A stretch of 64,000 nt of DNA, taken from the NCBI GenBank assembly GCA_008632985.1, contig QPGO01000049.1, positions 186,001 to 250,000 on the forward strand. Reading direction: 5' to 3'. The notes under the pieces are model-generated. The model made no database searches and was not told where the DNA came from. It saw only the letters and a list, made by a program, of their open reading frames with translations. The translations under genes were made by a program, and so were the position numbers. Positions 1 to 64,000 of this stretch are shown here, piece after piece. The DNA is from Psammoneis japonica. Taxonomy: Eukaryota. Positions within the stretch are counted from its first letter, which is position 1. The number at the start of each line of letters is the position of its first letter.

Positions 1-539
1 AATTGTTTGCCAACACAACCTGGCTCAACCTTGCCATTTTGCCTCTCTTTTCTTGCAAATCTCTCAATGTGAAGACATGGAAGAGTGCACCCCTCTGCTG
101 CACTGGCACAGCACCATGTGCTGCTGCCTGGCATTAGCAGCAGTTTCTCCAAGGCCCATGCCAGCTGCATGACAACCTCAACAATGCCATGCCAGTGCTC
201 CAAGATCTGCTTCCAGCAATGAGATTGATGGTTTCACAAAAACAGAGACTGCTCCACCCAAGCAAGCATTGTCACACCCCATGTTGCACAACAAGCTGGC
301 TGCAAACTCTAAAAAGATGCCAAGCAGTGCTGCCATCTTTCTGCCACTGGTTGGGCAGTGTGCAAATGCCATCTCTTGTCAAATCAGGGTTGCAAAGCCA
401 GCTAAGAAGCCATGTGACTCTCTGGGGCACCTTTGTTGTTGGTCACATTTTTGGCAGAGGGGGGGGGGGGGGGGGGGGGCACCACAGGGCTCAGGGCAAG
501 CACAGAGCCAAAATGATTAAACACATGTGAGACCACAAG

Positions 540-1700
540 TCCAGACACTTTGTGAGCCACACCATGATGCAAAAAAATGAGCAGAAGTCCAAGCAATTTG
601 CAACAGACAAGCCATGGTCACCTCACATTAGGCCAAGTGCATTTGCTGGATTCAGCAAAATGGCTCTGGGTCTGCCACCAGTGGAGCCAGTGAAAAAGCT
701 GCTCACCAGAAAAAGGCAAGAGTGGCATGGATGAACCAAAAATGAAATTGTGCAGTGTTGAGCTTCTTTCAGAGCAAGGCAAGACCATCAAAAAGAGTCT
801 CATGAGTGTGGTGTGTGCATTGCACATCACATCAGAGAGCCTCTTCTTGGCAGCCTTGCTGCAACAAAAAGCCTTTTCAGTGTGAGCTGCATTTTGACAC
901 ACAGAAGCTTGCCACAAGGAGAGTGCACCCTGTTGGCTGAGCAAATGGAATGATGTCATCACAACACCAGTGCAATGCCAGACAATGTGTGAGAGGACCA
1001 TCAAGAAGATGTGGCCTGTCTCATCTCTGCTGGGAAAGAAGGAGACCAGCAGTTTGTCACATGAACATTCCCACCTGTCACAGCAAAAAGCCCTGATGCT
1101 GAGACTGGTGCAACAAAAACAAAGATGAATCTTGTTTTTCATTGTGAAATCTTCACAACAGGAGTGGCATGACATCTTTTGACAACAACGACATCTCAAC
1201 AGCAAGATTGGTGCACCCAAGGAAGACCCTGCCATGTGTGCCAGTGCACTTTGAAGAGCTCTGTTTGCAACAAAGAAGCAGAGGACAAGGAGTGGGAACC
1301 ACACAAAACCTTGTGATGCTTTGAGGCTTTCCTCTGAGCAAAGCACAAAAGTGGTGCACAGATGTGGAGGAGATTCTCAACTTCATCTTTTGAGTCCCAC
1401 ATGCGCAACACATTTGCAGAGGTGTTTCAAACATCATGTGCTGGCATGGCACACTTCTGCCCACTGACAATGTTCAGAACATCTTGAAGAATCTGGGAAG
1501 CAGCATGGCATTTTGTTGGCCAGGCGGCAGCTGTGGTCAGGAAGCAGGAGGCAGAGAGCACAACTGCTGAGGAACAGCTTGCAACAACTGCCATGAGACC
1601 TGAGTGCAGAAGATGTTGAGAAAGTGCATGATGGCTGCTGAAAAAGAAAAAAAATGATCAGCAGCAAAAGTTTGCCAAGCTCTCAAAGAGATTTGTTGAG
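540..1700 (+). mobile_element. Possible degenerate non-LTR retrotransposon fragment (host of the nested Copia insertion)
   Basis: The 'EQKSKQFATDKPWSP' motif resembles, from memory, the region between endonuclease and RT in diatom LINE-like elements. Heavily frameshifted. Confidence 0.25.
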
Positions 1701-1784
1701 CTCTTAAAAAGACAAAAAAGGAAGAAACAACAGAAAAGGCAACATGGGAAAAAGAGCAACAAGCTGGATGCCACATCAACCAAC

Positions 1785-2128
1785 TGTTGGAGCAAGTTAG
1801 ATGAGGGTGTTAGAGAACCCGGAAATAGTTGAAGTCCATGGATGTTTTGGCTCCTGACGTGGCCGGTCTGATGACCATGCATTCTTTGTCATCGCACTGT
1901 CATCCCTGAAATGAAGTGTTCTCACTCTTTAGAGTGAATCATCTGGTGTGTCAACTGTTGTCATCGGTGATGGGAAGCATCTGTTAAAAAAACCAAATCC
2001 ATTTGGTGTGCAAAGTTGTGTTGAATGATCTTCCAGGCAAACCACACAAGCAGCCAGGATGTGTGCATCAAGAGTGGAGGAAGCTTCACAAGATTCCCTT
2101 TTGCCGCCATTAACATGTTGGTCCAACA
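1785..2128 (+). repeat. 5' LTR
   Basis: TGTTGGAGCAAG...GGTCCAACA; aligns to 9067-9410. Confidence 0.95.
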
Positions 2129-2143
2129 TTCACTCTAAAGAGT
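2128..2143 (+). promoter_or_regulatory. Primer-binding site complementary to the LTR (putative self-priming PBS)
   Basis: ATTCACTCTAAAGAGT is the exact reverse complement of LTR 1924-1939 (ACTCTTTAGAGTGAAT). No tRNA-type TGG PBS is present. Confidence 0.65.
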
Positions 2144-2214
2144 CACAAGCATGCAAGTGAGACAGCTTGCCATGCCAAGTCTACATTCTCTTGAAGAAAC
2201 AAGCAGCCTGCAAG

Positions 2215-5200
2215 ATGAGCAGCAGAGGAACTGGCAATCTGCACAAGAAGGGCCAAGACGGAAAGTGTGGCCAAGGCAATGGGAATGAGAACCCCAAGTC
2301 TTCCGGATCAAAGAAGAAGATGCACAGCAACAGGAGCTTTAACCCTGAAATGAAATTCCATCCATCAATGATGAACAGTGACTCTTGAAACACAACGTTG
2401 GAAGACATGAAGACCAAGATTGTGCATTGCATCCAGAAAGAGTGCAAACAAGGAAAGCACTTGGCATGATCACTAGAAGACATGAAGCACCAAGACTTTT
2501 TGGGTGAGGAACCAACCTCAAAGGTGTCCAACAAAGCAAAGGACTCACCAGAAGCAGAGCAAGAGAACAGACAGTTTGAATGCAAGCACAAGGCTGAACT
2601 CAGAGATCATTGCCACAAGACAAAACAGTTCGAGGAGAACAAGAACAAGGCATTTGCAATGATTCTTGATGACTGCTGCGTGAGACCAATGAGGCAGAGA
2701 GTGCAAGCAGATCTCACCTGCAGTGCAATCAGGGACAATCCCATTGAGCTGCTAAAGCTGATCCAAACCCTGACACACGACTCCATGATGGGTCGACACC
2801 CATTCCACACACTTGCGAAAGCACTCAAAAACCTGTTGGATTTAAACCAACAAGAACAAGAGCCGATCAACAACCACCTGTCACATTTTAAGAATCAACG
2901 TGATGCAACAAGCAAAGGATTGGGCGAAAACTGCTTGACAGTTTCATTGAAAACTCAAAGGAGCATGCCACAGCAGGAACATCAGAGAAAAAGGAAATGA
3001 AGCAGTCTGCATGTGAGACATGGGCTGCATTCCCATTCATTCCAAACAGCAATGATTGCCATTGCAAGATCCTCAAGAAGGGTCTGGTTAGAGACTGCAG
3101 CATGGGAAAGGACATGCATCCCAAGATGCTGGAGTCAGCCATGAATGCACCACTCAACCATTCAAAGGACAATGATCCGCGCAAGAGAAGCGCAAAGAAC
3201 TGCAATCACAGATGCAATGACAACAATGACAAGGACAAGAACAAGAACAAGAAGGACCAAAGTCACTTGCAAAAACAAAGCAAGTCAATTGCATGCCACT
3301 GCTGTGGGGTGGTGGACAATCATGAGTCCAACGAGTGCAAACTGAGAAACAAGATGCCATTTGATCAATGGTGGAAGAAAACTGGAAAGAAACCACAGCT
3401 GCCAGGGCAAAGTCATGCCCAATCAAGAACTGGAAAGAGCAGTTCAAGCAAAGACGACACAAGTGTCAAGTCCGTGCTCAGCATGACATCTGCTTGGTCG
3501 TGCAAGGGCCGAGCAAAAGCTTGGCATGGACTGCAACTTGGGAATGATGACCAAGGAATGAGCTTAAATCAGAACAACACAAACATTGAGCCAGAAGAGA
3601 TTGTCCTTGACAATGGTTCTGCCCTTGGCATGGCAGCAAGCCAGAGGTCAGTGCACAACGTGCGACTGGCAAGGATCAAGATTGATCTGTCCACCAACGC
3701 AGGAGTGGACACACTGGACAAAGACTGCACCATGCCAGGATGGGGTGATGTAAAACTGGGATCCAAGAATGTGATTGCCAACATCCTCAGTTTACGGGAT
3801 GCAAAACAGAAGTGTTGTGTTGCATGCGACAACAGAGCAGCAGATGAGTTCCGACTGCCAGACAGGAAAACAAACAAACAAGCCGTTAAGGCCAATGACT
3901 CAGGGCTGCACACATTTCAACCAAGCAAGGAGTCCTTTGAGAACGTCCAATGGCTGCAAGAAGAGGAGCGACATGCAAGTCTGAATGTGACAACCACGAG
4001 GAAGTTGAGGCAGAAGATGCCAAAACCCGGCAGTGCATCAGGGGCCATGATCCCCTCTGCTAAAGAAAATGCCAAGGGCCACACAAAACGCAAGATGTTG
4101 CAAGTGAAAGAGGCACTGCGATTCTGTCATGAAGCCGGCATCCCAAGCACACAGGATTGCAGACGTTCCTCATGTTCCAATCAGGTGAAGAACTTGACCA
4201 TCGCACCAGATGATGCTGATCAAATGGTGGCCACTTGGGGTCCACCAGAGGATGCGATTAAAGGAAAGACCAAGCGTGCTCATCATTCCCATGAGAGGAA
4301 CGTCGTGATTGCTTTGCCATCTGAATTTCATGAAAGGCAGAGCAATGGAATGACTCTGTGCATCAACATTGTGGAGGTTTGTGGAGTCAAGCTCCTGCAC
4401 TCCATCAACAAGACTGTTGAGCACAGAGCAAATGTGAAACTGAAGTCCAAGAAGCACGTGGACATTTGCAATGCACTGGACATGATGCCACGACAATGTG
4501 ACAAGGCACTCTTCAAGACAGATTTCATGGAATGCAATCCTGAGTTCAAGGAAATGTTGTCCGAGGTTGCAGACGGTGTGAGCATTGAACTCATTGCTGT
4601 CAATCCGAAAGACCATGTTCCCAAGGTGGAGCGCAGTGTCCAAACCATCAAGGAACAAACTTGCACCACGGTGCACCATGCACCGCACAAGGCAATGCCA
4701 AAGCTCATGTGTGAGCATGCGGCAATCAAGAATGCTGTGATGATGAACATGTGCCCACAAAAGGATGGCATTTTGGATGTCTGCAGTCCTCACACCATTG
4801 TGCAACAACAAAATCTTGACCATGCCAAACATTTTGAATTTACATTTGGAGAGTTTGTGCTCTCACACATTGAGAACCAACCCACCAATGCCATGGAGAT
4901 GTGTGGCGTTGACAGCATCCACCTGTGCCCATGGTTTGATGCTGACAAAGGGGGGCACTGCACCATGAATTTGCACACGGGCAAGCTTTTAAATCCCTGC
5001 AAGTGCACTGCAGTTCCACTGACCAGCACCCACATTCGGGTGGTCGAAAAGATGGCCTCTCGTCAAGGCATTGAAGAATTCAAGTTCACTGGTTGATGTG
5101 GTGACAATCTTTGTGACACCAATTGGACTGCAGGAGAGGAAGACAGCAACAGCGACAGTGACAGTGACAGCGACAATGACAGCAACAGCGACAGCAACAG

Positions 5201-7290
5201 CAACAACAACAGCAACAGCAACAGCAAAGATGACTCAGACAATGAACAAGAACAAGCTGATGAAACTTTAGCAGGAAATGAACACAGTCCCAATCAACAT
5301 CAAGAAGATGAAGAGAAAGAAGAATCCAATGAAATGGGAGACATGAAGAACAACCAGAACCCACTGAGATCAGAGGTTGAACAACAAGATTGGGACAAAG
5401 CCACATCACTGCATCAAAGGACAGCATGCCTGACAAAACAACACACAAGAAGAAAATTCTCTTTCCAGGAGTGGCAGCCACAGAACAAGAGGAACGCAAG
5501 CAAAGGAAACTCAAATGCTGCCATCATCTAAGAGCAAATGTCAATCCCAATCCTGAGGATGACATGGAATGCCACTGCAAGGTCAGACTTGTCACAGCAT
5601 TCTTTATGTGCAAGCACAATGACAGAGCAAGAGTGGGATGAGAGATCTCACTTGGACAACAGCACCTGTTGCACAAAGGCCTAAAGTCATTTGGCCAGAG
5701 AGGAAATGATGCCTCAGAAAAGGAAACAAAACAACTGCATGATCAAGTGTGTTTCCAACCAGTGTCAGTGAAAGACATGACTCCGCAAGAGAGAGCCAAG
5801 GCAATGGCAGCCTTGATGTTCCTGATGGAGAAGCGTGATGGATGCACAAAAGGGCGAATGGCATGCAACGGCAAACCATCATGAGAAATGCTAGACAAGG
5901 ACAAGTCAGCCAGCCCAACAGCATCACCAGAAGGAATTGTGATGACACCGCAGTGACAGATGTGGATGAAGGATGTGACATTGTGAGCACGGACATTCCA
6001 AATGCATTTGTGCAGACAGAAATTCTGGAGCCACAGAAAGGCAAAGACTGGATTGGGATGAAGATCACAGGTTTGCCAGTGGACATGCCAGCAAATGTTG
6101 ATCCCAACCTCTGTGGACTGCATGTGGTCCTAGAGAGAGGAAGGAGAGTCCTCTGCGCACAAGTGGCAAGAGCCATCTGCATCATGGTGGTCGCGGCTCC
6201 ACCATGGCACAAGAAGTTCCAAAAGGACTTGGAGAGGGTTGGGTTTGAGTTCAACCCATGTGACCCATGCATTGCCAACCACAATGGAAAGCAGCACACA
6301 GTGCAACCCCACATGGATGATTTGTCATCAAGTCACAGGAATCCCAAAGCAAATGACAAGTTTCTCAAGTGGTCAAACAGAGAGTGCGGGAGCCATGGCA
6401 AGGTCGTGGCAACAAGAGGAAAGAAACATGACTGCCTTGGCATGATCCTGAATTTTACCGACAAAGGAAAGCCAAGGGTGGACATGAGAAAGCAAACAGG
6501 ATCAATGGTTGACAGTTTCCTGGAAAAGATCAAGAGCACAGATTTCACAATGACACCTGCAGGGGAGAACCTGTTTGAGACAGGCGGCACAAGACTGACC
6601 AAAGAGAAAGCACAAACATTCCATGTGTGGGTTGCCAAAGGATCATTTGCATCCAAGAGAGGCCGCATGGACATGCACCCCACAATGTTGGCGCCATGTG
6701 CGCAAACAAGGGAACCCACAGATGAGGACTGTACAAAGTTAGTCCAATGTCTCAAGCATTTGAATCAAACAAGGAACGAAGTGGCAACACTGAGTGCCAA
6801 GGATCTCCGAGTGACAAAGTGGCACGTGGATGCATCATTTGCGGTGCATCCAGGTTTCAAGAGCCACACCGGAGCAGCAACAACAATGGGCAATGGGGCA
6901 ATGCAAGCCATGTCAAGAAGACAGAAGCTCAACACACGAAGCAGCACAGAAGCTGAACTGGTTGGAGTCAATGATGCAGTGACTGTGATCCCATGGACAT
7001 TTGTGGAACACCAAGGACATCCTGTCAACAAGAATGTGCCACACCAGGACAACAAGAGCGTGATCTTGTTGGAGACTGATGGTCATCAAAGTGCCGGCAA
7101 ATGGTCAAGGGGGGCACTCAACACAAGACATTTCTTTGTGTGCAACCAAGTCAAGAAGGGCAATCTGACCATTGAATGCTGTCCTGCAGATGCAATGATT
7201 TTGGGGATTTTATGACCAAGCCATTGCAAGGCGAGAAGTTTTGCAAATTTAAACAAGCCACAATGGGGTGCTGGAGATCCAACAGCAACA
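2215..7290 (+). pseudogene. Copia gag-pol polyprotein, frameshifted and with stops
   Basis: Zn-knuckle-like CHCCG..H..C, protease VLDNGS, integrase HVPKVERSVQTIKE, RT DIPNAFVQ/NPCDPC/HMDD, RNase H KWHVDASFAVH, SSTEAELVGV, QDNKS, DFMTKPLQG. Confidence 0.92.
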
Positions 7291-7679
7291 GGAGTGGGCT
7301 CCTGTTTTGTGATGTCAGACGAGAACTTTGACGTGCATGGGTGAAAGATCCCTGCAATCCAGAGAATGATGAACGTGCAATCTTCTCCCGGAGCAACACA
7401 GAGCAAGCAACACCAAGCACACAATTGAACACTGTCCCACAGATGCAATGATTTGGGATTTTATGACCAAGCCATTGCAAGGTGAGAAGTTTCACAAATT
7501 TAAACGAGCTGCAATGGGGTGCCAGAGACCCAACAGCAACAGGAGTGGGCTCCTGTTTTGTGACATCAGATGAGAACTCTGATGCACATGGGTGAAAGAT
7601 CCCTGTGACCCGGAGAATGACAAATGTGCAATCTTCTCCCAGAGCAACACAGTGTGAGCAACACCAAGCACACAATTGA
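7171..7679 (+). repeat. Tandem duplication (~253-bp unit) of the pol 3' end
   Basis: ATTGAATGCTGTCCTGCAGATG at 7171 and ATTGAACACTGTCCCACAGATG at 7424. The copies align over the whole unit. Confidence 0.92.
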
Positions 7680-7685
7680 GCAACC

Positions 7686-9054
7686 ATGGACGGCGATGAA
7701 GCTGGAGGTTTTGATGGAAATGTGGCAGCGGCCGAGGCTCACGCATTTGATGAACGCATGTGCTGTGAGCATGTTGCCTTCAACAAACACAACAAGGTGG
7801 CAGCAGCTGGCCCAAGAACTGTTTGCTTGAGATCATGAAGATGTTCAAGATGCCTGTCCGACACAAGGATTTGTTTGTTTGGAGAGGAGAGCTGGTTGTG
7901 AGCAAAAAACCCACAGATTGGCAGAATGGAACAAGACTGCAGCGTTTGAGCAGCATGCCAAGCAAGTGCAAAGAAGAGTGCAGAACCTGCAAGGTTTTTG
8001 GCACAGAAGGTTACATCCTGCCTTTGACCCAAACAGGAGAGGAGAACTTAACAGAGGAAGACTGCCATCACTGAGTCCTGATCTAGCAAGAGATGCACTG
8101 GATTGCACACAGCTTGCGGTGGACCTGGATTGCAGGCACAGGCTCAACTCTGATCACATGAGAGCGGTGTGGCAAGAGAGATGCTGTGCAAGGCTCGAAG
8201 CAATGGTGACCATGTTCAAAATGCACCAGACATGGACACCGCTGATGTGGGAACATGTGTCCACTGCAACCCCAATGATCTCTGTCCATGACAAAATGGA
8301 GACCATCACAGACAAGATGAGGTGGCCAAACATTGTGGCGCACACCCGTGAATCCCATTGGAAATTCCTGGCAAAGAGGTCAGAAACTCACAACAAGACA
8401 AGGCCGTCCTTTGCTCAGGGGCAACAGAACCCTGCAAAATTGGCCTTTGACAGGCTGGACATTGACCACATGGCAAAGGTGCCGTGGCTACAAGGTGTGC
8501 CGATGTGTGGCATGGATCGACTTGGGCAATGTGGCGGACTGATGTGTCCAGGCCACAACCACACTGCCGAGCATCCAGATTTTAGTGAGCTTGTCAGAGA
8601 CAAGAACGGAGTCATGTTTGATGCATTGAAACTGTCAATGTTCTTCAGAAGGACAATCGAATTTGTGTCCAATGTGCAGAAGCATCCCTGGGTTGTGCAC
8701 ATGGTGGATTTTCTCACATTGACTCCAAACACCATGCACCAGTGGATCTGAGATCAAATCAAACATTCAAATGACCGGAATGACACGCTGAGTGATGCAC
8801 AGCAAGAATTGATCAGACAAGATTTTACAATGACATTCGTCAACCATGTGAAAGGTGTTGCCAATGAATTTGATGACATGCGGTGCTGCTCAAGCAACAA
8901 ACAAGACACGTGGCATTTTGCCGAAGGGGTGAACATTGAGAGAGAACCTCATGATGTTCTCTACAATGTGTGTGCAAGGTGGAACATTTTCCCTCGAGGA
9001 GATGTTCCAACCTGTGTTGCAGCCCAAGAAGCATTGGACAAACAATCAGAGTGA
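7686..9054 (+). pseudogene. Extra sense ORF of unknown function between pol and the 3' LTR
   Basis: ORFs 7879-8751 and 8809-9054 are in the same frame, separated by a single TGA. An ATG lies at 7686 in another frame. Confidence 0.6.
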
Positions 9055-9066
9055 GTGGCAGGAGTG

Positions 9067-9410
9067 TGTCGGAGCAAGTTAGACGAGGGCATCAGAGAAC
9101 CTGGAAACAGTTGAAGTCTGTGGACATTTGGCTCCTGATGTGGCCTGTCTGATGATGATGTGTTCTTTGTCATTGCACTGTCATCCCCAAAATGAAGTGT
9201 TCTCACTCTTTAGAGTGAATCATCTGGTGTGTCAACCATTGTCATCGGCACTGGGTGGCATCTGTTGGGGCCAAATGCATTTGGTGCACGAAGCTGTTGA
9301 ACAATCTTCGAGGCAAACCACAGCCACACAAGCAGCCAGGACGTGCACATTGAGAGCAGAGGAAGCTTTGTGAGATTCCCTTTTGCCGACATTAACACGT
9401 TGGTTCAACA
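9067..9410 (+). repeat. 3' LTR
   Basis: TGTCGGAGCAAG...GGTTCAACA followed by TSD CCAAC. Confidence 0.95.
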
Positions 9411-10964
9411 CCAACAAGCTTGTCTTTGAAAAGCAAGGGTGAGCCAGATGCTTTGTGAGTTTGCTCTGGATGCAGTCAGGCTGAATCACCAAGTTTTACA
9501 GAGTCAAAAAAGTGAGCTCATTTAACAATTTCTTGCTGCATGCTGACTTTGGCAATGAGGACCTCAAGCAGATGGGTCCCATCATTGAGCCAGGCAAATC
9601 ATTCTGCTGCTGCTGTCCCATCACAGAGCAGAGCTCCATGGACTCATTGGTGATGTGTCCCTTGACAACATTGCTGCCATCTCAAAGGAAAGCTCTCAAA
9701 ACAAAAACCCAAACAATGAGTCTTTGCATGTGTTCATTGAAAAAAACACTGAAGACAGCAGGGTCATCAATTGCAAAAAAGAGTGGGAAGAGCATGGGCT
9801 GGGCACACAGAAAGATTTCTGTCCCCCCCCCCCCCAAAAAAAAAAGCTGCTCCAAGTCAACCAAACTCAAAATCTTGTCTTGCTCATGTGCTGACAAACA
9901 AAGCAAGCAGAGCTGTTTTCACATCTTGTTCAATGCACCACTTGGCTCTTCATTGAGCAAATTCCCCCACCTGAAACTCCACCATGCAGCCAGCCAGTTT
10001 GAACAAAAAGGATGCACCCACTTGACACAGAATTCAAAAAAAATCATTGCATTCCAGAGACAACAAAGAGGTGCAAAGGCATTGTGACAAATCAACTGGA
10101 GTGCAAAAAATGACGAACATGTTTTCCAGCCCCATGATGATGGCAGCATGGTGGAAATGCCCATCAAGGACATGCAAGAATGGACAAAAAGTCAAAAGAA
10201 GGATCCTGAAGAGTTGTCATGTGAAGCTGCAGCCACCAATTGGTTGGCACCTTCACAAAAGGAGTGGGGGTGGTGGGTGACAACTTTCCTCAAACAGGTG
10301 TTGATGCTCAAGCCACTGCTGTCATCCCAACACCTGACCAGTCACACATTGGGTCTGTCCAACTTCACCTGTTGAACATGTCAAACCCCAAAAAGGCAGA
10401 ACCGCATGTCCTCCACTCCAAGTGCTTGCCTCCCTCATGTCAAAATCCAACTTTTTGAGAAATGGGTTGAAGGTGTCAAGGCTGGCTGGGCTGGTCTGCA
10501 AAGTGAGTTGCATCCTGAAGGTGAGGAATTAGGTGATCCCAAAGTTGTCCCCAAAGGACTCGTCACCGTTTCAATTCTGATGACATCGAGTGGCACCGAC
10601 CTTGTAGGCTCCTCTAATTTTGAATCTTCTCTACTTAGTGAAATGATTGGCTTTGGTTCCTTTGCTGTTAGAAATGCACTTTGAACACCAAAAATCACAT
10701 TGGCTGATTCATCAAACAATACAAGTACATCATGTTTATTATCCCTCTAATTCTCTCATGCCATACCCAGATCTCATCGATGTCGACAAGATGTGCACAG
10801 ATTCCTTTGTTCCCACATCATCTCCGTCACAAACATCGGTTGTAGCCCTACTCGTACAAATCAAAGTCTCGCCAGCACTGATAATCGTGATAAAATAATT
10901 GCAACATCACCACTACTAGTAACTCTTTGGTGGTCTTGGGGTTCTCACTGCCGATCGCTCTAGA

Positions 10965-12296
10965 CTATCTCCGCCTCGACAGCCATGATCGAGGCCTTGA
11001 TGATATTCTTTTCCAGAGCCCGGGTCTCTTTGTTGACTCTAGATCATCAAATAAACGCCTTTTATCCGGAGTCGAAAACAATGGACTGCGATAAGTATCT
11101 TGAGCACGCAGATTACTCTCCATGCGTTTCACCTCTAGTTGGTGGAGTGAACGTTCCTCCTCCAGTATTCTCTCAAAATTATCTTTTTCAATCTTTTGCA
11201 TGGACGCAAACTTTACCTGTTCCTGCTGCAGCTGCTCCTGGGCTCGGGTCGCTTTCAGCCGCAATTCTTCGTTTTCTTCTTGAGACTCACGCAATCGTTC
11301 CGCAAGTGCAACTTCATCAGCTTGCTCTTCCTTTTTCTCTTTTGCGAGAAGGCAAAGCGACTTGTAGTCATCTCTCAGTTCGTCAAGCTCGCCTTGCAGC
11401 TTCCTGTTTTCCACCAACGCGTCATCATACTTTCGCTCAACCAGCAAAAGCTTCTGACGAACATCCTTCTCGCGTTTTTCCGCCGCTTTTACCGCGCCCT
11501 TTGCAATTTCAATAGATTCCAATTGGTCCTCGTCAACAAAGGATTCTGTCACGTTTTGATATTTCGCAAGCAGTCCTTCCTTTTCTTCGACAGCCTCGGC
11601 GAGCTGCTTTTCGAGCTTCTTTCGTGCCTTTTGTTCTAGGTTGATGGCCTTTTGTGCCTCGTCTTGTTTCGAGTCGAGTGTCTTTTGCAATTTCTCGAGT
11701 TCATCCTGTGCTTGTTCAAGCTTCTCGTCCAAATGAAGCATTTCATTCTTTAGGGCACCCCGCTTTTCTTTTTCCTCCAGCAATTGCTCTTGTTGTCGAC
11801 TTTGCTTCTTTTCATAGTCCAACTGATTATCTTTGATTTGTTGCTTCAATGCTTCAATCGAACTCTTGTCAATTTTTGCTTGCTCTTTGAGTTCGGACTT
11901 GATTTGATCCAATTCCGTTTCAATCTCCTTGATTTGTTGACTCGCTTTTTCTTGTGTCTGCTTTTCCTTGCTGGCTAGTCGTTTCACCACGTCCTGAAGA
12001 ATCGTGGTTTTCGAGTCGGCCAATTGAAACTTTTCGGAAACTTCCTTGAGTTCGGCGACCTTTTCTTTCAAGGTTGCTTGAAGCAGTGCGGCACGATTTT
12101 GGTACCGACGCATCTCATAGTCTTCCTCGGTAGTCACAATAACAACATCTTCTTTTTCTTGTGGTGTAACGGACAAACGTGTCGAGAAAAAATCAATCGG
12201 AGAATTCAACGATTTCGCAATCAGTTGAGGAGAGAAGGCTGATACAAAACGATTGAGAATCAGCGAAACAAGGAATATCAAATATTTTCGACGCAT
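10965..12296 (-). CDS. Predicted plastid-targeted coiled-coil protein
   Basis: 443-aa ORF. Signal peptide followed by VSAFSP (ASAFAP-like bipartite motif). Long E/K/Q-rich helical body. Confidence 0.85.
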   Translation of the reverse strand: MRRKYLIFLVSLILNRFVSAFSPQLIAKSLNSPIDFFSTRLSVTPQEKEDVVIVTTEEDYEMRRYQNRAALLQATLKEKVAELKEVSEKFQLADSKTTILQDVVKRLASKEKQTQEKASQQIKEIETELDQIKSELKEQAKIDKSSIEALKQQIKDNQLDYEKKQSRQQEQLLEEKEKRGALKNEMLHLDEKLEQAQDELEKLQKTLDSKQDEAQKAINLEQKARKKLEKQLAEAVEEKEGLLAKYQNVTESFVDEDQLESIEIAKGAVKAAEKREKDVRQKLLLVERKYDDALVENRKLQGELDELRDDYKSLCLLAKEKKEEQADEVALAERLRESQEENEELRLKATRAQEQLQQEQVKFASMQKIEKDNFERILEEERSLHQLEVKRMESNLRAQDTYRSPLFSTPDKRRLFDDLESTKRPGLWKRISSRPRSWLSRRR

Positions 12297-12876
12297 GCTG
12301 AGGTCAGTCTTCTTTGTTTCCCTTGCTGTGGCTTCTTGTCTTCTTGTTCAGCGCCAAGATGCACGTGTATGGTTTCATGACACAACACACTTTTCGCTTG
12401 TGAAGATGTTGTGATGTGGGATGTGGGATGCGGGATGCGATGCGAGATGCGATGATCCATGATGCCCATCAGGAGAGAGATGAGCGCGCGCAACGCACGC
12501 TACAGTACCTATGAGTATTATGCAACGCACGCCTCTGGGGGGTGCGACGCACGGATTTGAGTAAGATACTACGAGCCAGCCAGCTATTGTTCAAAAAGCA
12601 TTTATGATACATATTTATTTCTTTATCAATGCATTAATAAAAATAATTACCTGTCTCACGATTCAAATTATTTCCTTATTCCTCATAGCTATAGCTCTAT
12701 ATTATTCGTTGGATCTTGTTTGAAGATCGCAGAAGCGCTCTTCGCCAAGAACGCCCAACCGACCAGCGATCCTCTCACCTCTCACAAAATCGCCAAACAG
12801 GGTCCAACAAAACCAAACACACGAGTGTGAAAGGAAATCAGCATTGACAACAAGGAGTATTACTCTCAATCATCTC

Positions 12877-13784
12877 ATGATGAAGATGCTTCGCGCATTC
12901 ATATCTTGAGCTTGGTCTTTTTTGCATGCCGAGCCGAGGATGCGAACGACTATCAAGATTGGTACGAAAACTGCGACGACGCCGTCGTGCAGGTATCCAA
13001 CTTGGAGGTGCTCTGTGACAGCAATCGTACGTACTACTATGGAAGCAGCGTCCATCGAAACAGTGTATACTGTGACGAAGTGGACAAGGCCAAAATTTCT
13101 ATAGACTTTGATGTTGATCAAGACTTGGGGACGAGTGACATTTACATGGCCATGGCGATTTCCAATGAAGCCGGTGATGTCGTGTACAAGGAAGGGCCGT
13201 CGAGTGTTTGTGACATGGTCGGCCAAGACTGTTTTTATCAAGGGTCCTATTCTTTCTCCAAGCAAGTTTATCTGCAGGTGGGCCCACGAAACCAAACCAA
13301 CTTTTTGCCCTTTATGCAGCTGGCATTTTCACAGAAACAAAATGGCAAATCGGACCTTGGCGGAGTCAACATTGAGAATTGCGGCACAGGCACGGTATCC
13401 GGCTCACAGGTTGGCTCAAAACGAAGTTTCTTTGGAATTCTAGGCACTATTGCTATGCTTCTCGCAGTCTCTGCGGCCGCATTCATGCTTGTTCAACACG
13501 TTCTGCGCTACCAGCATGCCAAAAGGAAACGTGACAAGTCGCGAATGGATCAGGAAGATTACGGAATTATTGTCGGAGATGGACCCGAAAAATCAAAATC
13601 TTTGGTTTCTTCCGAGGATGTCAATGATGAGATATCGAGCAATTCCACGGTAGACAATAGCCAGCCCTCGGATCCTGAAGAAGACGATGCCTATCAAGCG
13701 TTTGATTTCGAGGACCATCCCAAGCGAAAACTCAAGCGTGGCCACTCATTATTGCGGCTTCTACGGAGAAAGTCAAGCAAGTAG
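12877..13784 (+). CDS. Single-pass membrane protein of unknown function (apparent frameshift near 12903)
   Basis: Cys-containing ectodomain and a TM segment FFGILGTIAMLLAVSAAAFMLV. The ATG at 12877 (MMKMLRAFI) is one frame off the 292-aa ORF; joining them gives a signal peptide. Confidence 0.7.
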
Positions 13785-14344
13785 AGGATGTTGGTATGCA
13801 ACGGATATTGTCAACATTTGTAGTTCTTAAAGACGTTTTTAGTGAAAAGAACTTTAGGCTCTAAAGATTGTGTGAACGAAAGACCAAGAATGATTGAGGA
13901 CTTCAGGTTGAAACAGTTTTCCTTGGAGGTTTGGTTCGGTTGGTCCAGCTAATTGTTGGATTGCGTTCAAGGCGATCCTCTTTGCGTTGTTTATGGATAC
14001 ACAAGCGTACGGATTGGCGGCATTCTATTCATCGATCCTTGATCCTTGGCTGATAGACTACATACCGGTAGATCGAATCGAAAATCACACTCCAGTCGTC
14101 AGTCCCTCATACGTTGCGGATATAAATTTTTGAAAATGACTGCTGAACGTTGGAATCCAGTATAGTTTCTACATACAACAAAGCCCCGTAAGACCTGCGT
14201 AATTTCGGATTTTTTCCCAAAACGAAAATCCAACCCCACACGCAACACGCAACGAACAACGACAACAGACAACAGAGAGCCAAAAGAAAGCAACGTCGTA
14301 CTCCCAATTTTGTTTGACTTATCTTTATTGACTATTGATTGAAA

Positions 14345-15317
14345 ATGTCTAATGAGGGAAAGAATGAAAATACTGAGGAAAGCGTCAAGGTGGTGTTGAA
14401 ACAAACCTTGCTGAAAGTAGACGAGGTCTTTGTTTACCGTATACCTCCCATGAAGACTGCCGGTGGACATCGGTAAGTGCCCGACGACTTCTTCGCTCAC
14501 CCAGTAGAAAATAGAATCAGCCACATTTTCACTGATTTGCATTCCTTCTCATTCTTGACCGTTGCTTCTCGCGTTACTGTAATATAGTGCCGAAGACTGG
14601 GATCTCGCCAAGCCGTTCGCCACGTGTTCTCTCGACGTGGAACGACGCGACGATGCCTGTATCATTTCCTTTTTTATTGCCAAACCCAAAGAGGGCGGAC
14701 CGGAGGGTGCCACGGAGCCATCGCTATTTGCACAGTGCCAAATTGTCTTGCTGGAAAACAAAAAGCCCATCAAGCACTGGGTCGAAGCCGTGGTGGATTC
14801 GTCTCGGTACTTTGCCGTGCGCATTTCGGATGGCAAGCAGCGAGAGGCACATGTCGGCATGGGATTTCGTGAACGAGATGATGCGTCCAATTTTAAAATG
14901 AGCTTGCTGGAGTATGAAAATTCTATAATGCGAGAACGAAAGGGAGAAGAAATGCACCTGGCGTATGAACAAAAGGAAGAAGAAGAGGAAGTTGAAGCAG
15001 CGGCAGCGGGACTGCCGGCGGTCAGCAAGCTAACTCTAAAGGAAGGAGAAAAGATTCACATTAATCTAAAGGGAACGCCGTCAAGGCCAAAAAAGGACAA
15101 ACCAAAGCAGCAGCAATGCAAAGGCGCCGCTACTCTTTTACGCAAACCGCCTCCACCGCCAGCTGCACAAGGCGAAGAAGCCGTTTCAGAAATCGAGGTT
15201 GTGAAATCCGCAGAGCCTGATGCTGTAGAGGAGGACACTTCGGAATGCGCGGTCGCTGATGCTCAAGATGTGGATGATGATGATGAATGGGGTGACTTTG
15301 AAGGCCCATCCACCTGA
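14345..15317 (+). CDS. NECAP: Adaptin ear-binding coat-associated protein (NECAP, PHear domain); intron 14473-14587
   Basis: VFVYRIPP...GHR|AEDW across a GT-AG intron, VEAVVDSSRYFAVRI, GMGFRERDDA, C-terminal WGDF motif. Confidence 0.92.
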
Positions 15318-15559
15318 TGACCCTGTAACCTGTAGTGTTTGGCAGCGTCTAACAAACGCGTGGTTCAGCAAACTGGAACCCGAGACCGGTGGAGGTCTGC
15401 CCAAAAGGATCGAAACATCTCAAAGAAAGATAGTAGTTTGAACCATCAGTTTTTCTCTTGCATAGTAGTCGCAGTTCTTACTATCGACTTGAGCTGAGCA
15501 CAAACACCCATTTCTTAAAGTTGTCAGCACAATCACTGACTTTTTGGTGCTGTTGCTAT

Positions 15560-18500
15560 TACACACTGCTGAGGTAGAAAGGAAGATCTTGTCAGGTCAT
15601 GAGTTCCTTCCACGTTGCGTCTCTCATCTCTGCGTTGTCATTTGAGTGCTGTTTGAAAGAGCTGAGGTTGCACTGGCAGCCCCGTGATTTGCCACTGTGT
15701 TCTTTTGAAACAAGAAGTAGAACATGTGCCAGAGCCCATGTCAGCCTCCAATTTTTTGGTCACTGTGCACACAGAGCCTCTTTTAGCTGCAGTCTTCACT
15801 CACCTGATCACATGACACACTCAACCAAATGTTCTTCAGTGAACTCCACTGTCTTGATGACTCATTTGCCCTGCAAGATCCTGGCATCATTTTGACCATT
15901 GTGGCCAGATTGTCAATGACATTGTCACTCCCACGGTTTTGCTGAAGAAACAGCCAATTCTTTGACAATGAGCACTGTTGTCTCACACCCATGCTGTGTT
16001 CAAAGTGACTTGCAACATAACTCCAAAAAACAAGTGTAACTTGATGCCACAGGGGCATTTTGAAAATGCAACATGCTGTCTCCTTGAAGTCTGTCAAGAC
16101 TCAATTCTTGTGGTCTTTGTGATCACCAGGTGGCACGTCATTGTTCCAGCAGCAGAAAGGGTGATTTCACACCTCAATTGGGGGATGATTTTTTGCTTCA
16201 TTCTTCTTTGCAATTGTTCTTGCAACACCTTGGTCTGAATGCCATGACCTGTGTTTTTGTGTGCTGTCTTGCAGGATGATGCTCAGCAGACAAAAGAAGA
16301 AAGAAGGCAAAAGGGTCAAACACACCACTGAAAGCGGGATCCATGAAACTCCCATTGCCATGCCACCCCCTGTGCAATCTGCAGTGAGTGTGTGTGCACA
16401 TGATGTGAATGATCACACAGTGTCATCATGCCAAAAATGTGATGCACTCCCACTCAGTGATTTCAAACAACTCATGAATTTGTGCACACCTTTGCGATGC
16501 CTTGGCGGCACCAACACAAATGGTGTTCCAAATCCATGAATTTTTGCTGCTTTGCACCCATGAGGAACACTTCAAAATGCATCAATTTGAACAAAACCTG
16601 GGAGCAGCTTGCTTGTCAAGCTTGAGACAATGACATGCTCAAAGACATTTTTGCATGATGCGTTCCAGCTCTAGATGGGAACTCGCAGCACCAGGGTGGG
16701 ACATGGCACAAAAATCATGTGGGATTCCACAGGGAAAAAGGTGTGAAATGGGATTCTTCAAAACTGAGAATTGCTCAAGGTGGACCATCCTGCAACATCA
16801 TTTTGACATGTCAGAAAAATGTTGCAGGACATTTAACATGCTTCAAAACCCCTTCACAGAAGAGTTTTGCAAATCACAAAAGCAGCCATTTTCCCTCATC
16901 TTTCAACTGTTTTTCTGTTTTTTTTTTTGTGCAATTGTGACATCATGCTGTGAGAAAATCCATTCATTGAGTCAACACATTTAACAGCAATTTTGCAGCA
17001 GTTAGACTTGGAAATGCTTTCAATGGAGTTCAACACTGGAAATGAAAAATGTGGAACAAAGTTGCAACTGAACATGACACGAAGAGTGCATCGCACACTG
17101 GGGTGCCAAAGGAAATGCCAAACAGCTCTGTTTTGACAAGACAGATGAAATCAAGTGTGGTGGATCTGATGTGGTGTGGCCATTGTTGGGACTTGCAGAC
17201 CAGAACATGGCAAAAATTCCAGTGCCTCCTGCTCCACCTTCCTGCATGCCCTGGCTTTTCCATCTGGCACCCTCCTTCCTTCACAGCTGATTTTGCCTGG
17301 CATTGCCTCTTTGATGATCACTTTGGCAGCTCCCATCATTCCATCTCTCCATCTCAACAGGCCATTCAAAAGCTCAGCTGCAACCTGGTCTGCCATCTCT
17401 CTGTGCATGCCCTCCACTTTGCCTCCTCTCTCCCTGCTCCCTGAGATGACCGGCAATTTCCACTGCCTGCAGAAATGTGCACAGTTTTTGTGCTGTGACA
17501 GGGCAACAAAGCAAAGCACCATGTCTCCATCCATGTTTGGCTTGCAACCACAACAGGAATCATGCAGCAGATGACTCAGCTCCACCGCCATGTTCCAGCA
17601 TGTTGGGATCATCTGCAGTTGATGTGTTGGGTCCAGCCTCATTGTCACAACTTGGAGACAAGCTCAAGAAAGACAAGGTGCTTCCATTGAGCAAGAACTG
17701 CTCTTTTTTGTTGCGTCAACCACTGCTGAACAACCACAATCAACACTGGAAACCACAGAGGTGCAAGTTTGCATTGACCATGATGCCCACACAATCATTT
17801 GAGGCTGCAGCATCATGGATTTTATCCTCATGATTGTGCGCATGTTTAAAGAATTGATCATGTGCACCACAACAACTCATTGTTCAAGTTGCATTTGTGC
17901 TTGTTGAATCTCATGCACAGCCAACAGACCATTGTCCACACCACAAAAAGGCATTGACAACATGTGGGCACAACAAAGGCAGCAGCCAATCAAAGCGTTG
18001 TCACATCAAAAGCGTGTCCTTTAGGCACAATGCCAAAATGTGACATCATGCAACCTTCTGGCACTTGAAACACAGCACTGTGACAGCACAACAAACATGA
18101 CAGAGTTCAGACAACTGAGAAAGTTAAATTCACACTTTTGATGTTGCACACAACATGCAACAACAAGGTTTTCATGCCTGCAAGATGCATCAATTTGTTG
18201 GTGTCACACAATCTTCTTCTGCTGGATCTTTTGTTCCATTTTGAGGTCCACCCACTTCAACATCTTCTTCTGCAGTGCCACAAAGAATGTCCTTTGTTGA
18301 CATTGCCATCACTTGTGTCACTTGCGCCAACAGCACGCACTTTCTGAGCATGCATCACACAGTGAATGTCATTGTCATCATCACCAAATGATGCAAGCAA
18401 CTCTTTTGTGCCAAGAGGAGGTGCAGTCTTGCAACTGGATGGGGCAGGAGGAGCGCAATTTTCCAGGTCATTTTTCCAGATCTTGGTGGCTAAAGCCACC

Positions 18501-21500
18501 CAGTCTGTTCTTCAACACTCACATCACAGAGGCTGCATGGGAAGTTGGCCAGGTTGTGGGCTGGAACAGTTTGCTGCTGCAGTGCAGCCCTTGACTCCTG
18601 GGCCAATTGGAAGCCAGGGAGATGAGGGTGGTCCACAAAAACAGTCTTGAGCTCAGCAGCACCAGTGCTGCAATTAAAACAATGAGCTTCAAATGTGTTT
18701 TTCTTGCCAGTTTTTGTTCCAACACAATGTGGCACATGCACGCATTGGAGAAGCAGTGCACCTGACCATCAGGTGGTGTGTGTCACTGTGCCTGTTTCAT
18801 GCAGACCTCAGTGGCTAAAGCCACCTGGTCCACTCTTCCACAGCCATGTCACAGAGACTGTGCAGGAAGTTGGCCAGGGTGTTGCTTGTGACATTTCTTG
18901 TGCACAAGAACATTGAAGCAGGGAGAAGTGGTTTTCCGCTTGGAGGGAACTGCTTTTTGGACACCATCCAGCAGGACAAGCTTGGGGCAAAGGCAGAAAT
19001 TCACCTCAGCAGCACATGCAACAAGAGAACCACACATGTTGCTGAGTTAAGTTTGTGTTGGTGCTGAACCGCTTTCTTGTGAGCCTCAACTTTCGATTCA
19101 GAAAAATGCAAGCAGGAGAGAATTAAGAATTGGGGACAAGTCTTCAGGATTTCCAGCAAGACTTCCAGTGCTTCCTTGGCTTTGTCTTGCAGCTTTTTGA
19201 TGGAACAGAACTCTGCGTGGACTAAATTGTCAGTTGGGGAAGAAATCTTCTGGGGGACAAGCCGGACTGGCAATTTTGCATGACAGTTGTTTGGCACAAT
19301 GTCCTGGAGACATTTGACAACCACATCAGCAGAACAGCATTTGGGGAGATCCTCAGAAATTTGAGCTGCAGGGACCAGGTCAGTGGCAGTCTCATCCCAT
19401 TCATGGCAGTGCACACAAATGGAATCATCCTCAAGAGTTTTGGTCACAAAGGGGATGTCTTCAATGTCAGAGAGAGTGATGGTGGCATGGAGGGGATGAG
19501 TGATGACATGCATTGGCTTGCAATGATGAGTGCCACCAATGCGATGAATGCAAAATGATGAGAGCAAGTTAAACCAGCAGTCCAATGATCCACCACATTG
19601 ATTTTGGGAATATCTTTCGCTGTTGGAGAGTGTGTTTGTCTTGTTGACTGGAGTGTCTTGGGTGGCCTTTTGTTGTTGAAGGGTCTGTAAAACCATCGTG
19701 TGGCCAGTGGCAAGCACAGTGGAAGTGTTGGGGTCATTGAAGGTGCACTCACAAAATGGAGAGTGATTTTGGCAGTGTCATCACCTTTGGATGTTCTGCT
19801 TCCAGCAGAGGTTGGAGCAGGAGGAAACTTGCCAATGGCACTGGGAGGATCAGGAGGAGAAGTGCCGGGAAGCCTGGCCTGAGGTGATGGAGAGGTTGTC
19901 ATGGTGACAAAAACGCAGTGCAAAAAACATGCAGAATTCCATGCAGAACTCGTTGATGTGAGGCTGCACAGAAAAGTGGCACGCATGTGACAGAAGCACA
20001 GTGGAACATCAACATGGCATTGGCAGGGTCCCAGCCAGCTCTGACATCTGAAGTTTCTTTCCTGGTGCCATCATATTTTTTAGCAAGACAAACCACCACC
20101 ACATGTGACTGAGTTGGGTCTGCATCATGCACTTGGAAACTGACAAAGCTGTTTGTGCATGTGACCTCTCTTGAGAATGTCATGACTGAATGAGCATTTG
20201 AGGTGGCTTGCCAGGCACACTTGTCATCCTGTGAAAATTTCACACCACAGGCCACAGACAACACTGCAGAATGGGAAAAATGATTTGGGGAAATTGATGA
20301 AAGGGCTGTTGACCAGCTTGAGTCTGTCCATCAAAGGACAGATGTCCAGTGCTTGCCATTTGCTTGACTGCACCAATTGCTGATTCCCCACCAGCTGACA
20401 AGGTTGTGCTTTGTTGTTGTTGCAACAACAACAACAAAAAGACAGCCAAAAGGAAGAAGCCAGTTCCCACCACACAGGCACACCTCCCTGCTCATCCTCA
20501 GTTTGCCATGACAGATCAAGGAGGAGGAGCAGTGCCACCTGCTGCTGGGCTGCAGCTGGACAACTGCCCCAGCAGCCACAGCAACAGCACCAGCTTCTGC
20601 CACAGCACAGCCAGAGGGATGGCAACCACCAGCTCAGCAGCGGGCACAACAGGCACCCCCAGCAGCTGCACCACCCCACCATCATGACAGCAGGCCTTTG
20701 GACAAGCAGCACCAGGTGCACAGATTGTGCTGTGCCAAGGCCCCCTTTTGGGACAGTGCACCACCATGACCTGCATGGCATGCACAGTGTCCTTAAAGAA
20801 ATGCATCCCATGCACCACAGGAGCCAAACTCCATGGTCTGTGATGCCAGCAGTGCTGATGCTGGCCAAGGAACTCTCCACACCCACTGGGCATCCCAGCA
20901 CCATGCAGGGCCACTGTGCCACATTGCACATCACCCCATCTGCTTGGGTGTGGGGCACCCTCACCTGCCCTTTTGGTGGCAATGCCCACACATTTGTGGG
21001 TGATGCGCACAATGGACAAACGTCTCACCAGCAGGCATCATTGCCCAACAATGCATGCCATGGCATTGTCAGCGCCACACGTGGGTTCCATCACCCAGCT
21101 GGTTGATCAGCGCTTGGCAGCAGATGCAAATTTGGAAATGGTCAGGTTGTTTGACCCACCATGCCGGACCTCACAACAGTGCTGCTCACCGCAGAAGCCC
21201 ATCAGTTTGCAGTGGGGCTCAATGTCCCAGTCACTGACACACACACTGCAAGACAGGAGGACCATCAGTGGAAAGATCATGACCACCAGAACTGTGCCCC
21301 GGGCAGTGCAGCTGCGTGAAATTGTGGAGCCAGTTTGATTCCATGAGCCCCTTCTTGGAGACACAATTGCACAAATGGTTTTTACCCTGTGGTGGCAGGA
21401 TGCATTTGAATGTAAAAATGAAAAAATCAAACNNNNNNNNNNNNNNNNNNNNNNNNNNNNNNNNNNNNNNNNNNNNNNNNNNNNNNNNNNNNNNNNNNNN

Positions 21501-22870
21501 NNNNNNNNNNNNNNNNNNNNNNNNNNNNNNNNNNNNNNNNNNNNNNNNNNNNNNNNNNNNNNNNNNNNNNNNNNNNNNNNNNNNNNNNNNNNNNNNNNNN
21601 NNNNNNNNNNNNNNNNNNNNNNNNTTGCAAGTTCATCATGTGAGAAGCTGAGTTGGAGTGAGTGCACCCTGTGAGACCTGGTTGTGCAGCATCTCACATC
21701 AGCACCACCAGTCTGCAAGACTCAGTTGTCTGCAAATGACTGGGTTCATTTCCAAGAATGCACAGGTTTCCCAGCCCTGGCCCCAGATCTCACAGCCACT
21801 TTAAAGGACATTGACAAACAAAAGGGTTGGGGGGCCAGGATTCCTGTTGCACTGTTTTTGAGTTGCCACAATTTGCCTCCCAGTCAGATGCCTGCTCTGA
21901 GGTCTCAGGCTTCACCACAGACCCACCATTGGCAGCAGAGTTGTGTGCACCAGCACCAGTGCATGCTCCAGAAATGGGAGCTGCAGGTGGCAGAGTGTGC
22001 AAGGCAGGCCATGTGTCATTGCCATTGCAAAAGTGTCAGCAGCTCAACCACATCATCAAATCTGTGAAGGCTTGCTGCCACCACAACATCACCTTGCCAA
22101 TGAGCCCATGCCACAAGGCCAACATGACCTTGTGCTTGGCATGCCACACCAAGGGCATGTGAGGTGAAAATTGTGGATTGGTGGCAAGCCATGCACCTCA
22201 CACTGTGGAGAAGAAGGTCTCACTCTGTGCTTGATGTGAGCCCAATTGCAAGACAGAGTGGGATGCAAGCAGGGGCAGCTGCCATGTGCACCCTGCCCTG
22301 AGACACCAATGTCCCTTCCACATCCTCCTGCCAACACACCCTCTGGGCCCTTGATCACCAATGAGCGCCACTGGCTCAACCTGTCAGCACTTCAGGCTTC
22401 ACAGGCTGCCACAGAGAAACTGTGCAAGATTGCAGAAAGTGACATTGATGACCTCCACAAAAGGTGCTGACTCAACTGCACTGTTCTGCCATTGTTGGGG
22501 CTGTGGCAGCTTCACAAACTGCCACTGCAGAGGACAACACAATCTGGCCTGACAGCTGGCCCATCAGCCAGGCAGCTGTGTTGCACCAGCCATGATGCAG
22601 GTGCCCCTTGGAGATCCTCTCAACCTGGAGACCTTGTGCTTGTCACCCCACCACCCCAAGCACTGCAGCTCAGCTGTGCACTTGAACAGCTCATCACACA
22701 AACAGTGCTTTCCCAAGGTGCCTGCTCTCTTGTTCTGAACAAAGAAGTCCCCTTGTGCCAAGGCTTTTCTGCCCCTGCCACACTCCCACCCACAAAGTTC
22801 GTTGTTGGTGGCCTGCGCCTTTGGTCCTCACCAAAAGTGGGCCTGGGAGCTCCATAAATGGACCTCCACC
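15560..22870. other. TpA/CpG-depleted hypermutated repeat zone 2 (unclassified TE remnants)
   Basis: Same dinucleotide signature as zone 1, with many short Tyr-poor ORFs on both strands. Confidence 0.8.
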
Positions 22871-23150
22871 ACCAACTGGAAGTTAAAGATGGAGTTCTTA
22901 GCTGTGCAGTTCGAAGCGGCGGCAGCCGCTGCAGAACGGGAAGATGACATGACCAAAGAGCTGTTGATCGGGCGCGGCTCGAGTCTGTCCATCAAAGGAC
23001 AGACGTCCAACGCTATTCAGTCAGATTAGTTAGTAGCTCGCTATTACTTCTATTGTAAATCGCCGATGATTTTTCCTCGGCCGATAATGTCATTCTTTGT
23101 TGTTGCAACAACAACAAGTAGATGGCTAAAAGGACCCTCCCTCCCACCCA
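20262..23150 (+). mobile_element. Degenerate element bounded by ~200-bp direct repeats; possible DIRS/Ngaro-like remnant
   Basis: 20262-20470 is similar to 22927-23150 (shared GAGTCTGTCCATCAAAGGACAGA). Gag-like Cys/His motif 'LCLACHTKG..GENCG..SHAPH' near 22130-22200. Confidence 0.35.
21433..21625. other. Assembly gap (N run)
   Basis: Run of n bases. Confidence 1.
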
Positions 23151-24230
23151 CCCCTAGCTAGGAGCCAGTGCACTGGGCTCTTGATGATTGGGTCTGGAGC
23201 TCGAGCTCGGTAGCCGCAGTCTCTCGAAGCTGGACCAATCAATTGCAGCATTCTGCCAAAAAGGAGCTTGTGCGAACGGAAGGGATGACGACCACACCAT
23301 GACAATGATGCGTCACTGATCAAAGATGGAGTCCTAATTTCATGTATCATTTATTACTATCAGTTACATTTGACGCACCGCTGCGTTCGAAACACGAGAG
23401 AAGATTAGCTTTCTGATTTTCATCACCATGTCAAACATCAACGGTGCTTTCACCCATACCTTTCCTATGGAAGTTGAGTAAATAATGCATCACGGCTACA
23501 AGGAATCACTGCAGTTTTCTGCTTTTACGACGGATGCGATTCGGAGGCACTTTATCCGGCGCCTCCAATTTTTCCTTCCATAACCGACAGAGCTACTGTC
23601 TGGAGAGCTGTTGAAAGAGCATCTTTCTTGAGTGTCAGTGTCTGCGGGTGATAAGGATCCAACGGATGCCGCGCTATCGTACCGGTCTTCCGTGACGTAA
23701 AGGTCAAAGGAGCACCATTCATACCGAAGATTGACTTTTCGGTAACATCGTACCCCGAGAACAGAGTTGCATGGTCAGTTCAGAATCATTATAAACTCCT
23801 TTGGAGTCCAGTCTAACTGGTTTGGAAAGAGTGTTGGGCGGCAGGTGTGACGACTCAATGCGTGCATTACCCTTTATGGTAAGCAAAATAGATTTCACCT
23901 TTCTCCTCTTGTTAGAAAGGGTGCTGAGTGCTGAGCTTGTACCGGTATGTCGTTTCTAATTCTGCTGTCTTTGCGGTCGTTTCTCGACACAGGTGTTGTT
24001 GCAAGACCCAGCAAGGAAAAGAACAACATCGCAGGACGCATTTCTTATCAAAGATGAAGTCCTAAGTGTATGTAACATTTATATCCACAACGTACTTGGT
24101 GGAACACCGATCCGTTTGAAATGCGAGAGAAAATAGCCTTTTGATTTCTCCTCTCCATATCAAAAATCAACGGCGCTTTCGCATATACGTTTCTTCATTG
24201 CTACCGGTACAAGAAATTGTGGTCCGCCGC

Positions 24231-27200
24231 TTAATCGGGTGCTTCCAAAACGCGGGGTTTCCGGCTGCGCTTTTGCTGTTTCTTTTTACGCCAACGAAGC
24301 TGCTGCTTTCGGCGTCTACGACGAATGACGCGAAGACACTTTTTCCAGCGCCTACGATCACGGGTCCTGTATTTCCTTGTGCAATCACCAGAGCTGGTAG
24401 TCTTGCTCTTGCTACCAGAGCCAGACTTGCTCTTGCTACCAGAGCCAGACTTGCTCTTGCTTGAGCCACCAGTCTTGCTCTTGCTTGATCCCCCGCAGCC
24501 GGAGCTGCTGCTACTACTTTCTGGAGAGCATCTTCCTTGAGTGTCGGTGTCGGTGTCAGTGGGTGGCAAGGGAGTATTAGAGGCTCCACTGACACCGGCC
24601 TTTCGTGACGTGAAGGTCGAAACACCATCCATACCAAAAATATCAACCATGGCTGTCACACGGAGCTTTGTTCCTTCAGGGAGCACCGCGTTGGTAGCAC
24701 ACTTTTCAAACTCCACCATTATGTCATTGGATTCGAGAATTGTCATGGGGGCAGGACTAACCTCGCAGCCTTGTGTGCTCAATGGAACCCAACGATTGCG
24801 TAGTCCGCCAGTCCTCCTGTACTCAAATCGGAGACGCAAGTCTTGGATTTGCACGTTGTATCCTCCCGACTCGTTGGAGATGTAAAACCGTCCGCTAAAC
24901 GTTTCCGGGCCACCGTCATTTGCTGGTAGCAAGTGAACCCACTTTCCCCAACACACCGAGACAGACCGTTCTGTTGTGGCCGTTACAGTGATTTCAATCC
25001 TTCCAGTGTCACACATGTCATCGGGAGCGCAAACGGAATATTCGACGTGGTCTAGACCCGCAAAGCCCGGAGCCGGATCATAGGTGAATCCTCCACTGGG
25101 CGTCACAAAAATAGCTCCACCGCATTCGCTGTGCACGTCATCCGCGTGAGTCGTTAAATCATCAAGAGGAGTGTCATTGTCAGAACAACCAGCGGTGGTA
25201 CCATTGAAGCAACCGAATGTGCCCTCTTCGCATTCATGCACGTGCTTGAGGCCCTCTGTTGCAACAATTGACAATATTGTGTCTTGTTCTGTGACAAACG
25301 CCAAGTCCTGCGCTACGGGCGAATCATAAACTTCGGTCACGACAATGCTGACGAGTCCTGTGCCACATTCTTGGCTGTTGTTCTTGCAGATTTCGTACTC
25401 CAAGAAATCATCGCCATTGAATTCTGGATCCGGGGTATACGTTAAGGTACCATCCCTGTTGTTGACGACTTCTCCATTGGCGGGCTCAAAAACCACGGTG
25501 GCTGTGCTAGGATCGAAGTCGCCATCATGAATGGTGGTATCGATTGTAATTGGGGTTTCCTCAGGAGTGATGTACAGTTCATCCCAGTCTTGTGCTGGAT
25601 CGTCCACTGGGGATACGGCAATGCTGACAAGTGCTGTATCGCATTCATCATTTGAGTCGCAAATTCGATACTCGAATTCTTCAATTCCAACAAAGTTATG
25701 ATCAGGAGTATAAGTGAAGGTTCCATCCCCATTGTTGACAACGTCTCCATTCGATGGATCAGAAAGAAGGGTTGCGGTACTATGGACTAAGTCACCATCG
25801 ATGCCAAGATCATTGGCGGCTACATCGATTGTCACCGGAGTATCTTCCAGAGTGGTAGTTAAATCGTCGAGAGCCACCGGAGGGTCATTCACGGCCTTGA
25901 TTGTAATGGTGACGGTAGCTTGGTCGCATGAGTTTTGTGTGTCACAAGCCTCATACGTGTAGGAATCGTTGCCGGTGAAGTCGGGGTCCGGAGTGTAGGT
26001 AAAGCCGCCATGAGTGTCTTGTTGGAGGGCGCCATGGTCCGGTGGGTCCAACAGATTGACGGATAGTGTGTCGTCGTTTCCATCGGCGTCTGCATCGTTG
26101 ACAAGGATGCCGGGAGATGTTATCGTGAGCGGCGTGTCTTCTTCAGTCTCATACACGTCGTCCTCTGCCACGGGTGGGTCGTTGACGCCAACGACTGTTA
26201 TGGAGACAGTGGCCGAGTCGCAGGCGTCGCTGGTGTCGCACGCTTCGTATGTGTAGGAATCCGATCCGTGGTAATGCTCGTTTGGCATGTAAGAGAAGCT
26301 TCCTTCTGGGTTCTGTTCGAGAGTACCGTGATTCGGATGAGATAGGACGTTCACAGTCAAGGGATCGTCCTCGGCGTCGCTGTCATTATCGAGGACTCCA
26401 GGAGCAGCGACGTCGAGTTTGGTGTCCTCGGGAGTATTGTATGAATCGTCTTCAGCAATCGGTGGATCATTGACAGGGCCAACCGTGACGGTGACTGTTG
26501 CTGCAACCGTAGAGCATTCACCTTGGGTGTCGCAAATGTAGTATTCGAAGTGGTCTTGGCCGTGAAAATGGGGATTGGGTGTGTACGTGAAAGTTCCATC
26601 CCCATTATTGACGACGGTTCCGTGGCTTGGCTCAGTAACAACCTCTGCCGTGTCGGGATCGAGATCCCCATCTACGTCAGTGTCGTTGGCGGCCGCATTG
26701 ATTGTGACCGGAGTGTCTTCCTGGGTGCTGATGGTATCGTTCACAGCCACCGGAGGGTCATTCACGGCCTTGATTGTAATGGTGACGGTAGCTTGGTCGC
26801 ATGAGTTTTGTGTGTCACAAGCCTCATACGTGTAGGAATCGTCGCCGGTGAAGTCGGGGTCCGGAGTGTAGGTAAAGCCGCCATGAGGGTCTTGTTGGAG
26901 GGCGCCATGGTCCGGTGGGTCCAACAGATTGACGGATAGTGTGTCGTCGTTTCCATCGGCGTCTGCATCGTTGACAAGGATGCCGGGAGATGTTATCGTG
27001 AGCGGCGTGTCTTCTTCAGTCTCATACACGTCGTCCTCTGCCACGGGTGGGTCATTGACGCCAACGACTGTTATGGAGACAGTGGCCGAGTCGCAGGCGT
27101 CGCTGGTGTCGCACGCTTCGTATGTGTAGGAATCCGATCCGTGGTAATGCTCGTTTGGCATGTAAGAGAAGCTTCCATCTGGGTTCTGTTCGAGAGTACC

Positions 27201-30200
27201 GTGATTCGGATGAGATAGGACGTTCACAGTCAAGGGATCGTCCTCGGCGTCGCTGTCATTATCGAGGACTCCAGGAGCAGCGACGTCGAGTTTGGTGTCC
27301 TCGGGAGTATTGTATGAATCGTCTTCAGCAATCGGTGGATCATTGACAGGGCCAACCGTGACGGTGACTGTTGCTGCAACCGTAGAGCATTCACCTTGGG
27401 TGTCGCAAATGTAGTATTCGAAGTGGTCTTGGCCGTGAAAATGGGGATTGGGTGTGTACGTGAAAGTTCCATCCCCATTATTGACGACGGTTCCGTGGCT
27501 TGGCTCAGTAACAACCTCTGCCGTGTCGGGATCGAGATCCCCATCTACGTCAGTGTCGTTGGCGGCCGCATTGATTGTGACCGGAGTGTCTTCCTGGGTG
27601 CTGATGGTATCGTTCACAGCCACCGGAGGGTCATTCACGGCCTTGATTGTAATGGTGACGGTAGCTGGTCGCATGAGTTTTGTGTGTCACAAGCCTCATA
27701 CGTGTAGGAATCGTCGCCGGTGAAGTCGGGGTCCGGAGTGTAGGTAAAGCCGCCATGAGGGTCTTGTTGGAGGGCGCCATGGTCCGGTGGGTCCAACAGA
27801 TTGACGGATAGTGTGTCGTCGTTTCCATCGGCGTCTGCATCGTTGACAAGGATGCCGGGAGATGTTATCGTGAGCGGCGTGTCTTCTTCAGTCTCATACA
27901 CGTCGTCCTCTGCCACGGGTGGGTCATTGACGCCAACGACTGTTATGGAGACAGTGGCCGAGTCGCAGGCGTCGCTGGTGTCGCACGCTTCGTATGTGTA
28001 GGAATCCGATCCGTGGTAATGCTCGTTTGGCATGTAAGAGAAGCTTCCATCTGGGTTCTGTTCGAGAGTACCGTGATTCGGATGAGATAGGACGTTCACA
28101 GTCAAGGGATCGTCCTCGGCGTCGCTGTCATTATCGAGGACTCCAGGAGCAGCGACGTCGAGTTTGGTGTCCTCGGGAGTATTGTATGAATCGTCTTCAG
28201 CAATCGGTGGATCATTGACAGGGCCAACCGTGACGGTGACTGTTGCTGCAACCGTAGAGCATTCACCTTGGGTGTCGCAAATGTAGTATTCGAAGTGGTC
28301 TTGGCCGTGAAAATGGGGATTGGGTGTGTACGTGAAAGTTCCATCCCCATTATTGACGACGGTTCCGTGGCTTGGCTCAGTAACAACCTCTGCCGTGTCG
28401 GGATCGAGATCCCCATCTACGTCAGTGTCGTTGGCGGCCGCATTGATTGTGACCGGAGTGTCTTCCTGGGTGCTGATGGTATCGTTCACAGCCACCGGAG
28501 GGTCATTCACGGCCTTGATTGTAATGGTGACGGTAGCTTGGTCGCATGAGTTTTGTGTGTCACAAGCCTCATACGTGTAGGAATCGTCGCCGGTGAAGTC
28601 GGGGTCCGGAGTGTAGGTAAAGCCGCCATGAGGGTCTTGTTGGAGGGCGCCATGGTCCGGTGGGTCCAACAGATTGACGGATAGTGTGTCGTCGTTTCCA
28701 TCGGCGTCTGCATCGTTGACAAGGATGCCGGGAGATGTTATCGTGAGCGGCGTGTCTTCTTCAGTCTCATACACGTCGTCCTCTGCCACGGGTGGGTCAT
28801 TGACGCCAACGACTGTTATGGAGACAGTGGCCGAGTCGCAGGCGTCGCTGGTGTCGCACGCTTCGTATGTGTAGGAATCCGATCCGTGGTAATGCTCGTT
28901 TGGCATGTAAGAGAAGCTTCCATCTGGGTTCTGTTCGAGAGTACCGTGATTCGGATGAGATAGGACGTTCACAGTCAAGGGATCGTCCTCGGCGTCGCTG
29001 TCATTATCGAGGACTCCAGGAGCAGCGACGTCGAGTTTGGTGTCCTCGGGAGTATTGTATGAATCGTCTTCAGCAATCGGTGGATCATTGACAGGGCCAA
29101 CCGTGACGGTGACTGTTGCTGCAACCGTAGAGCATTCACCTTGGGTGTCGCAAATGTAGTATTCGAAGTGGTCTTGGCCGTGAAAATGGGGATTGGGTGT
29201 GTACGTGAAAGTTCCATCCCCATTATTGACGACGGTTCCGTGGCTTGGCTCAGTAACAACCTCTGCCGTGTCGGGATCGAGATCCCCATCTACGTCAGTG
29301 TCGTTGGCGGCCGCATTGATTGTGACCGGAGTGTCTTCCTGGGTGCTGATGGTATCGTTCACAGCCACCGGAGGGTCATTCACGGCCTTGATTGTAATGG
29401 TGACGGTAGCTTGGTCGCATGAGTTTTGTGTGTCACAAGCCTCATACGTGTAGGAATCGTCGCCGGTGAAGTCGGGGTCCGGAGTGTAGGTAAAGCCGCC
29501 ATGAGGGTCTTGTTGGAGGGCGCCATGGTCCGGTGGGTCCAACAGATTGACGGATAGTGTGTCGTCGTTTCCATCGGCGTCTGCATCGTTGACAAGGATG
29601 CCGGGAGATGTTATCGTGAGCGGCGTGTCTTCTTCAGTCTCATACACGTCGTCCTCTGCCACGGGTGGGTCATTGACGCCAACGACTGTTATGGAGACAG
29701 TGGCCGAGTCGCAGGCGTCGCTGGTGTCGCACGCTTCGTATGTGTAGGAATCCGATCCGTGGTAATGCTCGTTTGGCATGTAAGAGAAGCTTCCATCTGG
29801 GTTCTGTTCGAGAGTACCGTGATTCGGATGAGATAGGACGTTCACAGTCAAGGGATCGTCCTCGGCGTCGCTGTCATTATCGAGGACTCCAGGAGCAGCG
29901 ACGTCGAGTTTGGTGTCCTCGGGAGTATTGTATGAATCGTCTTCAGCAATCGGTGGATCATTGACAGGGCCAACCGTGACGGTGACTGTTGCTGCAACCG
30001 TAGAGCATTCACCTTGGGTGTCGCAAATGTAGTATTCGAAGTGGTCTTGGCCGTGAAAATGGGGATTGGGTGTGTACGTGAAAGTTCCATCCCCATTATT
30101 GACGACGGTTCCGTGGCTTGGCTCAGTAACAACCTCTGCGTGTCGGGATCGAGATCCCCATCTACGTCAGTGTCGTTGGCGGCCGCATTGATTGTGACCG

Positions 30201-33200
30201 GAGTGTCTTCCTGGGTGCTGATGGTATCGTTCACAGCCACCGGAGGGTCATTCACGGCCTTGATTGTAATGGTGACGGTAGCTTGGTCGCATGAGTTTTG
30301 TGTGTCACAAGCCTCATACGTGTAGGAATCGTCGCCGGTGAAGTCGGGGTCCGGAGTGTAGGTAAAGCCGCCATGAGGGTCTTGTTGGAGGGCGCCATGG
30401 TCCGGTGGGTCCAACAGATTGACGGATAGTGTGTCGTCGTTTCCATCGGCGTCTGCATCGTTGACAAGGATGCCGGGAGATGTTATCGTGAGCGGCGTGT
30501 CTTCTTCAGTCTCATACACGTCGTCCTCTGCCACGGGTGGGTCATTGACGCCAACGACTGTTATGGAGACAGTGGCCGAGTCGCAGGCGTCGCTGGTGTC
30601 GCACGCTTCGTATGTGTAGGAATCCGATCCGTGGTAATGCTCGTTTGGCATGTAAGAGAAGCTTCCATCTGGGTTCTGTTCGAGAGTACCGTGATTCGGA
30701 TGAGATAGGACGTTCACAGTCAAGGGATCGTCCTCGGCGTCGCTGTCATTATCGAGGACTCCAGGAGCAGCGACGTCGAGTTTGGTGTCCTCGGGAGTAT
30801 TGTATGAATCGTCTTCAGCAATCGGTGGATCATTGACAGGGCCAACCGTGACGGTGACTGTTGCTGCAACCGTAGAGCATTCACCTTGGGTGTCGCAAAT
30901 GTAGTATTCGAAGTGGTCTTGGCCGTGAAAATGGGGATTGGGTGTGTACGTGAAAGTTCCATCCCCATTATTGACGACGGTTCCGTGGCTTGGCTCAGTA
31001 ACAACCTCTGCTGTGTCGGGATCGAGATCCCCATCTACGTCAGTGTCGTTGGCGGCCGCATTGATTGTGACCGGAGTGTCTTCCTGGGTGCTGATGGTAT
31101 CGTTTACAGCCACCGGAGGGTCATTCACGGCCTTGATTGTAATGGTGACGGTAGCTGGTCGCATGAGTTTTGTGTGTCACAAGCCTCATACGTGTAGGAA
31201 TCGTCGCCGGTGAAGTCGGGGTCCGGAGTGTAGGTAAAGCCGCCATGAGGGTCTTGTTGGAGGGCGCCATGGTCCGGTGGGTCCAACAGATTGACGGATA
31301 GTGTGTCGTCGTTTCCATCGGCGTCTGCATCGTTGACAAGGATGCCGGGAGATGTTATCGTGAGCGGCGTGTCTTCTTCAGTCTCATACACGTCGTCCTC
31401 TGCCACGGGTGGGTCATTGACGCCAACGACTGTTATGGAGACAGTGGCCGAGTCGCAGGCGTCGCTGGTGTCGCACGCTTCGTATGTGTAGGAATCCGAT
31501 CCGTGGTAATGCTCGTTTGGCATGTAAGAGAAGCTTCCATCTGGGTTCTGTTCGAGAGTACCGTGATTCGGATGAGATAGGACGTTCACAGTCAAGGGAT
31601 CGTCCTCGGCGTCGCTGTCATTATCGAGGACTCCAGGAGCAGCGACGTCGAGTTTGGTGTCCTCGGGAGTATTGTATGAATCGTCTTCAGCAATCGGTGG
31701 ATCATTGACAGGGCCAACCGTGACGGTGACTGTTGCTGCAACCGTAGAGCATTCACCTTGGGTGTCGCAAATGTAGTATTCGAAGTGGTCTTGGCCGTGA
31801 AAATGGGGATTGGGTGTGTACGTGAAAGTTCCATCCCCATTATTGACGACGGTTCCGTGGCTTGGCTCAGTAACAACCTCTGCTGTGTCGGGATCGAGAT
31901 CCCCATCTACGTCAGTGTCGTTGGCGGCCGCATTGATTGTGACCGGAGTGTCTTCCTGGGTGCTGATGGTATCGTTCTCAGCCACCGGAGGGTCATTCAC
32001 GGCCTTGATTGTAATGGTGACGGTAGCTTGGTCGCATGAGTTTTGTGTGTCACAAGCCTCATACGTGTAGGAATCGTCGCCGGTGAAGTCGGGGTCCGGA
32101 GTGTAGGTAAAGCCGCCATGAGGGTCTTGTTGGAGGGCGCCATGGTCCGGTGGGTCCAACAGATTGACGGATAGTGTGTCGTCGTTTCCATCGGCGTCTG
32201 CATCGTTGACAAGGATGCCGGGAGATGTTATCGTGAGCGGCGTGTCTTCTTCAGTCTCATACACGTCGTCCTCTGCCACGGGTGGGTCATTGACGCCAAC
32301 GACTGTTATGGAGACAGTGGCCGAGTCGCAGGCGTCGCTGGTGTCGCACGCTTCGTATGTGTAGGAATCCGATCCGTGGTAATGCTCGTTTGGCATGTAA
32401 GAGAAGCTTCCATCTGGGTTCTGTTCGAGAGTACCGTGATTCGGATGAGATAGGACGTTCACAGTCAAGGGATCGTCCTCGGCGTCGCTGTCATTATCGA
32501 GGACTCCAGGAGCAGCGACGTCGAGTTTGGTGTCCTCGGGAGTATTGTATGAATCGTCTTCAGCAATCGGTGGATCATTGACAGGGCCAACCGTGACGGT
32601 GACTGTTGCTGCAACCGTAGAGCATTCACCTTGGGTGTCGCAAATGTAGTATTCGAAGTGGTCTTGGCCGTGAAAATGGGGATTGGGTGTGTACGTGAAA
32701 GTTCCATCCCCATTATTGACGACGGTTCCGTGGCTTGGCTCAGTAACAACCTCTGCTGTGTCGGGATCGAGATCCCCATCTACGTCAGTGTCGTTGGCGG
32801 CCGCATTGATTGTGACCGGAGTGTCTTCCTGGGTGCTGATGGTATCGTTCACAGCCACCGGAGGGTCATTCACGGCCTTGATTGTAATGGTGACGGTAGC
32901 TTGGTCGCATGAGTTTTGTGTGTCACAAGCCTCATACGTGTAGGAATCGTCGCCGGTGAAGTCGGGGTCCGGAGTGTAGGTAAAGCCGCCATGAGGGTCT
33001 TGTTGGAGGGCGCCATGGTCCGGTGGGTCCAACAGATTGACGGATAGTGTGTCGTCGTTTCCATCGGCGTCTGCATCGTTGACAAGGATGCCGGGAGATG
33101 TTATCGTGAGCGGCGTGTCTTCTTCAGTCTCATACACGTCGTCCTCTGCCACGGGTGGGTCATTGACGCCAACGACTGTTATGGAGACAGTGGCCGAGTC

Positions 33201-36200
33201 GCAGGCGTCGCTGGTGTCGCACGCTTCGTATGTGTAGGAATCCGATCCGTGGTAATGCTCGTTTGGCATGTAAGAGAAGCTTCCATCTGGGTTCTGTTCG
33301 AGAGTACCGTGATTCGGATGAGATAGGACGTTCACAGTCAAGGGATCGTCCTCGGCGTCGCTGTCATTATCGAGGACTCCAGGAGCAGCGACGTCGAGTT
33401 TGGTGTCCTCGGGAGTATTGTATGAATCGTCTTCAGCAATCGGTGGATCATTGACAGGGCCAACCGTGACGGTGACTGTTGCTGCAACCGTAGAGCATTC
33501 ACCTTGGGTGTCGCAAATGTAGTATTCGAAGTGGTCTTGGCCGTGAAAATGGGGATTGGGTGTGTACGTGAAAGTTCCATCCCCATTATTGACGACGGTT
33601 CCGTGGCTTGGCTCAGTAACAACCTCTGCTGTGTCGGGATCGAGATCCCCATCTACGTCAGTGTCGTTGGCGGCCGCATTGATTGTGACCGGAGTGTCTT
33701 CCTGGGTGCTGATGGTATCGTTTACAGCCACCGGAGGGTCATTCACGGCCTTGATTGTAATGGTGACGGTAGCTTGGTCGCATGAGTTTTGTGTGTCACA
33801 AGCCTCATACGTGTAGGAATCGTCGCCGGTGAAGTCGGGGTCCGGAGTGTAGGTAAAGCCGCCATGAGGGTCTTGTTGGAGGGCGCCATGGTCCGGTGGG
33901 TCCAACAGATTGACGGATAGTGTGTCGTCGTTTCCATCGGCGTCTGCATCGTTGACAAGGATGCCGGGAGATGTTATCGTGAGCGGCGTGTCTTCTTCAG
34001 TCTCATACACGTCGTCCTCTGCCACGGGTGGGTCATTGACGCCAACGACTGTTATGGAGACAGTGGCCGAGTCGCAGGCGTCGCTGGTGTCGCACGCTTC
34101 GTATGTGTAGGAATCCGATCCGTGGTAATGCTCGTTTGGCATGTAAGAGAAGCTTCCATCTGGGTTCTGTTCGAGAGTACCGTGATTCGGATGAGATAGG
34201 ACGTTCACAGTCAAGGGATCGTCCTCGGCGTCGCTGTCATTATCGAGGACTCCAGGAGCAGCGACGTCGAGTTTGGTGTCCTCGGGAGTATTGTATGAAT
34301 CGTCTTCAGCAATCGGTGGATCATTGACAGGGCCAACCGTGACGGTGACTGTTGCTGCAACCGTAGAGCATTCACCTTGGGTGTCGCAAATGTAGTATTC
34401 GAAGTGGTCTTGGCCGTGAAAATGGGGATTGGGTGTGTACGTGAAAGTTCCATCCCCATTATTGACGACGGTTCCGTGGCTTGGCTCAGTAACAACCTCT
34501 GCTGTGTCGGGATCGAGATCCCCATCTACGTCAGTGTCGTTGGCGGCCGCATTGATTGTGACCGGAGTGTCTTCCTGGGTGCTGATGGTATCGTTCACAG
34601 CCACCGGAGGGTCATTCACGGCCTTGATTGTAATGGTGACGGTAGCTTGGTCGCATGAGTTTTGTGTGTCACAAGCCTCATACGTGTAGGAATCGTCGCC
34701 GGTGAAGTCGGGGTCCGGAGTGTAGGTAAAGCCGCCATGAGGGTCTTGTTGGAGGGCGCCATGGTCCGGTGGGTCCAACAGATTGACGGATAGTGTGTCG
34801 TCGTTTCCATCGGCGTCTGCATCGTTGACAAGGATGCCGGGAGATGTTATCGTGAGCGGCGTGTCTTCTTCAGTCTCATACACGTCGTCCTCTGCCACGG
34901 GTGGGTCATTGACGCCAACGACTGTTATGGAGACAGTGGCCGAGTCGCAGGCGTCGCTGGTGTCGCACGCTTCGTATGTGTAGGAATCCGATCCGTGGTA
35001 ATGCTCGTTTGGCATGTAAGAGAAGCTTCCATCTGGGTTCTGTTCGAGAGTACCGTGATTCGGATGAGATAGGACGTTCACAGTCAAGGGATCGTCCTCG
35101 GCGTCGCTGTCATTATCGAGGACTCCAGGAGCAGCGACGTCGAGTTTGGTGTCCTCGGGAGTATTGTATGAATCGTCTTCAGCAATCGGTGGATCATTGA
35201 CAGGGCCAACCGTGACGGTGACTGTTGCTGCAACCGTAGAGCATTCACCTTGGGTGTCGCAAATGTAGTATTCGAAGTGGTCTTGGCCGTGAAAATGGGG
35301 ATTGGGTGTGTACGTGAAAGTTCCATCCCCATTATTGACGACGGTTCCGTGGCTTGGCTCAGTAACAACCTCTGCCGTGTCGGGATCGAGATCCCCATCT
35401 ACGTCAGTGTCGTTGGCGGCCGCATTGATTGTGACCGGAGTGTCTTCCTGGGTGCTGATGGTATCGTTTACAGCCACCGGAGGGTCATTCACGGCCTTGA
35501 TTGTAATGGTGACGGTAGCCTGGTCGCATGAGTTTTGTCTGTCACAAGCCTCATACGTGTAGGAATCGTCGCCGGTGAAATCGGGGTCCGGAGTGTAGGT
35601 AAAGCCGCCATGAGGGTCTTGTTGGAGGGCGCCATGGTCCGGTGGGTCCAACAGATTGACGGATAGTGTGTCGTCGTTTCCATCGGCGTCTGCATCGTTG
35701 ACAAGGATGCCGGGAGATGTTATCGTGAGCGGCGTGTCTTCTTCAGTCTCATACACGTCGTCCTCTGCCACGGGTGGGTCATTGACGCCAACGACTGTTA
35801 TGGAGACAGTGGCCGAGTCGCAGGCGTCGCTGGTGTCGCACGCTTCGTATGTGTAGGAATCCGATCCGTGGTAATGCTCGTTTGGTATGTAAGAGAAGCT
35901 TCCATCTGGGTTCTGTTCGAGAGTACCGTGACTCGGATGAGATAGGACGTTCACAGTCAAGGGATCGTCCTCGACGTCGCTGTCATTGTCGAGGACTCCA
36001 GGAGCAGCGACGTCGAGTTTGGTGTCCTCGGGAGTATTGTATGAATCGTCTTCAGCAATCGGTGTGTCATTCGCTTGAGCGACCGTTATTGTGACAGTCG
36101 CTTCGTGGCATAGACCGCCTTGGTCGCATGCATCGTACTTGTAGAAATCCTCGCCGAAAAAGTTGGGATCTGGAGTGTAAATGAAGCCACCATCGGGGCT

Positions 36201-39200
36201 CTGTTCAATGCTGCCATGGGCTGGATCTTTCGTCAGATTGACTGTCAGGATCGATCCGTCGGCATCGCTGTCGTTCTCGAGAATGCCTGGTGCCTCGATG
36301 TTTAGGGTTGTGTCCTCGTTTGTCCAGTAGGAATCATCGATTGCAATCGGTGGTCTGTTTTCAATGACTTCGGCGGTATCGGAAGATGCCACCGGGTCTT
36401 CGTGCCTCGGGATGTGCGTGGTGCCATCTCTGTATGTTGGTGTTGCTGTCACGGTGGCGTTATTAACAAGGCTACCGTTTATACTTGTTTGGAAAGCAAG
36501 CATATGGCTTATACCAGGGGCAAGAGCAATGGGAACGTGTTCCTCAAAAGCCGGATTCACCGAGGCATCTGAAACTGTGATTTCACTTAACCAAGTGTTC
36601 CCGACATTAGCTACTTCAAAGCAATAAGTTACCTTGTCTCCGTTCGCCCCTACAAGAGACTCCGATCCTGGACAGTCACCGTCATTGCCGTGTCCTGCTA
36701 ACACTGTCTTCTTGATCGCAATATCAGGATCAAAATCAAGGAGATCGACTGACTGAAATTTGTCTATCTTGTCTCCGCGGAGCTCTCCCATGTTGATGAT
36801 GCAATCGACTCCTACATCAAATTCGTCGATGGTTTGTTTTACGAGAACGTGGAAAGTAATTTCGTGAGCTTCGCCCTTGTGCAGCACGGAAGGACTTTCA
36901 AGCCCAGAAACGTCAAGTGGGAAGTATGTTTCTGATGAATCATCCGTGATGGGGAATATCGTCGATCCATCATTATACACAGTGGTGTCAGGAACGTATT
37001 CTCCGGCGTTCAGCATGATGTCGTAGAAATCAACCACAGTCCAACTGAGTGCTGGGGCATCTGTTTTCCCAGTGTTTGTGATACGAATTGTGTATATCAA
37101 AGTGTCGCCTAAATCAATATTTCCGTCTCCGTCAACGTCATCGAAGAGGGCCGATGTCACGCTTGCAGAAAGGATTGGCAGCGGAGGTACAAGTGTTCCT
37201 AGATCCAACGAGTATTGTTGATGATGATACGACGTATACGGATCTTGTCCCCAAGCAACTGCGATATCGACCGGGGGGTCATCAAGGCCTTGCTGCGTTG
37301 CCCAGATTACCGCCCCGGTCATGTCTTTATCGCTCGTGTCGGAAATTTTCAGTGACTCAAGTTCCAATGCAGCATAGGAGTCGTCAAAGTTTCCATCCCC
37401 GTCGTAGTCGACAAAAATAGTAGCATCACTGGCAGGCGTCACCCACACAACACTTTTGATCGTGGTGTTTCCGCAGTTATTATCTTTGCATCCAAACCCC
37501 CAGCCAATGAGGGCTTGGGATGTCATTTGGTCGCCCGGCAAAAGCGCTGCGCCCCAATCATACATTAACGCAGGAGCCACTGAGTCGGTTTGGGTCAGAC
37601 CAAAAAACTTGCTCAGCGCGCTGAACCTTGCACCGGAACCGGTAGGGATGGGGCCAACTACTTTGCTACCTTGTGCCGGTACGGTTTCGATGGATATCGT
37701 GATAGTACCGTTAGTTCCCGATTCGATGCGTTGATAGCTAACGTCGAGGGGGCTATCCGAAGGGTTGAAGAGCCAGACGACGGTGTTGTGGACATTTTCG
37801 TATGTAACACCTGTTTCACCTTCAACTGGTACATTCGTTTCACTACCAACCGGCGTGTAGTATTCCATTGCCCAGTGATCATACGACATGAGCGAGTACC
37901 AACGCACCTCGTAAGACTGAGCGACGTCTCCAACCAGGAGGTCTGTCTGGATTGGCTTCGTGCTTTCGATCTTATCATTTTCGTGGACGTTTTTGATGAC
38001 ATAGTTCTCGCCTTCATTCAGTGAAGTCTCGAGGACGCCGTTCAACAGCACTTCTGTCCCATCCTCAGAAGCCATCACGTAGACAACCGCATACTCGAAG
38101 GGCTCGTCATCACCGACGATTGTATCCTCGCCAACAGGAACAATATAGGCTGTGCCCCACAGGTCTGTATCGAGCATCTCAACAGCGCCGGCCAACTTGG
38201 AACCGATGCCGTCGTTGTAGCCCCCGCGAGTAACTGCGATTGGGAAGGACGACTGGATTTTATCGCGTCCGTCAACTTGACAAGCAGATCTTATCCCGGC
38301 TTCACAGCCAGCTATGTCTCTTTGTCCAGAGCTGTCGATAGCAATGGTCTCCTGGATGACGACGGCATCACCAGCTTTGAAGACATCATCACCGTCGGAA
38401 CAACTCTCAAGATCTGGACGATGTCCGTTTGAGCAATCGTTATCGCCCCAGATTTCGGTCGTTGGTTGGCTAGGAATCGTGACGTCGTTGTCGTAGCCAT
38501 CCTCCCAGTGATCCCAAAAAATACGTGTGTGGTCTGCGGCGACGGCGATCGAGACCAGAGACTGAATTGGGGGAGCTGTCTGGGCATTAAGTGTTTCGAA
38601 ATCCTCGAGCATCGATGATTCCGGGATTGGCACGTAAAATGTCTTCACCGGTGTCTGGAGTCTACGGCTTGAGTTCAAGTTCACGTTTGCAGTCGGCCTG
38701 AGGCCCCGGAAAACTGTAGGCAACCTTTTCATTTGCCATTCCTTCTTCTCGAGTAATGCTTTTCCTTGGGCATTCGCGAACATCTATAATTGATTGTTTC
38801 AAAAATGACTAAATGAGAGTGTTTTAGATTTTGTGAAATGCTCGCGAGACCTTTTAACAAACCTACCTCCATACGAACCTCCTCATTGGTTCCACGGACC
38901 ACTCCCTTTCCCGCACGGACCATGAAGGGGAGTTCTTTGTTAGGGTTTTCATTGCCAACTGGCTCGAAACCGCGAAATGCTCCCTTTCGTAGCCGTTTCG
39001 TTTGCCCACGGGCGACTGGCGTCTGCTCATTGAGAGCCTTTCCTTTGTCGTTCACTTCAGTTGGTATCTGTTTTTGTGACAACAATGGGATGTGTGAGCA
39101 CATAGCTTATCATCCGTAATAGAAGGAAATGAGTGGACATCGCACAACAACTCTAACCTACCTCCTCAAGTGCCGCCATGTGGTTCCCACGAACCGTTCC

Positions 39201-39317
39201 TTTTCCACCACGGACCACGCAGGCAGGGAGCACGGTTACAGCCAAGAGGAGCTTCGTCTTTCTTGTTATACTTTGTAACTTCATCTTCTTTCTTTGTTTT
39301 CTTTGTAAAGTTTTCAT
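24231..39317 (-). CDS. Giant (~5000 aa) secreted adhesin-like protein: IgGFc-binding-like N-domain, DUF11-like domain, ~40 cadherin-like/Big_9 Ig repeats, Ser/Lys-rich and polybasic tail
   Basis: Introns 39068-39161 and 38784-38866 join in frame. Hydrophobic N-terminus (KLLLAVTVLPACVV). VNDPPVAxDD..ED../GxFTYTP repeats. Three single-base deletions inside the array (~27666, ~30139, ~31156) split the ORF. Confidence 0.85.
25870..36060 (-). repeat. Coding tandem array, 873-bp unit (291 aa, 3 Ig-like domains), about 11.7 near-identical copies
   Basis: Identical shadow ORFs recur every 872-873 bp (26575, 27448, 28320 ... 35302). Confidence 0.97.
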
Positions 39318-40236
39318 GACTTCGTTCGTTTTTGAAATTTGTGAGAGCACCGTTCTCGTTGACCGCTGTGAATGCTAAAATGCTTGAGGGGTAATACCGT
39401 TCCGCTTCTTTTTATAACGTCTTTGTTCGAATGTACTGCAGCTTACAGCAATTTCTAAGTGGAAAAGATATTTTGGGATCGGTACAAGACAGAAACAAAG
39501 TCATTATTACTACCCCTTTTATTCAGGACCATGTTCTTCATTTAGACATCGCTTCGCCACCGTTACGGTACAATACAAAAGTGTACGGTCACGTAACATG
39601 TTTCTTGGTCGTTTGAAAGTGAATGACTTTTGGCTGGTGCGTGTCCAGAACTCCTCCTTGGGAGGCTTCTCATTGGTTTCTTTGAACAGGTATATCCCTA
39701 CGGTACAGTACCGAAAACTACGACATCGAAAACGAACACAAGACAGAAACAGTCATTACTATCAATCCTCAGTACGTAGTTGTTACGATCAACGCTTGTG
39801 ACTTTCCGGGTCATTACAAGGTGTTTCCACGAATTGGAAGTAATCGGAGAGATTATTACAGCACTTGCTTCGCATCGGTCAGAAGTTTGGCCAAACATCC
39901 CGCTACATAATGTTTCAAGAGGATCTTGTGCCGTGCCACGACCGAGCTGATGTGAACGGGGTTGGATTTCGGGACTCGATGGTGGTGTGCCTGAGCTGTG
40001 TTTCATGGGGCATTCGATCGGTTCGTTTTTGTTCACCGTGGCATCCTCGCAGCTTTCGCTGTTATATGGCCATTCAATTGGCTCATTTCATGGCTTCTCC
40101 TCCCCACTCGTTGCAGCTGACGATCCTCGCAGCTCGCAGAGCACGGAAGTCAAGATCTTCAAACTAAACCACAAAAATAAAATCGAATTTGGTGCTGAAA
40201 CCTCTACTACAAATGGAATCCAACATCCAAAACTCA

Positions 40237-42461
40237 TCACACATCTTCTTCGACGGCTCCCTTGTCCTTCAGCATTTCCAAAAGTGTCCCTTCAGTCAAT
40301 CCATCAATCATTCCTTCGGAGACATCTAAAATCCAGTCCATAATATCCAGCGGATCACTAAGCCGCCCTACACCGTCCCCTAGACGATTCACCACGTCAT
40401 ATCGAATCGGTTTACTATCCCCAATAGGGTAGAAATAGACATCAGGGACCATCTGAATATCCAAATAGTTTTGACCACGAATCTCATTCTGTGTCACGTC
40501 CATCTTTGTCAATTCAATGAACGAGTTCCATTTTAGGTATCGCATTAGACGAGAAAGCTCATTCCATAAAATGGAGAAACGTTTGCAATGACCACAGGTT
40601 GGAGCGTAAAAGAACACAAGAACGTGTTTATCACGCGGACCGTCAAGGACAAGCTTTTCAAACGTTTCTCCCGTCAAAACTTTGACTCCGCTTTCGTTTT
40701 CGGTCAATCCAGCGCTTTGAGATTGCAAGACAGGAGCTAGTTGGTTGTCCCAAAAAGCCTTCAAAAAGCGTTCAATGGACGATGGCGTATTATGGTTCTC
40801 CCCGAAAATGGAGTCCGTGTCAAGGTAGTATCTTCCTGTCCCACCAAAGCGTCGATCAGTGATGAGGAGGGTTGGCAGCAGGGCAGGTGGCGCTTCTTCC
40901 ATTTCCTCTGTTTCCTTTGCCTCTGTCACTCTCACATCCAGCGGTGTCCAAATGTCAACTCCAAACGTATTCATAATTCGTGTCTCTGTACTCGGAACCA
41001 CAATGCATACCATATCGCTTGACTCCGCTCTGTGGGTATGGCATGCACGACGGAAATTAGCAACTGCGCGACGGACGGCGAGAAGCTCCGTATTGGCTGC
41101 CATTTCTTCAGTCGCTCCATCCCATTCAATGACAATGTGCATGTCAACAAACAACACCGCATGGACCCGGCGAGACACCGCAAAGGCCATTGGTGCTACC
41201 GTCTTTCGGTCAAACCAAAGAACAATTGGAGTGGCTTGACGAACAACAAACTGCGACATTGCATTGACATCATCAGACGGCAGGAGATGTGCAGCATCTT
41301 TACTCAGATCAGACAAGCTATGACTTGTCCATTCCGTCTTGTCATCCGCCATGAGTGCAATCACCTCACCGTCTCGCGTCATGTCCAAATGGTCGCACTC
41401 TTGTACTGCAAAAAAGGCAGTGTCTCGACGTTGTGCCATGGTTAGCGCCAACTTGTCGTATTCATAATACAAGTCAAGCTCTTGGTCTGTTGTGTTTTTT
41501 CTGCATTGAATAAACAAATGAAATGGTTCGTCCTGAATATTGAGCAACCAGTCCATGTACCACTTTTCATTTGGGCGCAAACCCGGCGACACGGCCGGTA
41601 AAAGCTGATTCAACAAGCCACCAGCGTGCGCCTGCATAAAGGACAGTAGGTCCACAGATGAAGTCATTTCAAACACTGGATAATCTGATTGGTAATACTC
41701 TTCCTTATTCTTCTTGTCGTGACCACTGACGTAATACAGAGGACTCAATGAGTATCGATACCAATTGTGAAGAACAGTCTCTACAATGTTGCTTGGCAAT
41801 GTCTGCAACCCTTCATACTTCAACACGTCAACTCCGACTTCGCCGGTTTCATAAAAGTATCCCCGCACAAAGAGCAACACGGGCACCTCGTCCGTGTTGA
41901 GTTGGTCCAACACCCAATCCTTCTTTTCGGAAACATCCATTTTGGCAAAGAGCGGCGGTACGACTTGATCCATTATCGGAGCGGAAATAAGAGCAGCGGC
42001 CTGCTCGACCTTTTCAATCAAAACCTTGCTGTGTGGACAAGAATGTGAGTACACAACAGCAAGCATAAGAATTGGCTGGGCGGTAGCCGGCATTGCCTCA
42101 AAGGCATCCAACAAGCTGTTGGCTGTAGAGAAACAAATTAAATGCGTTCAGTTTGCACAAGAAAACTCAGTGCGACTCGTTTCAATACAATGATTGACTT
42201 ACCATTTTTCAGCACCAACAGCCCGTTTTCTTTTTTTATGTCCTCCGGAGGATCGACAAGTGAAGAAGTGCTTGTGCCCTCGTTATGTCTGAGTTTCGAA
42301 CTGTCGTCGGCCTCTCTGGCGTTATTTTCCGGTGTCACCGAATCGTTTGCCACCGCCGTAACGCTTATCAGACAGGCCAATAGGCCTAGAAAGATACATA
42401 TGGTGGAACGAGGTATGCCATTGCAGCTTCTCCTACCAAGAGAAGTGATAAGCAGCGCCAT
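40237..42461 (-). CDS. Protein disulfide isomerase-like/thioredoxin-domain protein; intron 42123-42202
   Basis: N-terminal hydrophobic signal, degenerate first Trx site (SCPHS), C-terminal FYAPTCGHCKRF. The splice restores the frame. Confidence 0.9.
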
Positions 42462-42559
42462 GTCTCTCTCGTTTTGCGTTGCTGATTGTGAGTTTTGTGC
42501 TGAGGGCTACGTACAGTGCAGCGCGCATCGCGCGCGTTACTGTATTGTAGTTGCTTGCC

Positions 42560-45500
42560 AGCTCCCCTTGTTTTTGTTTTCTTCTTTTGTGTGACCTCAT
42601 TTGCATTGGCGAGGCTCGCTTACAAGCCTTCCTGCACACACGACAAACCCTTTTAATCAACCCTGCTGGTTGCCTCTTGGGAAGCTCAAGCACCCCCAAT
42701 GGTCGATCAAGCAGCACTGACTCCAACATGTCCAAGGATGGAGACCGTGGAGAGATCTCATCACCCCCCCAGATTTTGGGATGGTGGGACAGACACGTGG
42801 ATGTTCGTGTCCAAGACACCAGAAAAAGTCCTGGTGGACCATGAGCATGAGAAAAAGCATTGGCACCTCAGGCCCTGGCTTGAGCAAAGATGTCTTTTTG
42901 CTCCCTTTGTTGTGCCATGCAAGAGGGGGGCTGATTGGCAAAGAGAGGCCAAAGCGGCACTTTGCACAATCTCTTTTCCGCCAGCCAACAAGTGGCAGAA
43001 GCCACATTTGGAGGCATGCAGCCATGTCAATGCTGGAATGAGCATCACAATGGTGTGAGTGACTGTGTGCATTGCATCAGAGGATCGTGCATCCCCTCAT
43101 CTCAGATCAGCTCGAGGCATGATCTCATCCAGTGGGAAGATGGTGCTGGTCTGTCACTTCTTTGCTGACACTCAAGGGCCTTGCTTGAGCCAGGTCTCAC
43201 CCCTGACCAAAAATGTGATCCCATGACAACCATGTCCACACAATTGCAATGGTCATGGCACCAGAAAACACTCAAAATCTGTGCACAGATGAAGAAAACT
43301 GAGTGCAACAACTGCCCCTTGCTCACATGGCTGCATCAACTGCATGATGCCCATTTCCCCATAAAAACAACAAAAACAACTCTGACATTTCAGTCATTTG
43401 TGATGCAATGAGCCATGTGTGCTGGTGCAACAATCATGATGAAAATTCACTCAGAGAAAAAATCTTCTTGAAATGGGGGTTTGGGCCAAACGTTTTTGCG
43501 CGCTGCTTTCCCATGCTTCCCCACTTGGCAAAGCACCCTCAAGGAATTGTTTTCACAAAAAACCATTGACACTTTGCATCTTTTGCTTTTTGTGTGAGCA
43601 ACATGATTTGGGTGCACCTTGTGTCCAAAAAATTCCTTTTTCAGAATTTCGTCAACAACCCAGCAAAGTGATGAAGTGTGGCGAAATTTTTTAAATGTAG
43701 AATTTTGGTGTGCAAAGGACAAAGTTGGGTTTGTCATCAAAACACAAGTGCACAAAGTGTCAACCATCACAATGGCCAAAATCAGTTCCTTGAGGTTGCA
43801 GCCCGTCACTTGCAAAGCACAGGAAAAGCATGATGATGAATGGGATTTCCTGCGTGATTTTCTAAATAAATTTTGCACCAGAAATTGGCCCTGCACATGG
43901 CTTGTTGACTTGTTCCAGACTTGGGTGGGAGGAATGCATGCAAAAAAGCCCCTCTTTGCATGAAACACATGCAGCTCAAACTTTTGGCGCCATTTTCAAA
44001 AGCGAAAACATGACAATTTTCAAATGTGTTGCTGTGAACACATGCAGAAAGGTCTCGTGCATGCAATCATGCATTCAAAGCTGATGATGGACCAAGTTGT
44101 TGACTGCCAAATGATGCTGCAAGATGAGAGCTTAGTTTTTCTGATGAGTGTTTTGTGATTGCACTTGCGTGCAAATGAAAACATGAAGCAAATGTTCTTG
44201 TGCACAAACAAACTCTTGAACAACAACAAATCATGTTTTGTTGCAATGCTTCAACGCAAGTTAATTAATCTCAATGGATCAAGCAAATCATCCATTGATG
44301 ACAAAGTTTGAGAAGACCTGAGAGAAAAAAAGTTAAACTTGGCACATGCGATGGCATTGACTTTGGACAATTTTTCACTGCTTTGTTCACACAAAGAGCT
44401 GAAACACTCAAGTCAGTTGATGCCATGGAGGAAATGCACATGGAAATGGAAAAGAACTTGCCTGTGCTTGGAGGCTGGCAAATTGTGAGCAAAATGAGGC
44501 TCATTGAATGTTTTTCTTGCACTGCACTGGAGCCTGTGCCAAGCATCTTCATTGTTGTCATTGACAACACAGATTGCACAAAATGCTTTAGTCATCATTG
44601 TGTCATTCAACTGCTCACAAGGTTGAAAAGAGGGCCATCATGGTTGCTGAAAGCCATGGCCATTTTGGCTGTGAGTTGGTTTGAATTTCATCTGTTCATT
44701 TGACTCTTAAGACATTGTTGTGATCATGACAATGCAAGATCAATGATGCTGAATCAAGCACAAAATGTTTGTCTTTTTGTGTGAAAAGGGGCATGTGCAC
44801 TCCACCTGAGTCTGGAACAAGTCTGTTCTGGAAAGATGTCCCAGTGCATTTTGCACCAAGTGTGCATGCAAACAACACGATGATGGCAGATGTGCCCTTC
44901 ATTCTCAAAAATGCAGCAAGGCAGCCAGTTTTTTTTTTCACAATGTGTGTGACAGGCTTTTGTGTCCTCTCAGTGATGTCATGAGACAAGATGCTCTGGT
45001 CTCCCCACCTCCACTGCTGCCCTCAATGAATGGCACTTTGGCCATTGTCTCATGTTGTTTGCACTGTGAGCTCAAAATTTGCACACTGGCAATTTGTGTG
45101 TTTTTCTACAAATTGCATGCAATTGCACGAAATTCTGTTTCATTGTTTGAGCCAAAAATTGTGTGGTTCATTCAAACTTCTGTGAAATTGACAGAAGCTG
45201 AAGCTTTGAAAAACTGTGAAGTTCAAAAGTCAGAGGAAAACAAGGAAACATGAATTTTTTCATTTTTCCTGCACCCTTCTGCATTGATTGTGTCAGATTT
45301 AGAGTCATTCACCACTCAATGGTTGGGTCGGGTGCAATTTTTGTGTGTGGTGATGTCAGCTGCATCAGTCTTGTGCTGATGGCAACCAGACAAAGCATGA
45401 ACAAAAAACACAAAAGGCAGAACAAACAAACAAACATTCTCTGCACTCCGCACAACAAAAGCAGATTCACAATGTCACAAAACAACATGCACAGACGGCG

Positions 45501-46760
45501 CAAGTGCATCGGTCAGAGCACAACAGAGTTCTGTTGTGGCCCCACTCTCTGCCAGCACAGCACACTCTACAAGCAACAACACAACAAAAAGCCACAAGAG
45601 TTGTTTTTTTATAACAGAAATTGTGGAAGCCTGTGCATGTGTAGAAGCATTGAAGTGAGCAGCAATGGGTGGCGCGGGAGGAGCTGCAGAGGTGGGAGGA
45701 AAGAAGGGGAGCGCAAGACAGCACACAGGGCATTTTAAAGAAGGAGTGGGGGGAGCAACAGGAGAAGGGAGGGATGAGAGACATCAGACGATGTGAGCAG
45801 CGGAATGATGAACAATGTTGCACCCAAGAGTTTGCACAGCCCATTGGGAGGGAGAGGCAGAGCGATGAGAGGAGACAAAGCAATCGGTGGTGAGCTGCTG
45901 CCAGGCAGAGTCAGCAGCAGGAAGCAAAGCAGCAGGAGAGAAGAGAGTGCAGAAGAGGGTGTCAAAGGATGTGGCAGAGGTTTGTAAAGAGTGGGGATCA
46001 GGCCAGGGAGGTTTTGGTTGAGAGAAGAGAAGGCAGGAGAAAGGAGGAGCCGAAGAGAAAGCGATGGGAGAGAAGCAGCCAAGGCCAATGAGGTGGTCGA
46101 TGGCAAAAGGGAGAAGGAAAATCCCAGAAGCATTGAGTGACTGGATGGTGAGAATGCCATCGGCAGAGGAGGAGGAAGGGCCCAAGAACTTGGATCTCGT
46201 GCTTGCATGGTGTGCCTTGGTTAAAACAGGAGAAAAGGGTGCAGGCAGACCAGGAGGAGGGTGAGGAGAAGCTTTGGGAATGGTGACATCGATGGCAATG
46301 CACTGATGCTAGAAGGAGCAGAGGTGGAGGTGGGAGGAGGGATGGAAACGCCAACATTGGCTGGACAAAGAAGAGGCTGTTGTGGGAGAAGGTTCGCAGG
46401 TTCAAGATGGACGTCGGTGGAAGATCGACAGAGAGGGGAAAGGGGGCCGAGGGTGTGAGCGAGGGTGAAAACGGTGTCACAGATGCCATTAGAGAGGTTG
46501 GACTTGTGACAAGCCTTGCAGGAGAAGGCATGGTTGCTGAAGGCATCGAGAGTGGCGTGGCCACAAGGGCAGGGCGAGTCAACAAGGGAAGGAGCAAAAG
46601 AACTGGGAGGCAGAGCTTGCATTGAGCAGCTGCAGTGCATTCGTCAGAAGTGAGGCAAGAAGCGGGAAAGCATCAGGAAAGGGAGTGAAGCGGGAGGCTG
46701 GCTAAAGGAGACAGAAGAGAAGGAAGAGCAACTTGGACATCGGATGGAGCAGCGGAAAGG
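42560..46760. other. TpA/CpG-depleted hypermutated repeat zone 3
   Basis: Same signature, starting about 100 bp upstream of the PDI-like start codon. Confidence 0.8.
43440..45000 (-). mobile_element. Degenerate ORF remnant, possibly a DNA transposase (piggyBac-like?)
   Basis: Chain of broken minus-strand ORFs with a 'VWNKS..HV' motif and a Cys/His-rich end. Similarity is weak and judged from memory. Confidence 0.2.
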
Positions 46761-46780
46761 GCGGCTGAAAGGGTTCGCTG
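45900..46780 (-). mobile_element. 3' fragment of a non-LTR retrotransposon with restriction-like endonuclease (CRE/R2-type)
   Basis: CPCG..LDAFSNHAFSC (CCHC), then 'SNGICD', 'EP.NLLP..P..CPANV' (degenerate RPAD) and a downstream IDVT. Confidence 0.6.
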
Positions 46781-46987
46781 TTATGGTGGGCGTGGCAGAG
46801 CAGCACAACATCCGGGATCCGGGCTTCTACTGTGGCCTGGCTGGCTGCGCCCACCGCCCACGCGGTTGATTTTTTTTTGGCGAGAATAGAGATGATGATG
46901 ATGCATGATGACATGAGGAGGAGGAGTCGATTCGCAGAAGCATTTTCTGCCTAATTGGACTGCGATAAGCTCGAGGCTGAGTTCACC

Positions 46988-48536
46988 ATGTCAAAACTAC
47001 CGCAAGCCGAAAACCTGTTGCGGGTGCTAGTGGAACAGGTAAGGACACATTTCCATTCGCTCAAGAATCCTTCAAAGGGGGGGCATTCAAACCGAAAGCT
47101 CCACAGACTCAACTTCAAACTCACGTAAGCTGATCGCCTCTTGTTTGAAGCAAAAATGGATAGAGGCGACGGAATACATTCAAATGCACCCACAAGCAAT
47201 ACATGAGATAACAACTTTGTCAGCTGGTAAATCTATTCTTCATTTGGCCTGTCATGACGGTTTCTCTGACGATGAAGACGATGAAACGGATCGGATCGAG
47301 ATTTCCCGTCAAGCATGTGACTTTGTGCAGTCATCATTTGATGCAGCTTTCAGTGTGCCCAGTTTGGACTCATCCGCAAAACGGGCACTCGCACGATCAA
47401 TGTTATTTTGCCGCGACAGATGTGGAAATACACCGCTGCACGCACACTATGGCCCGGCGAATCCAGCACTGGTAGAGATTCTTCTGGATTCGGCTCGAAA
47501 GATCTCCCCCGCAACTCCGTATGAATTGGTCACTGCTCAAAACGACAGAGGCGCGACAGTATTACATTACATGTCCGAGGGGAGGTGCCCGGACCAGGTT
47601 GTGGAGCTTCTAATGACGTGTTGCAGGGACGCTCCGTCAGTTGATCCCACTTTAATTCTAGATAAAGATGGTGACTCTATTCTAACCTGGGCGAGTGCAT
47701 CGGATCTCTCTCTGAGGCGTTGGAAGCTGCTGTTGGGACATGGCACTGGAGGGCTTGTTCATAAAAATGATGACGGTGTGTTTCCGACTGATGTGATGTT
47801 TTTGTATGCTAGTGATTATGAGAGACCGCGAGAGTCTGTCTGTGAAATTGTTGATGTCATGTTGCGTGCTCACTTTGGAAAACTCGAAGCAGCATCAGAC
47901 GACTGGTTTCCGCTTCATGCTTTAGTGCAGGCGCCCTTTTGTCGCCCGTACGTGTTAAAGGTTCTCCTTGAATTATCTGACTGGAGCAATCAGCTCTTAA
48001 CCTTTGATCATCAAGGCATGTTGCCACTTCACGCGGCGGCCGCACAGCCCTCACCAGAGCTGCAGCTGAGAGCCAACCAATCTCCGCTGACTTCGAAGGA
48101 AGTGAGTGCCGTGCAGGTCCCGTGGAACTTGGACGTACCTCTTGAACAGTTTTTCCCAAACGATTCAGTCTTGTCGTGGGTTGGAACGGAAATGTTGAAA
48201 GGCGATACGAATATGATTCTTCTGCTGCTGAATGCTCGTCCTCAGGCTGCGGCGCTTCCAGCAACGACTGGTGGTCGGCTGGCACTTCACAATGCCATTG
48301 AATCGGGTCATGTGTGGGAAGTAGTAAGGGAGTTGTGGAAGGCTGTTCCAGATTCAGTGACTACTCTTGATCCAAAGACAAGATTGTTTCCATTCTTGCT
48401 GGCTGCGGCAGCTCCCGAGAAGCCTCCTTCGGACTTCGAGAGGATATCTAATGGTGGGCTGGATGCAATATTCGAATTAGTTCGCATTCGTCCGGAGCTA
48501 CTTCAGTCAGGAATACCCAAGCATTTTTCTTCCTAA
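46988..48536 (+). CDS. Ankyrin-repeat protein; intron 47039-47150
   Basis: SILHLAC, GNTPLH, GATVLHY, GMLPLHAAA, GRLALHNAI and C-terminal DPKTRLFPFLLAA. Exon 1 MSKLPQAENLLRVLVEQ splices in frame. Confidence 0.88.
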
Positions 48537-48681
48537 ACCAATTCAGCGGTCGAGGCCCATCTGAGAATGAAACGAAGCAAAGGTGCACAAGAATACTCTT
48601 GGAATCGATATGATGTAATAAATTTGTCATGAAATAGAGAACTTCGCCCTTCGGCAAGTATTATGTAACGCATAATTTGGG

Positions 48682-51600
48682 TCAGTGCATTTGTAAACCT
48701 GTCCGACTCTCCATATATTCGGGTCTCAAGTTGCTTCTCGTGATTATACCTACAACGGACTCATTCTTTCCCAGCACAGGTAGTGTTCGCAAACCAAGCG
48801 CTGTGAATAGTTTGTAGGCTTTTGACACGGGAGTATTTTGCACGACCGAATAGGCTCCACGATTCATTGCGGCCGCGACATCCACATTTTGTTCCCGCTC
48901 TTCTTCTTTGAGATTCACAAATGGAACTCCATTTTTGTCGAATGCCACCACGGTTCGCAGCATGTGAATGGATCCTTCCGGCATGGTCTCATCAACGCCA
49001 GTCATAATGACACCATTGCTTTGAGTACGTAACACATTGTCTCGCAGCCAACGATACTGATCATGCGGCTTGACTGTTGTTCGCGATTTGTGAGCATAAA
49101 TGTCATGGTCTCCAAGAAGTGCGTGTGACACACTCTGCCTAGATGCATGTAGCATGGCCCCTCGGATCATTGACTTCCTCGACGACCGTTCCCTCTTTGA
49201 CTCCACGTAGATTCCACATTCAAGAAGGGCAATCAATTGGTCTCTGCGAATCAAAATGATACTTTGATGAGTAGGAATATACAATTGAACAAAAAAAAAG
49301 AAAAGAATGCCAGTAAAGCTGGTACCTTCGAATGAATCCAATGTATTCCTTGGTCGACCGTTTCAAAACTGGGAAACCGTCAACATCATTTTCCTTCAGC
49401 AGGGACTCGATTGTGCCTGCTGTCTCGATCCCGTAAATGGTAATAACAGGGCTAGAGTACAAAGACAAATACATTTTCTTGTTAAGTTCCTATGCGAGAG
49501 CCAAAATAGAATTTCATTGGTGATTGTGCTTACCTCGTCATAATATCTGACACGGTTGGAATATCAAACGATTGTTTGATAAAGTGCTCAAGATAGGGAT
49601 AATGCTTCAGATGCATATTTATCTTACCATCGACAATGGTAAGTACGTGTTAGTTCTTTCAGCAAAAGCAAGACAACACTCTAGCTCTGAACTCACATGA
49701 TAGAAACCATCATTCAAGATGTCCGCCACATATCTAGCAACGTTTACGCTAATAATGAGCGGAAGCAAAACCTTGTAGTATGGAGGCAGAAATCCAGCAT
49801 AAGTGGGCATCTAGACAAAGAATAATGCGATCCTTTATTGACTGCATCCTTACCTTGACTTGCCCCGTCGCTTCCATCATGATGACACACAGGCTGACGG
49901 TTGTTCGCTGGATTCCCGCCAACATGGCCGTTGCTGCAAGTAAGGCAACGTGCGCCGGATTTGCATCTTCTATAAAGTGTCGTTGAATCATGATTCCGGC
50001 CCAGCCTCCATACAAGGATCCCGTCAAGAGAGTTGGCATGAACAAGCCACTCGGAATGGGCGTTCCAAAGGTAATCAGCATGAGAAAAAAGAAAATCGAT
50101 CCACACAACAACAATGTGCGAGCCTCAAATTGGCCTGGGTCGCTCAAAAGTGCATTCAGTGCATCGTCTGTGAAAAAGAAGGCAAGTTGGGAGAATTGTT
50201 ACGATTATGCAAGGGGTGTTTTCTCTTTCTCTACTTACCTCTCGACGCCTGAAGAATGGCCGCAACCTCATTGAATTGCCCAGGGGGACAGTTGAATCGA
50301 AGAAACTCTTGTGTCTGTTCAGAAGAGGCTTCTGCGCACGCCCAAGATTCCGGTAGAAGAAACGACGTCATGAAAGTGGCAACAGACGTGGCAAGACTAA
50401 CCAATAAAACATCCATCAATTTCAACATGTTACTTCTCTGCGGACGGAGACTGTAAAAGCGCGACCTAACACGACCCATAAAGCAATAAAAACTATTAAA
50501 AGCCGCACCAAAGAGCCCCCCGCCGATTCCGAGCAACACGTAAAACGCGACTTGTTTGAAGGTATGGGTCGGTGTTACAGAAGCATAGGACTGTTCCAAA
50601 CTGTTTCCCAACGCAAGAATGCTAAAGTTGCTCAAGTCTCCATGATAAATCGCAATTACAAACGTCCCCAACGCTGTGGCCGCCAGGGTTCGCCACATGA
50701 GCCGGAGCGTGTAAAAACTTGATGCTTCCTCAATGCTGTACAACAACCCTCCCACGGGTGCTCCAAAGGCCACGGCAAATCCCGTGGCGGCACCAATGGA
50801 AATCAAGTCACGTCGATCGGCATCGTTGCGAAAGGCGGAAAGTAAGGCAACCATTTTCGAAAAAAAGGTTCGTCCTTCACTAAGTCGGTCGCCCGCCTTG
50901 TCGTCCCACAGGGAGGTGAGAGAAAAGTTCTGGTCCGATAACGATCCCATATTGTCGTCAGCTCCACCATAGTTGACCGCTAGATCCGCGACGGTAAGCG
51001 AACCACGTTTACCGCCAAACAATGAACCACGCTTCTTGTCAAACAGTGCAGCCTTTTCGTCGTCTTGGTCTTCGCAAGCAACAGCTTTGGTCGTGTCGTA
51101 CAAGTTCGTTTCTTGGCGACTCATTTTGGCGCATCCAAACAAATTGCTAAATCGTGGGTGATTGGACTGGAAATTGTAAAGGGCAATGTCCAATCGGGTC
51201 GTCTTGGTGAGCCCCTGCCCAATAATGGCCCCAATATGGACACTGGGACCTTCGGGTCCCACGATTAGTCCAGAAGATACCGATAGAATGGTTCCAAAAA
51301 TTTTGGTTAACAAAATACTCGGGTTGGCAAAGGACGGGACGCGCGAACCGTTCAAATAGGCCTTGACCTCAGGAATGCCACTGCCAATGGCTCCCGGCGC
51401 AAAGTAGACGCACATGGCCGAACTCATCAAGACGAGACCTGCACTGACGAACGTCGAAATAAAAAAGACGTAGAATACTCCCAGTTTCGAAACTAGGTGC
51501 CGCGACAATGTGGAAAGAGCATGAAGAGGAAACTGCTGATCAAATTCTTCTTCATTGGCGGTACCCGCAATCCATTGCATGGCTCGATTGAGACGATTGA

Positions 51601-52018
51601 CTCGAAATTCGACAATGCAAGTGTTGCAATACACGATAAAAATGGCCAAGATGCCACATAACAAACCAATCAACAAGGTCAAGATCCACTGCATTAGTTC
51701 CTTTTCGTACGGCATGTTGAGCAACCGGCGTTTCTTTTTCGTGATTTCTTCTTCTTCTTGGGCCATTTCGTTAAAGGTGAAATAGCTCATGCTATCCCAG
51801 TGGTGTGTATCATCGTTGTACAATTGACACTTTTTCTGGAGACGCTTCTTGGTTGCCTCGATCCTGTAAGAATTGACGATGGGATCAAAATCTAATGAGG
51901 GAAAGACACCGCGAGGTGCAAATTCATCTACGCCAATATTCACTTCGCGAACAAGGGAGACGCGTGACCAATTGCTCGTCTTCACTGAGGAGCGTCGCCT
52001 TCGAGCTGCGGGGGCCAT
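48682..52018 (-). CDS. CLC voltage-gated chloride channel/antiporter with CBS domains (multi-exon)
   Basis: GSGIPE, GPEGP, GFAVAFGAPVGG, GLFMP signatures. C-terminal CBS motifs (GFPV, LGLRTLPV, VGIITR). Several introns between 49.2 and 50.3 kb. Confidence 0.93.
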
Positions 52019-52329
52019 GGTTGCTTGCTTCTTGGTTGTTGGTTTGTGGAACTTGTGAGGTATGAGGTGGTACAGGTCTTGGGTCTTCGCAGAATTCTGG
52101 GATTATGGGGTCTGGGGGTACCGGGTGGTAGGTCTGGGGTCGCATCCACTTTACAGTACTTTGGCTGCATTTACTTAGAGCCCCCCCACGAAATTCAACC
52201 TTTACTTATGCACCTGTGACCCCNNNNNNNNCCCCGCCAGTTACAAAAAATCCGTAGAAGTGACAGGTCGTCGCGCGCCACATTTCCCCCCCTTTTTCTG
52301 GCACGCTGTGAACGACCCGCATCGTTGTT

Positions 52330-55300
52330 GCAGGTGCGCATTTCACACTTCATCCACAGCTTTACTTTTCAACAAGGGTTTGTCAAGAGCCCCTTTGTGT
52401 TCAAATTGCCATGCCCATGCTTGAAACAGTGGGGCCAAAAAGCCAGTCAAGTCCTTTGGAACTAAAGAAGTTGAGGCAAAGTGCGCCGAGGCCGGCACCT
52501 CACCCTTTGAAGAAGAGCGAGCACGCCAGCTGACAGAAATATGGAAGAGCTGGATTTTGGTGGTCAACCTTCATGATGAACAAGGAAATGGTGAACAGCA
52601 GCAGCGACCCATTGGCAATGCAAATGTGCCAACAGATCACTCCATCTTTTGGCTGGGCGGCCAAAATTTGCTGGGGTGATGGTGCACTCTGGCGTGAACG
52701 CCAAAGTGGGCTGGGGCTCGAGTCAAGGGGCCAACCAAGTGTCTCAGCTGTCTGGGTGTCTGTGCATCTAGGCATGCCATCACAGGCATGAGACCAGGCA
52801 CTTCCACCTGACCAGACCAAAGAAAAACTGTTCTCCTGTCCCTGGAGCACATGCCCTTGTTGTTTGCAGGGCACACCTGTGCAACGGTCTCTGCAAGGAG
52901 ACTTGTCTGCTGCAGCATGTGAACAGTGGCAAGGTGTTGCACTGAATCTGGGCTGGAGCTCTGCTTGCCATGTTTGCTTGACATCATTCAAGCTCAAGTG
53001 TTCAGTCAGAACAAGAGCTGCTCGTTCTTGTCCAAATCCTGCCAGATTGACAGTCTTGACGACCCTCGTCAAACCACGAGCTGTCATCAAGCAACAACAA
53101 CTTCACAAGGACACAAGTGCATGAGTGATGACTGGAGTGGTTTCTGGGGTCCACTTGACAGCAAAGTCAGAAGCCACTCAGAGAAAGATGCACAGGTGAT
53201 GCACACAGTGTCAAGTTGTTGACATGGGGAGCAACGACCGAAATCAAAAAAGAGCTGGGTTTTGGCAAGCAACCTTCATGACAAATGAAAAAAACACCAA
53301 TTGGCAGCAGCAACAAATTGGCAGTGCAAATGCCAATGGATCACTCCATTCCTTGGTTGGGAAACAGAGAAATCCACTGGCATCAGCGGCACATTCTTGT
53401 GCGAGTGCCAAAGTGGGCTTGGGTTTGAGTCACACCAACCAAGTGTCTTGGCCTTCTGAGCATCTGTGCATCTGGGCATGCCATTGCATGGGAATGAAAC
53501 CAGGCACTTCCACCTGGCCAGACCAAAAACTGTTCCTCTGACCCTGGAACACATGCCCCCGTTGTCCACAGTGGCACCTGCGATGGTCTCTTCATGGAGA
53601 CTTGTCTGCTGTGTGTGGACAGCAGTGAGGTGATGTGCCAGGTCTGGGACAGAAGAACAAGAGTGGCTCACTCTTGTTGTTCAAATCCTGTCAACAGCCC
53701 ATGAAAGAGAGGGCAGCAAAGCAAGGTGATGCAGAAAGCAAAAGGAAGTTGATGAAGCCAATGAGCTCAAATGGAGGTGCAACCAGCACAAGCAAAGCAA
53801 GAAGATTTGTGAAAAAGCCACAACTTGAGGTGGCTGGCTTCAGAGCAAAAGCAAGCAAACAGTGGTGTGCCAAAGGCCCAGGCTGCAGGAGGAGTCAGAG
53901 GGCAATGCCATGTCACAAGAACCCAAATGCTTTAAACTGCAAGCTGCCAGAGAAAAGTGCAACTCATGATCTGAAAGATGCAGAGAGCAAGATTCAGCAA
54001 GCACTGCCACAAGATTGCAAAAACAATTTGAGTCATTGGTTGAAACTGCAGCATGCACAAGAATGGCCCACCATGCACCCAGGAATGTTCTGTTTTCAGC
54101 TTCAATGTGAGCCATTCAAAAATGTCACATCAGTCACAGCCAACAAAGGACAACAGGTCAACAGATGAAGTCATTTTCAAATGCTGGACAACCTGATTGG
54201 CAACACTCTTCCTTGTCCTTCTTGTCATGGCCACTGACACAATGCAGAGGACTCAGTGAGCAATGATGCAAGTTGTGAAGAACAGCCCTGCCATGCTGCT
54301 TGGCAATGTCTGCAACCCTTCATGCTTGAACACATCAACTCTGACTTGGTTGGTTTCACAAAAGCATCCTTGCACAAAGAGCAACATGGGCACCTCATCT
54401 GTGTCGAGTTGCTCCAGCACACCCAGTTGCTCCTTTTTTTGCACACATCCATTCCAGCAAAAAAGAGTGTCAGTGCAGAGTTTGATCCATTGTTGGAGCA
54501 GAAATGGGAGCAGTGGCCTGCCTTGCTTTTTCAATCAAAGCCTTGCTGTGTCAACAGAGTGTGAGTGCACAACAACAGCTGGCACATCAGCATGAGAACT
54601 GGCTGAGTGGCAACTGATGTCCTCACCTCAAAGGCACGCAAAAAGCTTTTGGCTGCAGAGAAAAAAGTTTGACATTTTCCATGCCCTTGCAGTTTTGGGC
54701 AATGTCGCTGCATTTAATCAAAACTTTAAATTGTGAAGAACAGTGAAATGAATGACAAAACTCTTCTGTTTGGATGAGCGCAAAAATGTGTGTGAGCTGT
54801 TTTGACTGTTACAGTTTTGTCTCATGACATTGCAAGCCCTCAAACAGATTTTTTACCTGCAGTTTGAAAAATTGCAAAGAGATCTGTGCCTCACAGAAAT
54901 GTTGATGACACATCTGAACTGAACAGGGCAACAAGGTGAAACAAGTGATGGACAGATGCGCACACATGGTGGGGATGCATGCATGCAGATGCACCATGGA
55001 AGAGCAACTTTTGGCAACAATTTCTGGTTCTTCAGCTCTGTTCAAAGTTTTGCATCATGCATTGGTTTTGTTGTCAGGGCTGATCACATTGCCCCATGAG
55101 CATCTAAACCAAAAGTCTGTGGGTCAAAATGTGTCAAGCTGAGTCATTCTTCTGAGTTGCTTGCAAAGAGGAACATGAACATTTTGCACTCAAATGACAT
55201 GGCAGTTGAACAGAGAAAATGCGAGGACAACAAATTTTGTCACATGGGTGAGGAACAAGTTAAAAGGTGTTCACTTCGAGCAAGAAAATTGAGCACCGCT

Positions 55301-55560
55301 TGCATCAATGCAATGATTGACTTGCCATTTCTCAGTGCCAACAACCCAATTTTCCTTCTTAACATCCTCCAGAGGATTGACTTGTGAAGAAGTGGTGCCA
55401 TCAGCATCTTTGACTTTTAAGCTGCCGGGTTCTCCGGCGCTGTTTTCTGGCGTGAAAAGCAAGTCGCTTGCCGTCGCTGGGCTTGTCAGACAGATCACAA
55501 CAGGCCCAACAAGAGACATGTGGTTGACCGACGCATGCCATTGCTGCTTCCAGTCACTGC
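52330..55560. other. TpA/CpG-depleted hypermutated zone 4
   Basis: Same signature; contains an internal duplication and a pseudogene. Confidence 0.85.
52610..53695. repeat. Diverged direct duplication (~52610-53040 vs ~53325-53695)
   Basis: Shared blocks GATCACTCCAT, GCCAAAGTGGGCT, CCAACCAAGTGTCT, CCAGGCACTTCCACCTG. Confidence 0.8.
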
Positions 55561-55620
55561 CAAGAGGACTGATAAGCAGCGCAGCGCCATGGTCTCTCTC
55601 GCTGTTCTGTGTAGCTCGAG
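54148..55620 (-). pseudogene. Hypermutated partial copy of the PDI-like gene 5' part, interrupted by a ~600-bp insertion (~54660-55265)
   Basis: 54148-54660 aligns to 41641-42130, and 55270-55620 aligns to 42150-42490. Peptide 'VLEQLDTDEVPMLLFVQGCFCETNQVRVDVFKHEGLQTLPS' matches 'VLDQLNTDEVPVLLFVRGYFYETGEVGVDVLKYEGLQTLPS'. Confidence 0.92.
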
Positions 55621-55800
55621 TGCAATGTGCCACCGGCACGACTGATCGCCAGCGCAGCCAGCGCGGTAGCGCGCGCGCGCGATCGGATTGAAACAGCAAA
55701 AGCGCCCAACATGGAAACCGGTGGCCTTTGTTGGCTTTTTTCTTTTTTGCTATCATACATTGCGGCGACGCATCGACAATGTCCGATTTTCAACTTGACC

Positions 55801-57063
55801 ATGGTGACGACAATAGCCATGCTTCGATGGTCTTTTTCATTGATGTTAATCATAACGCTCGTATATGTAGCCTTGATTCCAGAATGGCTCGAATTTAGCG
55901 ACATGAACGAATCGTTGGCAGATGCACCGGGCGAATTATTGCTTGGAATCAATCGTCAAGAAGCAAATAATGCATCAACACCAGAAGAGCCGTTGTTTGT
56001 TTCAATCAATCATCAAGAAGCAAATAATGTATCAACAACAACAACACAAGAGCCATTGTTTGTTCCGAGACTTTATCTTTGTGGCTGGGTCAATCCTGAA
56101 GACATACCAGGATTGAAGCTCCTCTTTCCCAACCACACGTACTTTCCCCTGAATGGACAAACCGGGCCACCAAACACAACACGAGCAAATTCCCATGATG
56201 TTTTGATATTGAGCGAATCACCTGCTCCCGCATGCAGCAGCGTTTGGACAAGCGCAAATAACGCATTTTTTGAATGGATGAAGAAATTTCCGGGCAAGGT
56301 CCTATCGCGGAATGGAGAGTCGAGACACATGTGGCGAGGACTACGCGGCGAGTACGAGAATCTTTACTTTATGGGCTATTACCCAGATGACGTTGAGAAA
56401 CGGACTATTCGTTTCATGTTTATGCAAATGATATTGCAGCAATATGGACCAGAATGGTGGCCCAAGTTGATGGATCCTGACGAAAAACCAGTCAATACGA
56501 AAGAACGGTTTCTCATTTATGCTGTTGGTAACTGTGTTGCCTATCGACAGGCAGCTATTTCTCGATTGGCAGAGATTGACACAGTTGATTGTGTGGGTCG
56601 ATGTTGTGGACAGCTAAACCGATCCTTGTGGCGATCGCTGCCGAGGGATAGTCCAATTCATAGCAATCACTGGGAAAACAACAGGGAAGGCTTTTCAAAC
56701 TACCGATTCTGTCTCGTCATGGAGAACAAATCTCAATCAGGGTACGTTACTGAGAAAATTTTGAATGCGTTTCTGGCGGGATGTGTCCCAATTTGGTACG
56801 GTACAGACGAGATTTTTGACATCTTCAACAAGGAGGCGTTCATCTATTACAATCCAGCCGACCCAGAACCAGCACTGGCTCGTGTTCGACATCTTGAGGC
56901 AAGCACGGAGGCATACGACGAAATCATGAAACAGCCCATCTTGGCGCATGGTGAAGAAACAATCAAAAAGTATTTCTCATATACGCCAGAGCTTGGTGGA
57001 GGAGAAGTTATCAAGAGAATCCATAGAATGATGAATCTTTCAACGACGGCTAGTAATTTGTAA
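55801..57063 (+). CDS. Glycosyltransferase family 10 (alpha-1,3-fucosyltransferase-like), type II membrane
   Basis: YRFCLVMEN..GYVTEKILNAFLAGCVPIWYG motif and an N-terminal TM segment. Start codon uncertain. Confidence 0.9.
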   Translation: MVTTIAMLRWSFSLMLIITLVYVALIPEWLEFSDMNESLADAPGELLLGINRQEANNASTPEEPLFVSINHQEANNVSTTTTQEPLFVPRLYLCGWVNPEDIPGLKLLFPNHTYFPLNGQTGPPNTTRANSHDVLILSESPAPACSSVWTSANNAFFEWMKKFPGKVLSRNGESRHMWRGLRGEYENLYFMGYYPDDVEKRTIRFMFMQMILQQYGPEWWPKLMDPDEKPVNTKERFLIYAVGNCVAYRQAAISRLAEIDTVDCVGRCCGQLNRSLWRSLPRDSPIHSNHWENNREGFSNYRFCLVMENKSQSGYVTEKILNAFLAGCVPIWYGTDEIFDIFNKEAFIYYNPADPEPALARVRHLEASTEAYDEIMKQPILAHGEETIKKYFSYTPELGGGEVIKRIHRMMNLSTTASNL

Positions 57064-57713
57064 GCGCCCAGCAAGTACTGCACAAGATAGCTTTACTCAT
57101 GGACATGGTTTGAGTGATTTGCACGGTGGGAAATGGATCAAGAATATGGATATAAAGCTTTTTGCTTGTTTGATAAGCAAGCCTCGAGGAAAGGAATATG
57201 CCTCCTTTTCTCACCCGGCGGTTCAACTGTAACCTTACAGTACGTAGGGCCCTAAATAACAAAAAGAAGCATTTTTTGAAATTTGAAATTTTGGTGAAAG
57301 AAAAAAGATTCGTCTTGGTCAAATGCTGCGCGAATCATCATCCTACTGCAGTACCTTAACCGGCCGAACCATGAGAGCGCAGCTATACTACTCTATGCTA
57401 CTACTAGCTAGGGCCCTACAGTAGTAGAGCTAGTAGTAGCCGGTCCATCCAGAGCGAGGTCCCAAATACCCAATCGCACTGATTGACAGACTGTTCTACT
57501 AGTACAAATTTATTCTACGTAACTTTCTTCGACAGTCTCACTTCCGAAGACGTCCCCCAACGCATTCAAAAACGTGCTTTTCTTACCAGGAGGACGAGAG
57601 ACGCAATAGAATAAACCACGGCAGGGACCTGCTGAAGGGACAGAGATTATTTGTCGATACCTGCACGAGCAATAGCAACTCTTCTGAACTCTTCTGGAGT
57701 ATTCGCATCATTC

Positions 57714-59292
57714 ATGGGCTCAACAATATCGAAAAGTGACGACGAGAGTAGGCTAATAAAGTCTGTATTGGAATGGAAGGAGGACGAAGTACGCAGACTT
57801 GTCGTTGAGAAAAAAGTCAACGTTAACGTGATCGACAACAAAGGGTCCACGCCGCTTCTCCTCGCCGTCTTTTGCGGACATTGGAATATAACCAAGTTGC
57901 TCATAGAATATGGGGCAAACATTAATGCTACCAACGACTGTGGGTTTTCGCCTCTCCACTACGCCAGCATGTTGGGATATTGGAGTATTGCTGACCTTCT
58001 CCTAGATCATGGTGCCGACGTCCACTCTACCGACAAATACGGAAACACGCCTCTTCACTTGGCCAGCGGGAATGCGAATGCACATATTGCGGCACTACTA
58101 CTGGAATCGGGTTCTGACATGTATGCGAAAAAAACAACTGGCAATACACCCTTGATGGATGCAAGGGAAAACAATGCGCCACAAGTTGTTTCCTTGTTGG
58201 AAGCTGCAGAAAAAGGTTAGCTGGTAGCGGTTCGTTGTTGTGTCATTGCTCGAATGAGACATTTGCGAAGCTGAACTCCTTCTTGTTATCGTTGTTTCTG
58301 TCTTAGTTTTTGTAGAGAATAACGAAGAACAGAAAAGGCAATGGCTGGCAAAGCAAGTGGAGCGTGTCGAGGAAGGGGAAAGGCTGAAGTTAGAAAACCA
58401 CATAGAAAGCCTGAGGCAAAGACGAGAACACGACCGGATCCAGGAAGGCAGGTGTCCCAAATGTGGAATTATGAAGCCAGAAAAGAGAAGCACATTTATG
58501 CATAGGCGCTTCCAAGTAACGGTTGAAGATTTATCGATATGTGGAGATTGTTTGGCCCGACATAACGACGCAGGCACATGCACAGAACAACATGGAACCA
58601 ACGTGGCACTGTCCCATTCCCCGAACCTTGATCACCCAAGTATGTGGTCTATTTCCTATGACCAGCTCATTGAGTTTCATCGCGATGCATCAAAAGAATT
58701 TGAATATGGATATCGTCGAAAGACAATGCATGACGTGGTCAAACACATGATTGCTCCTCGGTGTCATCAGGAGGGCAAATCTTATGCACTGTATCTCAAT
58801 CCAAGTGGCTTGAAAGTAGATGTGTTTGTCACACATGCTTGGAATGAACCATTTCAACAATTTGTGGAATCAATTATCCGAGTGTTTGCCACTTCCTACC
58901 GCAAACCCAACCTTTGGATTTGTTCCTTTGCACTGAATCAAGCTGGAAGCATCACAGACCAGCTTAACAATGAGCTGTCCGACGCACCCTTTGTGAAGGC
59001 ATTGCAGGCAGCGGATCAATATGTGGTGGTCCGTAATGACCGAACGGACGTGTTTACTCGTAGTTGGTGCGTCTGCGAAGTGATGTATGCTCGGCAGTTT
59101 CAACTGATCCCTAGAAATACCCATATCACAGGTCCTGAAGCACAGTCAAAAAACGACATCACTTGCATGGATGCAAAAGCAACGAATCCCAGAGACCGAG
59201 AAAAAATTATGAAGGTCCTTCTCAATGATTTCGAATTGGTGGAAGTGGACAAATTTATAAACGATTTTCGATTTCACGAAAACTACCGGTAG
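57714..59292 (+). CDS. Ankyrin repeats + CxxC..CxxC + TIR/HET-like domain protein; predicted intron 58216-58315
   Basis: A GT..AG intron joins the two ORFs in frame (G|AG). ANK repeats, then CPKC/CGDC, then VFVTHAW, LWICSFALNQ, TRSWCVCE. Confidence 0.75.
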
Positions 59293-59599
59293 GTGCCGGC
59301 CGGGTGCGAAGCTCTAGAGATACATATGTCACAGCTTTGCGCAATACCAACTTCTCGGTGACTACGTGAATGCCGAAGCAAACTTGGCACATGATCTAAA
59401 ACTTTTCGAGGATATTACGGTGAAATGGAAACAGAGGATACTGTGGAGCTGAAGTCTATGTTGAGCAACGCTTCGAGTTCGAGGATCAGTCGTGGGTACT
59501 GTGGTGTATTTATTGAATCAGTTTTTCTCACTTTTTCCGAGTGTCGATCTTCTAACCCCACTCGCACAATTCAGAGGTTGCCTCTTTTGACGAAACAAA

Positions 59600-60244
59600 A
59601 TGAAGATCACCAGTGTCGTTGCTGCTGCATTTGCCCTTGTTGTCCCTTTCTTTGGGAGCGCGGCCTCTGCTGTGGAACAAAAACGAAGAAAACTGCACGG
59701 CAGTGCCGCTCCATCCTCTGAAAAGATTGACATACCCACGTGCAACTACATGGATTGTATCGATAGTGTTCTGTACATTTTCGAGGGTGAGCAATTCAAT
59801 GACGCCAGGGTCATGCGGGGTAACCATATAAAACCCAGAGTTATTACGTACCTTCGTCAGGCAAAAGGAGCCATGGAAGATGGCGACATGAGAGGCTTGC
59901 GGAGTGCGCTCTGGTACGTTACACGTTATATTAATCATTTGGTAGTTAAGGGTGCCAAGAGAGACAATAAAGAGGCAGAAGATTTTTTTATTGAAGCAAG
60001 AAAAGCACAGACCATGTGTACAGTGGGACTGTTGCAAGACATGACCGACATTTTGTCTCACACCGACGAATTCCGCGACTTTGTGAATGAAAAACCAATG
60101 CAAAAACTAGAAAGGTCAAAGTCATTGTTTGAGGACGGGAAATATAGAAGGAGCAATAACAAGTCTATCAACGGAGTTCTAGACATTACACGTGAACTCG
60201 GAGATAAGATTCATTTCCGTGGTTGCATTGGTAATCATCATTAG
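59600..60244 (+). CDS. Secreted hypothetical protein
   Basis: 214-aa ORF with a signal peptide followed by an RRKL motif. Confidence 0.75.
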   Translation: MKITSVVAAAFALVVPFFGSAASAVEQKRRKLHGSAAPSSEKIDIPTCNYMDCIDSVLYIFEGEQFNDARVMRGNHIKPRVITYLRQAKGAMEDGDMRGLRSALWYVTRYINHLVVKGAKRDNKEAEDFFIEARKAQTMCTVGLLQDMTDILSHTDEFRDFVNEKPMQKLERSKSLFEDGKYRRSNNKSINGVLDITRELGDKIHFRGCIGNHH

Positions 60245-60767
60245 AAGTTTTGTTATGGTCGAGATAAGGGAGTATTTAGTGTAGAAAGAGTCTACTGCAT
60301 AAGATTTGTACATAGGAAGCAATTTCTACTAAATAACAAAGGCAGAATATTCGTTAGCAACTTGTCCTTCTAGACGAGAATCAACAATCATCATGTTTTG
60401 TCCCGACCATAGACAAGGTTTTGACAGAATTCGATGAGAGCGTCGGCTCTGTATGGCCTTCCATTTTCACAGAAGTGAATTATATTGGATATGGCATTGG
60501 AGTAGAAGAGGAAAAAACGAACAAGAAGGAAGAAAGTGCAAAGGCGTCTCGATTCGGATTGGCGGTAGTGTTTGGGTCATGGGCGAAGATCACAAGCACG
60601 TAATAGATCTTATGAAATAAGAGTGCAATACTACAGTATTCTACTGGCAGAGATCAAGAGTTTGAAAATCAACATGCATTTCTAGTTTTGACATCTACAC
60701 TTGAATGAGCGGGTCATCAAGAGCAAAAAAACCATTCACATCCCCCAAAACAACATTGTCCCAACAT

Positions 60768-62936
60768 TTACTCTTCTTCTTCTACTTCCCCATCACGCGT
60801 CTTTTCCGGAGACGCCTGCTCGTGGAAACGCAATCCAGGAGAAATGGTAATATCGGCATACGGCTCGTCTTGATTCAACTCCACATAATCCCACGTTTTG
60901 AGCTGCAACAGCTCAAAAAACACCCCCGCCGCCGTGCGCCTCGAACGGCCATAGCTCAGCTTGTCATACGACACTTGCTCCGTGTCGTCTCGCATGGTGC
61001 GCTTGAGCATGCCCAGCACTTCCACCGTGTGTTTGTGCCACTTGGAATTGGCCGATACCAACTCACCACCCGCCTCTTGGCGCTCGTCGTCCATGCCCAT
61101 GTCATTGACGGGGCCAAGCGAAAACTCGGAATCGCGAGAACCGACACTGCGGGCGTCTTCTGGGCCTATTGAATAAGAATAAATTGGAATGTGGTGAGAA
61201 CAACACTCCGTACTTTGCAAAAGATAAAAATCAATATCAATAGAAAATACTCACTGTCCACCATGGCCTTGACCTCGTCGACAAAACCAATCTCGTCTCC
61301 ATCGGGATGCGGAAAGCTGTCCTCTTGATCAAATTCCATTTGCTGCGGTGGTTCGTCATCGACCGGAGGCGGAAAGTCGTCTTCTTGATCAAAAGCGGGA
61401 GCTTGATCCTCAAACTCAACCGGCTGCTCTTCTTCTTCTTCTTCGTCATTACGACGCCCCACTTCCACTTCTTCTTGTGCCGCCGCGTCTTGCATTTCCG
61501 CTTCCGCTTTGGATTCTTGTTGCGCTTCACCCGCGGCGCCGCGCATGGCAAAGGGAATGGGCTTGCCCTTGAGGATTTGCGTGTTGCGCTCCCACACCTC
61601 CAAAAGATCGGGAGCCATGCATCCGTCGTCCGCCAAGCCGGGGCGCATGAGAAGACGTTCATTGGAAAGGGACGACAAAATGATGGATTTGGGCTTGGGT
61701 TTCTTGCCGAGACCGCCGTCCAGGACCAAATCGCTCGTGTCGCGCAGCATTTGCTTGATGTAATCATTCGTGAGTTCCGTCGCGTCATTGTCAATAATAA
61801 CCTTGCGGCGTTTGCGCATGCGGCGTGGCTTCTCCTTGGACTCGCGCTTGCGCTTGGGTGACGATGACTCTTGTGTGTCATTCAACGAAATACCACCCGA
61901 ATCGTCCTGGCGTGCCTCTTCTCCCTCGGGAGACAGCGCCATGATGCTGCTTGCGCGATTCTGTTGCGAGCCGTCATCCTCAAAGGGGATATTGGAAATA
62001 TCGGCGTCGTCCTCAAACGCGGGAAAATCGTCGGGTTGGTCCTGACCGGGCGTGACGGGGCCCATGGAGGAATCATCCGCGGGTTTGGAGGGGAGAATGG
62101 AAGAGCGGCGGAGCTGTGAAGCGAGACAAAGCAACAGAAAAACGCCGTGAGCAACTCTTCAGTAACAACACACAACACAACAATAAACCTATATTTCAAC
62201 TCACTTGAGTATCCGACGTAAGCGAGTCTTCTGCGGCTCGCACGCGCTCCACATCCGACACTTGACTCTCATTGTCGGCTCGTTCCGTATCCAAACTGTC
62301 CTCAAAGACGTGACGGTCTTCATCCTCGGGATCAAAGGGAGCCCAATCATTCTCCTCTTCCTCTTGCTGTAATTGCTGCGCCTGTTGAGTCCCCATCATG
62401 GCACGACGAGCGTCGTTCTCGTCTTGCGGGTCATCTTCCGCCAAGACCCACTCGTTCGCGTCGTCGGCGGTTTGATCGAGTTCAAACGGAATCAACAAGG
62501 CCGCGCCCCAATCGCCCTGCTGGCCGCCGGCGTTGTTGTTGTGATCCAACAAGAGCACGGGCTGCTCTTCTTGGTATTCTCCAAAGTTGGCTACATTGCC
62601 TTCGGACTGACGTCGCTGTTCCAAATCAACCGAGGTCTTTTTCGCTTCCAAAGACGACGACCCATGAAAGGCCAGTTTGATTTTCACCATGGCTTCGGTA
62701 CAATCGTGCATGAGGTACTTGACCTTGCGGGAATAAATCCGAACCACACCCAGCAACAAGTGGCCACTGACACGCAGAGCAAGTGGAACGGTCGGATTGA
62801 CAATACTATCCACCGAAGCGGAAATGTCGGTATTGAAAATCTGGGGACGGCCCAGTTTCTTATCGCCCCAATGCGCCGCCAGCCAAACCTTGCCGAGGGG
62901 ACCTTTTTTCGCGAGAATAATTTGTGAATAAAACAT
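60768..62936 (-). CDS. RAD21: Cohesin kleisin subunit Rad21/Rec8 family (3 exons)
   Basis: N-terminal [43 protein letters not shown] and C-terminal [15 protein letters not shown] winged helix. Confidence 0.95.
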
Positions 62937-63714
62937 TGTATTGAAGCGTTTCTGTACAGTATGAGAAAAAGAAAGCGCAAAAGTGAGAAAGCGGTGAGAG
63001 AGCGAATAAAGCTGCATAAGGACTCGATTCTGAAAACAGCGCGCAGCGGCAACAGAACGTTTTCAAACTCAACAACAGCGACGCTTCTCCAATTACACAC
63101 AGAAACAACGACTCCTTTTCCAAATCACACGCTTCTACGTTAGACTCATAAACGACACAAGCAACTCCTCATCCGACTCACCTGTTGCTGTCGCTACGAC
63201 GACTCAGTAGGATCGTGTAGGGATTGTTTTTCGCTCGTACGGTGCGGCGTGTATGATACGGATTGCTGCCGCTCTCTCCACCACTCTCTCGAGTCAATTC
63301 AAAGCAATTTCAAACAATACGACGTTCTTATCAACAGTGCAGACGACGACGACGGTATGCTATAAATCAACAATGCAGACGCAATCGGCAGTGTTGTTGT
63401 TGTTGTTGTTGTTTTGTTGTTGTTCATGAAGTGAGCCGTGCTTTTTGTTGTGAAGCATGTGAGCCGGCGCGGACGTAGATCCTACGGAGACTTTGTACTG
63501 AGAATCATGTATGTACCTACATACCAAAAATCTTGTATGTAGGGATATACTAGATGCTCCGTAGAGCGCGCTGGAGGCAGTTTTTGGCGCGGCGCGGGTT
63601 CTCGTTCTGATCTCAAAAAAGAGCCAGAGAAGATAGATTGCACAGCAAAGTTTTGTGCCCCCTCTCTCTACTCTAGAGAGTAGAGAGAGTAGAAAGTCAC
63701 CTCGACACACCAAT

Positions 63715-64000
63715 GCAACCATGACAAAAAAGGGTCATCCAAGAACCAAGCATTTGAGTGCAAAGTTGCATCACTTTAGGAGGGATTGTGGTGGTGTCTC
63801 CCAGAGGTGAGGAAACATCAACCCCAAAACAAAAAACAAAAGAAAAACTTGAGACTTTCTCAAAAAGTCAATTTTTGAGTTTTGTGGCCCATGACAGAGT
63901 CCAGCTCTGCTGTTGTGCACAAATGAGCACAAATGACAACCTCATTTTTTAGCTTTTGTCAACTGCTTGGAGTGCAACAATCTTGAAAAATTTGGTGGGG
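63715..64000. other. Start of another TpA/CpG-depleted zone
   Basis: Abrupt loss of most TA/CG dinucleotides after ~63715. Confidence 0.55.

Follow-up and report, generated by a model that had tools for sequence, protein, structure and literature searches.

Near-saturating TpA and CpG transitions in transposon-rich islands of a probable diatom genome

Five zones depleted of TpA and CpG

The window, by which we mean the whole 64-kb stretch of DNA analysed here, contains a Ty1/copia-type LTR retrotransposon, multi-copy repeat DNA, a long tandem array and two copies of a host gene fragment, only one of which is mutated. The features are listed below, together with the numbers of TA, CG and pooled TG and CA steps in each depleted zone.

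4-10522, no strand: zone 1, copia LTR retrotransposon plus mutated flanks; TA 53, CG 136, TG+CA 2338 of 2527 YpR steps
1780-1784 and 9411-9415: target-site duplication CCAAC, 5 bp, identical
1785-9410, plus strand: Ty1/copia-type LTR retrotransposon, hypermutated in place
1785-2128, plus strand: 5' LTR, ends TG...CA
2904-5096, plus strand: P0121, open frame of 730 codons, upstream part of the copia polyprotein, 0 Tyr
5839-7215, plus strand: P0122, open frame of 458 codons, RT-RNase H part of the copia polyprotein, 0 Tyr
7168-7682, plus strand: internal tandem duplication of the copia element (7168-7431 / 7421-7682)
9067-9410, plus strand: 3' LTR
15490-22877, no strand: zone 2; TA 32, CG 48, TG+CA 1710
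21433-21624: N gap within zone 2
25705-36102, minus strand: tandem array used as negative control, unit 873 bp, ~12 copies, within a Big_9/cadherin-repeat ORF
41638-42471, no strand: unmutated parent segment (ancestor proxy), 5' part and upstream region of a thioredoxin-domain gene
42552-46638, no strand: zone 3; TA 24, CG 55, TG+CA 868
52326-55411, no strand: zone 4, mutated copy of a host gene fragment; TA 12, CG 30, TG+CA 698
52545-53611, no strand: direct repeat within zone 4 (52545-52912 / 53250-53611), 77% identity, 12 doublets with TG in one copy and CA in the other
54145-55601, no strand: mutated copy of the thioredoxin-gene segment, in two parts (54145-54669 and 55250-55601) with ~580 bp between
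63706-64000 (HMM 63706-63996), no strand: start of zone 5; TA 2, CG 0, TG+CA 61

Scanning all 15573 YpR steps of the window with a two-state hidden Markov model (HMM) gave exactly five segments poor in both TA and CG, the fifth of which is cut by the window end, and its counts cover the first part only. Pooled TA, CG and TG+CA counts were 123, 269 and 5675 in the zones versus 1393, 2455 and 5658 in normal DNA (chi-square 2164, 2 d.f.). Expressed as observed/expected ratios (o/e) in sliding 1-kb windows, the zones show 0.01-0.16 for TA, 0.0-0.39 for CG and 1.5-2.4 for TG and CA, whereas the genes between them show 0.4-0.86, 0.8-1.2 and ~1.0-1.4, respectively. The GC content of the zones (0.47-0.48) equals that outside, because the TA and CG conversions cancel. 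At positions 10522, 22877 and 63706 the state switches in less than 100 bp; genes a few hundred bases from the islands are untouched, and mutation extends over 100-300 bp of the neighbouring DNA of host origin. Sliding windows and HMM thus confirm the five sharp zones with normal neighbouring genes described in the initial annotation. Zone 3 is multi-copy repeat DNA, with a summed contig depth of 148-955 versus ~60 for genes.

The zone sequences were compared with Logan contigs of run X1, a separate k-mer assembly. Contigs at single-copy depth (60-73) matched positions 40001-43009 with 2 differences, 42984-44023 with 1, and both 53508-55022 and 54996-57485 with 0. The substitutions are therefore also present in a k-mer assembly, by another assembler rather than from an independent platform, as the run represents one sample from one study and is possibly the window's own source. 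That the zones are a sequencing or assembly artefact, for instance through miscalled modified bases, is largely contradicted by this match. The N gaps reported for the zones (21433-21624 and 52224-52231) and the single sample behind all read data would fit such an artefact, but the contigs cross zone boundaries with 0-2 differences over 1-3 kb, each ancestral TA carries just one of two possible single changes and never both, the mass balance by flank class closes (see below), and open frames of 730 and 458 codons persist, so that we give this reading hardly any credence.

Direction of the changes

Taking the unmutated thioredoxin-gene segment as the ancestor, 30 of its 33 TA steps became TG or CA in the mutated copy, as did 26 of 38 CG steps, and parental TG and CA steps were conserved. 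The transition frequency was 16/31 (0.52) for the A and 14/33 (0.42) for the T of TpA, compared to 0.06-0.15 in all other A/T contexts of the same pair, and ApA was not elevated (8/67). The higher rate at TpA proposed earlier was thus borne out. The TA steps yielded 16 TG and 14 CA, hence both strands were hit equally. A runs test gave no strand-coordinated clusters (z=0.02), in contrast to bursts of the APOBEC type, which counts against the reading favoured below. The direction, TA to TG or CA and CG to TG or CA, follows from three polarising tests: the gene-fragment pair, the tyrosine columns and the related elements described below. The initial annotation had read the TA part of it from duplicate pairs, and this holds.

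A copia element mutated in place

The two LTRs of the copia element are 84% identical over 338 aligned bases. Of the 53 substitutions, 34 are accounted for by 13 doublets with TG in one LTR and CA in the other and 8 sites with CG against TG or CA; there are 2 further sites with TA against CA. Since such doublets are the main difference between these LTRs, whose element is bounded by an intact target-site duplication, the element was mutated in place after insertion. DNA beyond it (1-1784 and 9411-10522) is mutated to an equal degree. Between the units of the internal duplication, 27 of 33 differences lie at TG-versus-CA doublets or at CG against TG or CA sites, and arithmetic on these counts puts the turnover of TpA at 70 times the background divergence or more.

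The frame P0121 gave 85 BLASTP HSPs covering 80 long relatives and no Pfam match. P0122 matches copia polyproteins and has 603 relatives that carry PF07727, at 50-55% identity and with a best E of 1.8e-139. Tyrosine is present in 60% or more of the relatives at 32 columns; there, the window has His 14 times, Cys 13 times, another residue 5 times, and Tyr never. Further changes at conserved columns were L>P (7), R>Q (4), V>A (3), I>T (2) and I>M (2), as expected from the same TA and CG conversions. Tyrosine codons in a full RTAY context became CA 11 times versus TG 5 times, which departs from the expected 1:1, though not significantly. Related elements that look active are not already free of TpA: 120 relatives contain 2.6-4.7% Tyr, and TA o/e is 0.30-0.95 in 80 related metagenomic loci versus 0.09 in the window's element. 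The host is probably a diatom, judging from the best named matches, which are diatom proteins: those of the window's CLC protein are from diatoms (33-40% identity), and the best named copia matches include one Fistulifera solaris protein.

Target motif and separation from CpG loss

Read on one strand, the TpA target is T-A-Y, which becomes T-G-Y; on the other strand, R-T-A becomes R-C-A. As TpA is its own complement, A to G on one strand is indistinguishable from T to C on the other. Behind the A, bases are preferred in the order C ~ T > G >> A; TTAA survives, and ATAC/GTAT, GTAC and ATAT are almost extinct. Residual TA in the zones amounted to 4 RTAY, 38 half-sites and 79 YTAR, set against baselines of 269, 515 and 127 in normal DNA and 4345, 7077 and 2367 in 80 related elements, and the order of tetramer survival was identical against both. 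At 21 of 27 polarised TA half-sites, the mutated pair adjoined the favourable flank (p=0.006), and CG half-sites split 5:7 for flank side. Losses of TA and CG matched gains of TG and CA in each flank class, with 44.7 versus 44.5 per kb at half-sites and 20.3 versus 24.0 per kb at RxxY sites.

TpA is lost ahead of CpG, and the two losses are separable. TA survival ranges from 0 to 0.59 by tetramer, and CG survival stays within 0.15-0.29 across all ten tetramer classes. CG recovers ahead of TA at 2 of 8 zone boundaries, by ~300-600 bp at the right edge of zone 3, and the mutated gene-fragment copy keeps its CG from 55426 on, with TA conversion continuing to 55558. The unlike saturation, boundaries and context dependence of TA and CG argue for two activities.

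Mutation follows the domain rather than repetition

In the islands, transitions at TpA and at CpG, both to TpG or CpA, have accumulated in place to near saturation. Neighbouring copies of the 10.4-kb tandem array, 3 kb from zone 2, are 99% identical and unmutated (TA o/e ~0.6, CG o/e ~1.15). Because this 12-copy array is untouched and only one copy of a duplicate is mutated, the process is not triggered by repeats; it follows the chromosomal domain. RIP (repeat-induced point mutation) in Neurospora and other fungi is alike in its irreversible inactivation of mobile DNA, its dense transitions at one dinucleotide and its leakage into flanks. However, RIP changes C to T at CpA and thereby creates TpA, which is destroyed here, and it depends on duplication and strikes both copies, whereas here the array of 873-bp units is spared and only one member of the gene-fragment pair is hit. 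A duplication-triggered system of the RIP kind, already contradicted by the array, is thus extremely improbable, and the distinction from fungal RIP drawn in the initial annotation stands.

Discussion

Could the loss of TpA be a by-product of CpG decay, through Pol-eta-type patch repair of the T:G mismatches left by 5-methylcytosine deamination, with A to G at WA? TA and CG loss do share zones, and somatic hypermutation yields A to G at WA motifs. The WA rule fails, however, since ApA is at background (8/67 versus 16/31 for TpA). TA loss in the copia element (o/e 0.09) is also more complete than that of its supposed trigger (CG o/e 0.30), reaches further at 2 of 8 boundaries and continues ~130 bp past the last converted CG region of the polarised copy. 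Moreover, related elements whose CG o/e is 0.20-0.39 retain TA o/e of ~0.6 (0.59 with CG o/e 0.20 in L020), and the accessible part of the Bigelowiella natans preprint discussed below describes TpA mutation and mentions no CpG component. We consider this route, one of the mechanisms suggested in the initial annotation, improbable. Editing of retrotransposon RNA or cDNA by an ADAR- or APOBEC-like enzyme, copied in by reverse transcription, would suit a best-characterised zone that is a retrotransposon. To our knowledge, ADARs are animal-specific, and LTRs, which are identical at insertion, show independent TG or CA outcomes at 13 sites, a comparison that already contradicts pre-integration editing. 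Host gene fragment and DNA outside the element are equally mutated, both strands are equally hit (16 TG, 14 CA), and a pyrimidine, not G, is preferred after the edited A. ADARs do prefer U before the edited A, according to the Discussion of the same preprint (10.64898/2026.01.13.699255), yet such editing is very improbable here. ADAR hyper-editing and APOBEC hypermutation in animals likewise inactivate selfish elements through deaminases, but target RNA or cDNA, prior to integration or while it takes place, in a strand-biased, clustered manner, whereas mutation in the window is post-integration, strand-symmetric overall and unclustered.

The same targeting might instead act on thymine: T in R-T-A would be converted to 5-hydroxymethyl- or 5-formyl-uracil by a dioxygenase of the TET/JBP type or some other enzyme that modifies T, the modified base would mispair with G and yield T to C, and the same enzyme class might act on 5-methylcytosine in CpG. 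Oxidised thymines mispair with G, the motif reads equally as R-T-A to R-C-A, and TA and CG are both 5-methylpyrimidine-purine palindromes (T being 5-methyl-U), so that a single account would cover their joint loss in the same domains. Nothing in the window favours T over A, however, and TA and CG differ in saturation, boundaries and context (survival 0-0.59 versus 0.15-0.29). Furthermore, only transitions were seen, whereas oxidised T gives some transversions as well. We regard thymine chemistry as rather unlikely.

The closest known system is that of B. natans, where integrated NCLDV and virophage DNA is hypermutated specifically at TpA (Mettrop et al., bioRxiv 10.64898/2026.01.13.699255). 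According to the accessible part of this 2026 preprint, two hypermutable regions held 231 mutations, 230 of them A to G or T to C, the AT to GC mutations all fall on TpA, and an ADAT2-like deaminase is proposed. The process is therefore already described, whereas the initial annotation knew of no description. Both systems show A:T to G:C transitions only at TpA, yielding TpG or CpA, and the preprint also reports long-term TpA depletion accompanied by a gain of CpA and TpG, located in clusters rich in reverse-transcriptase and DDE domains. The systems differ in host (a rhizarian there, probably a diatom here), in targets (viral insertions caught while mutating, still with 3.3% TpA, there, near-saturated LTR-retrotransposon islands here) and in evidence (measured rates there, a footprint here). 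The accessible text mentions neither a wider sequence context, which here is T-A-Y with TTAA spared, nor a CpG component. Given the CpG loss in the same domains of the window, the two systems may not be identical. The window probably carries a variant of the B. natans process, on retrotransposons, with CpG decay and in a diatom host.

On balance, we favour a targeted TpA hypermutation with TadA/ADAT-like chemistry, accompanied by separate CpG decay. Its TpA component would be the process caught live in the B. natans mutation-accumulation lines, and most likely a TadA/ADAT-type (CDA-fold) deaminase, brought to silenced chromatin, would convert adenine in DNA to hypoxanthine. TadA/ADAT enzymes and the adenine base editors derived from TadA deaminate A to inosine, read as G, with a preference for U or T before A; wild-type TadA relies on 'UACG' and TadA-8e favours 'UA', as stated in the accessible part of PMC12296453, which matches T-A-C/T in the window. 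Their natural substrates, unlike those considered here, are tRNA loops. We know of no natural enzyme of this family that edits chromosomal DNA domain-wide. TadA-type enzymes work on single-stranded loops and heterochromatin is double-stranded, which speaks against a deaminase, and no TadA/ADAT-family gene was seen within the 64-kb window. The CpG component may be a separate, slower decay through 5-methylcytosine deamination on the same domains. DNMT5a-dependent methylation of transposable elements is described for diatoms (PMC9998398, accessible part), and CpG decay of methylated elements likewise gives TpG or CpA in transposon domains irrespective of the flanking bases (CG survival 0.15-0.29 here); it accounts for the CG half of the pattern only, and methylation in the window is putative. 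Targeted TpA to TpG/CpA mutation of repeat domains beside CpG decay, as first read, is thus upheld, as none of the three refuting outcomes named in the initial annotation was observed; the Pol-eta route and the undescribed status are not.

The net effect would be an irreversible inactivation of the element, which has lost all Tyr codons and encodes a protein that Pfam no longer recognises. The footprint has been reported once before, in the unrelated alga B. natans. New here are the T-A-Y target with TTAA spared, and a TpA loss that precedes, and is separable from, the loss of CpG.

Zones depleted in TpA and CpG lie beside genes of normal composition

In 1-kb sliding windows, five zones showed an observed/expected ratio (o/e) of 0.01-0.16 for TA and 0.0-0.39 for CG, with TG and CA raised to 1.5-2.4, whereas the genes between them had a TA o/e of 0.4-0.86 and a CG o/e of about 1. 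The zones were called with a two-state HMM run on the full set of 15573 YpR steps in the window, which returned the following depleted segments:

4-10522, zone 1
15490-22877, zone 2
42552-46638, zone 3
52326-55411, zone 4
63706-63996, zone 5

Pooled counts of TA, CG, and TG plus CA were 123, 269 and 5675 in the zones versus 1393, 2455 and 5658 in the four normal segments (chi-square 2164), confirming the initial annotation, which had reported discrete zones poor in TA and CG beside normal genes. At the edges at 10522, 22877 and 63706 the composition changes over less than 100 bp. GC content is the same inside and outside the zones (0.47-0.48), because the TA and CG conversions cancel. The window is eukaryotic, with long, uninterrupted ORFs for a Rad21 N-terminus, a CLC channel, an ankyrin protein, GT10, thioredoxin and DUF1681. 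For the CLC ORF, the closest named matches come from diatoms (33-40% identity), while a Protein Atlas lookup placed it among generic CLC clusters that were uninformative on taxon. The transposon protein has one named relative in Fistulifera solaris, also a diatom, and the host is thus probably a diatom.

The zones were also found in Logan contigs, independent k-mer assemblies of sequencing runs. Contigs of run X1 reproduce the zones and span their boundaries at a depth of 60-73, equal to that of the flanking genes, and differ from the window at 0-2 positions each, so that the reads do not contradict the substitutions; since runs X1, X2 and X3 share one sample and study, this agreement is that of a second assembler on the same isolate.

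X1 contigs compared with the window
40001-43009: 2 differences
42984-44023: 1 difference
53508-55022: 0 differences
54996-57485: 0 differences

Summed contig depth was 148-955 in zone bins versus about 60 in genes, because the bins also collect diverged repeat copies from other parts of the genome, and by this measure zones 3 and 4 are multi-copy. The diverged repeat contigs differed from the window by 91 A>G, 93 G>A, 78 T>C and 64 C>T changes, with 14-31 of each transversion type. From the smaller run X2, which may be either RNA or shallow DNA, contigs over 40001-58000 were obtained on genic stretches only (e.g., 40001-42122, 47149-49243, 50666-52082 and 55766-57252) and none across most zone bins. 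Run X3 gave no contigs. Within the ankyrin ORF (47043-48536), many diverged contigs and variant letters were seen at 47900-48550 in both X1 and X2, with a depth of up to 421, which suggests that either a multi-copy ankyrin family or variation between alleles is present in DNA of normal TA and CG content.

TpA is converted to TpG or CpA

The direction of change was polarised with a duplicated gene fragment, of which the parent segment (41638-42471, the 5' part of a thioredoxin-domain gene with upstream sequence) is unmutated, and the copy (54145-54669 and 55250-55601) lies in zone 4. Of the 33 TA in the parent, 30 became TG or CA in the copy, 1 was kept and 2 were otherwise changed. Among the 38 CG, 26 became TG (17) or CA (9), and the 7 that were kept all lie at the zone edge; TG and CA of the parent were conserved. 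Counted per base, transitions at TpA affected 16/31 A and 14/33 T (0.42-0.52) and at CpG 19/38 C and 10/38 G, compared to 0.03-0.15 in every other context, with A and T outside TpA at 0.06-0.15. Transitions of A depended on the preceding base: 16/31 after T, 8/67 after A, 4/63 after C and 5/49 after G. The ~580 bp that split the copy relative to its parent (54670-55249) have a summed depth of 169-288, versus ~60 in genes, which suggests a small multi-copy insertion.

The same direction was obtained from protein comparison. In 32 columns, Tyr is carried by 60% or more of the relatives compared (10 or more per column, taken from 80 long relatives); there, the window has 14 His, 13 Cys, 5 other codons and no Tyr, so that 27 of the 32 codons are now CAY or TGY. 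Two ORFs of the retrotransposon in zone 1, P0121 (2904-5096) and P0122 (5839-7215), contain no Tyr in 730 and 458 residues, versus 2.6-4.7% in 120 relatives. For Tyr codons after a purine (R-TA-Y) in 5839-7215, the coding strand shows CA 11 times and TG 5 times; this imbalance, which is not significant, may hint at a strand asymmetry tied to transcription or replication.

The third polarisation comes from 80 related metagenomic elements, which keep a TA o/e of 0.30-0.95, compared to 0.09 for TA and 0.30 for CG in the element of the window, so that being TpA-free is not an inherent property of this family. The three independent polarisations agree that TA is turned into TG or CA, which upholds the direction that the initial annotation had read from duplicate pairs. 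The extreme TA loss was absent from all 80 metagenomic loci, in a scan biased against mutated copies, as one of its two search patterns contains Tyr/Phe. A few loci are mildly TA-poor (e.g., L066, TA o/e 0.30; L078, 0.37), with too few sites for a motif test, and the relation between TA o/e and RTAY share among loci is weak (rho 0.19, p 0.09). Loci L066, L078, L047, L007 and L023 combine TA o/e of 0.30-0.47 with CG of 0.27-0.58 and TG/CA of 1.42-1.58, on too few sites for a test of the T-A-Y rule, and may represent copies that have mutated in part in other hosts.

Mutation occurred on the chromosome after insertion and covers a domain

The retrotransposon in zone 1 is the following:

1785-9410, + strand, copia element bounded by direct LTRs (1785-2128 and 9067-9410; ends TG...CA) and flanked by a 5-bp target-site duplication that is identical on both sides

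Its assignment to copia follows from the LTRs, the target-site duplication and the relationship of its polyprotein to copia proteins that bear RVT_2. A phmmer search with the ORF at 5839-7215 gave 603 relatives (best E 1.8e-139, 50-55% identity), which carry the copia reverse-transcriptase family PF07727.

Both LTRs of one element are identical when inserted. Here, they differ at 53 of 338 aligned positions; 26 of these substitutions form 13 doublets with TG in one LTR and CA in the other, and 8 sites with CG against TG or CA, together with 2 sites with TA against CA, account for 10 more. In an internal duplication (7168-7431 and 7421-7682), 27 of the 33 differences lie at such doublets or at CG sites that are TG or CA in the other copy, and a repeat within zone 4 contains 12 doublets. 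A TG/CA doublet is expected when an ancestral TA or CG resolves independently in each copy. The doublets between LTRs and between duplicates therefore place the mutation on the chromosome, after insertion and one site at a time. Since about 6 of 262 positions of the internal duplication differ for other reasons while TA is nearly gone, TpA turnover amounts by simple arithmetic to at least about 70-fold the background, that is, the non-YpR divergence of post-insertion duplicates. The sequence outside the element (1-1784 and 9411-10522) and the host-derived gene fragment are mutated to an equal extent, thus the target is a chromosomal domain and not a single element.

Despite dense mutation, open frames persist on the + strand (2904-5096, 730 codons; 5839-7215, 458 codons; 7831-8751, 306 codons), because the stops TAA and TAG disappear along with TA, and new stops arise only through CGA to TGA changes. 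No credible Pfam family was found in 18 and 126 stop-to-stop ORFs of the zones. A Pfam re-test of P0121, P0122 and 7831-8751 again gave no domain, and their identity comes from the protein search alone; the relative P0124 scores just 46 bits. This failure of Pfam on mutated ORFs is a blind spot in the annotation of transposable elements in such genomes.

TpA loss follows a T-A-Y motif and a strand rule

Residual TA sites were grouped by flanks into RTAY (both favourable), half-sites (one favourable) and YTAR (neither).

Residual TA sites by flank class (zones; normal DNA; 80 relatives)
RTAY: 4; 269; 4345
Half-sites: 38; 515; 7077
YTAR: 79; 127; 2367

Survival was measured by symmetrised tetramer against the 80 relatives, and the window's own genes gave an identical order.

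Survival of TA in the zones by tetramer
TTAA: 0.59
CTAA/TTAG: 0.35
CTAG: 0.17
GTAA/TTAC: 0.13
CTAC/GTAG: 0.06
ATAA/TTAT: 0.055
ATAT: 0.025
ATAG/CTAT: 0.014
GTAC: 0.012
ATAC/GTAT: 0 of 1956 expected-class sites

Directly after A, the order of preference is C ~ T > G >> A. All five TAs retained in both copies of within-zone duplicates are preceded by T. The mass balance closes for each flank class, with a loss of 44.7 TA plus CG and a gain of 44.5 TG/CA per kb at half-sites. This half-site gain is uneven (28.0 per kb for RCAR plus YTGY versus 16.5 for RTGR plus YCAY), and the mutated base pair adjoins the favourable flank in 13 of 16 half-sites of the duplicate and in 8 of 11 Tyr codons after a pyrimidine (pooled 21/27, p=0.006). 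The rule therefore works strand-wise, as T-A-Y to T-G-Y, which equals R-T-A to R-C-A. Outcomes at TpA were strand-symmetric in the polarised copy (16 TG, 14 CA), and in a runs test the TG and CA outcomes did not form strand-coordinated clusters (z=0.02; range -0.71 to +1.43). CG tetramers showed no context hierarchy (survival 0.15-0.29), and the split at CG half-sites was 5:7; conversion of CpG to TpG or CpA is thus independent of context. The T-A-Y rule, under which TTAA is spared, and the strand-choice rule are new here.

Relation to CpG decay, repetition and RNA editing

The initial annotation contrasted the process with fungal RIP, and this contrast holds. RIP changes C to T at CpA, giving an excess of TpA, and is set off by sequence duplication, with all copies being mutated. 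The window contains, 3 kb from zone 2, a tandem array of ~12 units of 873 bp (25705-36102) with neighbours 99% identical, detected by self-BLAST as the unit exceeds the 500-bp period limit of Tandem Repeats Finder. Its composition is normal (TA o/e ~0.6, CG o/e ~1.15). The array lies within:

24231-38783, - strand, Big_9/Cadherin_4/Cadherin_5 repeat ORF set, containing the 12-copy 873-bp array

A RIP-like mechanism is excluded because this array was spared, the gene fragment was mutated in one copy but not in the other, and TpA was destroyed rather than created. The giant repeat ORF set itself is divided among four ORFs that overlap in different frames (24231-27686, 27635-30166, 29848-31176 and 31125-38783), with the breaks being either frameshifts or assembly slips inside the array; for a eukaryote, such an adhesin-like protein made of bacterial-type domains is unusual.

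CpG decay does accompany TpA loss in the repeat domains, as had been proposed, yet the two are separable. In the zone 4 copy, CG is retained from 55426 onwards and TA conversion reaches 55558; on the right-hand side of zones 3 and 4, CG returns to normal 200-600 bp ahead of TA, and the remaining edges coincide. Related elements from other organisms can be CG-poor with normal TA (TA and CG o/e of 0.59 and 0.20 in L020, 0.61 and 0.35 in L037, and 0.63 and 0.39 in L003). This bears on Pol-eta-type repair of deaminated 5mC, a candidate of the initial annotation that would make TpA loss a side-effect of CpG decay. The signature of Pol-eta, known from phase 2 of somatic hypermutation, is A to G at WA, thus at both TpA and ApA. 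TpA was strongly affected, but ApA was not elevated, and TA and CG losses differ in depth, extent and occurrence among related elements, which argues against this explanation. ADAR editing acts on dsRNA, so that edits predate integration, and favours G after the edited A; it was rejected as the LTRs diverged after insertion by independent TG and CA outcomes, and a pyrimidine is favoured after A. In diatoms, methylation of transposable elements requires DNMT5a, and RID-related DNMT4 genes are widespread, according to the available text of PMC9998398.

Discussion

Every test run supported the central proposal of the initial annotation, the targeted erasure of TpA in repeat domains beside CpG decay. 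That annotation, made without a search, knew of no description of such a process, but a preprint on Bigelowiella natans describes one. As given in its available text, 231 of 302 nuclear mutations in mutation-accumulation lines fell in two integrated viral regions, at a rate ~1000-fold over the genome baseline, and 230 of these 231 were A to G or T to C, all at TpA according to the text; the genome contains 124 TpA-poor, CpA+TpG-rich clusters enriched in RT and DDE domains, and an ADAT2-like deaminase was proposed (Mettrop et al., bioRxiv 2026, 10.64898/2026.01.13.699255). The available text makes no mention of CpG, diatoms or wider sequence context. In a full-text literature search, TpA-targeted mutation was described for B. 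natans alone, and neither for diatoms nor for any further organism.

The zones share with B. natans the A:T to G:C change at TpA and the restriction to discrete regions that derive from mobile or foreign DNA within an otherwise normal genome. They differ in that CpG conversion accompanies it, whereas only 1 of 231 regional mutations in B. natans was G:C to A:T, and we therefore read the zones as either a variant of the B. natans process or the product of two co-targeted processes. We class as going beyond B. natans the other host lineage, the saturated retrotransposon targets, the co-targeted CpG loss, and the T-A-Y and strand-choice rules.

We are highly confident in the joint reading that TpA and CpG transitions arose in place within the depleted islands, that TpA loss follows the T-A-Y rule, and that domains rather than repeats are targeted. 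The favoured mechanism is a TadA/ADAT-like DNA adenine deaminase that would be recruited by chromatin. According to the available text of PMC12296453, native TadA relies on UACG and TadA-8e favours UA, which fits T-A-Y. We infer both the link to silencing and the enzyme, and lean slightly towards this explanation as a whole; its main rival is a route through thymine modification.

Before one 2026 preprint, no case of targeted A:T to G:C hypermutation was known for chromosomal DNA. An enzyme can be a candidate only if it reproduces the T-A-Y rule as well as the strand-choice rule. The process tracks domains rather than repeats and is separable from CpG decay, and a natural domain-targeted DNA adenine deaminase would be of interest to genome editing. 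Since mutated elements lose all Tyr codons and fall below Pfam detection, annotation of transposable elements and dinucleotide analyses are biased in such genomes. The same footprint, saturated, in retrotransposon islands of a second, distantly related alga indicates that the process is probably widespread and not a one-strain curiosity. More speculatively, and on balance doubtful, diatoms (ochrophytes) and chlorarachniophytes (rhizarians) might share an ancient chromatin-guided editor derived from TadA/ADAT that erases T-A-Y, on either strand, from transposons and integrated viruses. If true, this would be the first counterpart found in nature to the adenine base editors of the laboratory, and an 'A-RIP' genome defence that the SAR supergroup uses alongside CpG methylation.

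Follow-up and report, generated by a model that had tools for sequence, protein, structure and literature searches.

Complementarity between the LTR and the primer-binding site in a diatom-type Copia lineage, and the self-priming it suggests

A described case of an LTR retrotransposon that begins reverse transcription without a tRNA is Tf1 of Schizosaccharomyces pombe, in which the first 11 nt of the RNA pair with the primer-binding site (PBS) and RNase H cuts after nucleotide 11 (PMC7175516). A second, predicted case is found among plant Ty1/copia elements, where the TAR lineage has been put forward as self-priming, with earlier proposals to the same effect for Houba and Osr-1 (Neumann et al. 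2019, PMC6317226). The criterion used in that work was a complement to the LTR of at least 10 bp that starts 0–5 bp after the LTR (PMC6317226). The fungal GalEa elements, which are also Copia, carry a “conserved hairpin site” in place of the PBS, and in the available text of that study the authors never found a complement in the LTR (PMC5445492). The element described here had attracted attention in a preliminary description because the bases that follow its 5' LTR are complementary to a segment of the LTR itself, an arrangement that the description compared with Tf1/sushi elements, noting that Copia elements normally use a tRNA. The Tf1/sushi precedent stands, but self-priming is not confined to that group, given the prediction for the plant Copia lineage TAR (PMC6317226).

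An old Copia element and its placement

The window, by which is meant the whole 64-kb stretch of DNA that was analysed, holds one LTR retrotransposon, which lies on the + strand at 1785–9410; a second copy of its lineage is absent elsewhere in these 64 kb. The two LTRs (1785–2128 and 9067–9410) are direct repeats of 344 nt each, which start with TGTTGG (5' LTR) or TGTCGG (3' LTR), end with CCAACA or TCAACA, and match one another in three gapless blocks (D2–D4 of the direct-repeat comparison) that are 83–89% alike. The same 5 bp, CCAAC, are present at both flanks of the element, at 1780–1784 and 9411–9415, and this target-site duplication fixes the ends of the LTRs, so that base 2128 is the last base of the 5' LTR; some related contigs depart after that base.

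Between the LTRs, all on the + strand, are the remains of gag and pol. The 5' remnant of gag (2215–2903) is interrupted by stops, one of them within 2215–2469, and it probably starts at the ATG at 2215, where the first residues resemble the N-termini in an alignment of gag proteins from relatives (A2, described below). The open remnant P0001 (2904–5096, 730 aa) contains the C-terminus of gag with a CCHC motif, a protease-like DNGS and an integrase, as judged from its translation, from relatives found with phmmer and from a structural model of one of them, P0132. The remnant of RT–RNase H spans 5369–7270 and includes P0002 (5839–7215, 458 aa), with frameshifts upstream of the latter. P0001 and P0002 are the biggest stop-to-stop frames of the element and lie in different frames. 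A tandem duplication of 251 nt, whose copies are 87% alike (D1), lies over the end of pol at 7201–7682, and the C-terminus of pol is matched twice there. A polypurine-type tract (9048–9066) that ends in ..CAGGAGTG directly precedes the 3' LTR, and the same junction of ..CAGGAGTG with TGTTG is found in nine related loci. With LTRs that are about 15% diverged and ORFs that are broken, this copy is old and dead, and anything said about its priming therefore applies to its lineage.

Pol is separated from the 3' LTR by some 1.5 kb (7550–9066). An open frame of 306 aa is present there (7831–8751), for which a Pfam match was absent even at an E of 10, and the stretch may represent an additional ORF or mere filler that has decayed. 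Elsewhere in the window, twelve head-to-tail copies of an 873-nt unit, 99–100% alike, occupy 25777–35820, a stretch with a higher G+C (about 0.545) and a strong positive GC skew.

The TG..CA termini of the LTRs and the 5-bp duplication are those expected of Ty1/copia elements (Pseudoviridae). Pfam searches with the window's own ORFs gave zero matches, even at an E of 10, probably because the ORFs are decayed, whereas their relatives could be classified. P0002 has 1248 relatives at about 50–52% identity; among the 120 matches listed, nearly all carry PF07727 (RVT_2), and one is a protein named from the diatom Cylindrotheca fusiformis. RVT_2 was confirmed in the relatives P0003, P0144 and P0198, and the closest protein-atlas clusters are eukaryotic, with Bacillariophyta as the most frequent label among the very few members that carry a label; it is from such relatives alone that the term “diatom-type” is taken. 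P0001 has 2137 relatives by phmmer, of which P0132 aligns across residues 6–728, and the model of P0132 (mean pLDDT 74.5) has retroviral integrases as its best matches in the PDB (E about 5e-8, probability 1.00). The integrase of P0131, P0132, P0144 and P0184 was recognised by fold alone, next to a weak sequence hit to SH3_retrovirus (E 0.044); Pfam and PDB sequence searches failed to detect it in these relatives, and PDB sequence searches gave nothing useful for either RT or integrase.

The integrase predicted by this model in P0001 (2904–5096) lies upstream of the RT–RNase H remnant, which is the Copia order of domains and marks the element as Copia-type. Membership in the Tf1/sushi group of Ty3/gypsy elements is ruled out by the Copia RT together with this order, which is not the RT–RNase H–integrase of that group. 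A scan of viral contigs with the RT alignment found no relatives. The best reading is that the element belongs to a deep, diatom-type Copia clade and would be Tf1-like in mechanism, not in membership.

The LTR complement in the window and in related loci

The last base of the 5' LTR and the 15 nt that follow it (2128–2143, + strand, ATTCACTCTAAAGAGT), a putative PBS, are the perfect reverse complement of 1924–1939 in the 5' LTR, a segment that is repeated unchanged at 9205–9220 in the 3' LTR. When all 64 kb were searched with the 16-mer, these were the only three perfect sites (2128–2143 on the + strand, the other two on the − strand), and one extra site had three mismatches, compared to a chance expectation of about 0.55 sites at up to three mismatches. 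The complement and its conservation in the 3' LTR are thus as the preliminary description had reported them, and two of its further statements were also borne out: the pairing is placed at the U5 boundary, since base 2128 is the final LTR base as set by the CCAAC duplication, and a tRNA-type PBS is not apparent, in that TGG is absent from the 30 nt after the 5' LTR, which speaks against priming by the 3' end of a tRNA. A tRNA gene search of the 64-kb window found none.

In 2000 dinucleotide shuffles of the LTR, compared with 2127–2160, the longest complement reached 13 nt once and was otherwise at most 11 nt, as against the 16 nt observed, and among 34-nt windows taken through the interior of the element, complements of more than 11 nt were seen only in windows that overlap the site at 2128–2143. 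The 16-bp helix is present in both the minimum-energy and the centroid structures when the RNA from 1924 to 2215 or from 1900 to 2215 is folded, while the fold energies of the whole regions are no more stable than those of shuffled sequences (z −1.68 and −0.68).

Although its LTRs have decayed, this old element keeps the 16-nt motif unchanged at each of the three sites. The decay, as seen in contigs aligned at a likeness of at least 80%, consists mostly of transitions (A>G 71, C>T 62, G>A 68 and T>C 55, with transversions totalling 64). One DNA run that contains the element contributed 114 contigs aligned at this likeness, and their summed depth, which is not equivalent to copy number, peaks in the bin 1908–1958 at 2747, versus 582 and 719 in the adjoining bins and 66 in unique flank. 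Some of the related contigs match only from 1917 on and others depart after 2128, a pattern to be expected if U3 varies, the start of R is well kept and the LTR ends at 2128, and there is a weak hint here that the segment at 1924–1939 is kept better than the rest of the LTR.

Other protein searches that took the decayed gag-PR-IN remnant as query gave no matches. With P0001 as the query, phmmer led to intact gag-PR(-IN) proteins, 13 of which were aligned (A2), and a scan of metagenome contigs with this alignment returned 79 loci with 24–47% identity to its first row. A blastn comparison of 1785–5100 of the window with the 79 loci gave just two matches, of 39–40 nt. For 39 loci the contig extends 250 nt or more upstream of the estimated gag start, and in 21 of these the longest perfect inverted repeat of that region was 13–17 nt, as compared to one of 780 shuffles and one of 39 coding windows of equal size. 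In 19 of these 21 loci the 3' arm of the repeat starts directly behind a ..CAAC(A) end or on its last A, and the 5' arm lies 59–225 nt upstream. A relaxed search, which allowed one or two mismatches and shorter spacing, added L002, L010, L016, L030, L059, L054, L074, L075 and L077, and a whole-contig scan added L006, L026, L033, L055 and L067; in the first four of the latter the site stands behind pol, an effect of permuted or tandem assembly of the contig. By the relaxed criteria, 35 of the 79 loci conform, with a complement of 13–17 nt located 26–225 nt upstream (29 perfect, six with one or two mismatches). A strict signature was also defined as a perfect repeat of at least 12 nt with 15–400 nt between its arms, a 3' arm that starts with CA and a 5' arm that starts with YCA, and this was found on the + (coding) strand of 25 of the 79 contigs, on the − strand of 0 of 79 and in 0 of 395 shuffled contigs.

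What is conserved is the pairing and where it is placed. The sequences themselves vary, with 28 distinct 5' arms among 31 cases, the window included. In 26 of the 31 the 3' arm comes straight after CAACA or takes in its final A, and none of the 31 3' arms begins with TGG. In L061, a direct repeat of the LTR (1–190 = 5322–5511) ends right before the 3' arm at 191–203. The 5' arm lies 66–271 nt inside the LTR in the nine loci with the conserved tract–LTR junction, to which the heuristic search for LTR starts was confined, since it is noisy. Between L006 and L030, which belong to one family, there is one change in each arm and the pairing is kept. When the RNA from the first to the second arm was folded, the minimum-energy structure contained the complete arm helix in 30 of 36 cases.

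An RT tree was built from 23 rows, namely the window, four proteins and the 18 loci whose RT match covers 330 aa or more, loci without such an RT being excluded. Conforming loci are present in both of its well-supported halves, with L006, L026, L033 and L055 counted, and the branching order is unresolved in the group that joins the window to L031, L029, L003, L001 and the Cylindrotheca protein. In these relatives a change in the LTR segment goes with a change in the PBS, and the arrangement is a real, lineage-wide signature. Conservation of the complementarity, which the preliminary description had named as a test of its idea, has accordingly been found in 35 of the 79 loci at the same two anchor points and with different sequences. 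The hairpin that it noted within the LTR segment fared less well: the near-palindrome is present at 1922–1937, but the hairpins in the arms of relatives have stems of just 2–5 bp and are not conserved, and the hairpin was therefore rejected as a functional feature.

Nine loci fail to conform among the 39 with enough upstream sequence. In L004, a PBS-like sequence resembling that of the window (322–339) follows CAACA and is likewise followed by CACA, but the 321 nt upstream contain no complement to it; the copy may have been rearranged, or the locus may simply break the rule. L025 and L079 show no signature at all, L060 and L063 have only a pair with one mismatch that lacks the flanking motifs, and L071 is a relative of the L061 family with two mismatches. 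L049, L052 and L057 belong to the L006 family, whose leader is about 1.1 kb long, so that the site falls past the end of the contig or outside the span that was searched. Of the remaining 35 loci that lack the signature, most have too little upstream sequence, and they count neither for nor against it.

The L006 family (L006, L010, L016, L030 and L059, together with the three loci just mentioned) has only 26–28 nt between the arms, which means that R and U5 are tiny, and its long leader precedes gag. A local hairpin in this leader has a stem that differs between L006 and L057, with pairing kept. An extra helix beside the arms was not found in the 31 cases (mean z −0.12; one of 31 below −2), and an accessory structure like that of Tf1 is hence not evident.

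A predicted priming mechanism and its rivals

At the 5' edge of the upstream arm, 29 of the 31 cases have YCA, mostly TCA, a motif that occupies 10.9% of positions in the same LTR stretches. Its A stands directly before the first paired base in 15 cases, is the first paired base in 13 and is the second in one. A promoter study in Phaeodactylum proposes TCAH(+1)W as an initiator-like consensus for diatoms (PMC4686930), and in oomycetes the initiator is YCAYTYY, where transcription begins on the A or close to it (PMC3599244). In the window, 1922–1926 reads TCACT, which fits the diatom consensus, pairing runs from 1924, and the 5' arm begins 139 nt inside the LTR; the TCA at 1922–1924 coincides with the start that the preliminary description had predicted near nucleotide 140 of the LTR. 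The occurrence of YCA at the edge of the arm, given its fit to the diatom initiator, suggests that the 5' arm is probably made of the first bases of the transcript, with a putative start at 1924 or 1925 in the window; a primer of this origin is the defining trait of Tf1 self-priming. In 16 of 31 cases the LTR's terminal A is itself paired, and in 13 of 31 the A of TCA is, where 25% would be expected by chance, and these extra paired A's may reflect the position of the primer cut and the starting base of the RNA.

Four things can be read directly from the DNA: the complement, its place at an LTR end that has been verified, the way it covaries among relatives, and the motif at its 5' edge that resembles an initiator. 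From these we infer a start site, a cut and the priming itself. Transcription would begin at the initiator-like TCA inside the LTR (1922–1924), and the first 13–17 nt of the RNA, which in the window would be the first 16 nt of R (1924–1939), would pair with the site that abuts U5 (2128–2143), either by folding back or within an RNA dimer. A cut on the 3' side of this putative self-primer would then leave a 3'-OH at the U5 boundary, from which minus-strand synthesis would begin. As the plus strand would later copy the primer, each family would be expected to keep a private pair of primer and PBS whose members change together. Taken as a whole, Tf1-style self-priming by the front end of the element's own RNA in this diatom-type Copia clade is given a probability of about 80%, and the earlier proposal that the lineage primes without a tRNA is supported to that extent by the conserved complement, for the lineage if not for the dead copy in the window. 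A broader claim is that the whole deep clade has abandoned tRNA priming, with co-evolving private pairs, a primer of 13–17 nt that is set by the initiator, and an origin independent of both Tf1/sushi and TAR; this is put forward tentatively, at somewhat less than even odds.

Pairing between the LTR and the PBS could also belong to an RNA structure, such as a panhandle with a role in packaging, dimerisation or translation control, with another RNA as the real primer, and the presence of the helix in predicted folds would be in keeping with this. However, the 3' arm sits at the CAAC(A) end of the LTR in 26 of 31 cases, as well as in L061 with its mapped repeat, and this position is the sole possible seat of a minus-strand primer. 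A second conserved site after the 3' arm is absent, and a host primer common to all is at odds with arms that vary from family to family. A purely structural role for the pairing is for these reasons considered improbable.

Just as improbable, but closer to the favoured self-priming mechanism, is the use of the same LTR-derived primer in trans, where a short 5' fragment or the partner RNA in a dimer would take the place of the template's own folded-back end. The sequences are equally compatible with priming in cis and in trans, and the 26–28 nt between the arms in one family would make a tight loop for folding back. Nothing specific argues against priming in trans, which is a variant of self-priming and not a different primer.

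Internal fragments of host tRNAs prime copia, Ty5 and Osser, and half-tRNA priming is known among Copia lineages (PMC6317226), so that the PBS might bind such a fragment and the copy in the LTR might be incidental. With such a primer the PBS would be expected to show only one constant sequence or a few, and a copy in the LTR would be unnecessary, whereas the 31 cases have 28 distinct arms, each matched in its own LTR. A shared tRNA fragment is accordingly a very unlikely primer for these families; for the window element taken singly, a host RNA of the same sequence is conceivable. Lastly, a chance match aided by the near-palindromic motif, which is partly self-complementary and for which one of 2000 shuffles reached 13 nt, can be dismissed as next to impossible, as a 16-nt match at the exact LTR boundary that recurs in 35 related loci, compared to 0 of 395 shuffled contigs, is refuted as chance by the LTR shuffles, the upstream-region controls and the contig scan alike.

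Significance and comparison with known systems

Full-text searches of the literature, with subscription journals outside their coverage, found no report of self-priming for diatom or stramenopile elements. In light of TAR, self-priming is not categorically new for Copia, and it is for diatom-type Copia that no report was found. The main text, so far as available, of the study that described the CoDi Copia elements of diatoms has no occurrence of “tRNA” or “priming” and one of “PBS” (Maumus et al. 2009, PMC2806351). The annotation filter used for Cyclotella cryptica retains only LTR candidates with a tRNA-type PBS (PMC7466962), and if the self-priming reading is true, filters of this kind could drop or mis-score the clade in diatom genomes. 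The link between initiator and primer would, moreover, allow the boundary of U3 and R to be predicted from sequence only. The clade would also be freed from the host's supply of tRNA and, as a speculation, it would escape a host defence aimed at the tRNA-type PBS, an idea that has work on tRNA fragments behind it.

The CoDi elements are likewise diatom-associated, and their TG..CA LTRs of 150–850 nt and 5-bp duplications are like those of the window element (Maumus et al. 2009, PMC2806351). The hemivirus-type elements that use half-tRNAs (copia, Ty5, Osser and Bianca) are also Copia with a PBS that lacks an initial TGG, but theirs is complementary to a fragment of a host tRNA and is constant within a lineage, whereas the PBS in the lineage of the window varies by family and matches its own LTR. 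GalEa is likewise a Copia element without a tRNA-type PBS, in which the sequence is palindromic with the final A of the LTR, much as the last LTR base is paired in the window (PMC5445492). In contrast to GalEa, the LTR complement is the main feature here and palindromy is not conserved in the relatives, and the presence of that complement rules out a GalEa-type site.

The proposed mechanism is that of Tf1 and Tf2 of S. pombe and of the wider Tf1/sushi group, in which the start of the element's own transcript pairs with a PBS next to the 5' LTR and no tRNA takes part. In the window the PBS likewise adjoins the 5' LTR, and it matches a segment of that LTR which is probably the start of the transcript. 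As in Tf1, the primer would be freed by a cut at its 3' side (PMC7175516). The Tf1/sushi elements are Ty3/gypsy chromoviruses, whereas the window element is a Copia with an RVT_2 RT and an integrase placed before it, and its lineage, known here through sequence comparison, has arms of 13–17 nt as compared to the 11 nt of Tf1, with no accessory helix detected. TAR, too, is Copia and predicted to be self-priming, and the window element agrees with the definition applied there, its complement starting at the very end of the LTR (PMC6317226); however, the hosts of TAR are land plants and the relatives of the window element are labelled Bacillariophyta. If the prediction is true, this diatom-type clade would bear on the question of whether self-priming is old or easily evolved in LTR retroelements (PMC3601003), and it would be the third, phylogenetically remote, self-priming group of LTR elements after Tf1/sushi and the plant TAR lineage.

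Follow-up and report, generated by a model that had tools for sequence, protein, structure and literature searches.

Near-erasure of TpA and loss of tyrosine codons in a dead Copia-type LTR retrotransposon and the surrounding repeats of a diatom-like stramenopile

Introduction

In repeat-induced point mutation (RIP), C is changed to T at CpA, which raises TpA and A+T content. In retroviruses and retroelements, APOBEC3 enzymes leave one-strand G>A changes by acting, before integration, on the cytosines of minus-strand cDNA. RIP is found in Neurospora and other ascomycetes (PMC7296669). The process closest to the one considered here comes from Bigelowiella natans, where, according to a 2026 preprint, integrated NCLDV and virophage DNA undergoes TpA>TpG/CpA hypermutation, observed de novo in mutation-accumulation lines (Mettrop et al., 10.64898/2026.01.13.699255). 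As described there, the changes are nearly always A>G or T>C, every one of them at TpA, and are confined to foreign or mobile DNA, in which they form clustered windows poor in TpA and rich in TpG/CpA; RT domains are enriched among the TpA-poor genes, and an ADAT2-like deaminase is proposed; activity on DNA has been shown for a few ADAT2 enzymes (10.64898/2026.01.13.699255). Natural TadA and ADAT enzymes act on tRNA, with native TadA recognising U(-1)A(0)C(+1)G(+2) (PMC10586758), and the TadA-derived DNA adenine base editors are engineered (PMC10586758, PMC12296453). The B. natans preprint was the only literature found on such a process in diatoms or elsewhere, and no mention of one was found in two papers on diatom transposable elements.

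The locus described here lies in a window of 64 kb, the whole stretch of DNA analysed. It has in common with B. natans the change of TpA to TpG/CpA, the mobile nature of the DNA that is hit and the sparing of host genes (here around four zones). It differs in that the host is a diatom-like stramenopile rather than a rhizarian and the DNA hit consists of LTR retrotransposons and entire blocks of repeats, in near-saturated TpA loss (o/e 0.03–0.09, against 0.45 in the B. natans NCLDV region), in the CpG loss that accompanies it and in the kind of evidence, the de novo rate having been measured there and the process here being read from sequence scars.

Structure of the element

Positions 1785–9410 (plus strand, as for all features of the element) are recognisable from their sequence as a dead 7.6-kb LTR retrotransposon of Ty1/Copia type, of which the part in question (2215–7290) is the coding portion. 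The element is flanked by the 5-base target-site duplication CCAAC (1780–1784 and 9411–9415) and bounded by 344-bp LTRs at 1785–2128, with TG...CA ends (TGTTGG...CAACA), and at 9067–9410. A purine-rich tract lies immediately before the 3′ LTR, and inspection of the sequence following the 5′ LTR revealed no site complementary to a tRNA.

A gag-like region (2416–3438), at the start of which the relatives' tblastn matches begin, includes a CCHC zinc knuckle at 3294–3338 (CHCCG...H....C); zf-CCHC is present in 4 of 14 full-length relatives. Protease and integrase occupy 3438–5096, with LDNGSA at 3606, the integrase core at 4221–5093 and an in-frame TGA at 5094. A search of PDB sequences with a 14-relative profile matched a single, unrelated protein, and that weakly (E 0.0077); the integrase was instead identified by fold: the structure predicted for 4221–5093 is a retroviral-type integrase core with a C-terminal domain (pLDDT 85.8), for which Foldseek returned retroviral integrases (E 5e-8 to 2e-6). 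Pfam rve had no match among the relatives. An acidic, Ser/Asp/Asn-rich low-complexity linker follows in the same frame (5097–5531, with relatives aligning up to 5390), and then reverse transcriptase and RNase H (5645–7290; frames 2, 1 and 0, with TGA at 5882 and 7213, and 0 Tyr). Integrase thus stands upstream of RT (5645–7268), the order expected of Ty1/Copia.

The window ORFs are assigned to a predicted Copia-type RT by homology to relatives, without a direct profile match, Pfam giving 0 families on them at E 0.01 and also 0 at E 10. phmmer with ORF 5839–7215 found 8957 relatives (best E 1.8e-120); RVT_2 of Pfam was matched by all 14 full-length relatives (best 1.4e-19), and one relative is a UniRef entry from the diatom Grammatophora named Ty1/copia-type RT, with 3.4% Tyr. 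Elements of this kind would escape profile-based annotation, as does this pol, in which Pfam finds nothing. Downstream lie a tandem duplication of the pol 3′ end (7201–7682; 2 x 231–251 bp, copies 87% alike) and an internal region (7683–9066) with a 306-codon ORF (7831–8751) that has no family match. tblastn and blastn found no further copies of this Copia family in the 64-kb window, and a comparison with the other genomes surveyed turned up no look-alike.

Dinucleotide composition of the window

In zone 1 (1–10500), which contains the element and its older flanks, TpA and CpG are nearly erased (o/e ranges 0.03–0.09 and 0.03–0.30) and TpG/CpA doubled (o/e ~1.7–2.0), and three further mutated zones, with limits that like those of zone 1 were drawn after the data were seen, lie at 15600–22800 (zone 2, with a like signature), 42750–46750 (zone 3) and 52400–55300 (zone 4). 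The four zones (24.6 kb) hold 4.6 TA and 10.8 CG per kb, compared with 35.6 and 62.4 outside; the gain in TG+CA (75.8 per kb) is near the 82.6 per kb lost from TA and CG. Gene islands outside the zones have a TA o/e of 0.4–0.8 and a CG o/e of ~1.

A genome-wide TpA and CpG bias without targeting, in which purifying selection alone keeps TA in genes, draws some credit from the mild under-representation of TA everywhere (o/e 0.4–0.8 outside the zones). We consider it very improbable, since in the gene islands TA persists at intergenic and synonymous positions and the zone borders are sharp, within ~250 bp (the right border of zone 1 being at 10500); moreover, the element is saturated though its LTRs show only 8/290 non-context differences, so that the local rate must have been many-fold above background.

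The element and its flanks (1–1784 and 9411–10500) are about equally erased for TA (o/e 0.09, against 0.05 and 0.03, respectively) and differ for CG (0.30, against 0.03 in each flank); TpA erasure is faster than CpG decay. The gradual CG>TG/CA loss, which has left a CG o/e of 0.03 in the older flanks and of 0.30 in the younger element, is in common with methylated-CpG decay in silenced transposons, but such decay explains the CpG half only and cannot yield Tyr>Cys/His changes or TpA loss. No consistent third-base pattern was found for CpG loss (ratios 0.10–0.25). In a test for processivity on the order of TG and CA, same-strand runs were no more frequent than expected in the saturated zones (same-neighbour pairs 656 of 1359, expectation 671.7, z -0.87).

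Inside a host gene, a 10-kb array (25.8–35.8 kb) of 12 copies of an 873-bp unit, 99–100% identical, has a TA o/e of ~0.6 and a CG o/e of ~1.15; this near-identical array being untouched, repetition alone is not the trigger, with the caveat that its copies could be of very recent origin or have been kept uniform by conversion. The normal TA and CG of these copies contrast with the duplication trigger of RIP. What the locus has in common with RIP are heritable, local, saturating transitions on both strands of transposons, the destruction of coding capacity and a sharp-bordered dinucleotide scar; the chemistry, however, is opposite, A:T>G:C changes here removing TpA in zones with a GC content of 0.42–0.55.

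Timing of the changes

The two LTRs of a retrotransposon are identical at integration, both being made from one template. Here the pair differs at 53 of 338 aligned positions, 46 of the 53 being transitions, and the 290 gap-free bases show 12 TG/CA pairs, 7 of CG against TG, 2 of TA against CA, 3 other transitions and 5 transversions. As the LTRs started identical yet differ chiefly at TG/CA/CG sites, the changes came after insertion. The duplicated pol 3′ end repeats this pattern, its differences falling mostly at TG/CA/CG sites (29 differing positions, including 8 CA/TG pairs, 7 of CG against TG or CA, 4 other transitions and 2 transversions); ancestral TA and CG are reconstructed from protein comparisons and from pairs of LTRs or duplicates rather than read from an unmutated family copy. 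In paralogous contigs, 851 variant places comprise 692 transitions and 159 transversions.

If the transcript had been hyperedited by an ADAR-like A>I activity before reverse transcription, the element would have been inserted already mutated. ADAR prefers G as the 3′ neighbour, the reverse of the pattern here, in which TAG is spared. Editing of retroelement RNAs is known, and the preference for a 5′ U fits (10.64898/2026.01.13.699255); nevertheless, the LTRs, from one template, differ in TG/CA/CG contexts, both strands are hit (TG and CA), and erasure in the flanks outside the element is no weaker. For most of the changes the LTR pair refutes RNA hyperediting, which we find scarcely credible. 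The locus shares with APOBEC3 the lethal, deaminase-driven mutagenesis of retroelements in a dinucleotide context (the deaminase here being presumed), and differs in that an A:T pair is changed, after integration, on both strands and with flanking DNA included.

Discordant LTRs could also arise if the true DNA had TA and CG and heavy base modification made the base-caller or assembler write TG/CA, a palindromic step misread per strand giving TG or CA at random. Against this, contigs from a sequencing run (X1, possibly the source data of the assembly) carry exactly the window letters over pieces of 373–574 bases at a word depth of ~60–80x, and show no TG/CA mixture at the many sites that they span; relatives from Logan, ENA and JGI have a like Tyr>Cys/His pattern, and the preprint text reports a like signature de novo in GATK-called B. 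natans lines (10.64898/2026.01.13.699255). Such an artefact therefore appears highly unlikely.

Sequence context and proposed mechanism

Surviving TAs in the zones lie in YTAR in 77 of 113 cases (38/53, 18/27, 14/23 and 7/10 in zones 1–4), compared with 156 of 1403 outside the zones (Fisher P 8e-41) and 2232 of 12994 (17%) in 79 loci of relatives (P 2e-32). With other Copia families and host DNA as the baseline, TA survival was 0.43 in YTAR, 0.059 in RTAR, 0.057 in YTAY and 0.013 in RTAY, for which a model of independent strands predicted 0.008. These values fit a strand-wise target, 5′-TAY-3′, that would be preferred ~6-fold over TAR, a preference and not an absolute rule. The Tyr columns that took the CA path all follow a purine (6 of 6), and none of 5 pyrimidine-preceded columns took it (Fisher P 0.031); R..Y flanks were not enriched at TG/CA-discordant positions of the paired LTRs and duplicates (6/20, against 19/79 at concordant sites). 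The 79 loci, from a metagenome scan with the low-Tyr relative P0048, served solely as an intact baseline; none is TA-erased (TA o/e 0.42–0.82), so the TAY rule has no replicate outside this window, and a metagenome scan with a window ORF gave 16 pattern matches, none confirmed. The words 'trinucleotide', 'flanking' and 'context' are absent from the main text of the B. natans preprint; the third-base rule is seen here.

We propose that two context-specific transition processes rewrote the inserted element together with the surrounding repeat-rich DNA. The first would be a fast A:T>G:C change at TpA, with 5′-TAY-3′ on either strand as its target (equivalent to 5′-RTA-3′ for T>C), turning TA into TG or CA; the second, a C:G>T:A change at CpG, would run more slowly and correspond to the ordinary decay of methylated CpG. 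Every in-frame Tyr codon would then be a preferred target, becoming Cys (TGY) or, after a purine, His (CAY). The sequence evidence makes us confident of which changes occurred and in which contexts, that they followed insertion, and that neighbouring genes were spared. The first process may be the conversion of A to inosine, read as G, by a TadA/ADAT-like DNA deaminase guided to the silent chromatin of transposons and serving as a heritable defence of the genome, a reading to which we give slightly less than even odds (about 0.45). The A preceded by U or T is in common with TadA/ADAT2, a resemblance of footprint alone, that seen here being T(-1)A(0)Y(+1).

The same transposon-directed DNA process might instead act on thymine, the T of 5′-RTA-3′ being modified or oxidised (to 5-hydroxymethyl- or 5-formyluracil, by an enzyme of TET/JBP type) and pairing with G to give T>C. 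5-Formyluracil does mispair with G, and TA is its own reverse complement, so that A>G at TAY and T>C at RTA are indistinguishable in all of the counts. We regard thymine chemistry as unlikely, since a T before and a pyrimidine after the A resemble the U-A-C recognition of TadA (PMC10586758) and the B. natans authors favour adenine deamination (10.64898/2026.01.13.699255), although neither is a test.

Returning to adenine deamination, we suggest only tentatively that diatoms possess a chromatin-guided, TadA-like DNA adenine deaminase with T-A-pyrimidine specificity that inactivates transposons for good through removal of TAY and so of all tyrosine codons, shared with Rhizaria as an old SAR genome defence and representing a natural DNA adenine editor. 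If so, diatoms, which are major marine primary producers, would silence transposons permanently by a mutator whose chemistry is the opposite of fungal RIP; TAY on either strand provides a concrete, testable enzyme footprint, and a natural DNA-acting adenine deaminase, if real, would be of interest to the base-editing field.

Tyrosine loss and coding capacity

A first-pass annotation, made from the letters alone, had reported that two ORFs contain no Tyr, and this was confirmed for 2904–5096 (730 codons stop-to-stop, 699 from the first Met) and 5839–7215 (458 codons, 457 from Met); ORFs 2470–3000 and 5097–5531 also have 0 Tyr. Along the inferred pol reading path (3438–5390, 5645–5946, 5947–7212 and 7213–7268; 1191 codons) there is 0 Tyr against ~39 expected at the relatives' median of 3.3% (P ~4e-18). 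Among ORFs of 100 codons or more, 66 of 78 in the zones lack Tyr, compared with 16 of 92 outside, and a Tyr-less ORF could serve as a one-line annotation flag for mutated DNA.

Conserved columns were defined by at least 60% agreement among at least 15 relatives, using 122 intact relatives. None of the 15 conserved Tyr columns is kept (now 7 Cys, 5 His, 1 Gln, 1 Trp and 1 Phe), compared with 223 of 346 conserved columns of all residues, 11 of 24 for Arg (with 5 Gln, 3 Cys and 1 stop) and 5 of 13 for Ile. The annotation had attributed such changes to TpA mutation of Tyr codons to TGY or CAY, which agrees with the 12 columns that are now Cys or His, and had named shared Cys/His residues in intact relatives as the finding that would speak against it; the intact relatives carry Tyr. 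The five motifs that it quoted were all found, and their reading as former Tyr is solid for NPCDPC, HDCLGM and WHKKF, in which intact relatives have Tyr at the altered position in 92/108, 90/115 and 83/107 cases, respectively, but merely plausible for KWHVDAS (n=108; W 42, Y 37, F 17, H 6) and PHQDNKS (n=97; Y 43, H 21, F 12).

The conserved columns hold 123 mismatches, of which a single TG/CA>TA step would reverse 30 and a single TG/CA>CG step 22, although such steps make up only 139 of 833 possible nonsynonymous neighbours. Changes have reached 17 of 105 columns conserved at 90% or more, including the first catalytic Asp of integrase (Asn at 4365), supporting the contention that missense wrecked the protein. 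TpA mutation did not do so alone, CpG decay contributing about as much (CG>TG/CA accounts for 22 of the 52 mismatches that a single step explains, e.g. Arg>Cys/Gln, and Asp>Asn after C).

Since the Tyr codon is TAY, Tyr is wiped out, and TAA and TAG fall in the spared context; the TAY rule explains Tyr as the vanishing amino acid while these stops survive. The suggestion that loss of TAA and TAG accounts for the dense spurious ORFs therefore holds only weakly, TAR being largely spared: TAA+TAG fall from 37.0 to 7.6 per kb, but the rise of TGA from 38.6 to 50.3 partly offsets this, so that the drop over all stops is limited to 23%, and ORFs of 100 codons or more increase modestly from 2.57 to 3.29 per kb. 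The first-pass interpretation is thus partly supported, right in its core and corrected for the CpG share, for the TAY preference with its effect on stops, and for two motifs. At 6202 and 6694, CTA became CCA by the disfavoured path, each time replacing a well-conserved Leu with Pro. Six low-Tyr relatives, five of them of known source, from contigs of Logan, ENA and JGI, each have Cys or His at 8 to 12 of 13 conserved Tyr columns.

Loss of tyrosine from the retrotransposon proteins

As the first-pass annotation had claimed, the two ORFs of the element (2904–5096 and 5839–7215) contain no Tyr, and none occurs in the 1191-codon pol path, where a Tyr content equal to the median of the relatives (3.3%) would give about 39. 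Relatives were placed on the element by tblastn, with 122 used from the 150 listed and the 28 with no more than 2.5% Tyr (9 below 1.5%, 19 between 1.5% and 2.5%) excluded, which biases the references towards Tyr-rich proteins; columns were taken at a cut-off of at least 60% agreement among at least 15 relatives. Against these 122 relatives the window retained 223 of 346 conserved columns and 0 of 15 Tyr columns, which had become 7 Cys, 5 His, 1 Gln, 1 Trp and 1 Phe, and a MAFFT alignment of 40 relatives likewise gave 0 of 12 (7 Cys, 4 His and 1 Gln). The tyrosine loss is real. Five motifs had been quoted as normally carrying Tyr; this held for three, with Tyr in 78–85% of relatives, and is no more than plausible for KWHVDAS and PHQDNKS, where the questioned columns are aromatic and variable and His is natural in some intact relatives. 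The reading of these changes as recoding, for which the proposed check was whether intact relatives share the Cys and His residues, is supported by a Grammatophora (diatom) relative with 3.4% Tyr, named Ty1/copia-type RT in UniRef, so that this check falls in its favour.

The element itself (1785–9410) is flanked by a 5-bp target-site duplication, CCAAC, and bounded by 344-bp LTRs with TG...CA ends (1785–2128 and 9067–9410). A gag-like region with a CCHC knuckle (3294–3338) is followed by protease, an integrase core (4221–5093; fold pLDDT 85.8, matching retroviral integrases) and, after an acidic linker, RT and RNase H (5645–7290). Pfam searches with its own ORFs gave no family match at thresholds up to E 10; phmmer returned 8957 relatives of an element ORF (best E 1.8e-120), and the position of integrase ahead of RT, together with RVT_2 in 14/14 full-length relatives, identifies the element as Ty1/Copia-type. 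The reading path contains frame changes and three in-frame stops, every one TGA. Between the pol end and the 3' LTR (7683–9066, 1.4 kb) lies a 306-codon ORF (7831–8751) with no Pfam match; it may be an additional gene of the element, part of a nested fragment, or simply a frame left open by chance where stops are scarce.

A sequence artefact is a highly improbable cause of the TA loss, since contigs built from a public sequencing run (X1, possibly the source of the assembly itself) agree letter for letter with the window in stretches of 373–574 bases at approximately 60–80x word depth, and independent low-Tyr relatives carry Cys or His at conserved Tyr columns (8 to 12 each of 13 columns in six such relatives, five of them from Logan, ENA and JGI contigs). 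In hundreds of paralogous X1 contigs, most departures from the window are transitions (692 of the 851 variant places classified by kind). At 1989–2040 in the LTR, one X1 contig has 34 other letters and four TA steps where the LTRs have TG/CA, and this LTR-joining contig suggests that less-mutated family copies exist in the genome.

Dinucleotide signature of the mutated zones

Four mutated zones were delimited (1–10500, which holds the element, 15600–22800, 42750–46750 and 52400–55300), their limits being set from a 250-bp profile after the profile had been inspected. TA fell to 4.6 per kb in the zones vs 35.6 outside and CG to 10.8 vs 62.4, while TG+CA gained 75.8 per kb, near the combined TA and CG loss of 82.6. 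TA was about equally erased in the element (o/e 0.09) and its flanks (0.05 and 0.03), whereas CG o/e was 0.30 in the element vs 0.03 in the DNA surrounding the insertion; TpA erasure therefore saturates fast and CpG decay is slower, and the differing speeds argue for separate mechanisms.

At the zone edges 46001–46750, 52251–52500 and 55251–55500, TA o/e was already 0.1–0.2 with CG still at 0.4–0.8, a pattern consistent with a longer reach, or a higher rate, of TpA erasure compared with CpG loss. Runs of N at 21433–21624 (192 bases, inside the second zone) and 52224–52231 (8 bases, just left of the fourth) place assembly gaps within or adjoining mutated repeat DNA.

Sequence context of TpA erasure

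Most TAs surviving in the zones (77 of 113) were YTAR (Y, pyrimidine; R, purine), as against 156 of 1403 outside the zones and 2232 of 12994 in 79 intact loci, related elements from metagenomes that were used as the baseline (Fisher P 8e-41 and 2e-32, respectively); zone by zone the shares were 38/53, 18/27, 14/23 and 7/10. Survival relative to the intact baseline was 0.43 for YTAR, 0.059 for RTAR, 0.057 for YTAY and 0.013 for RTAY, and a model of independent strands (survival 0.66 for TAR and 0.089 for TAY; rate ratio approximately 5.8) predicted 0.008 for RTAY. Transitions leave the purine or pyrimidine class of a base unchanged, so later changes in neighbouring bases cannot blur these context classes. 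On both strands, then, the target is 5'-TAY-3'; as the base after TA, T or C is preferred to G, and G to A.

Because TAY is the tyrosine codon, Tyr vanishes, beyond the effect on TA-containing codons generally. A further prediction of the TAY rule is that His, the product of the CA path, should arise only where a purine precedes the codon. Each of the 6 Tyr columns that had taken the CA path was preceded by a purine, and none of the 5 pyrimidine-preceded columns had done so (Fisher P 0.031). The preference is not absolute: two Leu>Pro changes (CTA>CCA) arose via the disfavoured path. At TG/CA-discordant sites in repeat pairs, the flank classes were not enriched.

Timing of the changes and CpG damage

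Of 338 aligned LTR positions, 53 differ between the two copies, 46 by transitions; over 290 gap-free bases there were 12 TG/CA pairs, 7 CG vs TG and 2 TA vs CA, plus 3 further transitions and 5 transversions, and an internal tandem duplication of the element showed the same difference pattern. The changes in the element postdate its insertion, and for the bulk of them RNA editing before reverse transcription is excluded by these differences. Among the conserved-column mismatches, 52 of 123 were reversed by a single step (30 to TA and 22 to CG), although steps back to TA or CG make up only 139 of the 833 possible nonsynonymous neighbours. CpG decay is responsible for much of the lethal protein damage, including Arg>Cys/Gln, Val>Met in the RT xVDD box and Asp>Asn after C, the last affecting the first catalytic Asp of the integrase (4365).

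Candidate mechanism and trigger

The process is a post-insertion, DNA-level, two-strand and TAY-preferring A:T>G:C change confined to repeat zones, accompanied by CpG decay. The agent would be enzymatic adenine deamination; thymine-side chemistry at RTA might act instead and yields identical counts. With adenine as the deaminated base, the footprint is T(-1)A(0)Y(+1), opposed to the 3' G preference of ADARs. It resembles the U-A-C-G recognised by TadA, as described for that enzyme (PMC10586758).

In our literature search TpA>TpG/CpA hypermutation was described only in a 2026 preprint on Bigelowiella natans (10.64898/2026.01.13.699255), in the main text of which the words 'trinucleotide', 'flanking' and 'context' are absent; nothing was found for diatoms, and term look-up in two diatom transposon papers (PMC2806351; 10.1101/2025.10.24.684338) returned no such hypermutation. 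What the window adds is the TAY rule and its connection with the tyrosine codon, the difference in speed between TpA erasure and CpG decay, and a tandem array that has been left untouched.

This array (25777–35820; 12 copies of an 873-bp unit at 99–100% identity) lies within a giant adhesin-like host gene on the minus strand (24231–38783; at least 27 Big_9/cadherin-like units), along all of which TA and CG are normal (o/e approximately 0.6 and 1.15 in the array). Repetition per se is not the trigger, with the reservation that the array may be of very recent origin or kept uniform by conversion; subject to the same reservation, the process differs from RIP in trigger as well as in chemistry, and the evidence points to recognition of the transposon or of silent chromatin. 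Three spacings in the array are 872 bp and coincide with the breaks between the long ORFs at 27.6, 30.1 and 31.1 kb; these may reflect true frameshifts or faults in the assembly of the array.

The window is eukaryotic, its gene islands encoding Rad21-like, CLC channel, ankyrin, thioredoxin and fucosyltransferase-like proteins; among named relatives, the CLC gene has its best matches in diatom proteins (Mayamaea, Mediolabrus, Thalassiosira and Epithemia, approximately 33–40% identity), and on this basis the host is described as diatom-like. In the island beside the first zone, 11251–12000 has a TA o/e of 0.18–0.25 with CG at 0.8–1.4, TG+CA not raised and a strong AT skew (-0.36), which looks like the composition of a 460-codon ORF (10965–12347, minus strand) rather than erasure.

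Stop codons and open reading frames

Removal of TAA and TAG had been proposed to explain the dense ORFs of the zones, and this was borne out in part. TAA+TAG fell from 37.0 per kb in the intact loci (both strands) to 7.6 in the zones, though lying in the spared context, and ORFs of at least 100 codons rose from 2.57 to 3.29 per kb; however, TGA rose from 38.6 to 50.3 per kb, so that all stops together were down by only 23%. In the zones 66 of 78 ORFs of such length (100 codons or more) lacked Tyr vs 16 of 92 outside, six-frame Tyr was 0.08% vs 2.13%, and absence of Tyr is a good flag for the mutated zones.

Follow-up and report, generated by a model that had tools for sequence, protein, structure and literature searches.

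At the 3' end of pol in a degenerate Ty1/copia element, at 7168-7682 of the window (the whole 64,000-nucleotide stretch of DNA analysed here), lies a 251/253-bp tandem duplication whose two copies carry TG in one and CA in the other at the same positions, raising the question of which dinucleotides were ancestral and what process altered them. According to the original prediction, such pairs are complementary outcomes of an ancestral TpA, each struck on either strand after the duplication. Our analysis makes it likely that the tandem copies diverged within an island in which CpG and TpA were both turned into TG or CA by single transitions, the duplicate showing locally a process that extends over entire islands.

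On the grounds of its sequence, the element is a dead Ty1/copia LTR retrotransposon of the diatom CoDi-like type, with the following parts.

1780..1784, no strand: target-site duplication CCAAC, left copy, identical to 9411-9415
1785..2128, + strand: 5' LTR with TG...CA termini, paired by self-BLAST with 9067-9410 at 81.4% identity over 350 columns
2904..5096, + strand: gag, protease and integrase stop-free frame of 730 aa without Tyr, from the ORF list, with tblastn coverage of 2985-5135
5642..5946, + strand: N-terminal part of the reverse transcriptase (RT), in a frame different from that of the next ORF, with tblastn segments at 5648-5947
5839..7215, + strand: RT and RNase H frame of 458 aa without Tyr
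9067..9410, + strand: 3' LTR, pair of the 5' LTR

The LTRs open with TGTTGG and close with CCAACA or TTCAACA and, since CCAAC is identical on both sides, both derive from a single insertion event. When seven full-length homologues were used as tblastn queries, their N-terminal two thirds were placed at 2985-5135 and their RT/RNase H at 5648-7200, giving the domain order integrase followed by RT/RNase H. The RT/RNase H frame has 8,957 phmmer homologues (best 50% identity, E 1.8e-120), with a Grammatophora 'Reverse transcriptase Ty1/copia-type domain-containing protein' and a Cylindrotheca protein among the named relatives, and the named relatives of the host genes are diatoms. A dinoflagellate origin was set aside, a dinoflagellate spliced-leader motif having had no match with as many as 3 mismatches allowed; a protein atlas search with the CLC frame yielded no informative taxon. 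Pfam yielded no family at E 0.01 with any of the four frames of the element, nor at E 10 with the two long ones; the copia RT model was likely missed because Tyr, Arg and other residues have been lost.

The duplicated stretch within this element is laid out as follows.

7168..7420, + strand: tandem copy 1, 253 bp, with a 2-bp insertion near 7199-7203
7421..7671, + strand: tandem copy 2, 251 bp, with the canonical pol tail IEHCPTDAMIWDFMTKPLQGEKF... up to TGA at 7571-7573
7672..7682, + strand: third copy of an 11-12-bp microhomology (ACNATTGA...), placed by alignment ends and sequence

Tandem Repeats Finder reported a single array at 7171-7679 (period 251, 2.0 copies, 87% matches, score 787), and in an ungapped self-comparison an offset of 251 was the sole peak, with 205/258 matches against at most 93/256 for each of the remaining offsets from 245 to 257. 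Gapped local alignment of the two copies paired 7168-7431 with 7421-7682 through a single 2-bp gap. The array is a duplication, within one dead insertion, of the last ~45 pol codons and ~115 bp downstream, flanked by the microhomology, with which copy 1 (7168) and copy 2 (7421) open as well. The RT/RNase H frame stops at a TGA within copy 1, after the 2-bp insertion, and the pol tail of copy 2 is out of frame relative to the pol ORF; two bases are absent at 7199, relative to copy 1, in one contig from another copy of the family.

Across the 262 aligned columns the copies differ at 33, and 31 of these mismatches are transitions. Pyrimidine-purine dinucleotides contain 27 of the 33 mismatched columns, as 10 TG/CA doublets together with 4 pairs of CG/TG and 3 of CG/CA, leaving 6 remaining mismatches; background divergence is 4/130 positions (~3%), against the 27 mismatched positions in pyrimidine-purine dinucleotides. 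Placing 31 transitions and 2 transversions at random onto copy 1 in 20,000 simulations gave a mean of 0.78 TG/CA doublets with a maximum of 6, never the 10 observed. One of the copies still has CG at 7 sites, and neither TA/TG nor TA/CA pairs occur between the copies in the 262 aligned columns. Taken by itself, the tandem pair resembles CpG decay.

For polarity at the duplicated stretch we relied on homologue proteins 35-50% identical to the element, rather than on a DNA outgroup of the same family. Three places within the copies are informative.

7174..7188, + strand: 15-mer GAATGCTGTCCTGCA of copy 1, with TG at 7177-7178 and T-G at 7185-7186
7427..7441, + strand: 15-mer GAACACTGTCCCACA of copy 2, with CA at 7430-7431 and C-A at 7438-7439
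7242..7244, + strand: TGC of copy 1, against CAC at 7493-7495 of copy 2, a CpG-derived doublet in an Arg column (R 27, K 4, L 3, Y 3, N 2 of 46)

Both 15-mers had been singled out by the original prediction and are present as described, as are gccacaatg (7257-7265) and gctgcaatg (7508-7516). Among 46 homologues, the column of codon TGC 7177-7179 / CAC 7430-7432 holds Y 24, H 19, F 2, C 1 and R 0, and that of GCA / ACA (7186/7439) holds T 45, M 1 and A 0. The absence of R and A from these columns indicates that CG, the ancestor that would have spoken against TpA, was not ancestral at these two sites, and opposite TG and CA outcomes from TpA are thereby supported. A regular expression for the same motif found it in 84 of the best 150 representatives (Y 52, H 25, C 4, F 2, R 1), and the locally closest homologue reads GNLTIEYCPT where the window reads GNLTIECCPA. 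The proposal that gctataatg was ancestral to gccacaatg and gctgcaatg is compatible with the column behind gcc-aca and gct-gca (7260/7511; I 25, V 11, L 8 of 46), and so is GTA (Val), with a CG spanning the codon boundary. Reading TG/CA doublets as TpA outcomes stands at the two 15-mers and cannot be extended to every doublet, the doublets being a mixture in which at least one of the ten, that at 7242/7493, with its Arg column, derives from CpG. By arithmetic, ~13-16 ancestral CpG and ~13 TpA per 262 bp predict ~9 doublets, compared with the 10 observed; some two thirds of these are expected to trace back to TpA, the remaining third to CpG.

Loss of TpA is seen in the tyrosine codons, which number 0 in the 1,321 codons of the element (0/731 in the gag/protease/integrase frame), while seven host frames have 1.4-3.9%. 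Not one of the 16 conserved Tyr columns across the element still has Tyr, 7 now being Cys and 5 His. The 11 such columns of RT/RNase H have become 6 TGY, 4 CAY and 1 CAA (C6, H4, Q1), and the 5 of integrase, likewise with 0 kept, now read L, H, W, C and F. Conserved His and Gln columns were kept in 11/12 cases and flipped to a TG codon in 0/12. Among 15 conserved Arg columns, R is retained at 6 (5 AGR, 1 CGC), Q (CAA) is found at 3, C, H and W at one each, and others at 3; the decayed Arg CGN columns read CAA, TGT, CAT and TGG.

The element lies within the first of four hypermutated islands.

1..10200, no strand: hypermutated island 1, with CG o/e of 0-0.39 and TA o/e of 0.01-0.16 in 1-kb windows
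15300-22700, 42400-46300 and 52200-55000 (approximate), no strand: other islands, from composition

Over all four islands, 1-kb windows reach a CG o/e of up to 0.58 and a TA o/e of up to 0.21, against ~0.6-1.2 and 0.2-0.9 elsewhere; CG and TA depletion are correlated (Pearson r 0.90, 124 windows), and island edges are graded across 200-600 bp. Pooled, the islands (24,079 bp) have a TA o/e of 0.08, a CG o/e of 0.20, TG and CA equal at 1.81 and a GC content of 47.8%, compared with 0.56, 1.04, 1.18 and 49.2% in the rest of the window (37,404 bp). The element itself has a CG o/e of 0.30, and its flanks at 1-1784 and 9411-10200 are converted too. These values describe four islands within one 64-kb window, in which an 873-bp array of 12 copies, 98-99% identical, has normal composition and no conversion. 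A polarised example of the change is provided by a duplicated gene fragment.

41638..42139, - strand: copy A, unmutated paralogue, within a 636-aa stop-free frame carrying a thioredoxin domain
54145..54669, - strand: copy B, hypermutated paralogue, within island 4

Normal composition, an open frame of great length and parsimony are the grounds on which copy A was taken as the ancestral state; a homologue search at E 0.001 among proteins of similar length returned nothing for residues 1-200 of its thioredoxin frame. Every TA site of copy A (20/20) is changed in copy B, 10 to CA and 10 to TG, and its 20 CG sites have become TG (12), CA (6) or other (2). By comparison, TG was kept at 28/33 sites and CA at 36/44, with flips from TG to CA at 2/33 and from CA to TG at 1/44, over a background divergence of 31/251 positions (12%). 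The unmutated paralogue A, the converted paralogue B and the untouched 873-bp array together show targeting by domain rather than by repetition, and it is islands, rather than repeats in themselves, to which the process is limited.

The timing of the changes can be read from the LTRs, where 53 mismatched columns include 13 TG/CA doublets, 7 CG/TG pairs, 1 CG/CA pair and 2 TA/CA pairs. As the target duplication is intact and the two LTRs still differ by 13 doublets, 8 pairs in which CG is retained and 2 TA/CA pairs, the changes arose after integration. Acting on DNA already integrated, the process reaches both strands, coding and non-coding sequence, and a gene fragment that is not a transposon.

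Relatives of the element extend these observations. In eight other database copies the same Tyr columns hold C or H in a mosaic (C 32, H 24 pooled over seven copies), which indicates that the outcomes are independent, and proteins in three further databases (ENA, JGI/IMG, Logan) have lost Tyr likewise; the 80 loci examined encode none of eight Tyr-poor database proteins. One metagenome relative, L062, has a TA o/e of 0.04-0.29 across most of its contig with CG at 0.75-0.89, and keeps Tyr at 1/11 columns and Arg at 10/11 (7 of them CGN), so that TpA was lost without loss of CpG and one process can occur apart from the other. In loci like L079, L052 and L036, CG is at 0.18-0.27 and TA at 0.58-0.77. 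Measured against 72 intact relatives, a baseline made of elements from other organisms, TA retention is 0.53 in TTAA, 0.13 in CTAG, 0.026 in ATAT, 0.025 in GTAC and 0.013 in GTAT/ATAC. The TpA process thus prefers RTAY and spares TTAA, a pattern compatible with a sequence-reading enzyme without pointing to which. Within the family, which is multicopy, differences are mainly transitions (A>G 176, G>A 183, C>T 143, T>C 146), each transversion class numbering 14-30. Short contigs of one public run, possibly from the sample behind the window's own assembly, contain 88% of sampled 31-mers from 6000-9500, and 53 of 388 contigs aligned to 5800-9500 are at least 99% alike; among the best-supported 40 of 822 differences in the contig alignment, none falls at the sites in question within the two 15-mers. 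Two other runs, X2 and X3, contributed no aligned contig.

We propose that, since the duplication, both copies have lain inside an island where single transitions, striking either strand with near-equal chance, turn the two self-complementary pyrimidine-purine dinucleotides into TG or CA. CpG would become TpG or CpA, presumably by deamination of 5-methylcytosine, and TpA would become TpG or CpA by an A:T-to-G:C transition, opposite outcomes in the two copies leaving a TG/CA doublet. Most simply, the CpG half of the pattern is methylation-driven CpG decay. For the other half we infer that TpA in islands either has its bases modified symmetrically or is acted on by a deaminase; the mark might be conjectured to be an oxidised thymine, for example 5-hydroxymethyluracil (5hmU) or 5fU, pairing with G. 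As a tentative and broader reading, which we do not favour beyond the status of a real possibility, this lineage may mark silent DNA with a second symmetric mark (a modified T or A) on TpA, with RTAY preference, besides CpG methylation, or may possess a DNA-level editing enzyme; the footprint of TpA to TpG or CpA would mirror CpG decay, proceed tens of times faster than background, be separable from it (as in L062) and erase every tyrosine together with TAA and TAG stops.

Several other accounts of the doublets were weighed against this one. The least improbable, though still unlikely, concerns the two 15-mers only and accepts the TpA process elsewhere: copy 2 (CAC ... CCC ACA) would be ancestral and copy 1 hit twice per site. 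At the first site copy 2 could indeed be ancestral, as His occurs in 19/46 homologues (25/84 by motif search), and the third base of the Pro codon is not inferable from proteins. This account nevertheless demands four hits in 12 bases of copy 1 and zero in copy 2, whereas flips are rare even in the paralogue pair with its 12% background divergence (TG 2/33, CA 1/44), conserved His or Gln columns were flipped in 0/12 cases and the tandem background divergence is just 3%. Editing before integration, by an ADAR- or ADAT-like A-to-I activity on RNA or by a cDNA deaminase over several retrotransposition cycles, with the duplication already present in an active ancestor, is very unlikely. RNA-editing deaminases favour a 5' U, which would yield TA>TG, and the family is multicopy with copies differing mainly by transitions. 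Against such editing, the same doublets occur between two LTRs of one insertion with CCAAC intact, outcomes are strand-symmetric (C6/H4 in the query, C 32/H 24 in seven copies, 10/10 in the polarised pair), and the flanks (1-1784, 9411-10200) and the gene-fragment paralogue are converted as well.

It is more improbable again that CpG decay alone produced all the doublets, by deamination of methylated CpG on opposite strands with TA uninvolved, even though 7 sites keep CG in one copy and 0 keep TA, TGC/CAC at 7242/7493 corresponds to Arg in 27/46 homologues, the CG o/e of the element is 0.30 and CpG methylation of diatom transposons is documented (PMC2806351, PMC9998398). Ten doublets would by arithmetic require ~28 CpG per 262 bp (o/e ~1.7), and the two 15-mers show R 0/46 and A 0/46, conserved Tyr is kept at 0/16 columns, island TA o/e is 0.08, all 20/20 TA of the polarised pair are converted and relatives at CG o/e of 0.18-0.27 still have TA at 0.58-0.77. 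We give hardly any credence to the two remaining accounts. RNA virus genomes provide a precedent for joint suppression of CpG and UpA with an excess of UpG and CpA, and selection on the element RNA, rather than mutation pressure, might be imagined here; it fails to accommodate the removal of every tyrosine codon, invariant ones included, the effect on non-coding LTRs, flanks and a host-gene fragment, and changes that arose after integration, by which time the element RNA was free of selection. Some long-read base-callers make systematic mistakes resembling transitions at modified bases, and mis-calling in sequencing or polishing of the islands might be supposed; it is equally hard to credit in view of the data: short contigs of a public run have 88% of the 31-mers, 53 contigs match at 99% or more, tandem copies and LTRs differ inside one assembly, and the same Tyr loss recurs in ENA, JGI/IMG and Logan proteins. 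Neither assembly nor base-calling created the sequence as an artefact.

Two further sources of the TpA changes were also considered. Polymerase-eta has WA hotspots, and collateral error-prone repair of CpG deamination could be envisaged; it is unlikely given an AA/TT o/e of 1.20 and the loss of TpA with CpG intact in L062. GC-biased gene conversion was rejected, as GC is unchanged (47.8% vs 49.2%) and among A/T dinucleotides only TA is strongly affected, the AT o/e slipping merely from 1.00 in the rest of the window to 0.86 in islands.

The preferred reading, loss of both CpG and TpA to TG or CA, has consequences beyond the duplicate. Context-specific decay of silenced DNA has been a main source of knowledge on DNA modification: CpG decay exposed the footprints of cytosine methylation, and repeat-induced point mutation (RIP) exposed a genome defence. 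Silent DNA of this genome loses TA as well as CG, each to TG or CA, a pattern of which we found no description, and our literature searches did not find TpA loss reported in transposons or silent DNA. A TpA loss of equal strength, restricted to domains and made by A:T-to-G:C transitions, points to an unrecognised modification or editing activity, and the algal group concerned is ecologically dominant. On a practical level, hypermutated elements escape profile libraries (Pfam gave nothing at E up to 10 despite 8,957 phmmer homologues), with TAA and TAG gone, long false ORFs open up in all six frames (43 of at least 80 aa occur in 8 kb around the element), and ages from LTR-divergence dating would come out greatly overestimated.

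Among known systems, methylation-driven CpG decay is similar in affecting silent, transposon-rich DNA, in its strand symmetry, in its self-complementary pyrimidine-purine target and in leaving TG/CA doublets in duplicates, and diatom transposons carry CpG methylation (PMC2806351, PMC9998398). Its signature is present here, with a CG o/e of 0.20 in islands vs 1.04 outside and TG and CA equal at 1.81. CpG decay cannot, however, touch TpA, the loss of which is here at least as complete (0.08 vs 0.20), and the TpA change, from A:T to G:C, is chemically opposite. RIP of ascomycetes is likewise a dinucleotide-specific transition hypermutation that wrecks transposons at many times the background rate; a CpG-targeted RIP-like hypermutation is described in basidiomycetes (PMC3318451), and diatoms have DNMT4 enzymes of unknown function related to the RIP factor RID (PMC9998398). 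In contrast to the islands, where TpA is removed and Tyr codons change from A:T to G:C, RIP makes C-to-T changes only and raises TpA, and it mutates both copies of a duplication, whereas here paralogue A is intact and B converted.

The sole known transposon-associated mark that we found with a TpA preference is the 5hmU of dinoflagellates, which is made by TET/JBP homologues, is repeat-enriched and silencing, and replaces T preferentially in the dinucleotides TA and TC (PMC11572971). The accessible part of that account describes no mutational footprint of 5hmU, and literature searches found no report of 5hmU in diatoms. Unlike the case described here, 5hmU marking belongs to alveolates, and the parallel to the islands is an analogy rather than a demonstrated mechanism. 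Deaminases are also known to act on such sequences: APOBEC reportedly leaves G-to-A footprints in vertebrate LTR elements, and ADAR carries out A-to-G editing. Like deaminase editing of retroelements, the islands show clustered transitions in LTR retrotransposon copies; unlike such editing, which takes place on RNA or cDNA before integration and on one strand, the changes here arose after integration, on both strands, and reach beyond the element.

Tandem Repeats Finder returned a single tandem array at 7171-7679 (period 251, 2.0 copies, 87% matches), an offset of 251 was the sole peak in an ungapped self-comparison (205/258 matches), and gapped local alignment placed 7168-7431 against 7421-7682 with one 2-bp gap only. 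The strings quoted in the original prediction were found at 7174-7188 and 7427-7441 and at 7257-7265 and 7508-7516, confirming a duplicate with TG/CA differences. An 11-12-bp microhomology, ACNATTGA..., recurs at 7168, 7421 and 7672; flanking microhomology is the usual mark of duplication via slippage, template switching or unequal exchange. Between the copies, 33 of 262 aligned columns are mismatched, 31 of them by transitions. Pyrimidine-purine dinucleotides hold 27 of the mismatched positions, as 10 TG/CA doublets (TG in one copy opposite CA in the other), four CG/TG pairs and three CG/CA pairs, with six mismatches elsewhere; random placement of an equal number of changes gave a mean of 0.78 doublets and a maximum of 6 (20,000 trials). 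Background positions differ at 4/130, whereas almost every inferred CG or TA site is altered in at least one copy, so we estimate the dinucleotide rates at tens of times background.

These doublets had been read as opposite outcomes of an ancestral TA, and polarity taken from 46 aligned homologues, with proteins as the outgroup, supports this interpretation. CG ancestry is ruled out by the homologue columns at the TGC/CAC codon (7177/7430; Y 24, H 19, F 2, C 1, R 0) and the GCA/ACA codon (7186/7439; T 45, M 1). For the first of these, a motif search that succeeded for 84 of the top 150 representatives gave Y 52, H 25, C 4, F 2 and R 1, and the homologue with the highest local similarity has GNLTIEYCPT. 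At the third proposed site, gccacaatg/gctgcaatg (7260/7511), the claim stands in weaker form: CG is not favoured, the column after gcc/gct holding I 25, V 11 and L 8. Ancestral CA is possible for a single site, but across the named sites it would require four hits within 12 bases of copy 1 and zero in copy 2. CG was ancestral at another doublet, the TGC/CAC at 7242/7493, given arginine in 27 of 46 homologues. With ancestral CpG number estimated from the CG-retaining mismatch classes, 13-16 CpG per repeat unit would yield 3-4 doublets, with about 6 more expected from about 13 TpA, for a predicted total of about 9 against the 10 observed. The doublets are therefore a mixture of TpA and CpG origins, and what the duplicate preserves is the local trace of a process at work across whole islands.

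The array sits within one single Ty1/copia insertion, with the following features:

1785-2128 and 9067-9410, LTR pair with TG...CA ends
Either side of the LTR pair, perfect target-site duplication CCAAC
2904-5096, integrase-bearing frame, upstream of the RT/RNase H frame
5839-7215, RT/RNase H frame

Pfam gave no match in these two frames, even at E 10; phmmer gave 8,957 homologues (best 50% identity), and those with names are reverse transcriptases of copia type from two diatoms, Grammatophora and Cylindrotheca. For the window's host frames (NECAP, a thioredoxin-domain protein, ankyrin repeats, a CLC channel, a fucosyltransferase and Rad21), the named relatives belong to diatoms or Triparma, while the best match, at 63% identity, is an unnamed protein; the host is thus probably a diatom whose lineage has been sparsely sampled. 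The pol-to-LTR stretch of about 1.4 kb is unusually long for a copia element and holds a 306-aa stop-free frame (7831-8751, plus strand; no Pfam match), which may be an extra gene or a mere by-product of stop-codon loss. Because TAA and TAG are gone, long stop-free frames occur in all six frames of this DNA (43 ORFs of 80 aa or more across the 8 kb at 1500-9700), and such islands would mislead gene callers and profile-based repeat annotation.

Tyrosine codons are absent from the element (0/1,321), compared to 1.4-3.9% in seven host frames. When the RT/RNase H frame was aligned with 47 homologues, TGY occupied six, CAY four and CAA one of the 11 columns in which Tyr reaches at least 50%. Of the 15 conserved Arg columns, six hold R (five AGR, one CGC), three CAA, one each TGT, CAT and TGG, and three other residues. 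Conserved His and Gln are retained at 11/12 columns; Cys, Trp and Met are retained at 8/16, with at most two changes to His. The integrase frame retains Tyr at 0/5 columns (L, H, W, C, F) and has Cys, Gln or His at 8/17 Arg columns. From these readings, the element loses both TA and CG, with TG and CA as stable end points.

The window as a whole is bimodal in CG and TA observed/expected ratios (o/e; 1-kb windows), which correlate at r = 0.90 (124 windows). Four islands and two paralogous segments are relevant here:

About 1-10200, 15300-22700, 42400-46300 and 52200-55000, islands, CG o/e 0-0.58, TA o/e 0.01-0.21
Islands pooled (24,079 bp), TA o/e 0.08, CG o/e 0.20, TG = CA o/e 1.81, GC 47.8%
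Rest pooled (37,404 bp), TA o/e 0.56, CG o/e 1.04, TG = CA o/e 1.18, GC 49.2%
41638-42139, copy A, normal DNA, within an open frame of 636 aa that has a thioredoxin domain
54145-54669, copy B, inside an island

Most DNA outside the islands has CG o/e of about 0.9-1.2 and TA o/e of about 0.5-0.7, and island edges are gradual, over 200-600 bp. Both N runs (21433-21624, 192 bases; 52224-52231, 8 bases) lie within or border islands, which thus seem hard to assemble. Just beyond island 1 is a 460-aa stop-free frame of normal composition (10965-12347, minus strand; no Pfam match). Within island 4, 72%-identical repeats (52532-52939 and 53236-53635) carry 15 TG/CA doublets with CG and TA nearly absent, mirroring the tandem-pair pattern in an unrelated repeat. 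A giant stop-free frame (24231-38783, minus strand; pieces of 1151, 843, 442 and 2552 aa), with Big_9 and cadherin-like domains at its 5' end, has normal CG and TA content despite high repetition. Its array at 25705-36102, in which 12 copies of an 873-bp (291-aa) unit stand head to tail at 98-99% identity, is unaffected, so repetition by itself is not the trigger.

Copies A and B represent a 0.5-kb segment present twice in the window. The 20 TA of A are CA (10) or TG (10) in B, and its 20 CG are TG (12), CA (6) or other (2), with TG unchanged at 28/33 and CA at 36/44; B is left with two CG and no TA. Transitions number 20 over 39 positions at TA sites and 19, plus two transversions, over 40 positions at CG sites, against a background divergence of 31/251. 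By count from the alignment, 11 Tyr codons in A's frame became Cys or His codons in B. A probably represents the ancestral state, a polarity resting on composition, open frame and parsimony because the first 200 residues of its frame have no detectable homologues. Since A is untouched, targeting is by position, not by duplication. A second part of the segment (42128-42483 and 55250-55616), separated from the first by about 580 bp in B, sits at two island margins, half converted in each copy, with 6/18 CG common to both.

Retention in the islands relative to 72 intact relatives depended on context: for TA it was 0.53 in TTAA, 0.32 in TTAG/CTAA, 0.13 in CTAG, 0.026 in ATAT, 0.025 in GTAC and 0.013 in GTAT/ATAC. 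In a multiplicative model fitted per strand, TA survival was 0.10, 0.18, 0.41 and 0.72 with A, G, C and T, respectively, 5' of the T; the favoured target is therefore RTAY. For CG, GCGC was the best-protected context. TG and CA outcomes are close to symmetric between strands, at 10 versus 10 for TA in the polarised pair, C 6 and H 4 at the Tyr columns of the window, and C 32 and H 24 when six other Tyr-poor copies are included.

At least one test contradicts editing of RNA or cDNA prior to integration. The LTR pair of a single insertion is identical when integrated, and here its 53 mismatched columns include 13 TG/CA doublets, seven CG/TG, one CG/CA and two TA/CA, so the process works on integrated DNA. 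CpG decay alone likewise conflicts with at least one test: in a set of 80 copia-related loci from metagenomes (TA o/e 0.23-1.04, median near 0.62), those with CG o/e of 0.18-0.27 retain TA o/e of 0.58-0.77, and CpG decay thus does not reduce TA. Conversely, one environmental locus, L062 (whole contig, 2256 bases), has TA o/e of 0.04-0.29 over most of its length with CG at 0.75-0.89. It retains Tyr at 1/11 columns (C 4, H 5, W 1) and Arg at 10/11 (seven CGN) within an open 415-codon frame, and its surviving TA are likewise mainly CTAG and TTAA. The TpA and CpG processes are therefore separable, and L062 suggests another organism with the TpA process alone. A base-calling artefact and selection against UpA and CpG each conflict with at least one test as well. 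Tyr-poor sequences (0-1.3%, against a median of 3.3%) number eight among the 150 best database representatives; they are from the ENA, JGI/IMG and Logan collections and have a Cys/His mosaic at the same columns, and some may come from the window's own organism.

Together, these analyses show that TpA and CpG are converted to TpG or CpA after integration, symmetrically on the two strands, only within islands and in a context-dependent manner. The CpG half would be explained by 5mC deamination; diatom transposons are reported to be CpG-methylated (PMC2806351 and PMC9998398), and RID-related DNMT4 genes of unknown function are reported in 31 of 60 diatom species (PMC9998398). The TpA half would require T to turn into C, or A into G, within a palindromic dinucleotide. 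We favour, conjecturally, a symmetric TpA modification, such as an oxidised thymine pairing with G, with a putative DNA adenine deaminase as the alternative. No account of TpA loss from silent DNA emerged from our literature search, although subscription journals were mostly outside its scope and an earlier report is possible. The only precedent found for a TpA-preferring mark on transposons is dinoflagellate 5hmU, which is described as made by TET/JBP homologues and enriched on transposons, with TA and TC said to be preferred (PMC11572971).

What the first reader, a model, noticed from the sequence alone, without database searches (positions are those of the whole stretch)
54148..54660. Host gene versus its pseudogene copy shows near-complete TA and CG conversion
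Seen: the gene (from 41678) reads GGATAATC..GGTAATACTC..CCTTATTC..GTCGTG..GACGTAATACAG..AGTATCGATA. The copy reads GGACAACC..GGCAACACTC..CCTTGTCC..GTCATG..GACACAATGCAG..AGCAATGATG. Every TA in this stretch became CA or TG. The sequence is host-derived, retains intron sequence (so not a retrocopy), and the source gene 12 kb away is untouched. The process is therefore asymmetric and not limited to retroelements.
Basis: seen in the sequence. Interest (0 to 1): 0.85.

Follow-up and report, generated by a model that had tools for sequence, protein, structure and literature searches.

The report
TA/CG-erasing mutation of silenced diatom DNA
A dead partial copy of a diatom gene, lying among transposon remains, has had every TA and nearly every CG rewritten to CA or TG while its working parent 12 kb away is untouched, which exposes a local DNA-rewriting process that I could not find described.

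Summary
In 54145-54669, 20 of 20 parental TA became CA (10) or TG (10). 18 of 20 CG became TG or CA. Other sites differ at 49 of 419. Nineteen outgroup proteins back the gene's states as ancestral.

The copy is a DNA-level duplicate of the 5' part of a PDI-like gene. It keeps the intron, exon 1 and 75 nt of 5' flank. It lies in one of four islands, about 23 kb of the 64 kb window, with TA O/E 0.07 and CG O/E 0.18.

The two LTRs of a Ty1/copia element with a perfect 5-bp target duplication differ by 13 CA-versus-TG discordances. So conversion happened in place, after integration, on DNA. Unconverted non-coding DNA keeps its TA and CG. Conversion fades inside the copy as it nears the neighbouring gene.

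The TA change has a strand-specific motif: TAC above TAT, with TTAA immune.

Best reading: island-confined transition mutagenesis. The CG part is probably 5mC deamination. The TA part is an undescribed A:T-to-G:C activity, possibly adenine deamination. Seven literature searches found no account of it.

The parts
54145..54669 (-). Pseudogene piece 1. It copies the first ~165 codons of exon 2 plus 17 nt of the intron of the PDI-like gene. Fully converted (0 TA, 2 CG), with frameshifts and an in-frame TGA at the position of parental P33.
54670..55249 (.). A 580-bp insertion inside the copy's intron. It is flanked by a 12-nt direct repeat of the parental GAGAAACAAATT-type sequence (54658-54669 and 55250-55261). 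It is also converted (TA O/E 0.10, CG 0.16). Its identity is unresolved.
55250..55677 (-). Pseudogene piece 2: the rest of the intron, exon 1 with its start codon, and 75 nt of 5' flank. Conversion is graded. CG is mostly converted up to about 55420 and mostly kept beyond; TA is converted up to 55558.
40237..42461 (-). Intact parent gene for a signal-peptide PDI/thioredoxin-like protein. Exon 2 is 40237-42122, the phase-1 intron is 42123-42202, and exon 1 is 42203-42461. It is unconverted.
   Evidence: (one contig joins 42122 to 42203)
52300..55500 (.). The converted island that holds the pseudogene (TA 0-2 and CG 0-5 per 200 bp). Its left part is a diverged ~704-bp direct repeat, 52532-52952 / 53236-53648.
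42600..46000 (.). Converted island that starts roughly 90-190 bp upstream of the parent gene's start codon. One contig bridges the boundary (40000-43009).
1..10500 (.). Converted island that runs off the window's left end and contains the copia element.
15600..22800 (.). Converted island, containing an N gap at 21433-21624.
1785..9410 (+). Complete but dead Ty1/copia-type LTR retrotransposon. LTRs are 1785-2128 and 9067-9410 (TG..CA ends), with a perfect 5-bp target-site duplication CCAAC at 1780-1784 and 9411-9415. The gag-PR-IN reading frame is 2904-5093 and the RT-RNase H frame is 5839-7212. There are 0 Tyr in 1188 residues.
55708..57063 (+). Unconverted GT10 fucosyltransferase gene, head to head with the pseudogene. 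The conversion zone ends just upstream of it.

Best explanation
SHOWN. The window comes from a diatom-like stramenopile. It alternates between ordinary DNA and four transposon islands. In the islands, both self-complementary pyrimidine-purine dinucleotides, TA and CG, have been turned into CA or TG by single transitions. The flagged stretch is a dead, DNA-level duplicate of the 5' part of a PDI-like gene that lies inside one island. It was rewritten along with its surroundings, while the expressed parent outside the islands was not. The rewriting acts on chromosomal DNA in place and after insertion. It hits either strand, stops once a site has become CA/TG, and ends within about 100-300 bp of neighbouring unconverted genes. 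The TA reaction is motif-specific on one strand: A to G in T-A-Y, which is the same as T to C in R-T-A. TAC is the best context and TTAA is immune.

INFERRED. The trigger is location in silenced, transposon-associated chromatin, not sequence origin and not homology to another copy. The CG half is deamination of 5-methylcytosine. The TA half is a separate and faster A:T-to-G:C activity. My preferred mechanism, at about 35-40%, is enzymatic deamination of adenine to hypoxanthine by a deaminase recruited to silent chromatin.

CONSEQUENCE. The change is irreversible. All Tyr codons, most CGN Arg codons and all TA-containing signals are lost.

The confidence given (0.72) is for the shown part plus the location-dependent reading, not for the specific enzyme.
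For: Pattern. Islands (23,311 bp) against ordinary DNA (27,905 bp) have TA O/E 0.07 vs 0.54, CG 0.18 vs 1.00 and CA=TG 1.83 vs 1.17. The gain of NCA is 41.2 per kb, against 39.3 expected if every lost TA (33.0) and CG (45.6) became CA or TG.

Polarity. The outgroup proteins favour the gene state, 217 to 78. At conserved-Tyr columns of 132 copia homologs the element has C6, H4, Q1 and Y0.

In place and after integration. The LTR pair with a perfect TSD has 53 mismatches in 338 sites. Of these, 26 lie in 13 CA-versus-TG discordant dinucleotides. The same pattern appears in three other intra-island repeats (10, 17 and 6 discordances), against 1 in a repeat in ordinary DNA.

Not genome-wide. Pooled unconverted non-coding DNA (4,188 bp) has TA O/E 0.64 and CG 0.88. 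Genes keep TA and CG at all codon positions.

Not homology-symmetric. The parent is untouched.

Boundary. There is a gradient inside the copy, and island edges are sharp next to genes. Contigs bridge both edges.

Motif. Island/ordinary ratios for tetranucleotides are ATAC/GTAT 0, GTAC 0.016, ATAG 0.011, CTAG 0.18, CTAA 0.47 and TTAA 1.54. Y-TA-Y sites gave TG 7 and CA 1; R-TA-R sites gave CA 7 and TG 2. On the A strand: TAC 13/16, TAT 5/12, TAA 2/8, TAG 0/3, and 20/217 when -1 is not T.

Seen in other data. 7 of 150 copia homologs, from Logan, ENA and JGI/IMG, have under 1% Tyr. Five of them show the same Tyr-to-Cys/His pattern.

Precedent. An ADAT2/3 enzyme is reported to deaminate both C and A in DNA (PMC10354150, abstract only).
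Against: No base-modification, chromatin or enzyme data exist for this organism here. 5mC, silencing and a deaminase are therefore all inferred. Sequence alone cannot distinguish A-to-G on one strand from T-to-C on the other. The whole genome is not held, so I could not measure island-wide generality, conversion kinetics against element age, or the presence of candidate genes. None of 79 metagenome copia loci is TA-depleted (TA O/E 0.36-0.90), so the DNA-level signature is documented only in this window. That sample is biased towards intact elements. The Tyr-poor homologs may come from the same species. Leakage from a repeat-triggered process, as with RIP, would also convert a bystander and cannot be excluded. 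The directional rule rests on 17 sites, and the Cys:His ratio at Tyr columns (28:23 over six proteins) is less skewed than the simple TAY rule predicts.
Confidence: 0.72

Rival explanations
1. A RIP-like, homology-triggered process. Duplicated DNA (transposon copies) is recognised, perhaps at the sexual stage, and mutated. The pseudogene is hit by leakage from flanking repeats.
For: Islands consist of repeats: summed word depth is 2 to 6 times the ~60 baseline at 42404-46610 and 52020-53822. Conversion is near-complete, as after repeated RIP. The effect decays over a few hundred bp into flanking DNA. RIP leakage into neighbouring single-copy genes is reported in fungi (PMC2973834 and PMC3105345, seen only as search listings and abstract starts).
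Against: The parent was 100% identical to the copy when the duplication arose, yet shows no conversion at all. Classical RIP mutates both partners. The chemistry and outcome are the opposite of RIP: TA is destroyed rather than created, and A:T-to-G:C changes are included. About 1.5 kb (53508-55022) lies on a single unbranched contig of near-baseline depth, 72.7, yet is fully converted. A short element of very high depth (57456-57560) is unconverted, but at ~105 bp it may be too short to count.
Confidence: 0.15
2. The TA half is not a dedicated enzyme. It is collateral damage from error-prone repair of methylated DNA: T:G mismatches from 5mC deamination trigger patch resynthesis by a Pol-eta-like polymerase that mis-inserts G opposite T at TA/WA motifs.
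For: TA and CG conversion share the same islands. From memory, and not tested here, the Pol eta error spectrum favours A-to-G at WA motifs in somatic hypermutation. There is a slight excess of A>G (9) and T>C (11) over G>A (6) and C>T (5) at non-TA sites.
Against: TA conversion is more complete than CG conversion and reaches about 150 bp further into the boundary zone. That is the wrong order for a by-product. AA contexts are barely affected: AAA 1/21, AAG 1/24. TTAA is completely immune while ATAC and GTAT fall to zero, which is sharper than a polymerase error hotspot would give.
Confidence: 0.12
3. The TA half starts on thymine. A TET/JBP-type dioxygenase oxidises T in R-T-A to 5-hydroxymethyl- or 5-formyl-uracil in silent chromatin, and the product mispairs with G, giving T to C.
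For: The motif can be read equally well as R-T-A (island/ordinary ratios ATA 0.03, GTA 0.05, CTA 0.15, TTA 0.33). From memory, and not tested here: thymine hydroxylation with a TpA preference is described in dinoflagellates, and 5-formyluracil is mutagenic.
Against: There is no evidence here for such a modification in diatoms. As recalled, 5-formyluracil gives mixed substitutions, whereas 30 of 34 TA changes here are clean transitions (20 of 20 in piece 1 and 10 of 14 in piece 2).
Confidence: 0.13
4. Editing happens before integration: RNA or cDNA of retroelements is edited (ADAR- or APOBEC-like) and the changes are then copied into the genome.
For: Most island DNA is retroelement-derived.
Against: LTRs of a single insertion carry 13 independent CA-versus-TG outcomes. 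The converted pseudogene keeps its intron and 5' flank. Both strands are hit equally, CA 10 and TG 10. Conversion fades with position rather than at element ends.
Confidence: 0.02
5. A genome-wide neutral mutation bias that selection hides in genes. Or an artefact of sequencing modified DNA.
For: Islands are the least constrained DNA in the window.
Against: Introns and intergenic DNA outside islands keep TA O/E 0.64 and CG 0.88, and genes keep TA and CG at the 3-1 and 2-3 codon positions. Contigs with word depth ~60 match the island sequence exactly. Tyr-less copia ORFs occur in other public data sets. The copy also carries indels and 18 transversions, so it is genuinely diverged.
Confidence: 0.03

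Closest known systems
Repeat-induced point mutation (RIP) of Neurospora and other ascomycetes
   Same: Dense transition mutagenesis that acts in place on chromosomal DNA. It permanently inactivates transposons, gives islands of aberrant dinucleotide content, and can affect adjacent host sequence.
   Different: RIP is C:G-to-T:A, mainly CpA to TpA, so it creates TA and removes CA/TG. Here TA and CG are removed and CA/TG is created, and half the events are A:T-to-G:C. RIP mutates both copies of a duplication, whereas here the parent is untouched. RIP creates stop codons, whereas this process removes TAA and TAG. RIP is known from fungi, not stramenopiles. The description of RIP comes from abstract starts and from recall.
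Methylation-driven CpG decay of silenced transposons (5mC deamination)
   Same: CG-to-TG/CA conversion confined to transposon DNA, little flank dependence (all 16 NCGN contexts at ratio 0.12-0.37), and slower, still incomplete conversion. Two metagenome copia loci show CG-only depletion (L047, L050).
   Different: It does not explain the TA half, which is more complete and has its own strand-specific motif. Methylation itself was not measured here.
tRNA adenosine deaminases (TadA, ADAT2/3) and the adenine base editors derived from them
   Same: A-to-I, read as A-to-G, at an A preceded by T/U. The best context here, T-A-C (13/16), matches as I recall the U33-A34-C35 of the tRNA-Arg anticodon loop. 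An ADAT2/3 is reported to deaminate both A and C in DNA (PMC10354150, abstract).
   Different: No such enzyme was identified here. Natural TadA and ADAT act on tRNA. The reported DNA contexts for the amphioxus enzyme are TCG and GAA, not TAY. The resemblance is a lead, not a test.
ADAR or APOBEC editing of retroelements
   Same: Clustered transitions in retroelement-derived sequence.
   Different: Those act on RNA or cDNA before integration and on one strand. Here the change is post-integration, on both strands, and also affects non-retroelement DNA.

Membership tests
RIP (fungal repeat-induced point mutation) | C:G-to-T:A transitions with CpA-to-TpA preference, so TA rises and CA/TG fall | tested here: not met
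   TA O/E falls to 0.07 and CA/TG rises to 1.83. 20 of the 41 changes at TA/CG sites in piece 1 are A:T-to-G:C.
RIP (fungal repeat-induced point mutation) | Both members of a duplicated pair are mutated | tested here: not met
   The parent's duplicated part has TA O/E 0.59 and CG 0.98, like the rest of the gene.
RIP (fungal repeat-induced point mutation) | Premeiotic timing and dependence on a RID/DIM-2-type cytosine methyltransferase homologue | not testable with these tools
   No genome is held and there are no experimental data.
Methylation-driven CpG decay | CG-to-TG/CA transitions confined to silenced repeats | tested here: met
   CG went to TG/CA at 18 of 20 sites in piece 1. Island CG O/E is 0.18 against 1.00.
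Methylation-driven CpG decay | 5-methylcytosine present at CG in the affected DNA | not testable with these tools
   No bisulfite or signal-level data. The runs found are contigs only.
Processed pseudogene (retrocopy) | Lacks introns and promoter; derived from mRNA | tested here: not met
   Homology covers the intron 42123-42202 (apart from an insertion) and 75 nt upstream of the ATG. The intron is defined by a spliced contig.
Pre-integration retroelement editing (ADAR/APOBEC type) | Changes arise before integration, so they are shared by both LTRs and biased to one strand | tested here: not met
   13 CA-versus-TG discordances between LTRs of one insertion. CA:TG is 10:10.
Ty1/copia LTR retrotransposon (element 1785-9410) | LTRs with TG..CA ends, a 5-bp target-site duplication, a gag zinc knuckle, and pol in the order PR-IN-RT-RNase H | tested here: met
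   LTR pair. TSD CCAAC. A CX2CX4HX4C knuckle in the 2904-5093 frame, read by eye. RT-RNase H homologs down to E = 1.8e-120. Pfam itself found nothing. The PR and IN assignments were read by eye only.

The most novel reading that the evidence does not exclude
This diatom lineage has a chromatin-targeted DNA adenine deaminase, or an equivalent A:T-to-G:C mutator, with T-A-Y specificity. Working alongside 5mC deamination, it irreversibly rewrites whatever DNA lies in transposon islands. That would be an 'inverse RIP', and the first natural genome-defence hypermutation aimed at adenine in chromosomal DNA. The enzyme would be a natural counterpart of the engineered adenine base editors.
Probability: 0.3. 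Interest if true: 0.95.

Novelty: new variant of a known kind. Interest (0 to 1): 0.83.

Why it matters
Known transposon-directed hypermutation (RIP, CpG decay, APOBEC) works on cytosine. A clean, near-saturating, motif-specific A:T-to-G:C conversion of chromosomal DNA, confined to silent islands, would add a second chemistry to genome defence. It would also extend such defence to stramenopile algae.

The pseudogene and the LTR pair are natural experiments that already fix the polarity, timing and substrate. The open question, which enzyme or modification reads T-A-Y in silent chromatin, therefore becomes directly testable.

There are practical consequences too. Converted transposons lose all Tyr codons and escape Pfam, so repeat annotation in such genomes will miss them. 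Island dinucleotide content could serve as a marker of long-term silencing. A natural DNA adenine deaminase would interest base-editing work.

Tried and rejected
- The whole genome is not held, so no genome-wide census or search for candidate enzymes was possible.
- Pfam on 20 island reading frames found nothing. phmmer later found 8,957 copia homologs.
- I first read 'HMDDL' in the RT as Y-to-H in YxDD. This was wrong: 28 of the 30 aligned homologs have H at that column. I replaced that test with conserved-Tyr columns.
- Searches with the CLC channel ('longer') and the protein atlas gave no useful taxonomy. Rad21 did.
- Earlier-findings look-ups returned nothing bearing on this. The phage CA/TG islands they listed are unrelated.
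- Sequencing runs: no RNA holder is listed. Run X2 is labelled 'DNA?' but has spliced contigs. It has no cover on 43005-46610 or 52621-55625.
All 79 loci returned are unconverted, so I could not show the DNA-level signature outside this window.
- A purine/pyrimidine-alphabet search, which is blind to transitions, found no further parental homology left of 54145 or within 54670-55249. The best scores of 22-30 equal those of shuffled sequence, 21-30.
- The 580-bp insert has no clear terminal repeats, so its class is unresolved.
- Seven literature searches for the phenomenon returned fungal RIP and CpG papers only. Subscription journals and supplements were not covered.
Full report
**1. The observation**

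blastn and local alignment both pair 54145-54669 with 41638-42139: 528 columns, 499 ungapped, 409 identical.
- All 20 TA dinucleotides of the gene are CA (10) or TG (10) in the copy. It is never both bases and never a transversion.
- Of the 20 CG, 12 are TG, 6 CA, 1 GG and 1 TT.
- CA is kept at 36 of 44 and TG at 28 of 33, and none became TA.
- Sites outside TA/CG differ at 49 of 419, comprising 31 transitions and 18 transversions. Sites inside TA differ at 20 of 40 (Fisher p = 3.5e-8).
- The copy has 0 TA and 2 CG in 525 bp.

**2. What the two sequences are**

The parent (minus strand) is an intact gene for a secreted thioredoxin-domain, PDI-like protein.
- It hits Pfam Thioredoxin at E = 2.3e-16.
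- Its best relatives are 27-39% identical proteins from metagenomes.
- A contig of run X2 joins 42122 directly to 42203. This defines an 80-nt GT-AG, phase-1 intron and places the ATG at 42461.

55250-55677 aligns to 42128-42536, which covers the rest of the intron, exon 1 and 75 nt of 5' flank. Between the two pieces lies a 580-bp insertion bounded by a 12-nt direct repeat. To the left of 54145 there is no further homology, even in a purine/pyrimidine alphabet that ignores transitions.

The copy is thus a DNA-level duplicate of about 900 bp of the gene's 5' end, not a retrocopy. It carries frameshifts and a TGA at the position of P33, so it is dead.

**3. Polarity**

No close orthologue is available, so I polarised at the protein level. 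Over 55 non-synonymous codon differences, 19 outgroup proteins agree with the gene state 217 times and with the copy state 78 times. At conserved positions the answer is clear:

| Position | Gene codon | Copy codon | Outgroup support for gene state |
|---|---|---|---|
| Y106 | TAT | CAT | Y in 17 of 19 |
| R126 | CGA | CAT | R in 13 of 19 |
| P60 | CCG | ACA | P in 15 of 19 |
| E43 | GAG | AGG | 17 of 19 |
| K64 | AAA | GGA | 13 of 19 |

A few variable positions favour the copy state: G97, V37, and Y125 at 8 against 9. These rows are reported here, not dropped.

**4. The copy is one instance of a window-wide phenomenon**

Dinucleotide content is bimodal. Four islands are affected: 1-10500, 15600-22800, 42600-46000 and 52300-55500, about 23 kb in all.

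| Dinucleotide O/E | Islands | Ordinary DNA |
|---|---|---|
| TA | 0.07 | 0.54 |
| CG | 0.18 | 1.00 |
| CA = TG | 1.83 | 1.17 |

The other dinucleotides hardly differ. The books balance: NCA rises by 41.2 per kb, against 39.3 expected if every missing TA (33.0 per kb) and CG (45.6 per kb) became CA or TG.

Island 1 contains a complete Ty1/copia-type element, 1785-9410.
- It has LTRs with TG..CA ends and a perfect 5-bp target-site duplication, CCAAC.
- Its RT-RNase H frame has 8,957 homologs, the best at E = 1.8e-120.
- Its two long frames contain 0 Tyr in 1188 residues, against a median of 3.3% in 150 homologs.
- At columns where 132 reference homologs have conserved Tyr, it has Cys 6, His 4, Gln 1 and Tyr 0.
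- Pfam misses it entirely.

**5. When and on what substrate the conversion happens**

The two LTRs of one insertion are identical at integration. Here they differ at 53 of 338 sites, and 26 of those sit in 13 adjacent CA-versus-TG discordances. That is the outcome expected when the same ancestral TA or CG was resolved independently in each LTR.

Thirteen discordances imply about 26 ancestral sites that converted in both LTRs. Unconverted DNA of that length would carry about 31 such sites, my arithmetic from the densities. So the element entered essentially unconverted.

Three other intra-island repeats show 10, 17 and 6 such discordances. A repeat in ordinary DNA shows 1 of 10 double mismatches.

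Some sites are converted in only one LTR (TA 2, CG about 8), so CG conversion in particular is slower and incomplete.

The process therefore acts on chromosomal DNA, in place, after insertion. It hits both strands equally: CA:TG is 10:10 in the copy, and both Cys and His replace Tyr in the element. This excludes RNA or cDNA editing.

**6. Why the parent escapes**

The bias is not genome-wide. Pooled introns and intergenic DNA outside the islands (4,188 bp) have TA O/E 0.64 and CG 0.88, and three genes keep TA and CG at all codon positions.

The parent's duplicated segment (TA 0.59, CG 0.98) is no different from the rest of the gene at 0.47 and 0.99. So homology to the copy did not make it a target.

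What differs is location.
- The copy is flanked by converted DNA on its left and split by a converted insertion.
- Its promoter-proximal end abuts the unconverted, head-to-head GT10 gene.
- Within the copy, CG is mostly converted up to about 55420 and mostly kept beyond. TA is converted up to 55558.
- The island next to the parent likewise stops roughly 90-190 bp upstream of its ATG.
- Contigs bridge both boundaries, 40000-43009 and 54996-57485, so these are not assembly joins.

I infer that the target is a chromatin domain of silent, transposon-associated DNA. This is an inference; no chromatin data exist here.

**7. Anatomy of the TA reaction**

Surviving TA in the islands are almost all in TTAA.

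| Tetranucleotide context | Island/ordinary ratio |
|---|---|
| TTAA | 1.54 |
| CTAA/TTAG | 0.47 |
| CTAG | 0.18 |
| ATAT | 0.045 |
| GTAC | 0.016 |
| ATAG/CTAT | 0.011 |
| ATAC/GTAT | 0 |

In the gene-to-copy comparison the flank predicts which base changes. Y-TA-Y sites gave TG 7 and CA 1. R-TA-R sites gave CA 7 and TG 2.

Written on the A strand, the hit rates in piece 1 are:

| Context | A-to-G hits |
|---|---|
| TAC | 13/16 |
| TAT | 5/12 |
| TAA | 2/8 |
| TAG | 0/3 |
| -1 not T | 20/217 |

So the unit of recognition is a trinucleotide on one strand, T-A-Y (equivalently R-T-A), not the palindrome as such. CG shows only weak flank effects, 0.12-0.37 over all 16 contexts. Together with the different completeness and reach, this points to two processes sharing one territory.

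**8. Mechanism**

The CG half behaves like deamination of 5-methylcytosine in silenced repeats. That is established biology in many eukaryotes, but it was not measured here.

For the TA half I commit, at roughly 35-40%, to enzymatic deamination of adenine to hypoxanthine in T-A-Y by a deaminase recruited to silent chromatin. The reasons:
- It gives clean transitions.
- It has a -1 T requirement and a +1 pyrimidine preference, typical of a base-flipping deaminase.
- Its best context, T-A-C, matches from memory the U-A-C of the tRNA-Arg loop edited by TadA.
- An ADAT2/3 has been reported to deaminate both A and C in DNA (PMC10354150, abstract only).
- Stramenopile-specific CDA-like deaminases fused to SAM and Tudor domains have been described by sequence analysis (PMC3239186, passages). 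Those authors proposed RNA targets for them.

The alternatives are thymine oxidation, polymerase-eta-type collateral repair, and a repeat-triggered process with leakage. Each is listed with its weaknesses in the rival explanations.

**9. Taxon and generality**

A Rad21 N-terminal ORF (62196-63017, minus strand) is about 55-58% identical, over most of its length, to its best full-length relatives. Almost all the named ones are diatoms, such as Fragilaria, Fistulifera, Nitzschia and Thalassiosira. Two oomycete hits match at 66-68% but over under half of the query. So this is a diatom, or a close relative, without a close sequenced neighbour in the database.

Seven of 150 copia homologs, from Logan, ENA and JGI/IMG data, have under 1% Tyr. 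Five of them show the same Tyr-to-Cys/His pattern. The signature therefore exists in other public data, though possibly from the same species.

Against wide generality, 79 copia loci from metagenomes are all unconverted (TA O/E 0.36-0.90). Two of them show CG-only decay. That sample favours intact elements.

**10. Novelty**

Seven full-text searches returned only fungal RIP, CpG decay and unrelated work. I found no account of TA-to-CA/TG conversion of transposon islands. Subscription-only papers and supplements were not searched.

Relative to RIP this is an inverse signature with a second chemistry and no symmetry between copies. I file it as a new variant of transposon-directed hypermutation. 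There is a substantial chance that the underlying enzyme is new in kind.

**11. Verdict**

It is refined in one respect: the copy is a bystander in an island-confined, in-place mutational process. Interest is high.

Noticed in passing
window 24231-38783 (minus strand): A giant ORF containing 12 head-to-tail copies of an 873-bp unit at 99-100% identity (25921-35820). The part I scanned with Pfam (36000-38783) has cadherin-like/Big_9 domains. It looks like a very recently expanded or homogenised repeat protein, and it is unconverted (TA O/E ~0.6, CG ~1.15) despite being highly repetitive.
   Followed up: partly
window 57456-57560: A ~105-bp stretch with summed word depth ~2400 against a ~60 baseline, and many different flanks in run X1. 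This is a high-copy short element sitting in unconverted, TA-rich intergenic DNA.
   Followed up: no
window 54658-54669 and 55250-55261: A 12-nt direct repeat, derived from one parental intron sequence, brackets the 580-bp insertion in the pseudogene. It is either an unusually long target-site duplication or a micro-duplication at a rearrangement joint.
   Followed up: partly
window 5839-7212 and homologs P0150-P0179: This copia family natively has H-V-D-D where most reverse transcriptases have Y-x-D-D: 28 of the 30 aligned homologs, all with normal Tyr content.
   Followed up: yes
window 42529-42536 and 55670-55685: Homology between parent and copy ends at a short (CG)n run kept in both. At the parent it lies within about 100 bp of the island edge, and at the copy it sits in front of the GT10 gene. 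It may be an unmethylated promoter element marking the boundary.
   Followed up: no
L047 and L050 (metagenome copia loci): Two of the 79 copia loci have CG O/E of 0.0 and 0.3 with normal TA (0.71). This is ordinary CG-only decay and serves as a natural contrast to the double conversion seen here.
   Followed up: no
run X2 on window 40000-52082: The run is labelled 'DNA?' but its contigs skip introns (42123-42202, 49244-49851, 50168-50238), so it behaves like a transcriptome.
   Followed up: partly
window 45900-47000: A purine-rich stretch (GC skew 0.41, AT skew 0.27) at the right edge of island 3, with intermediate TA (O/E 0.21) and CG (0.58).
   Followed up: no
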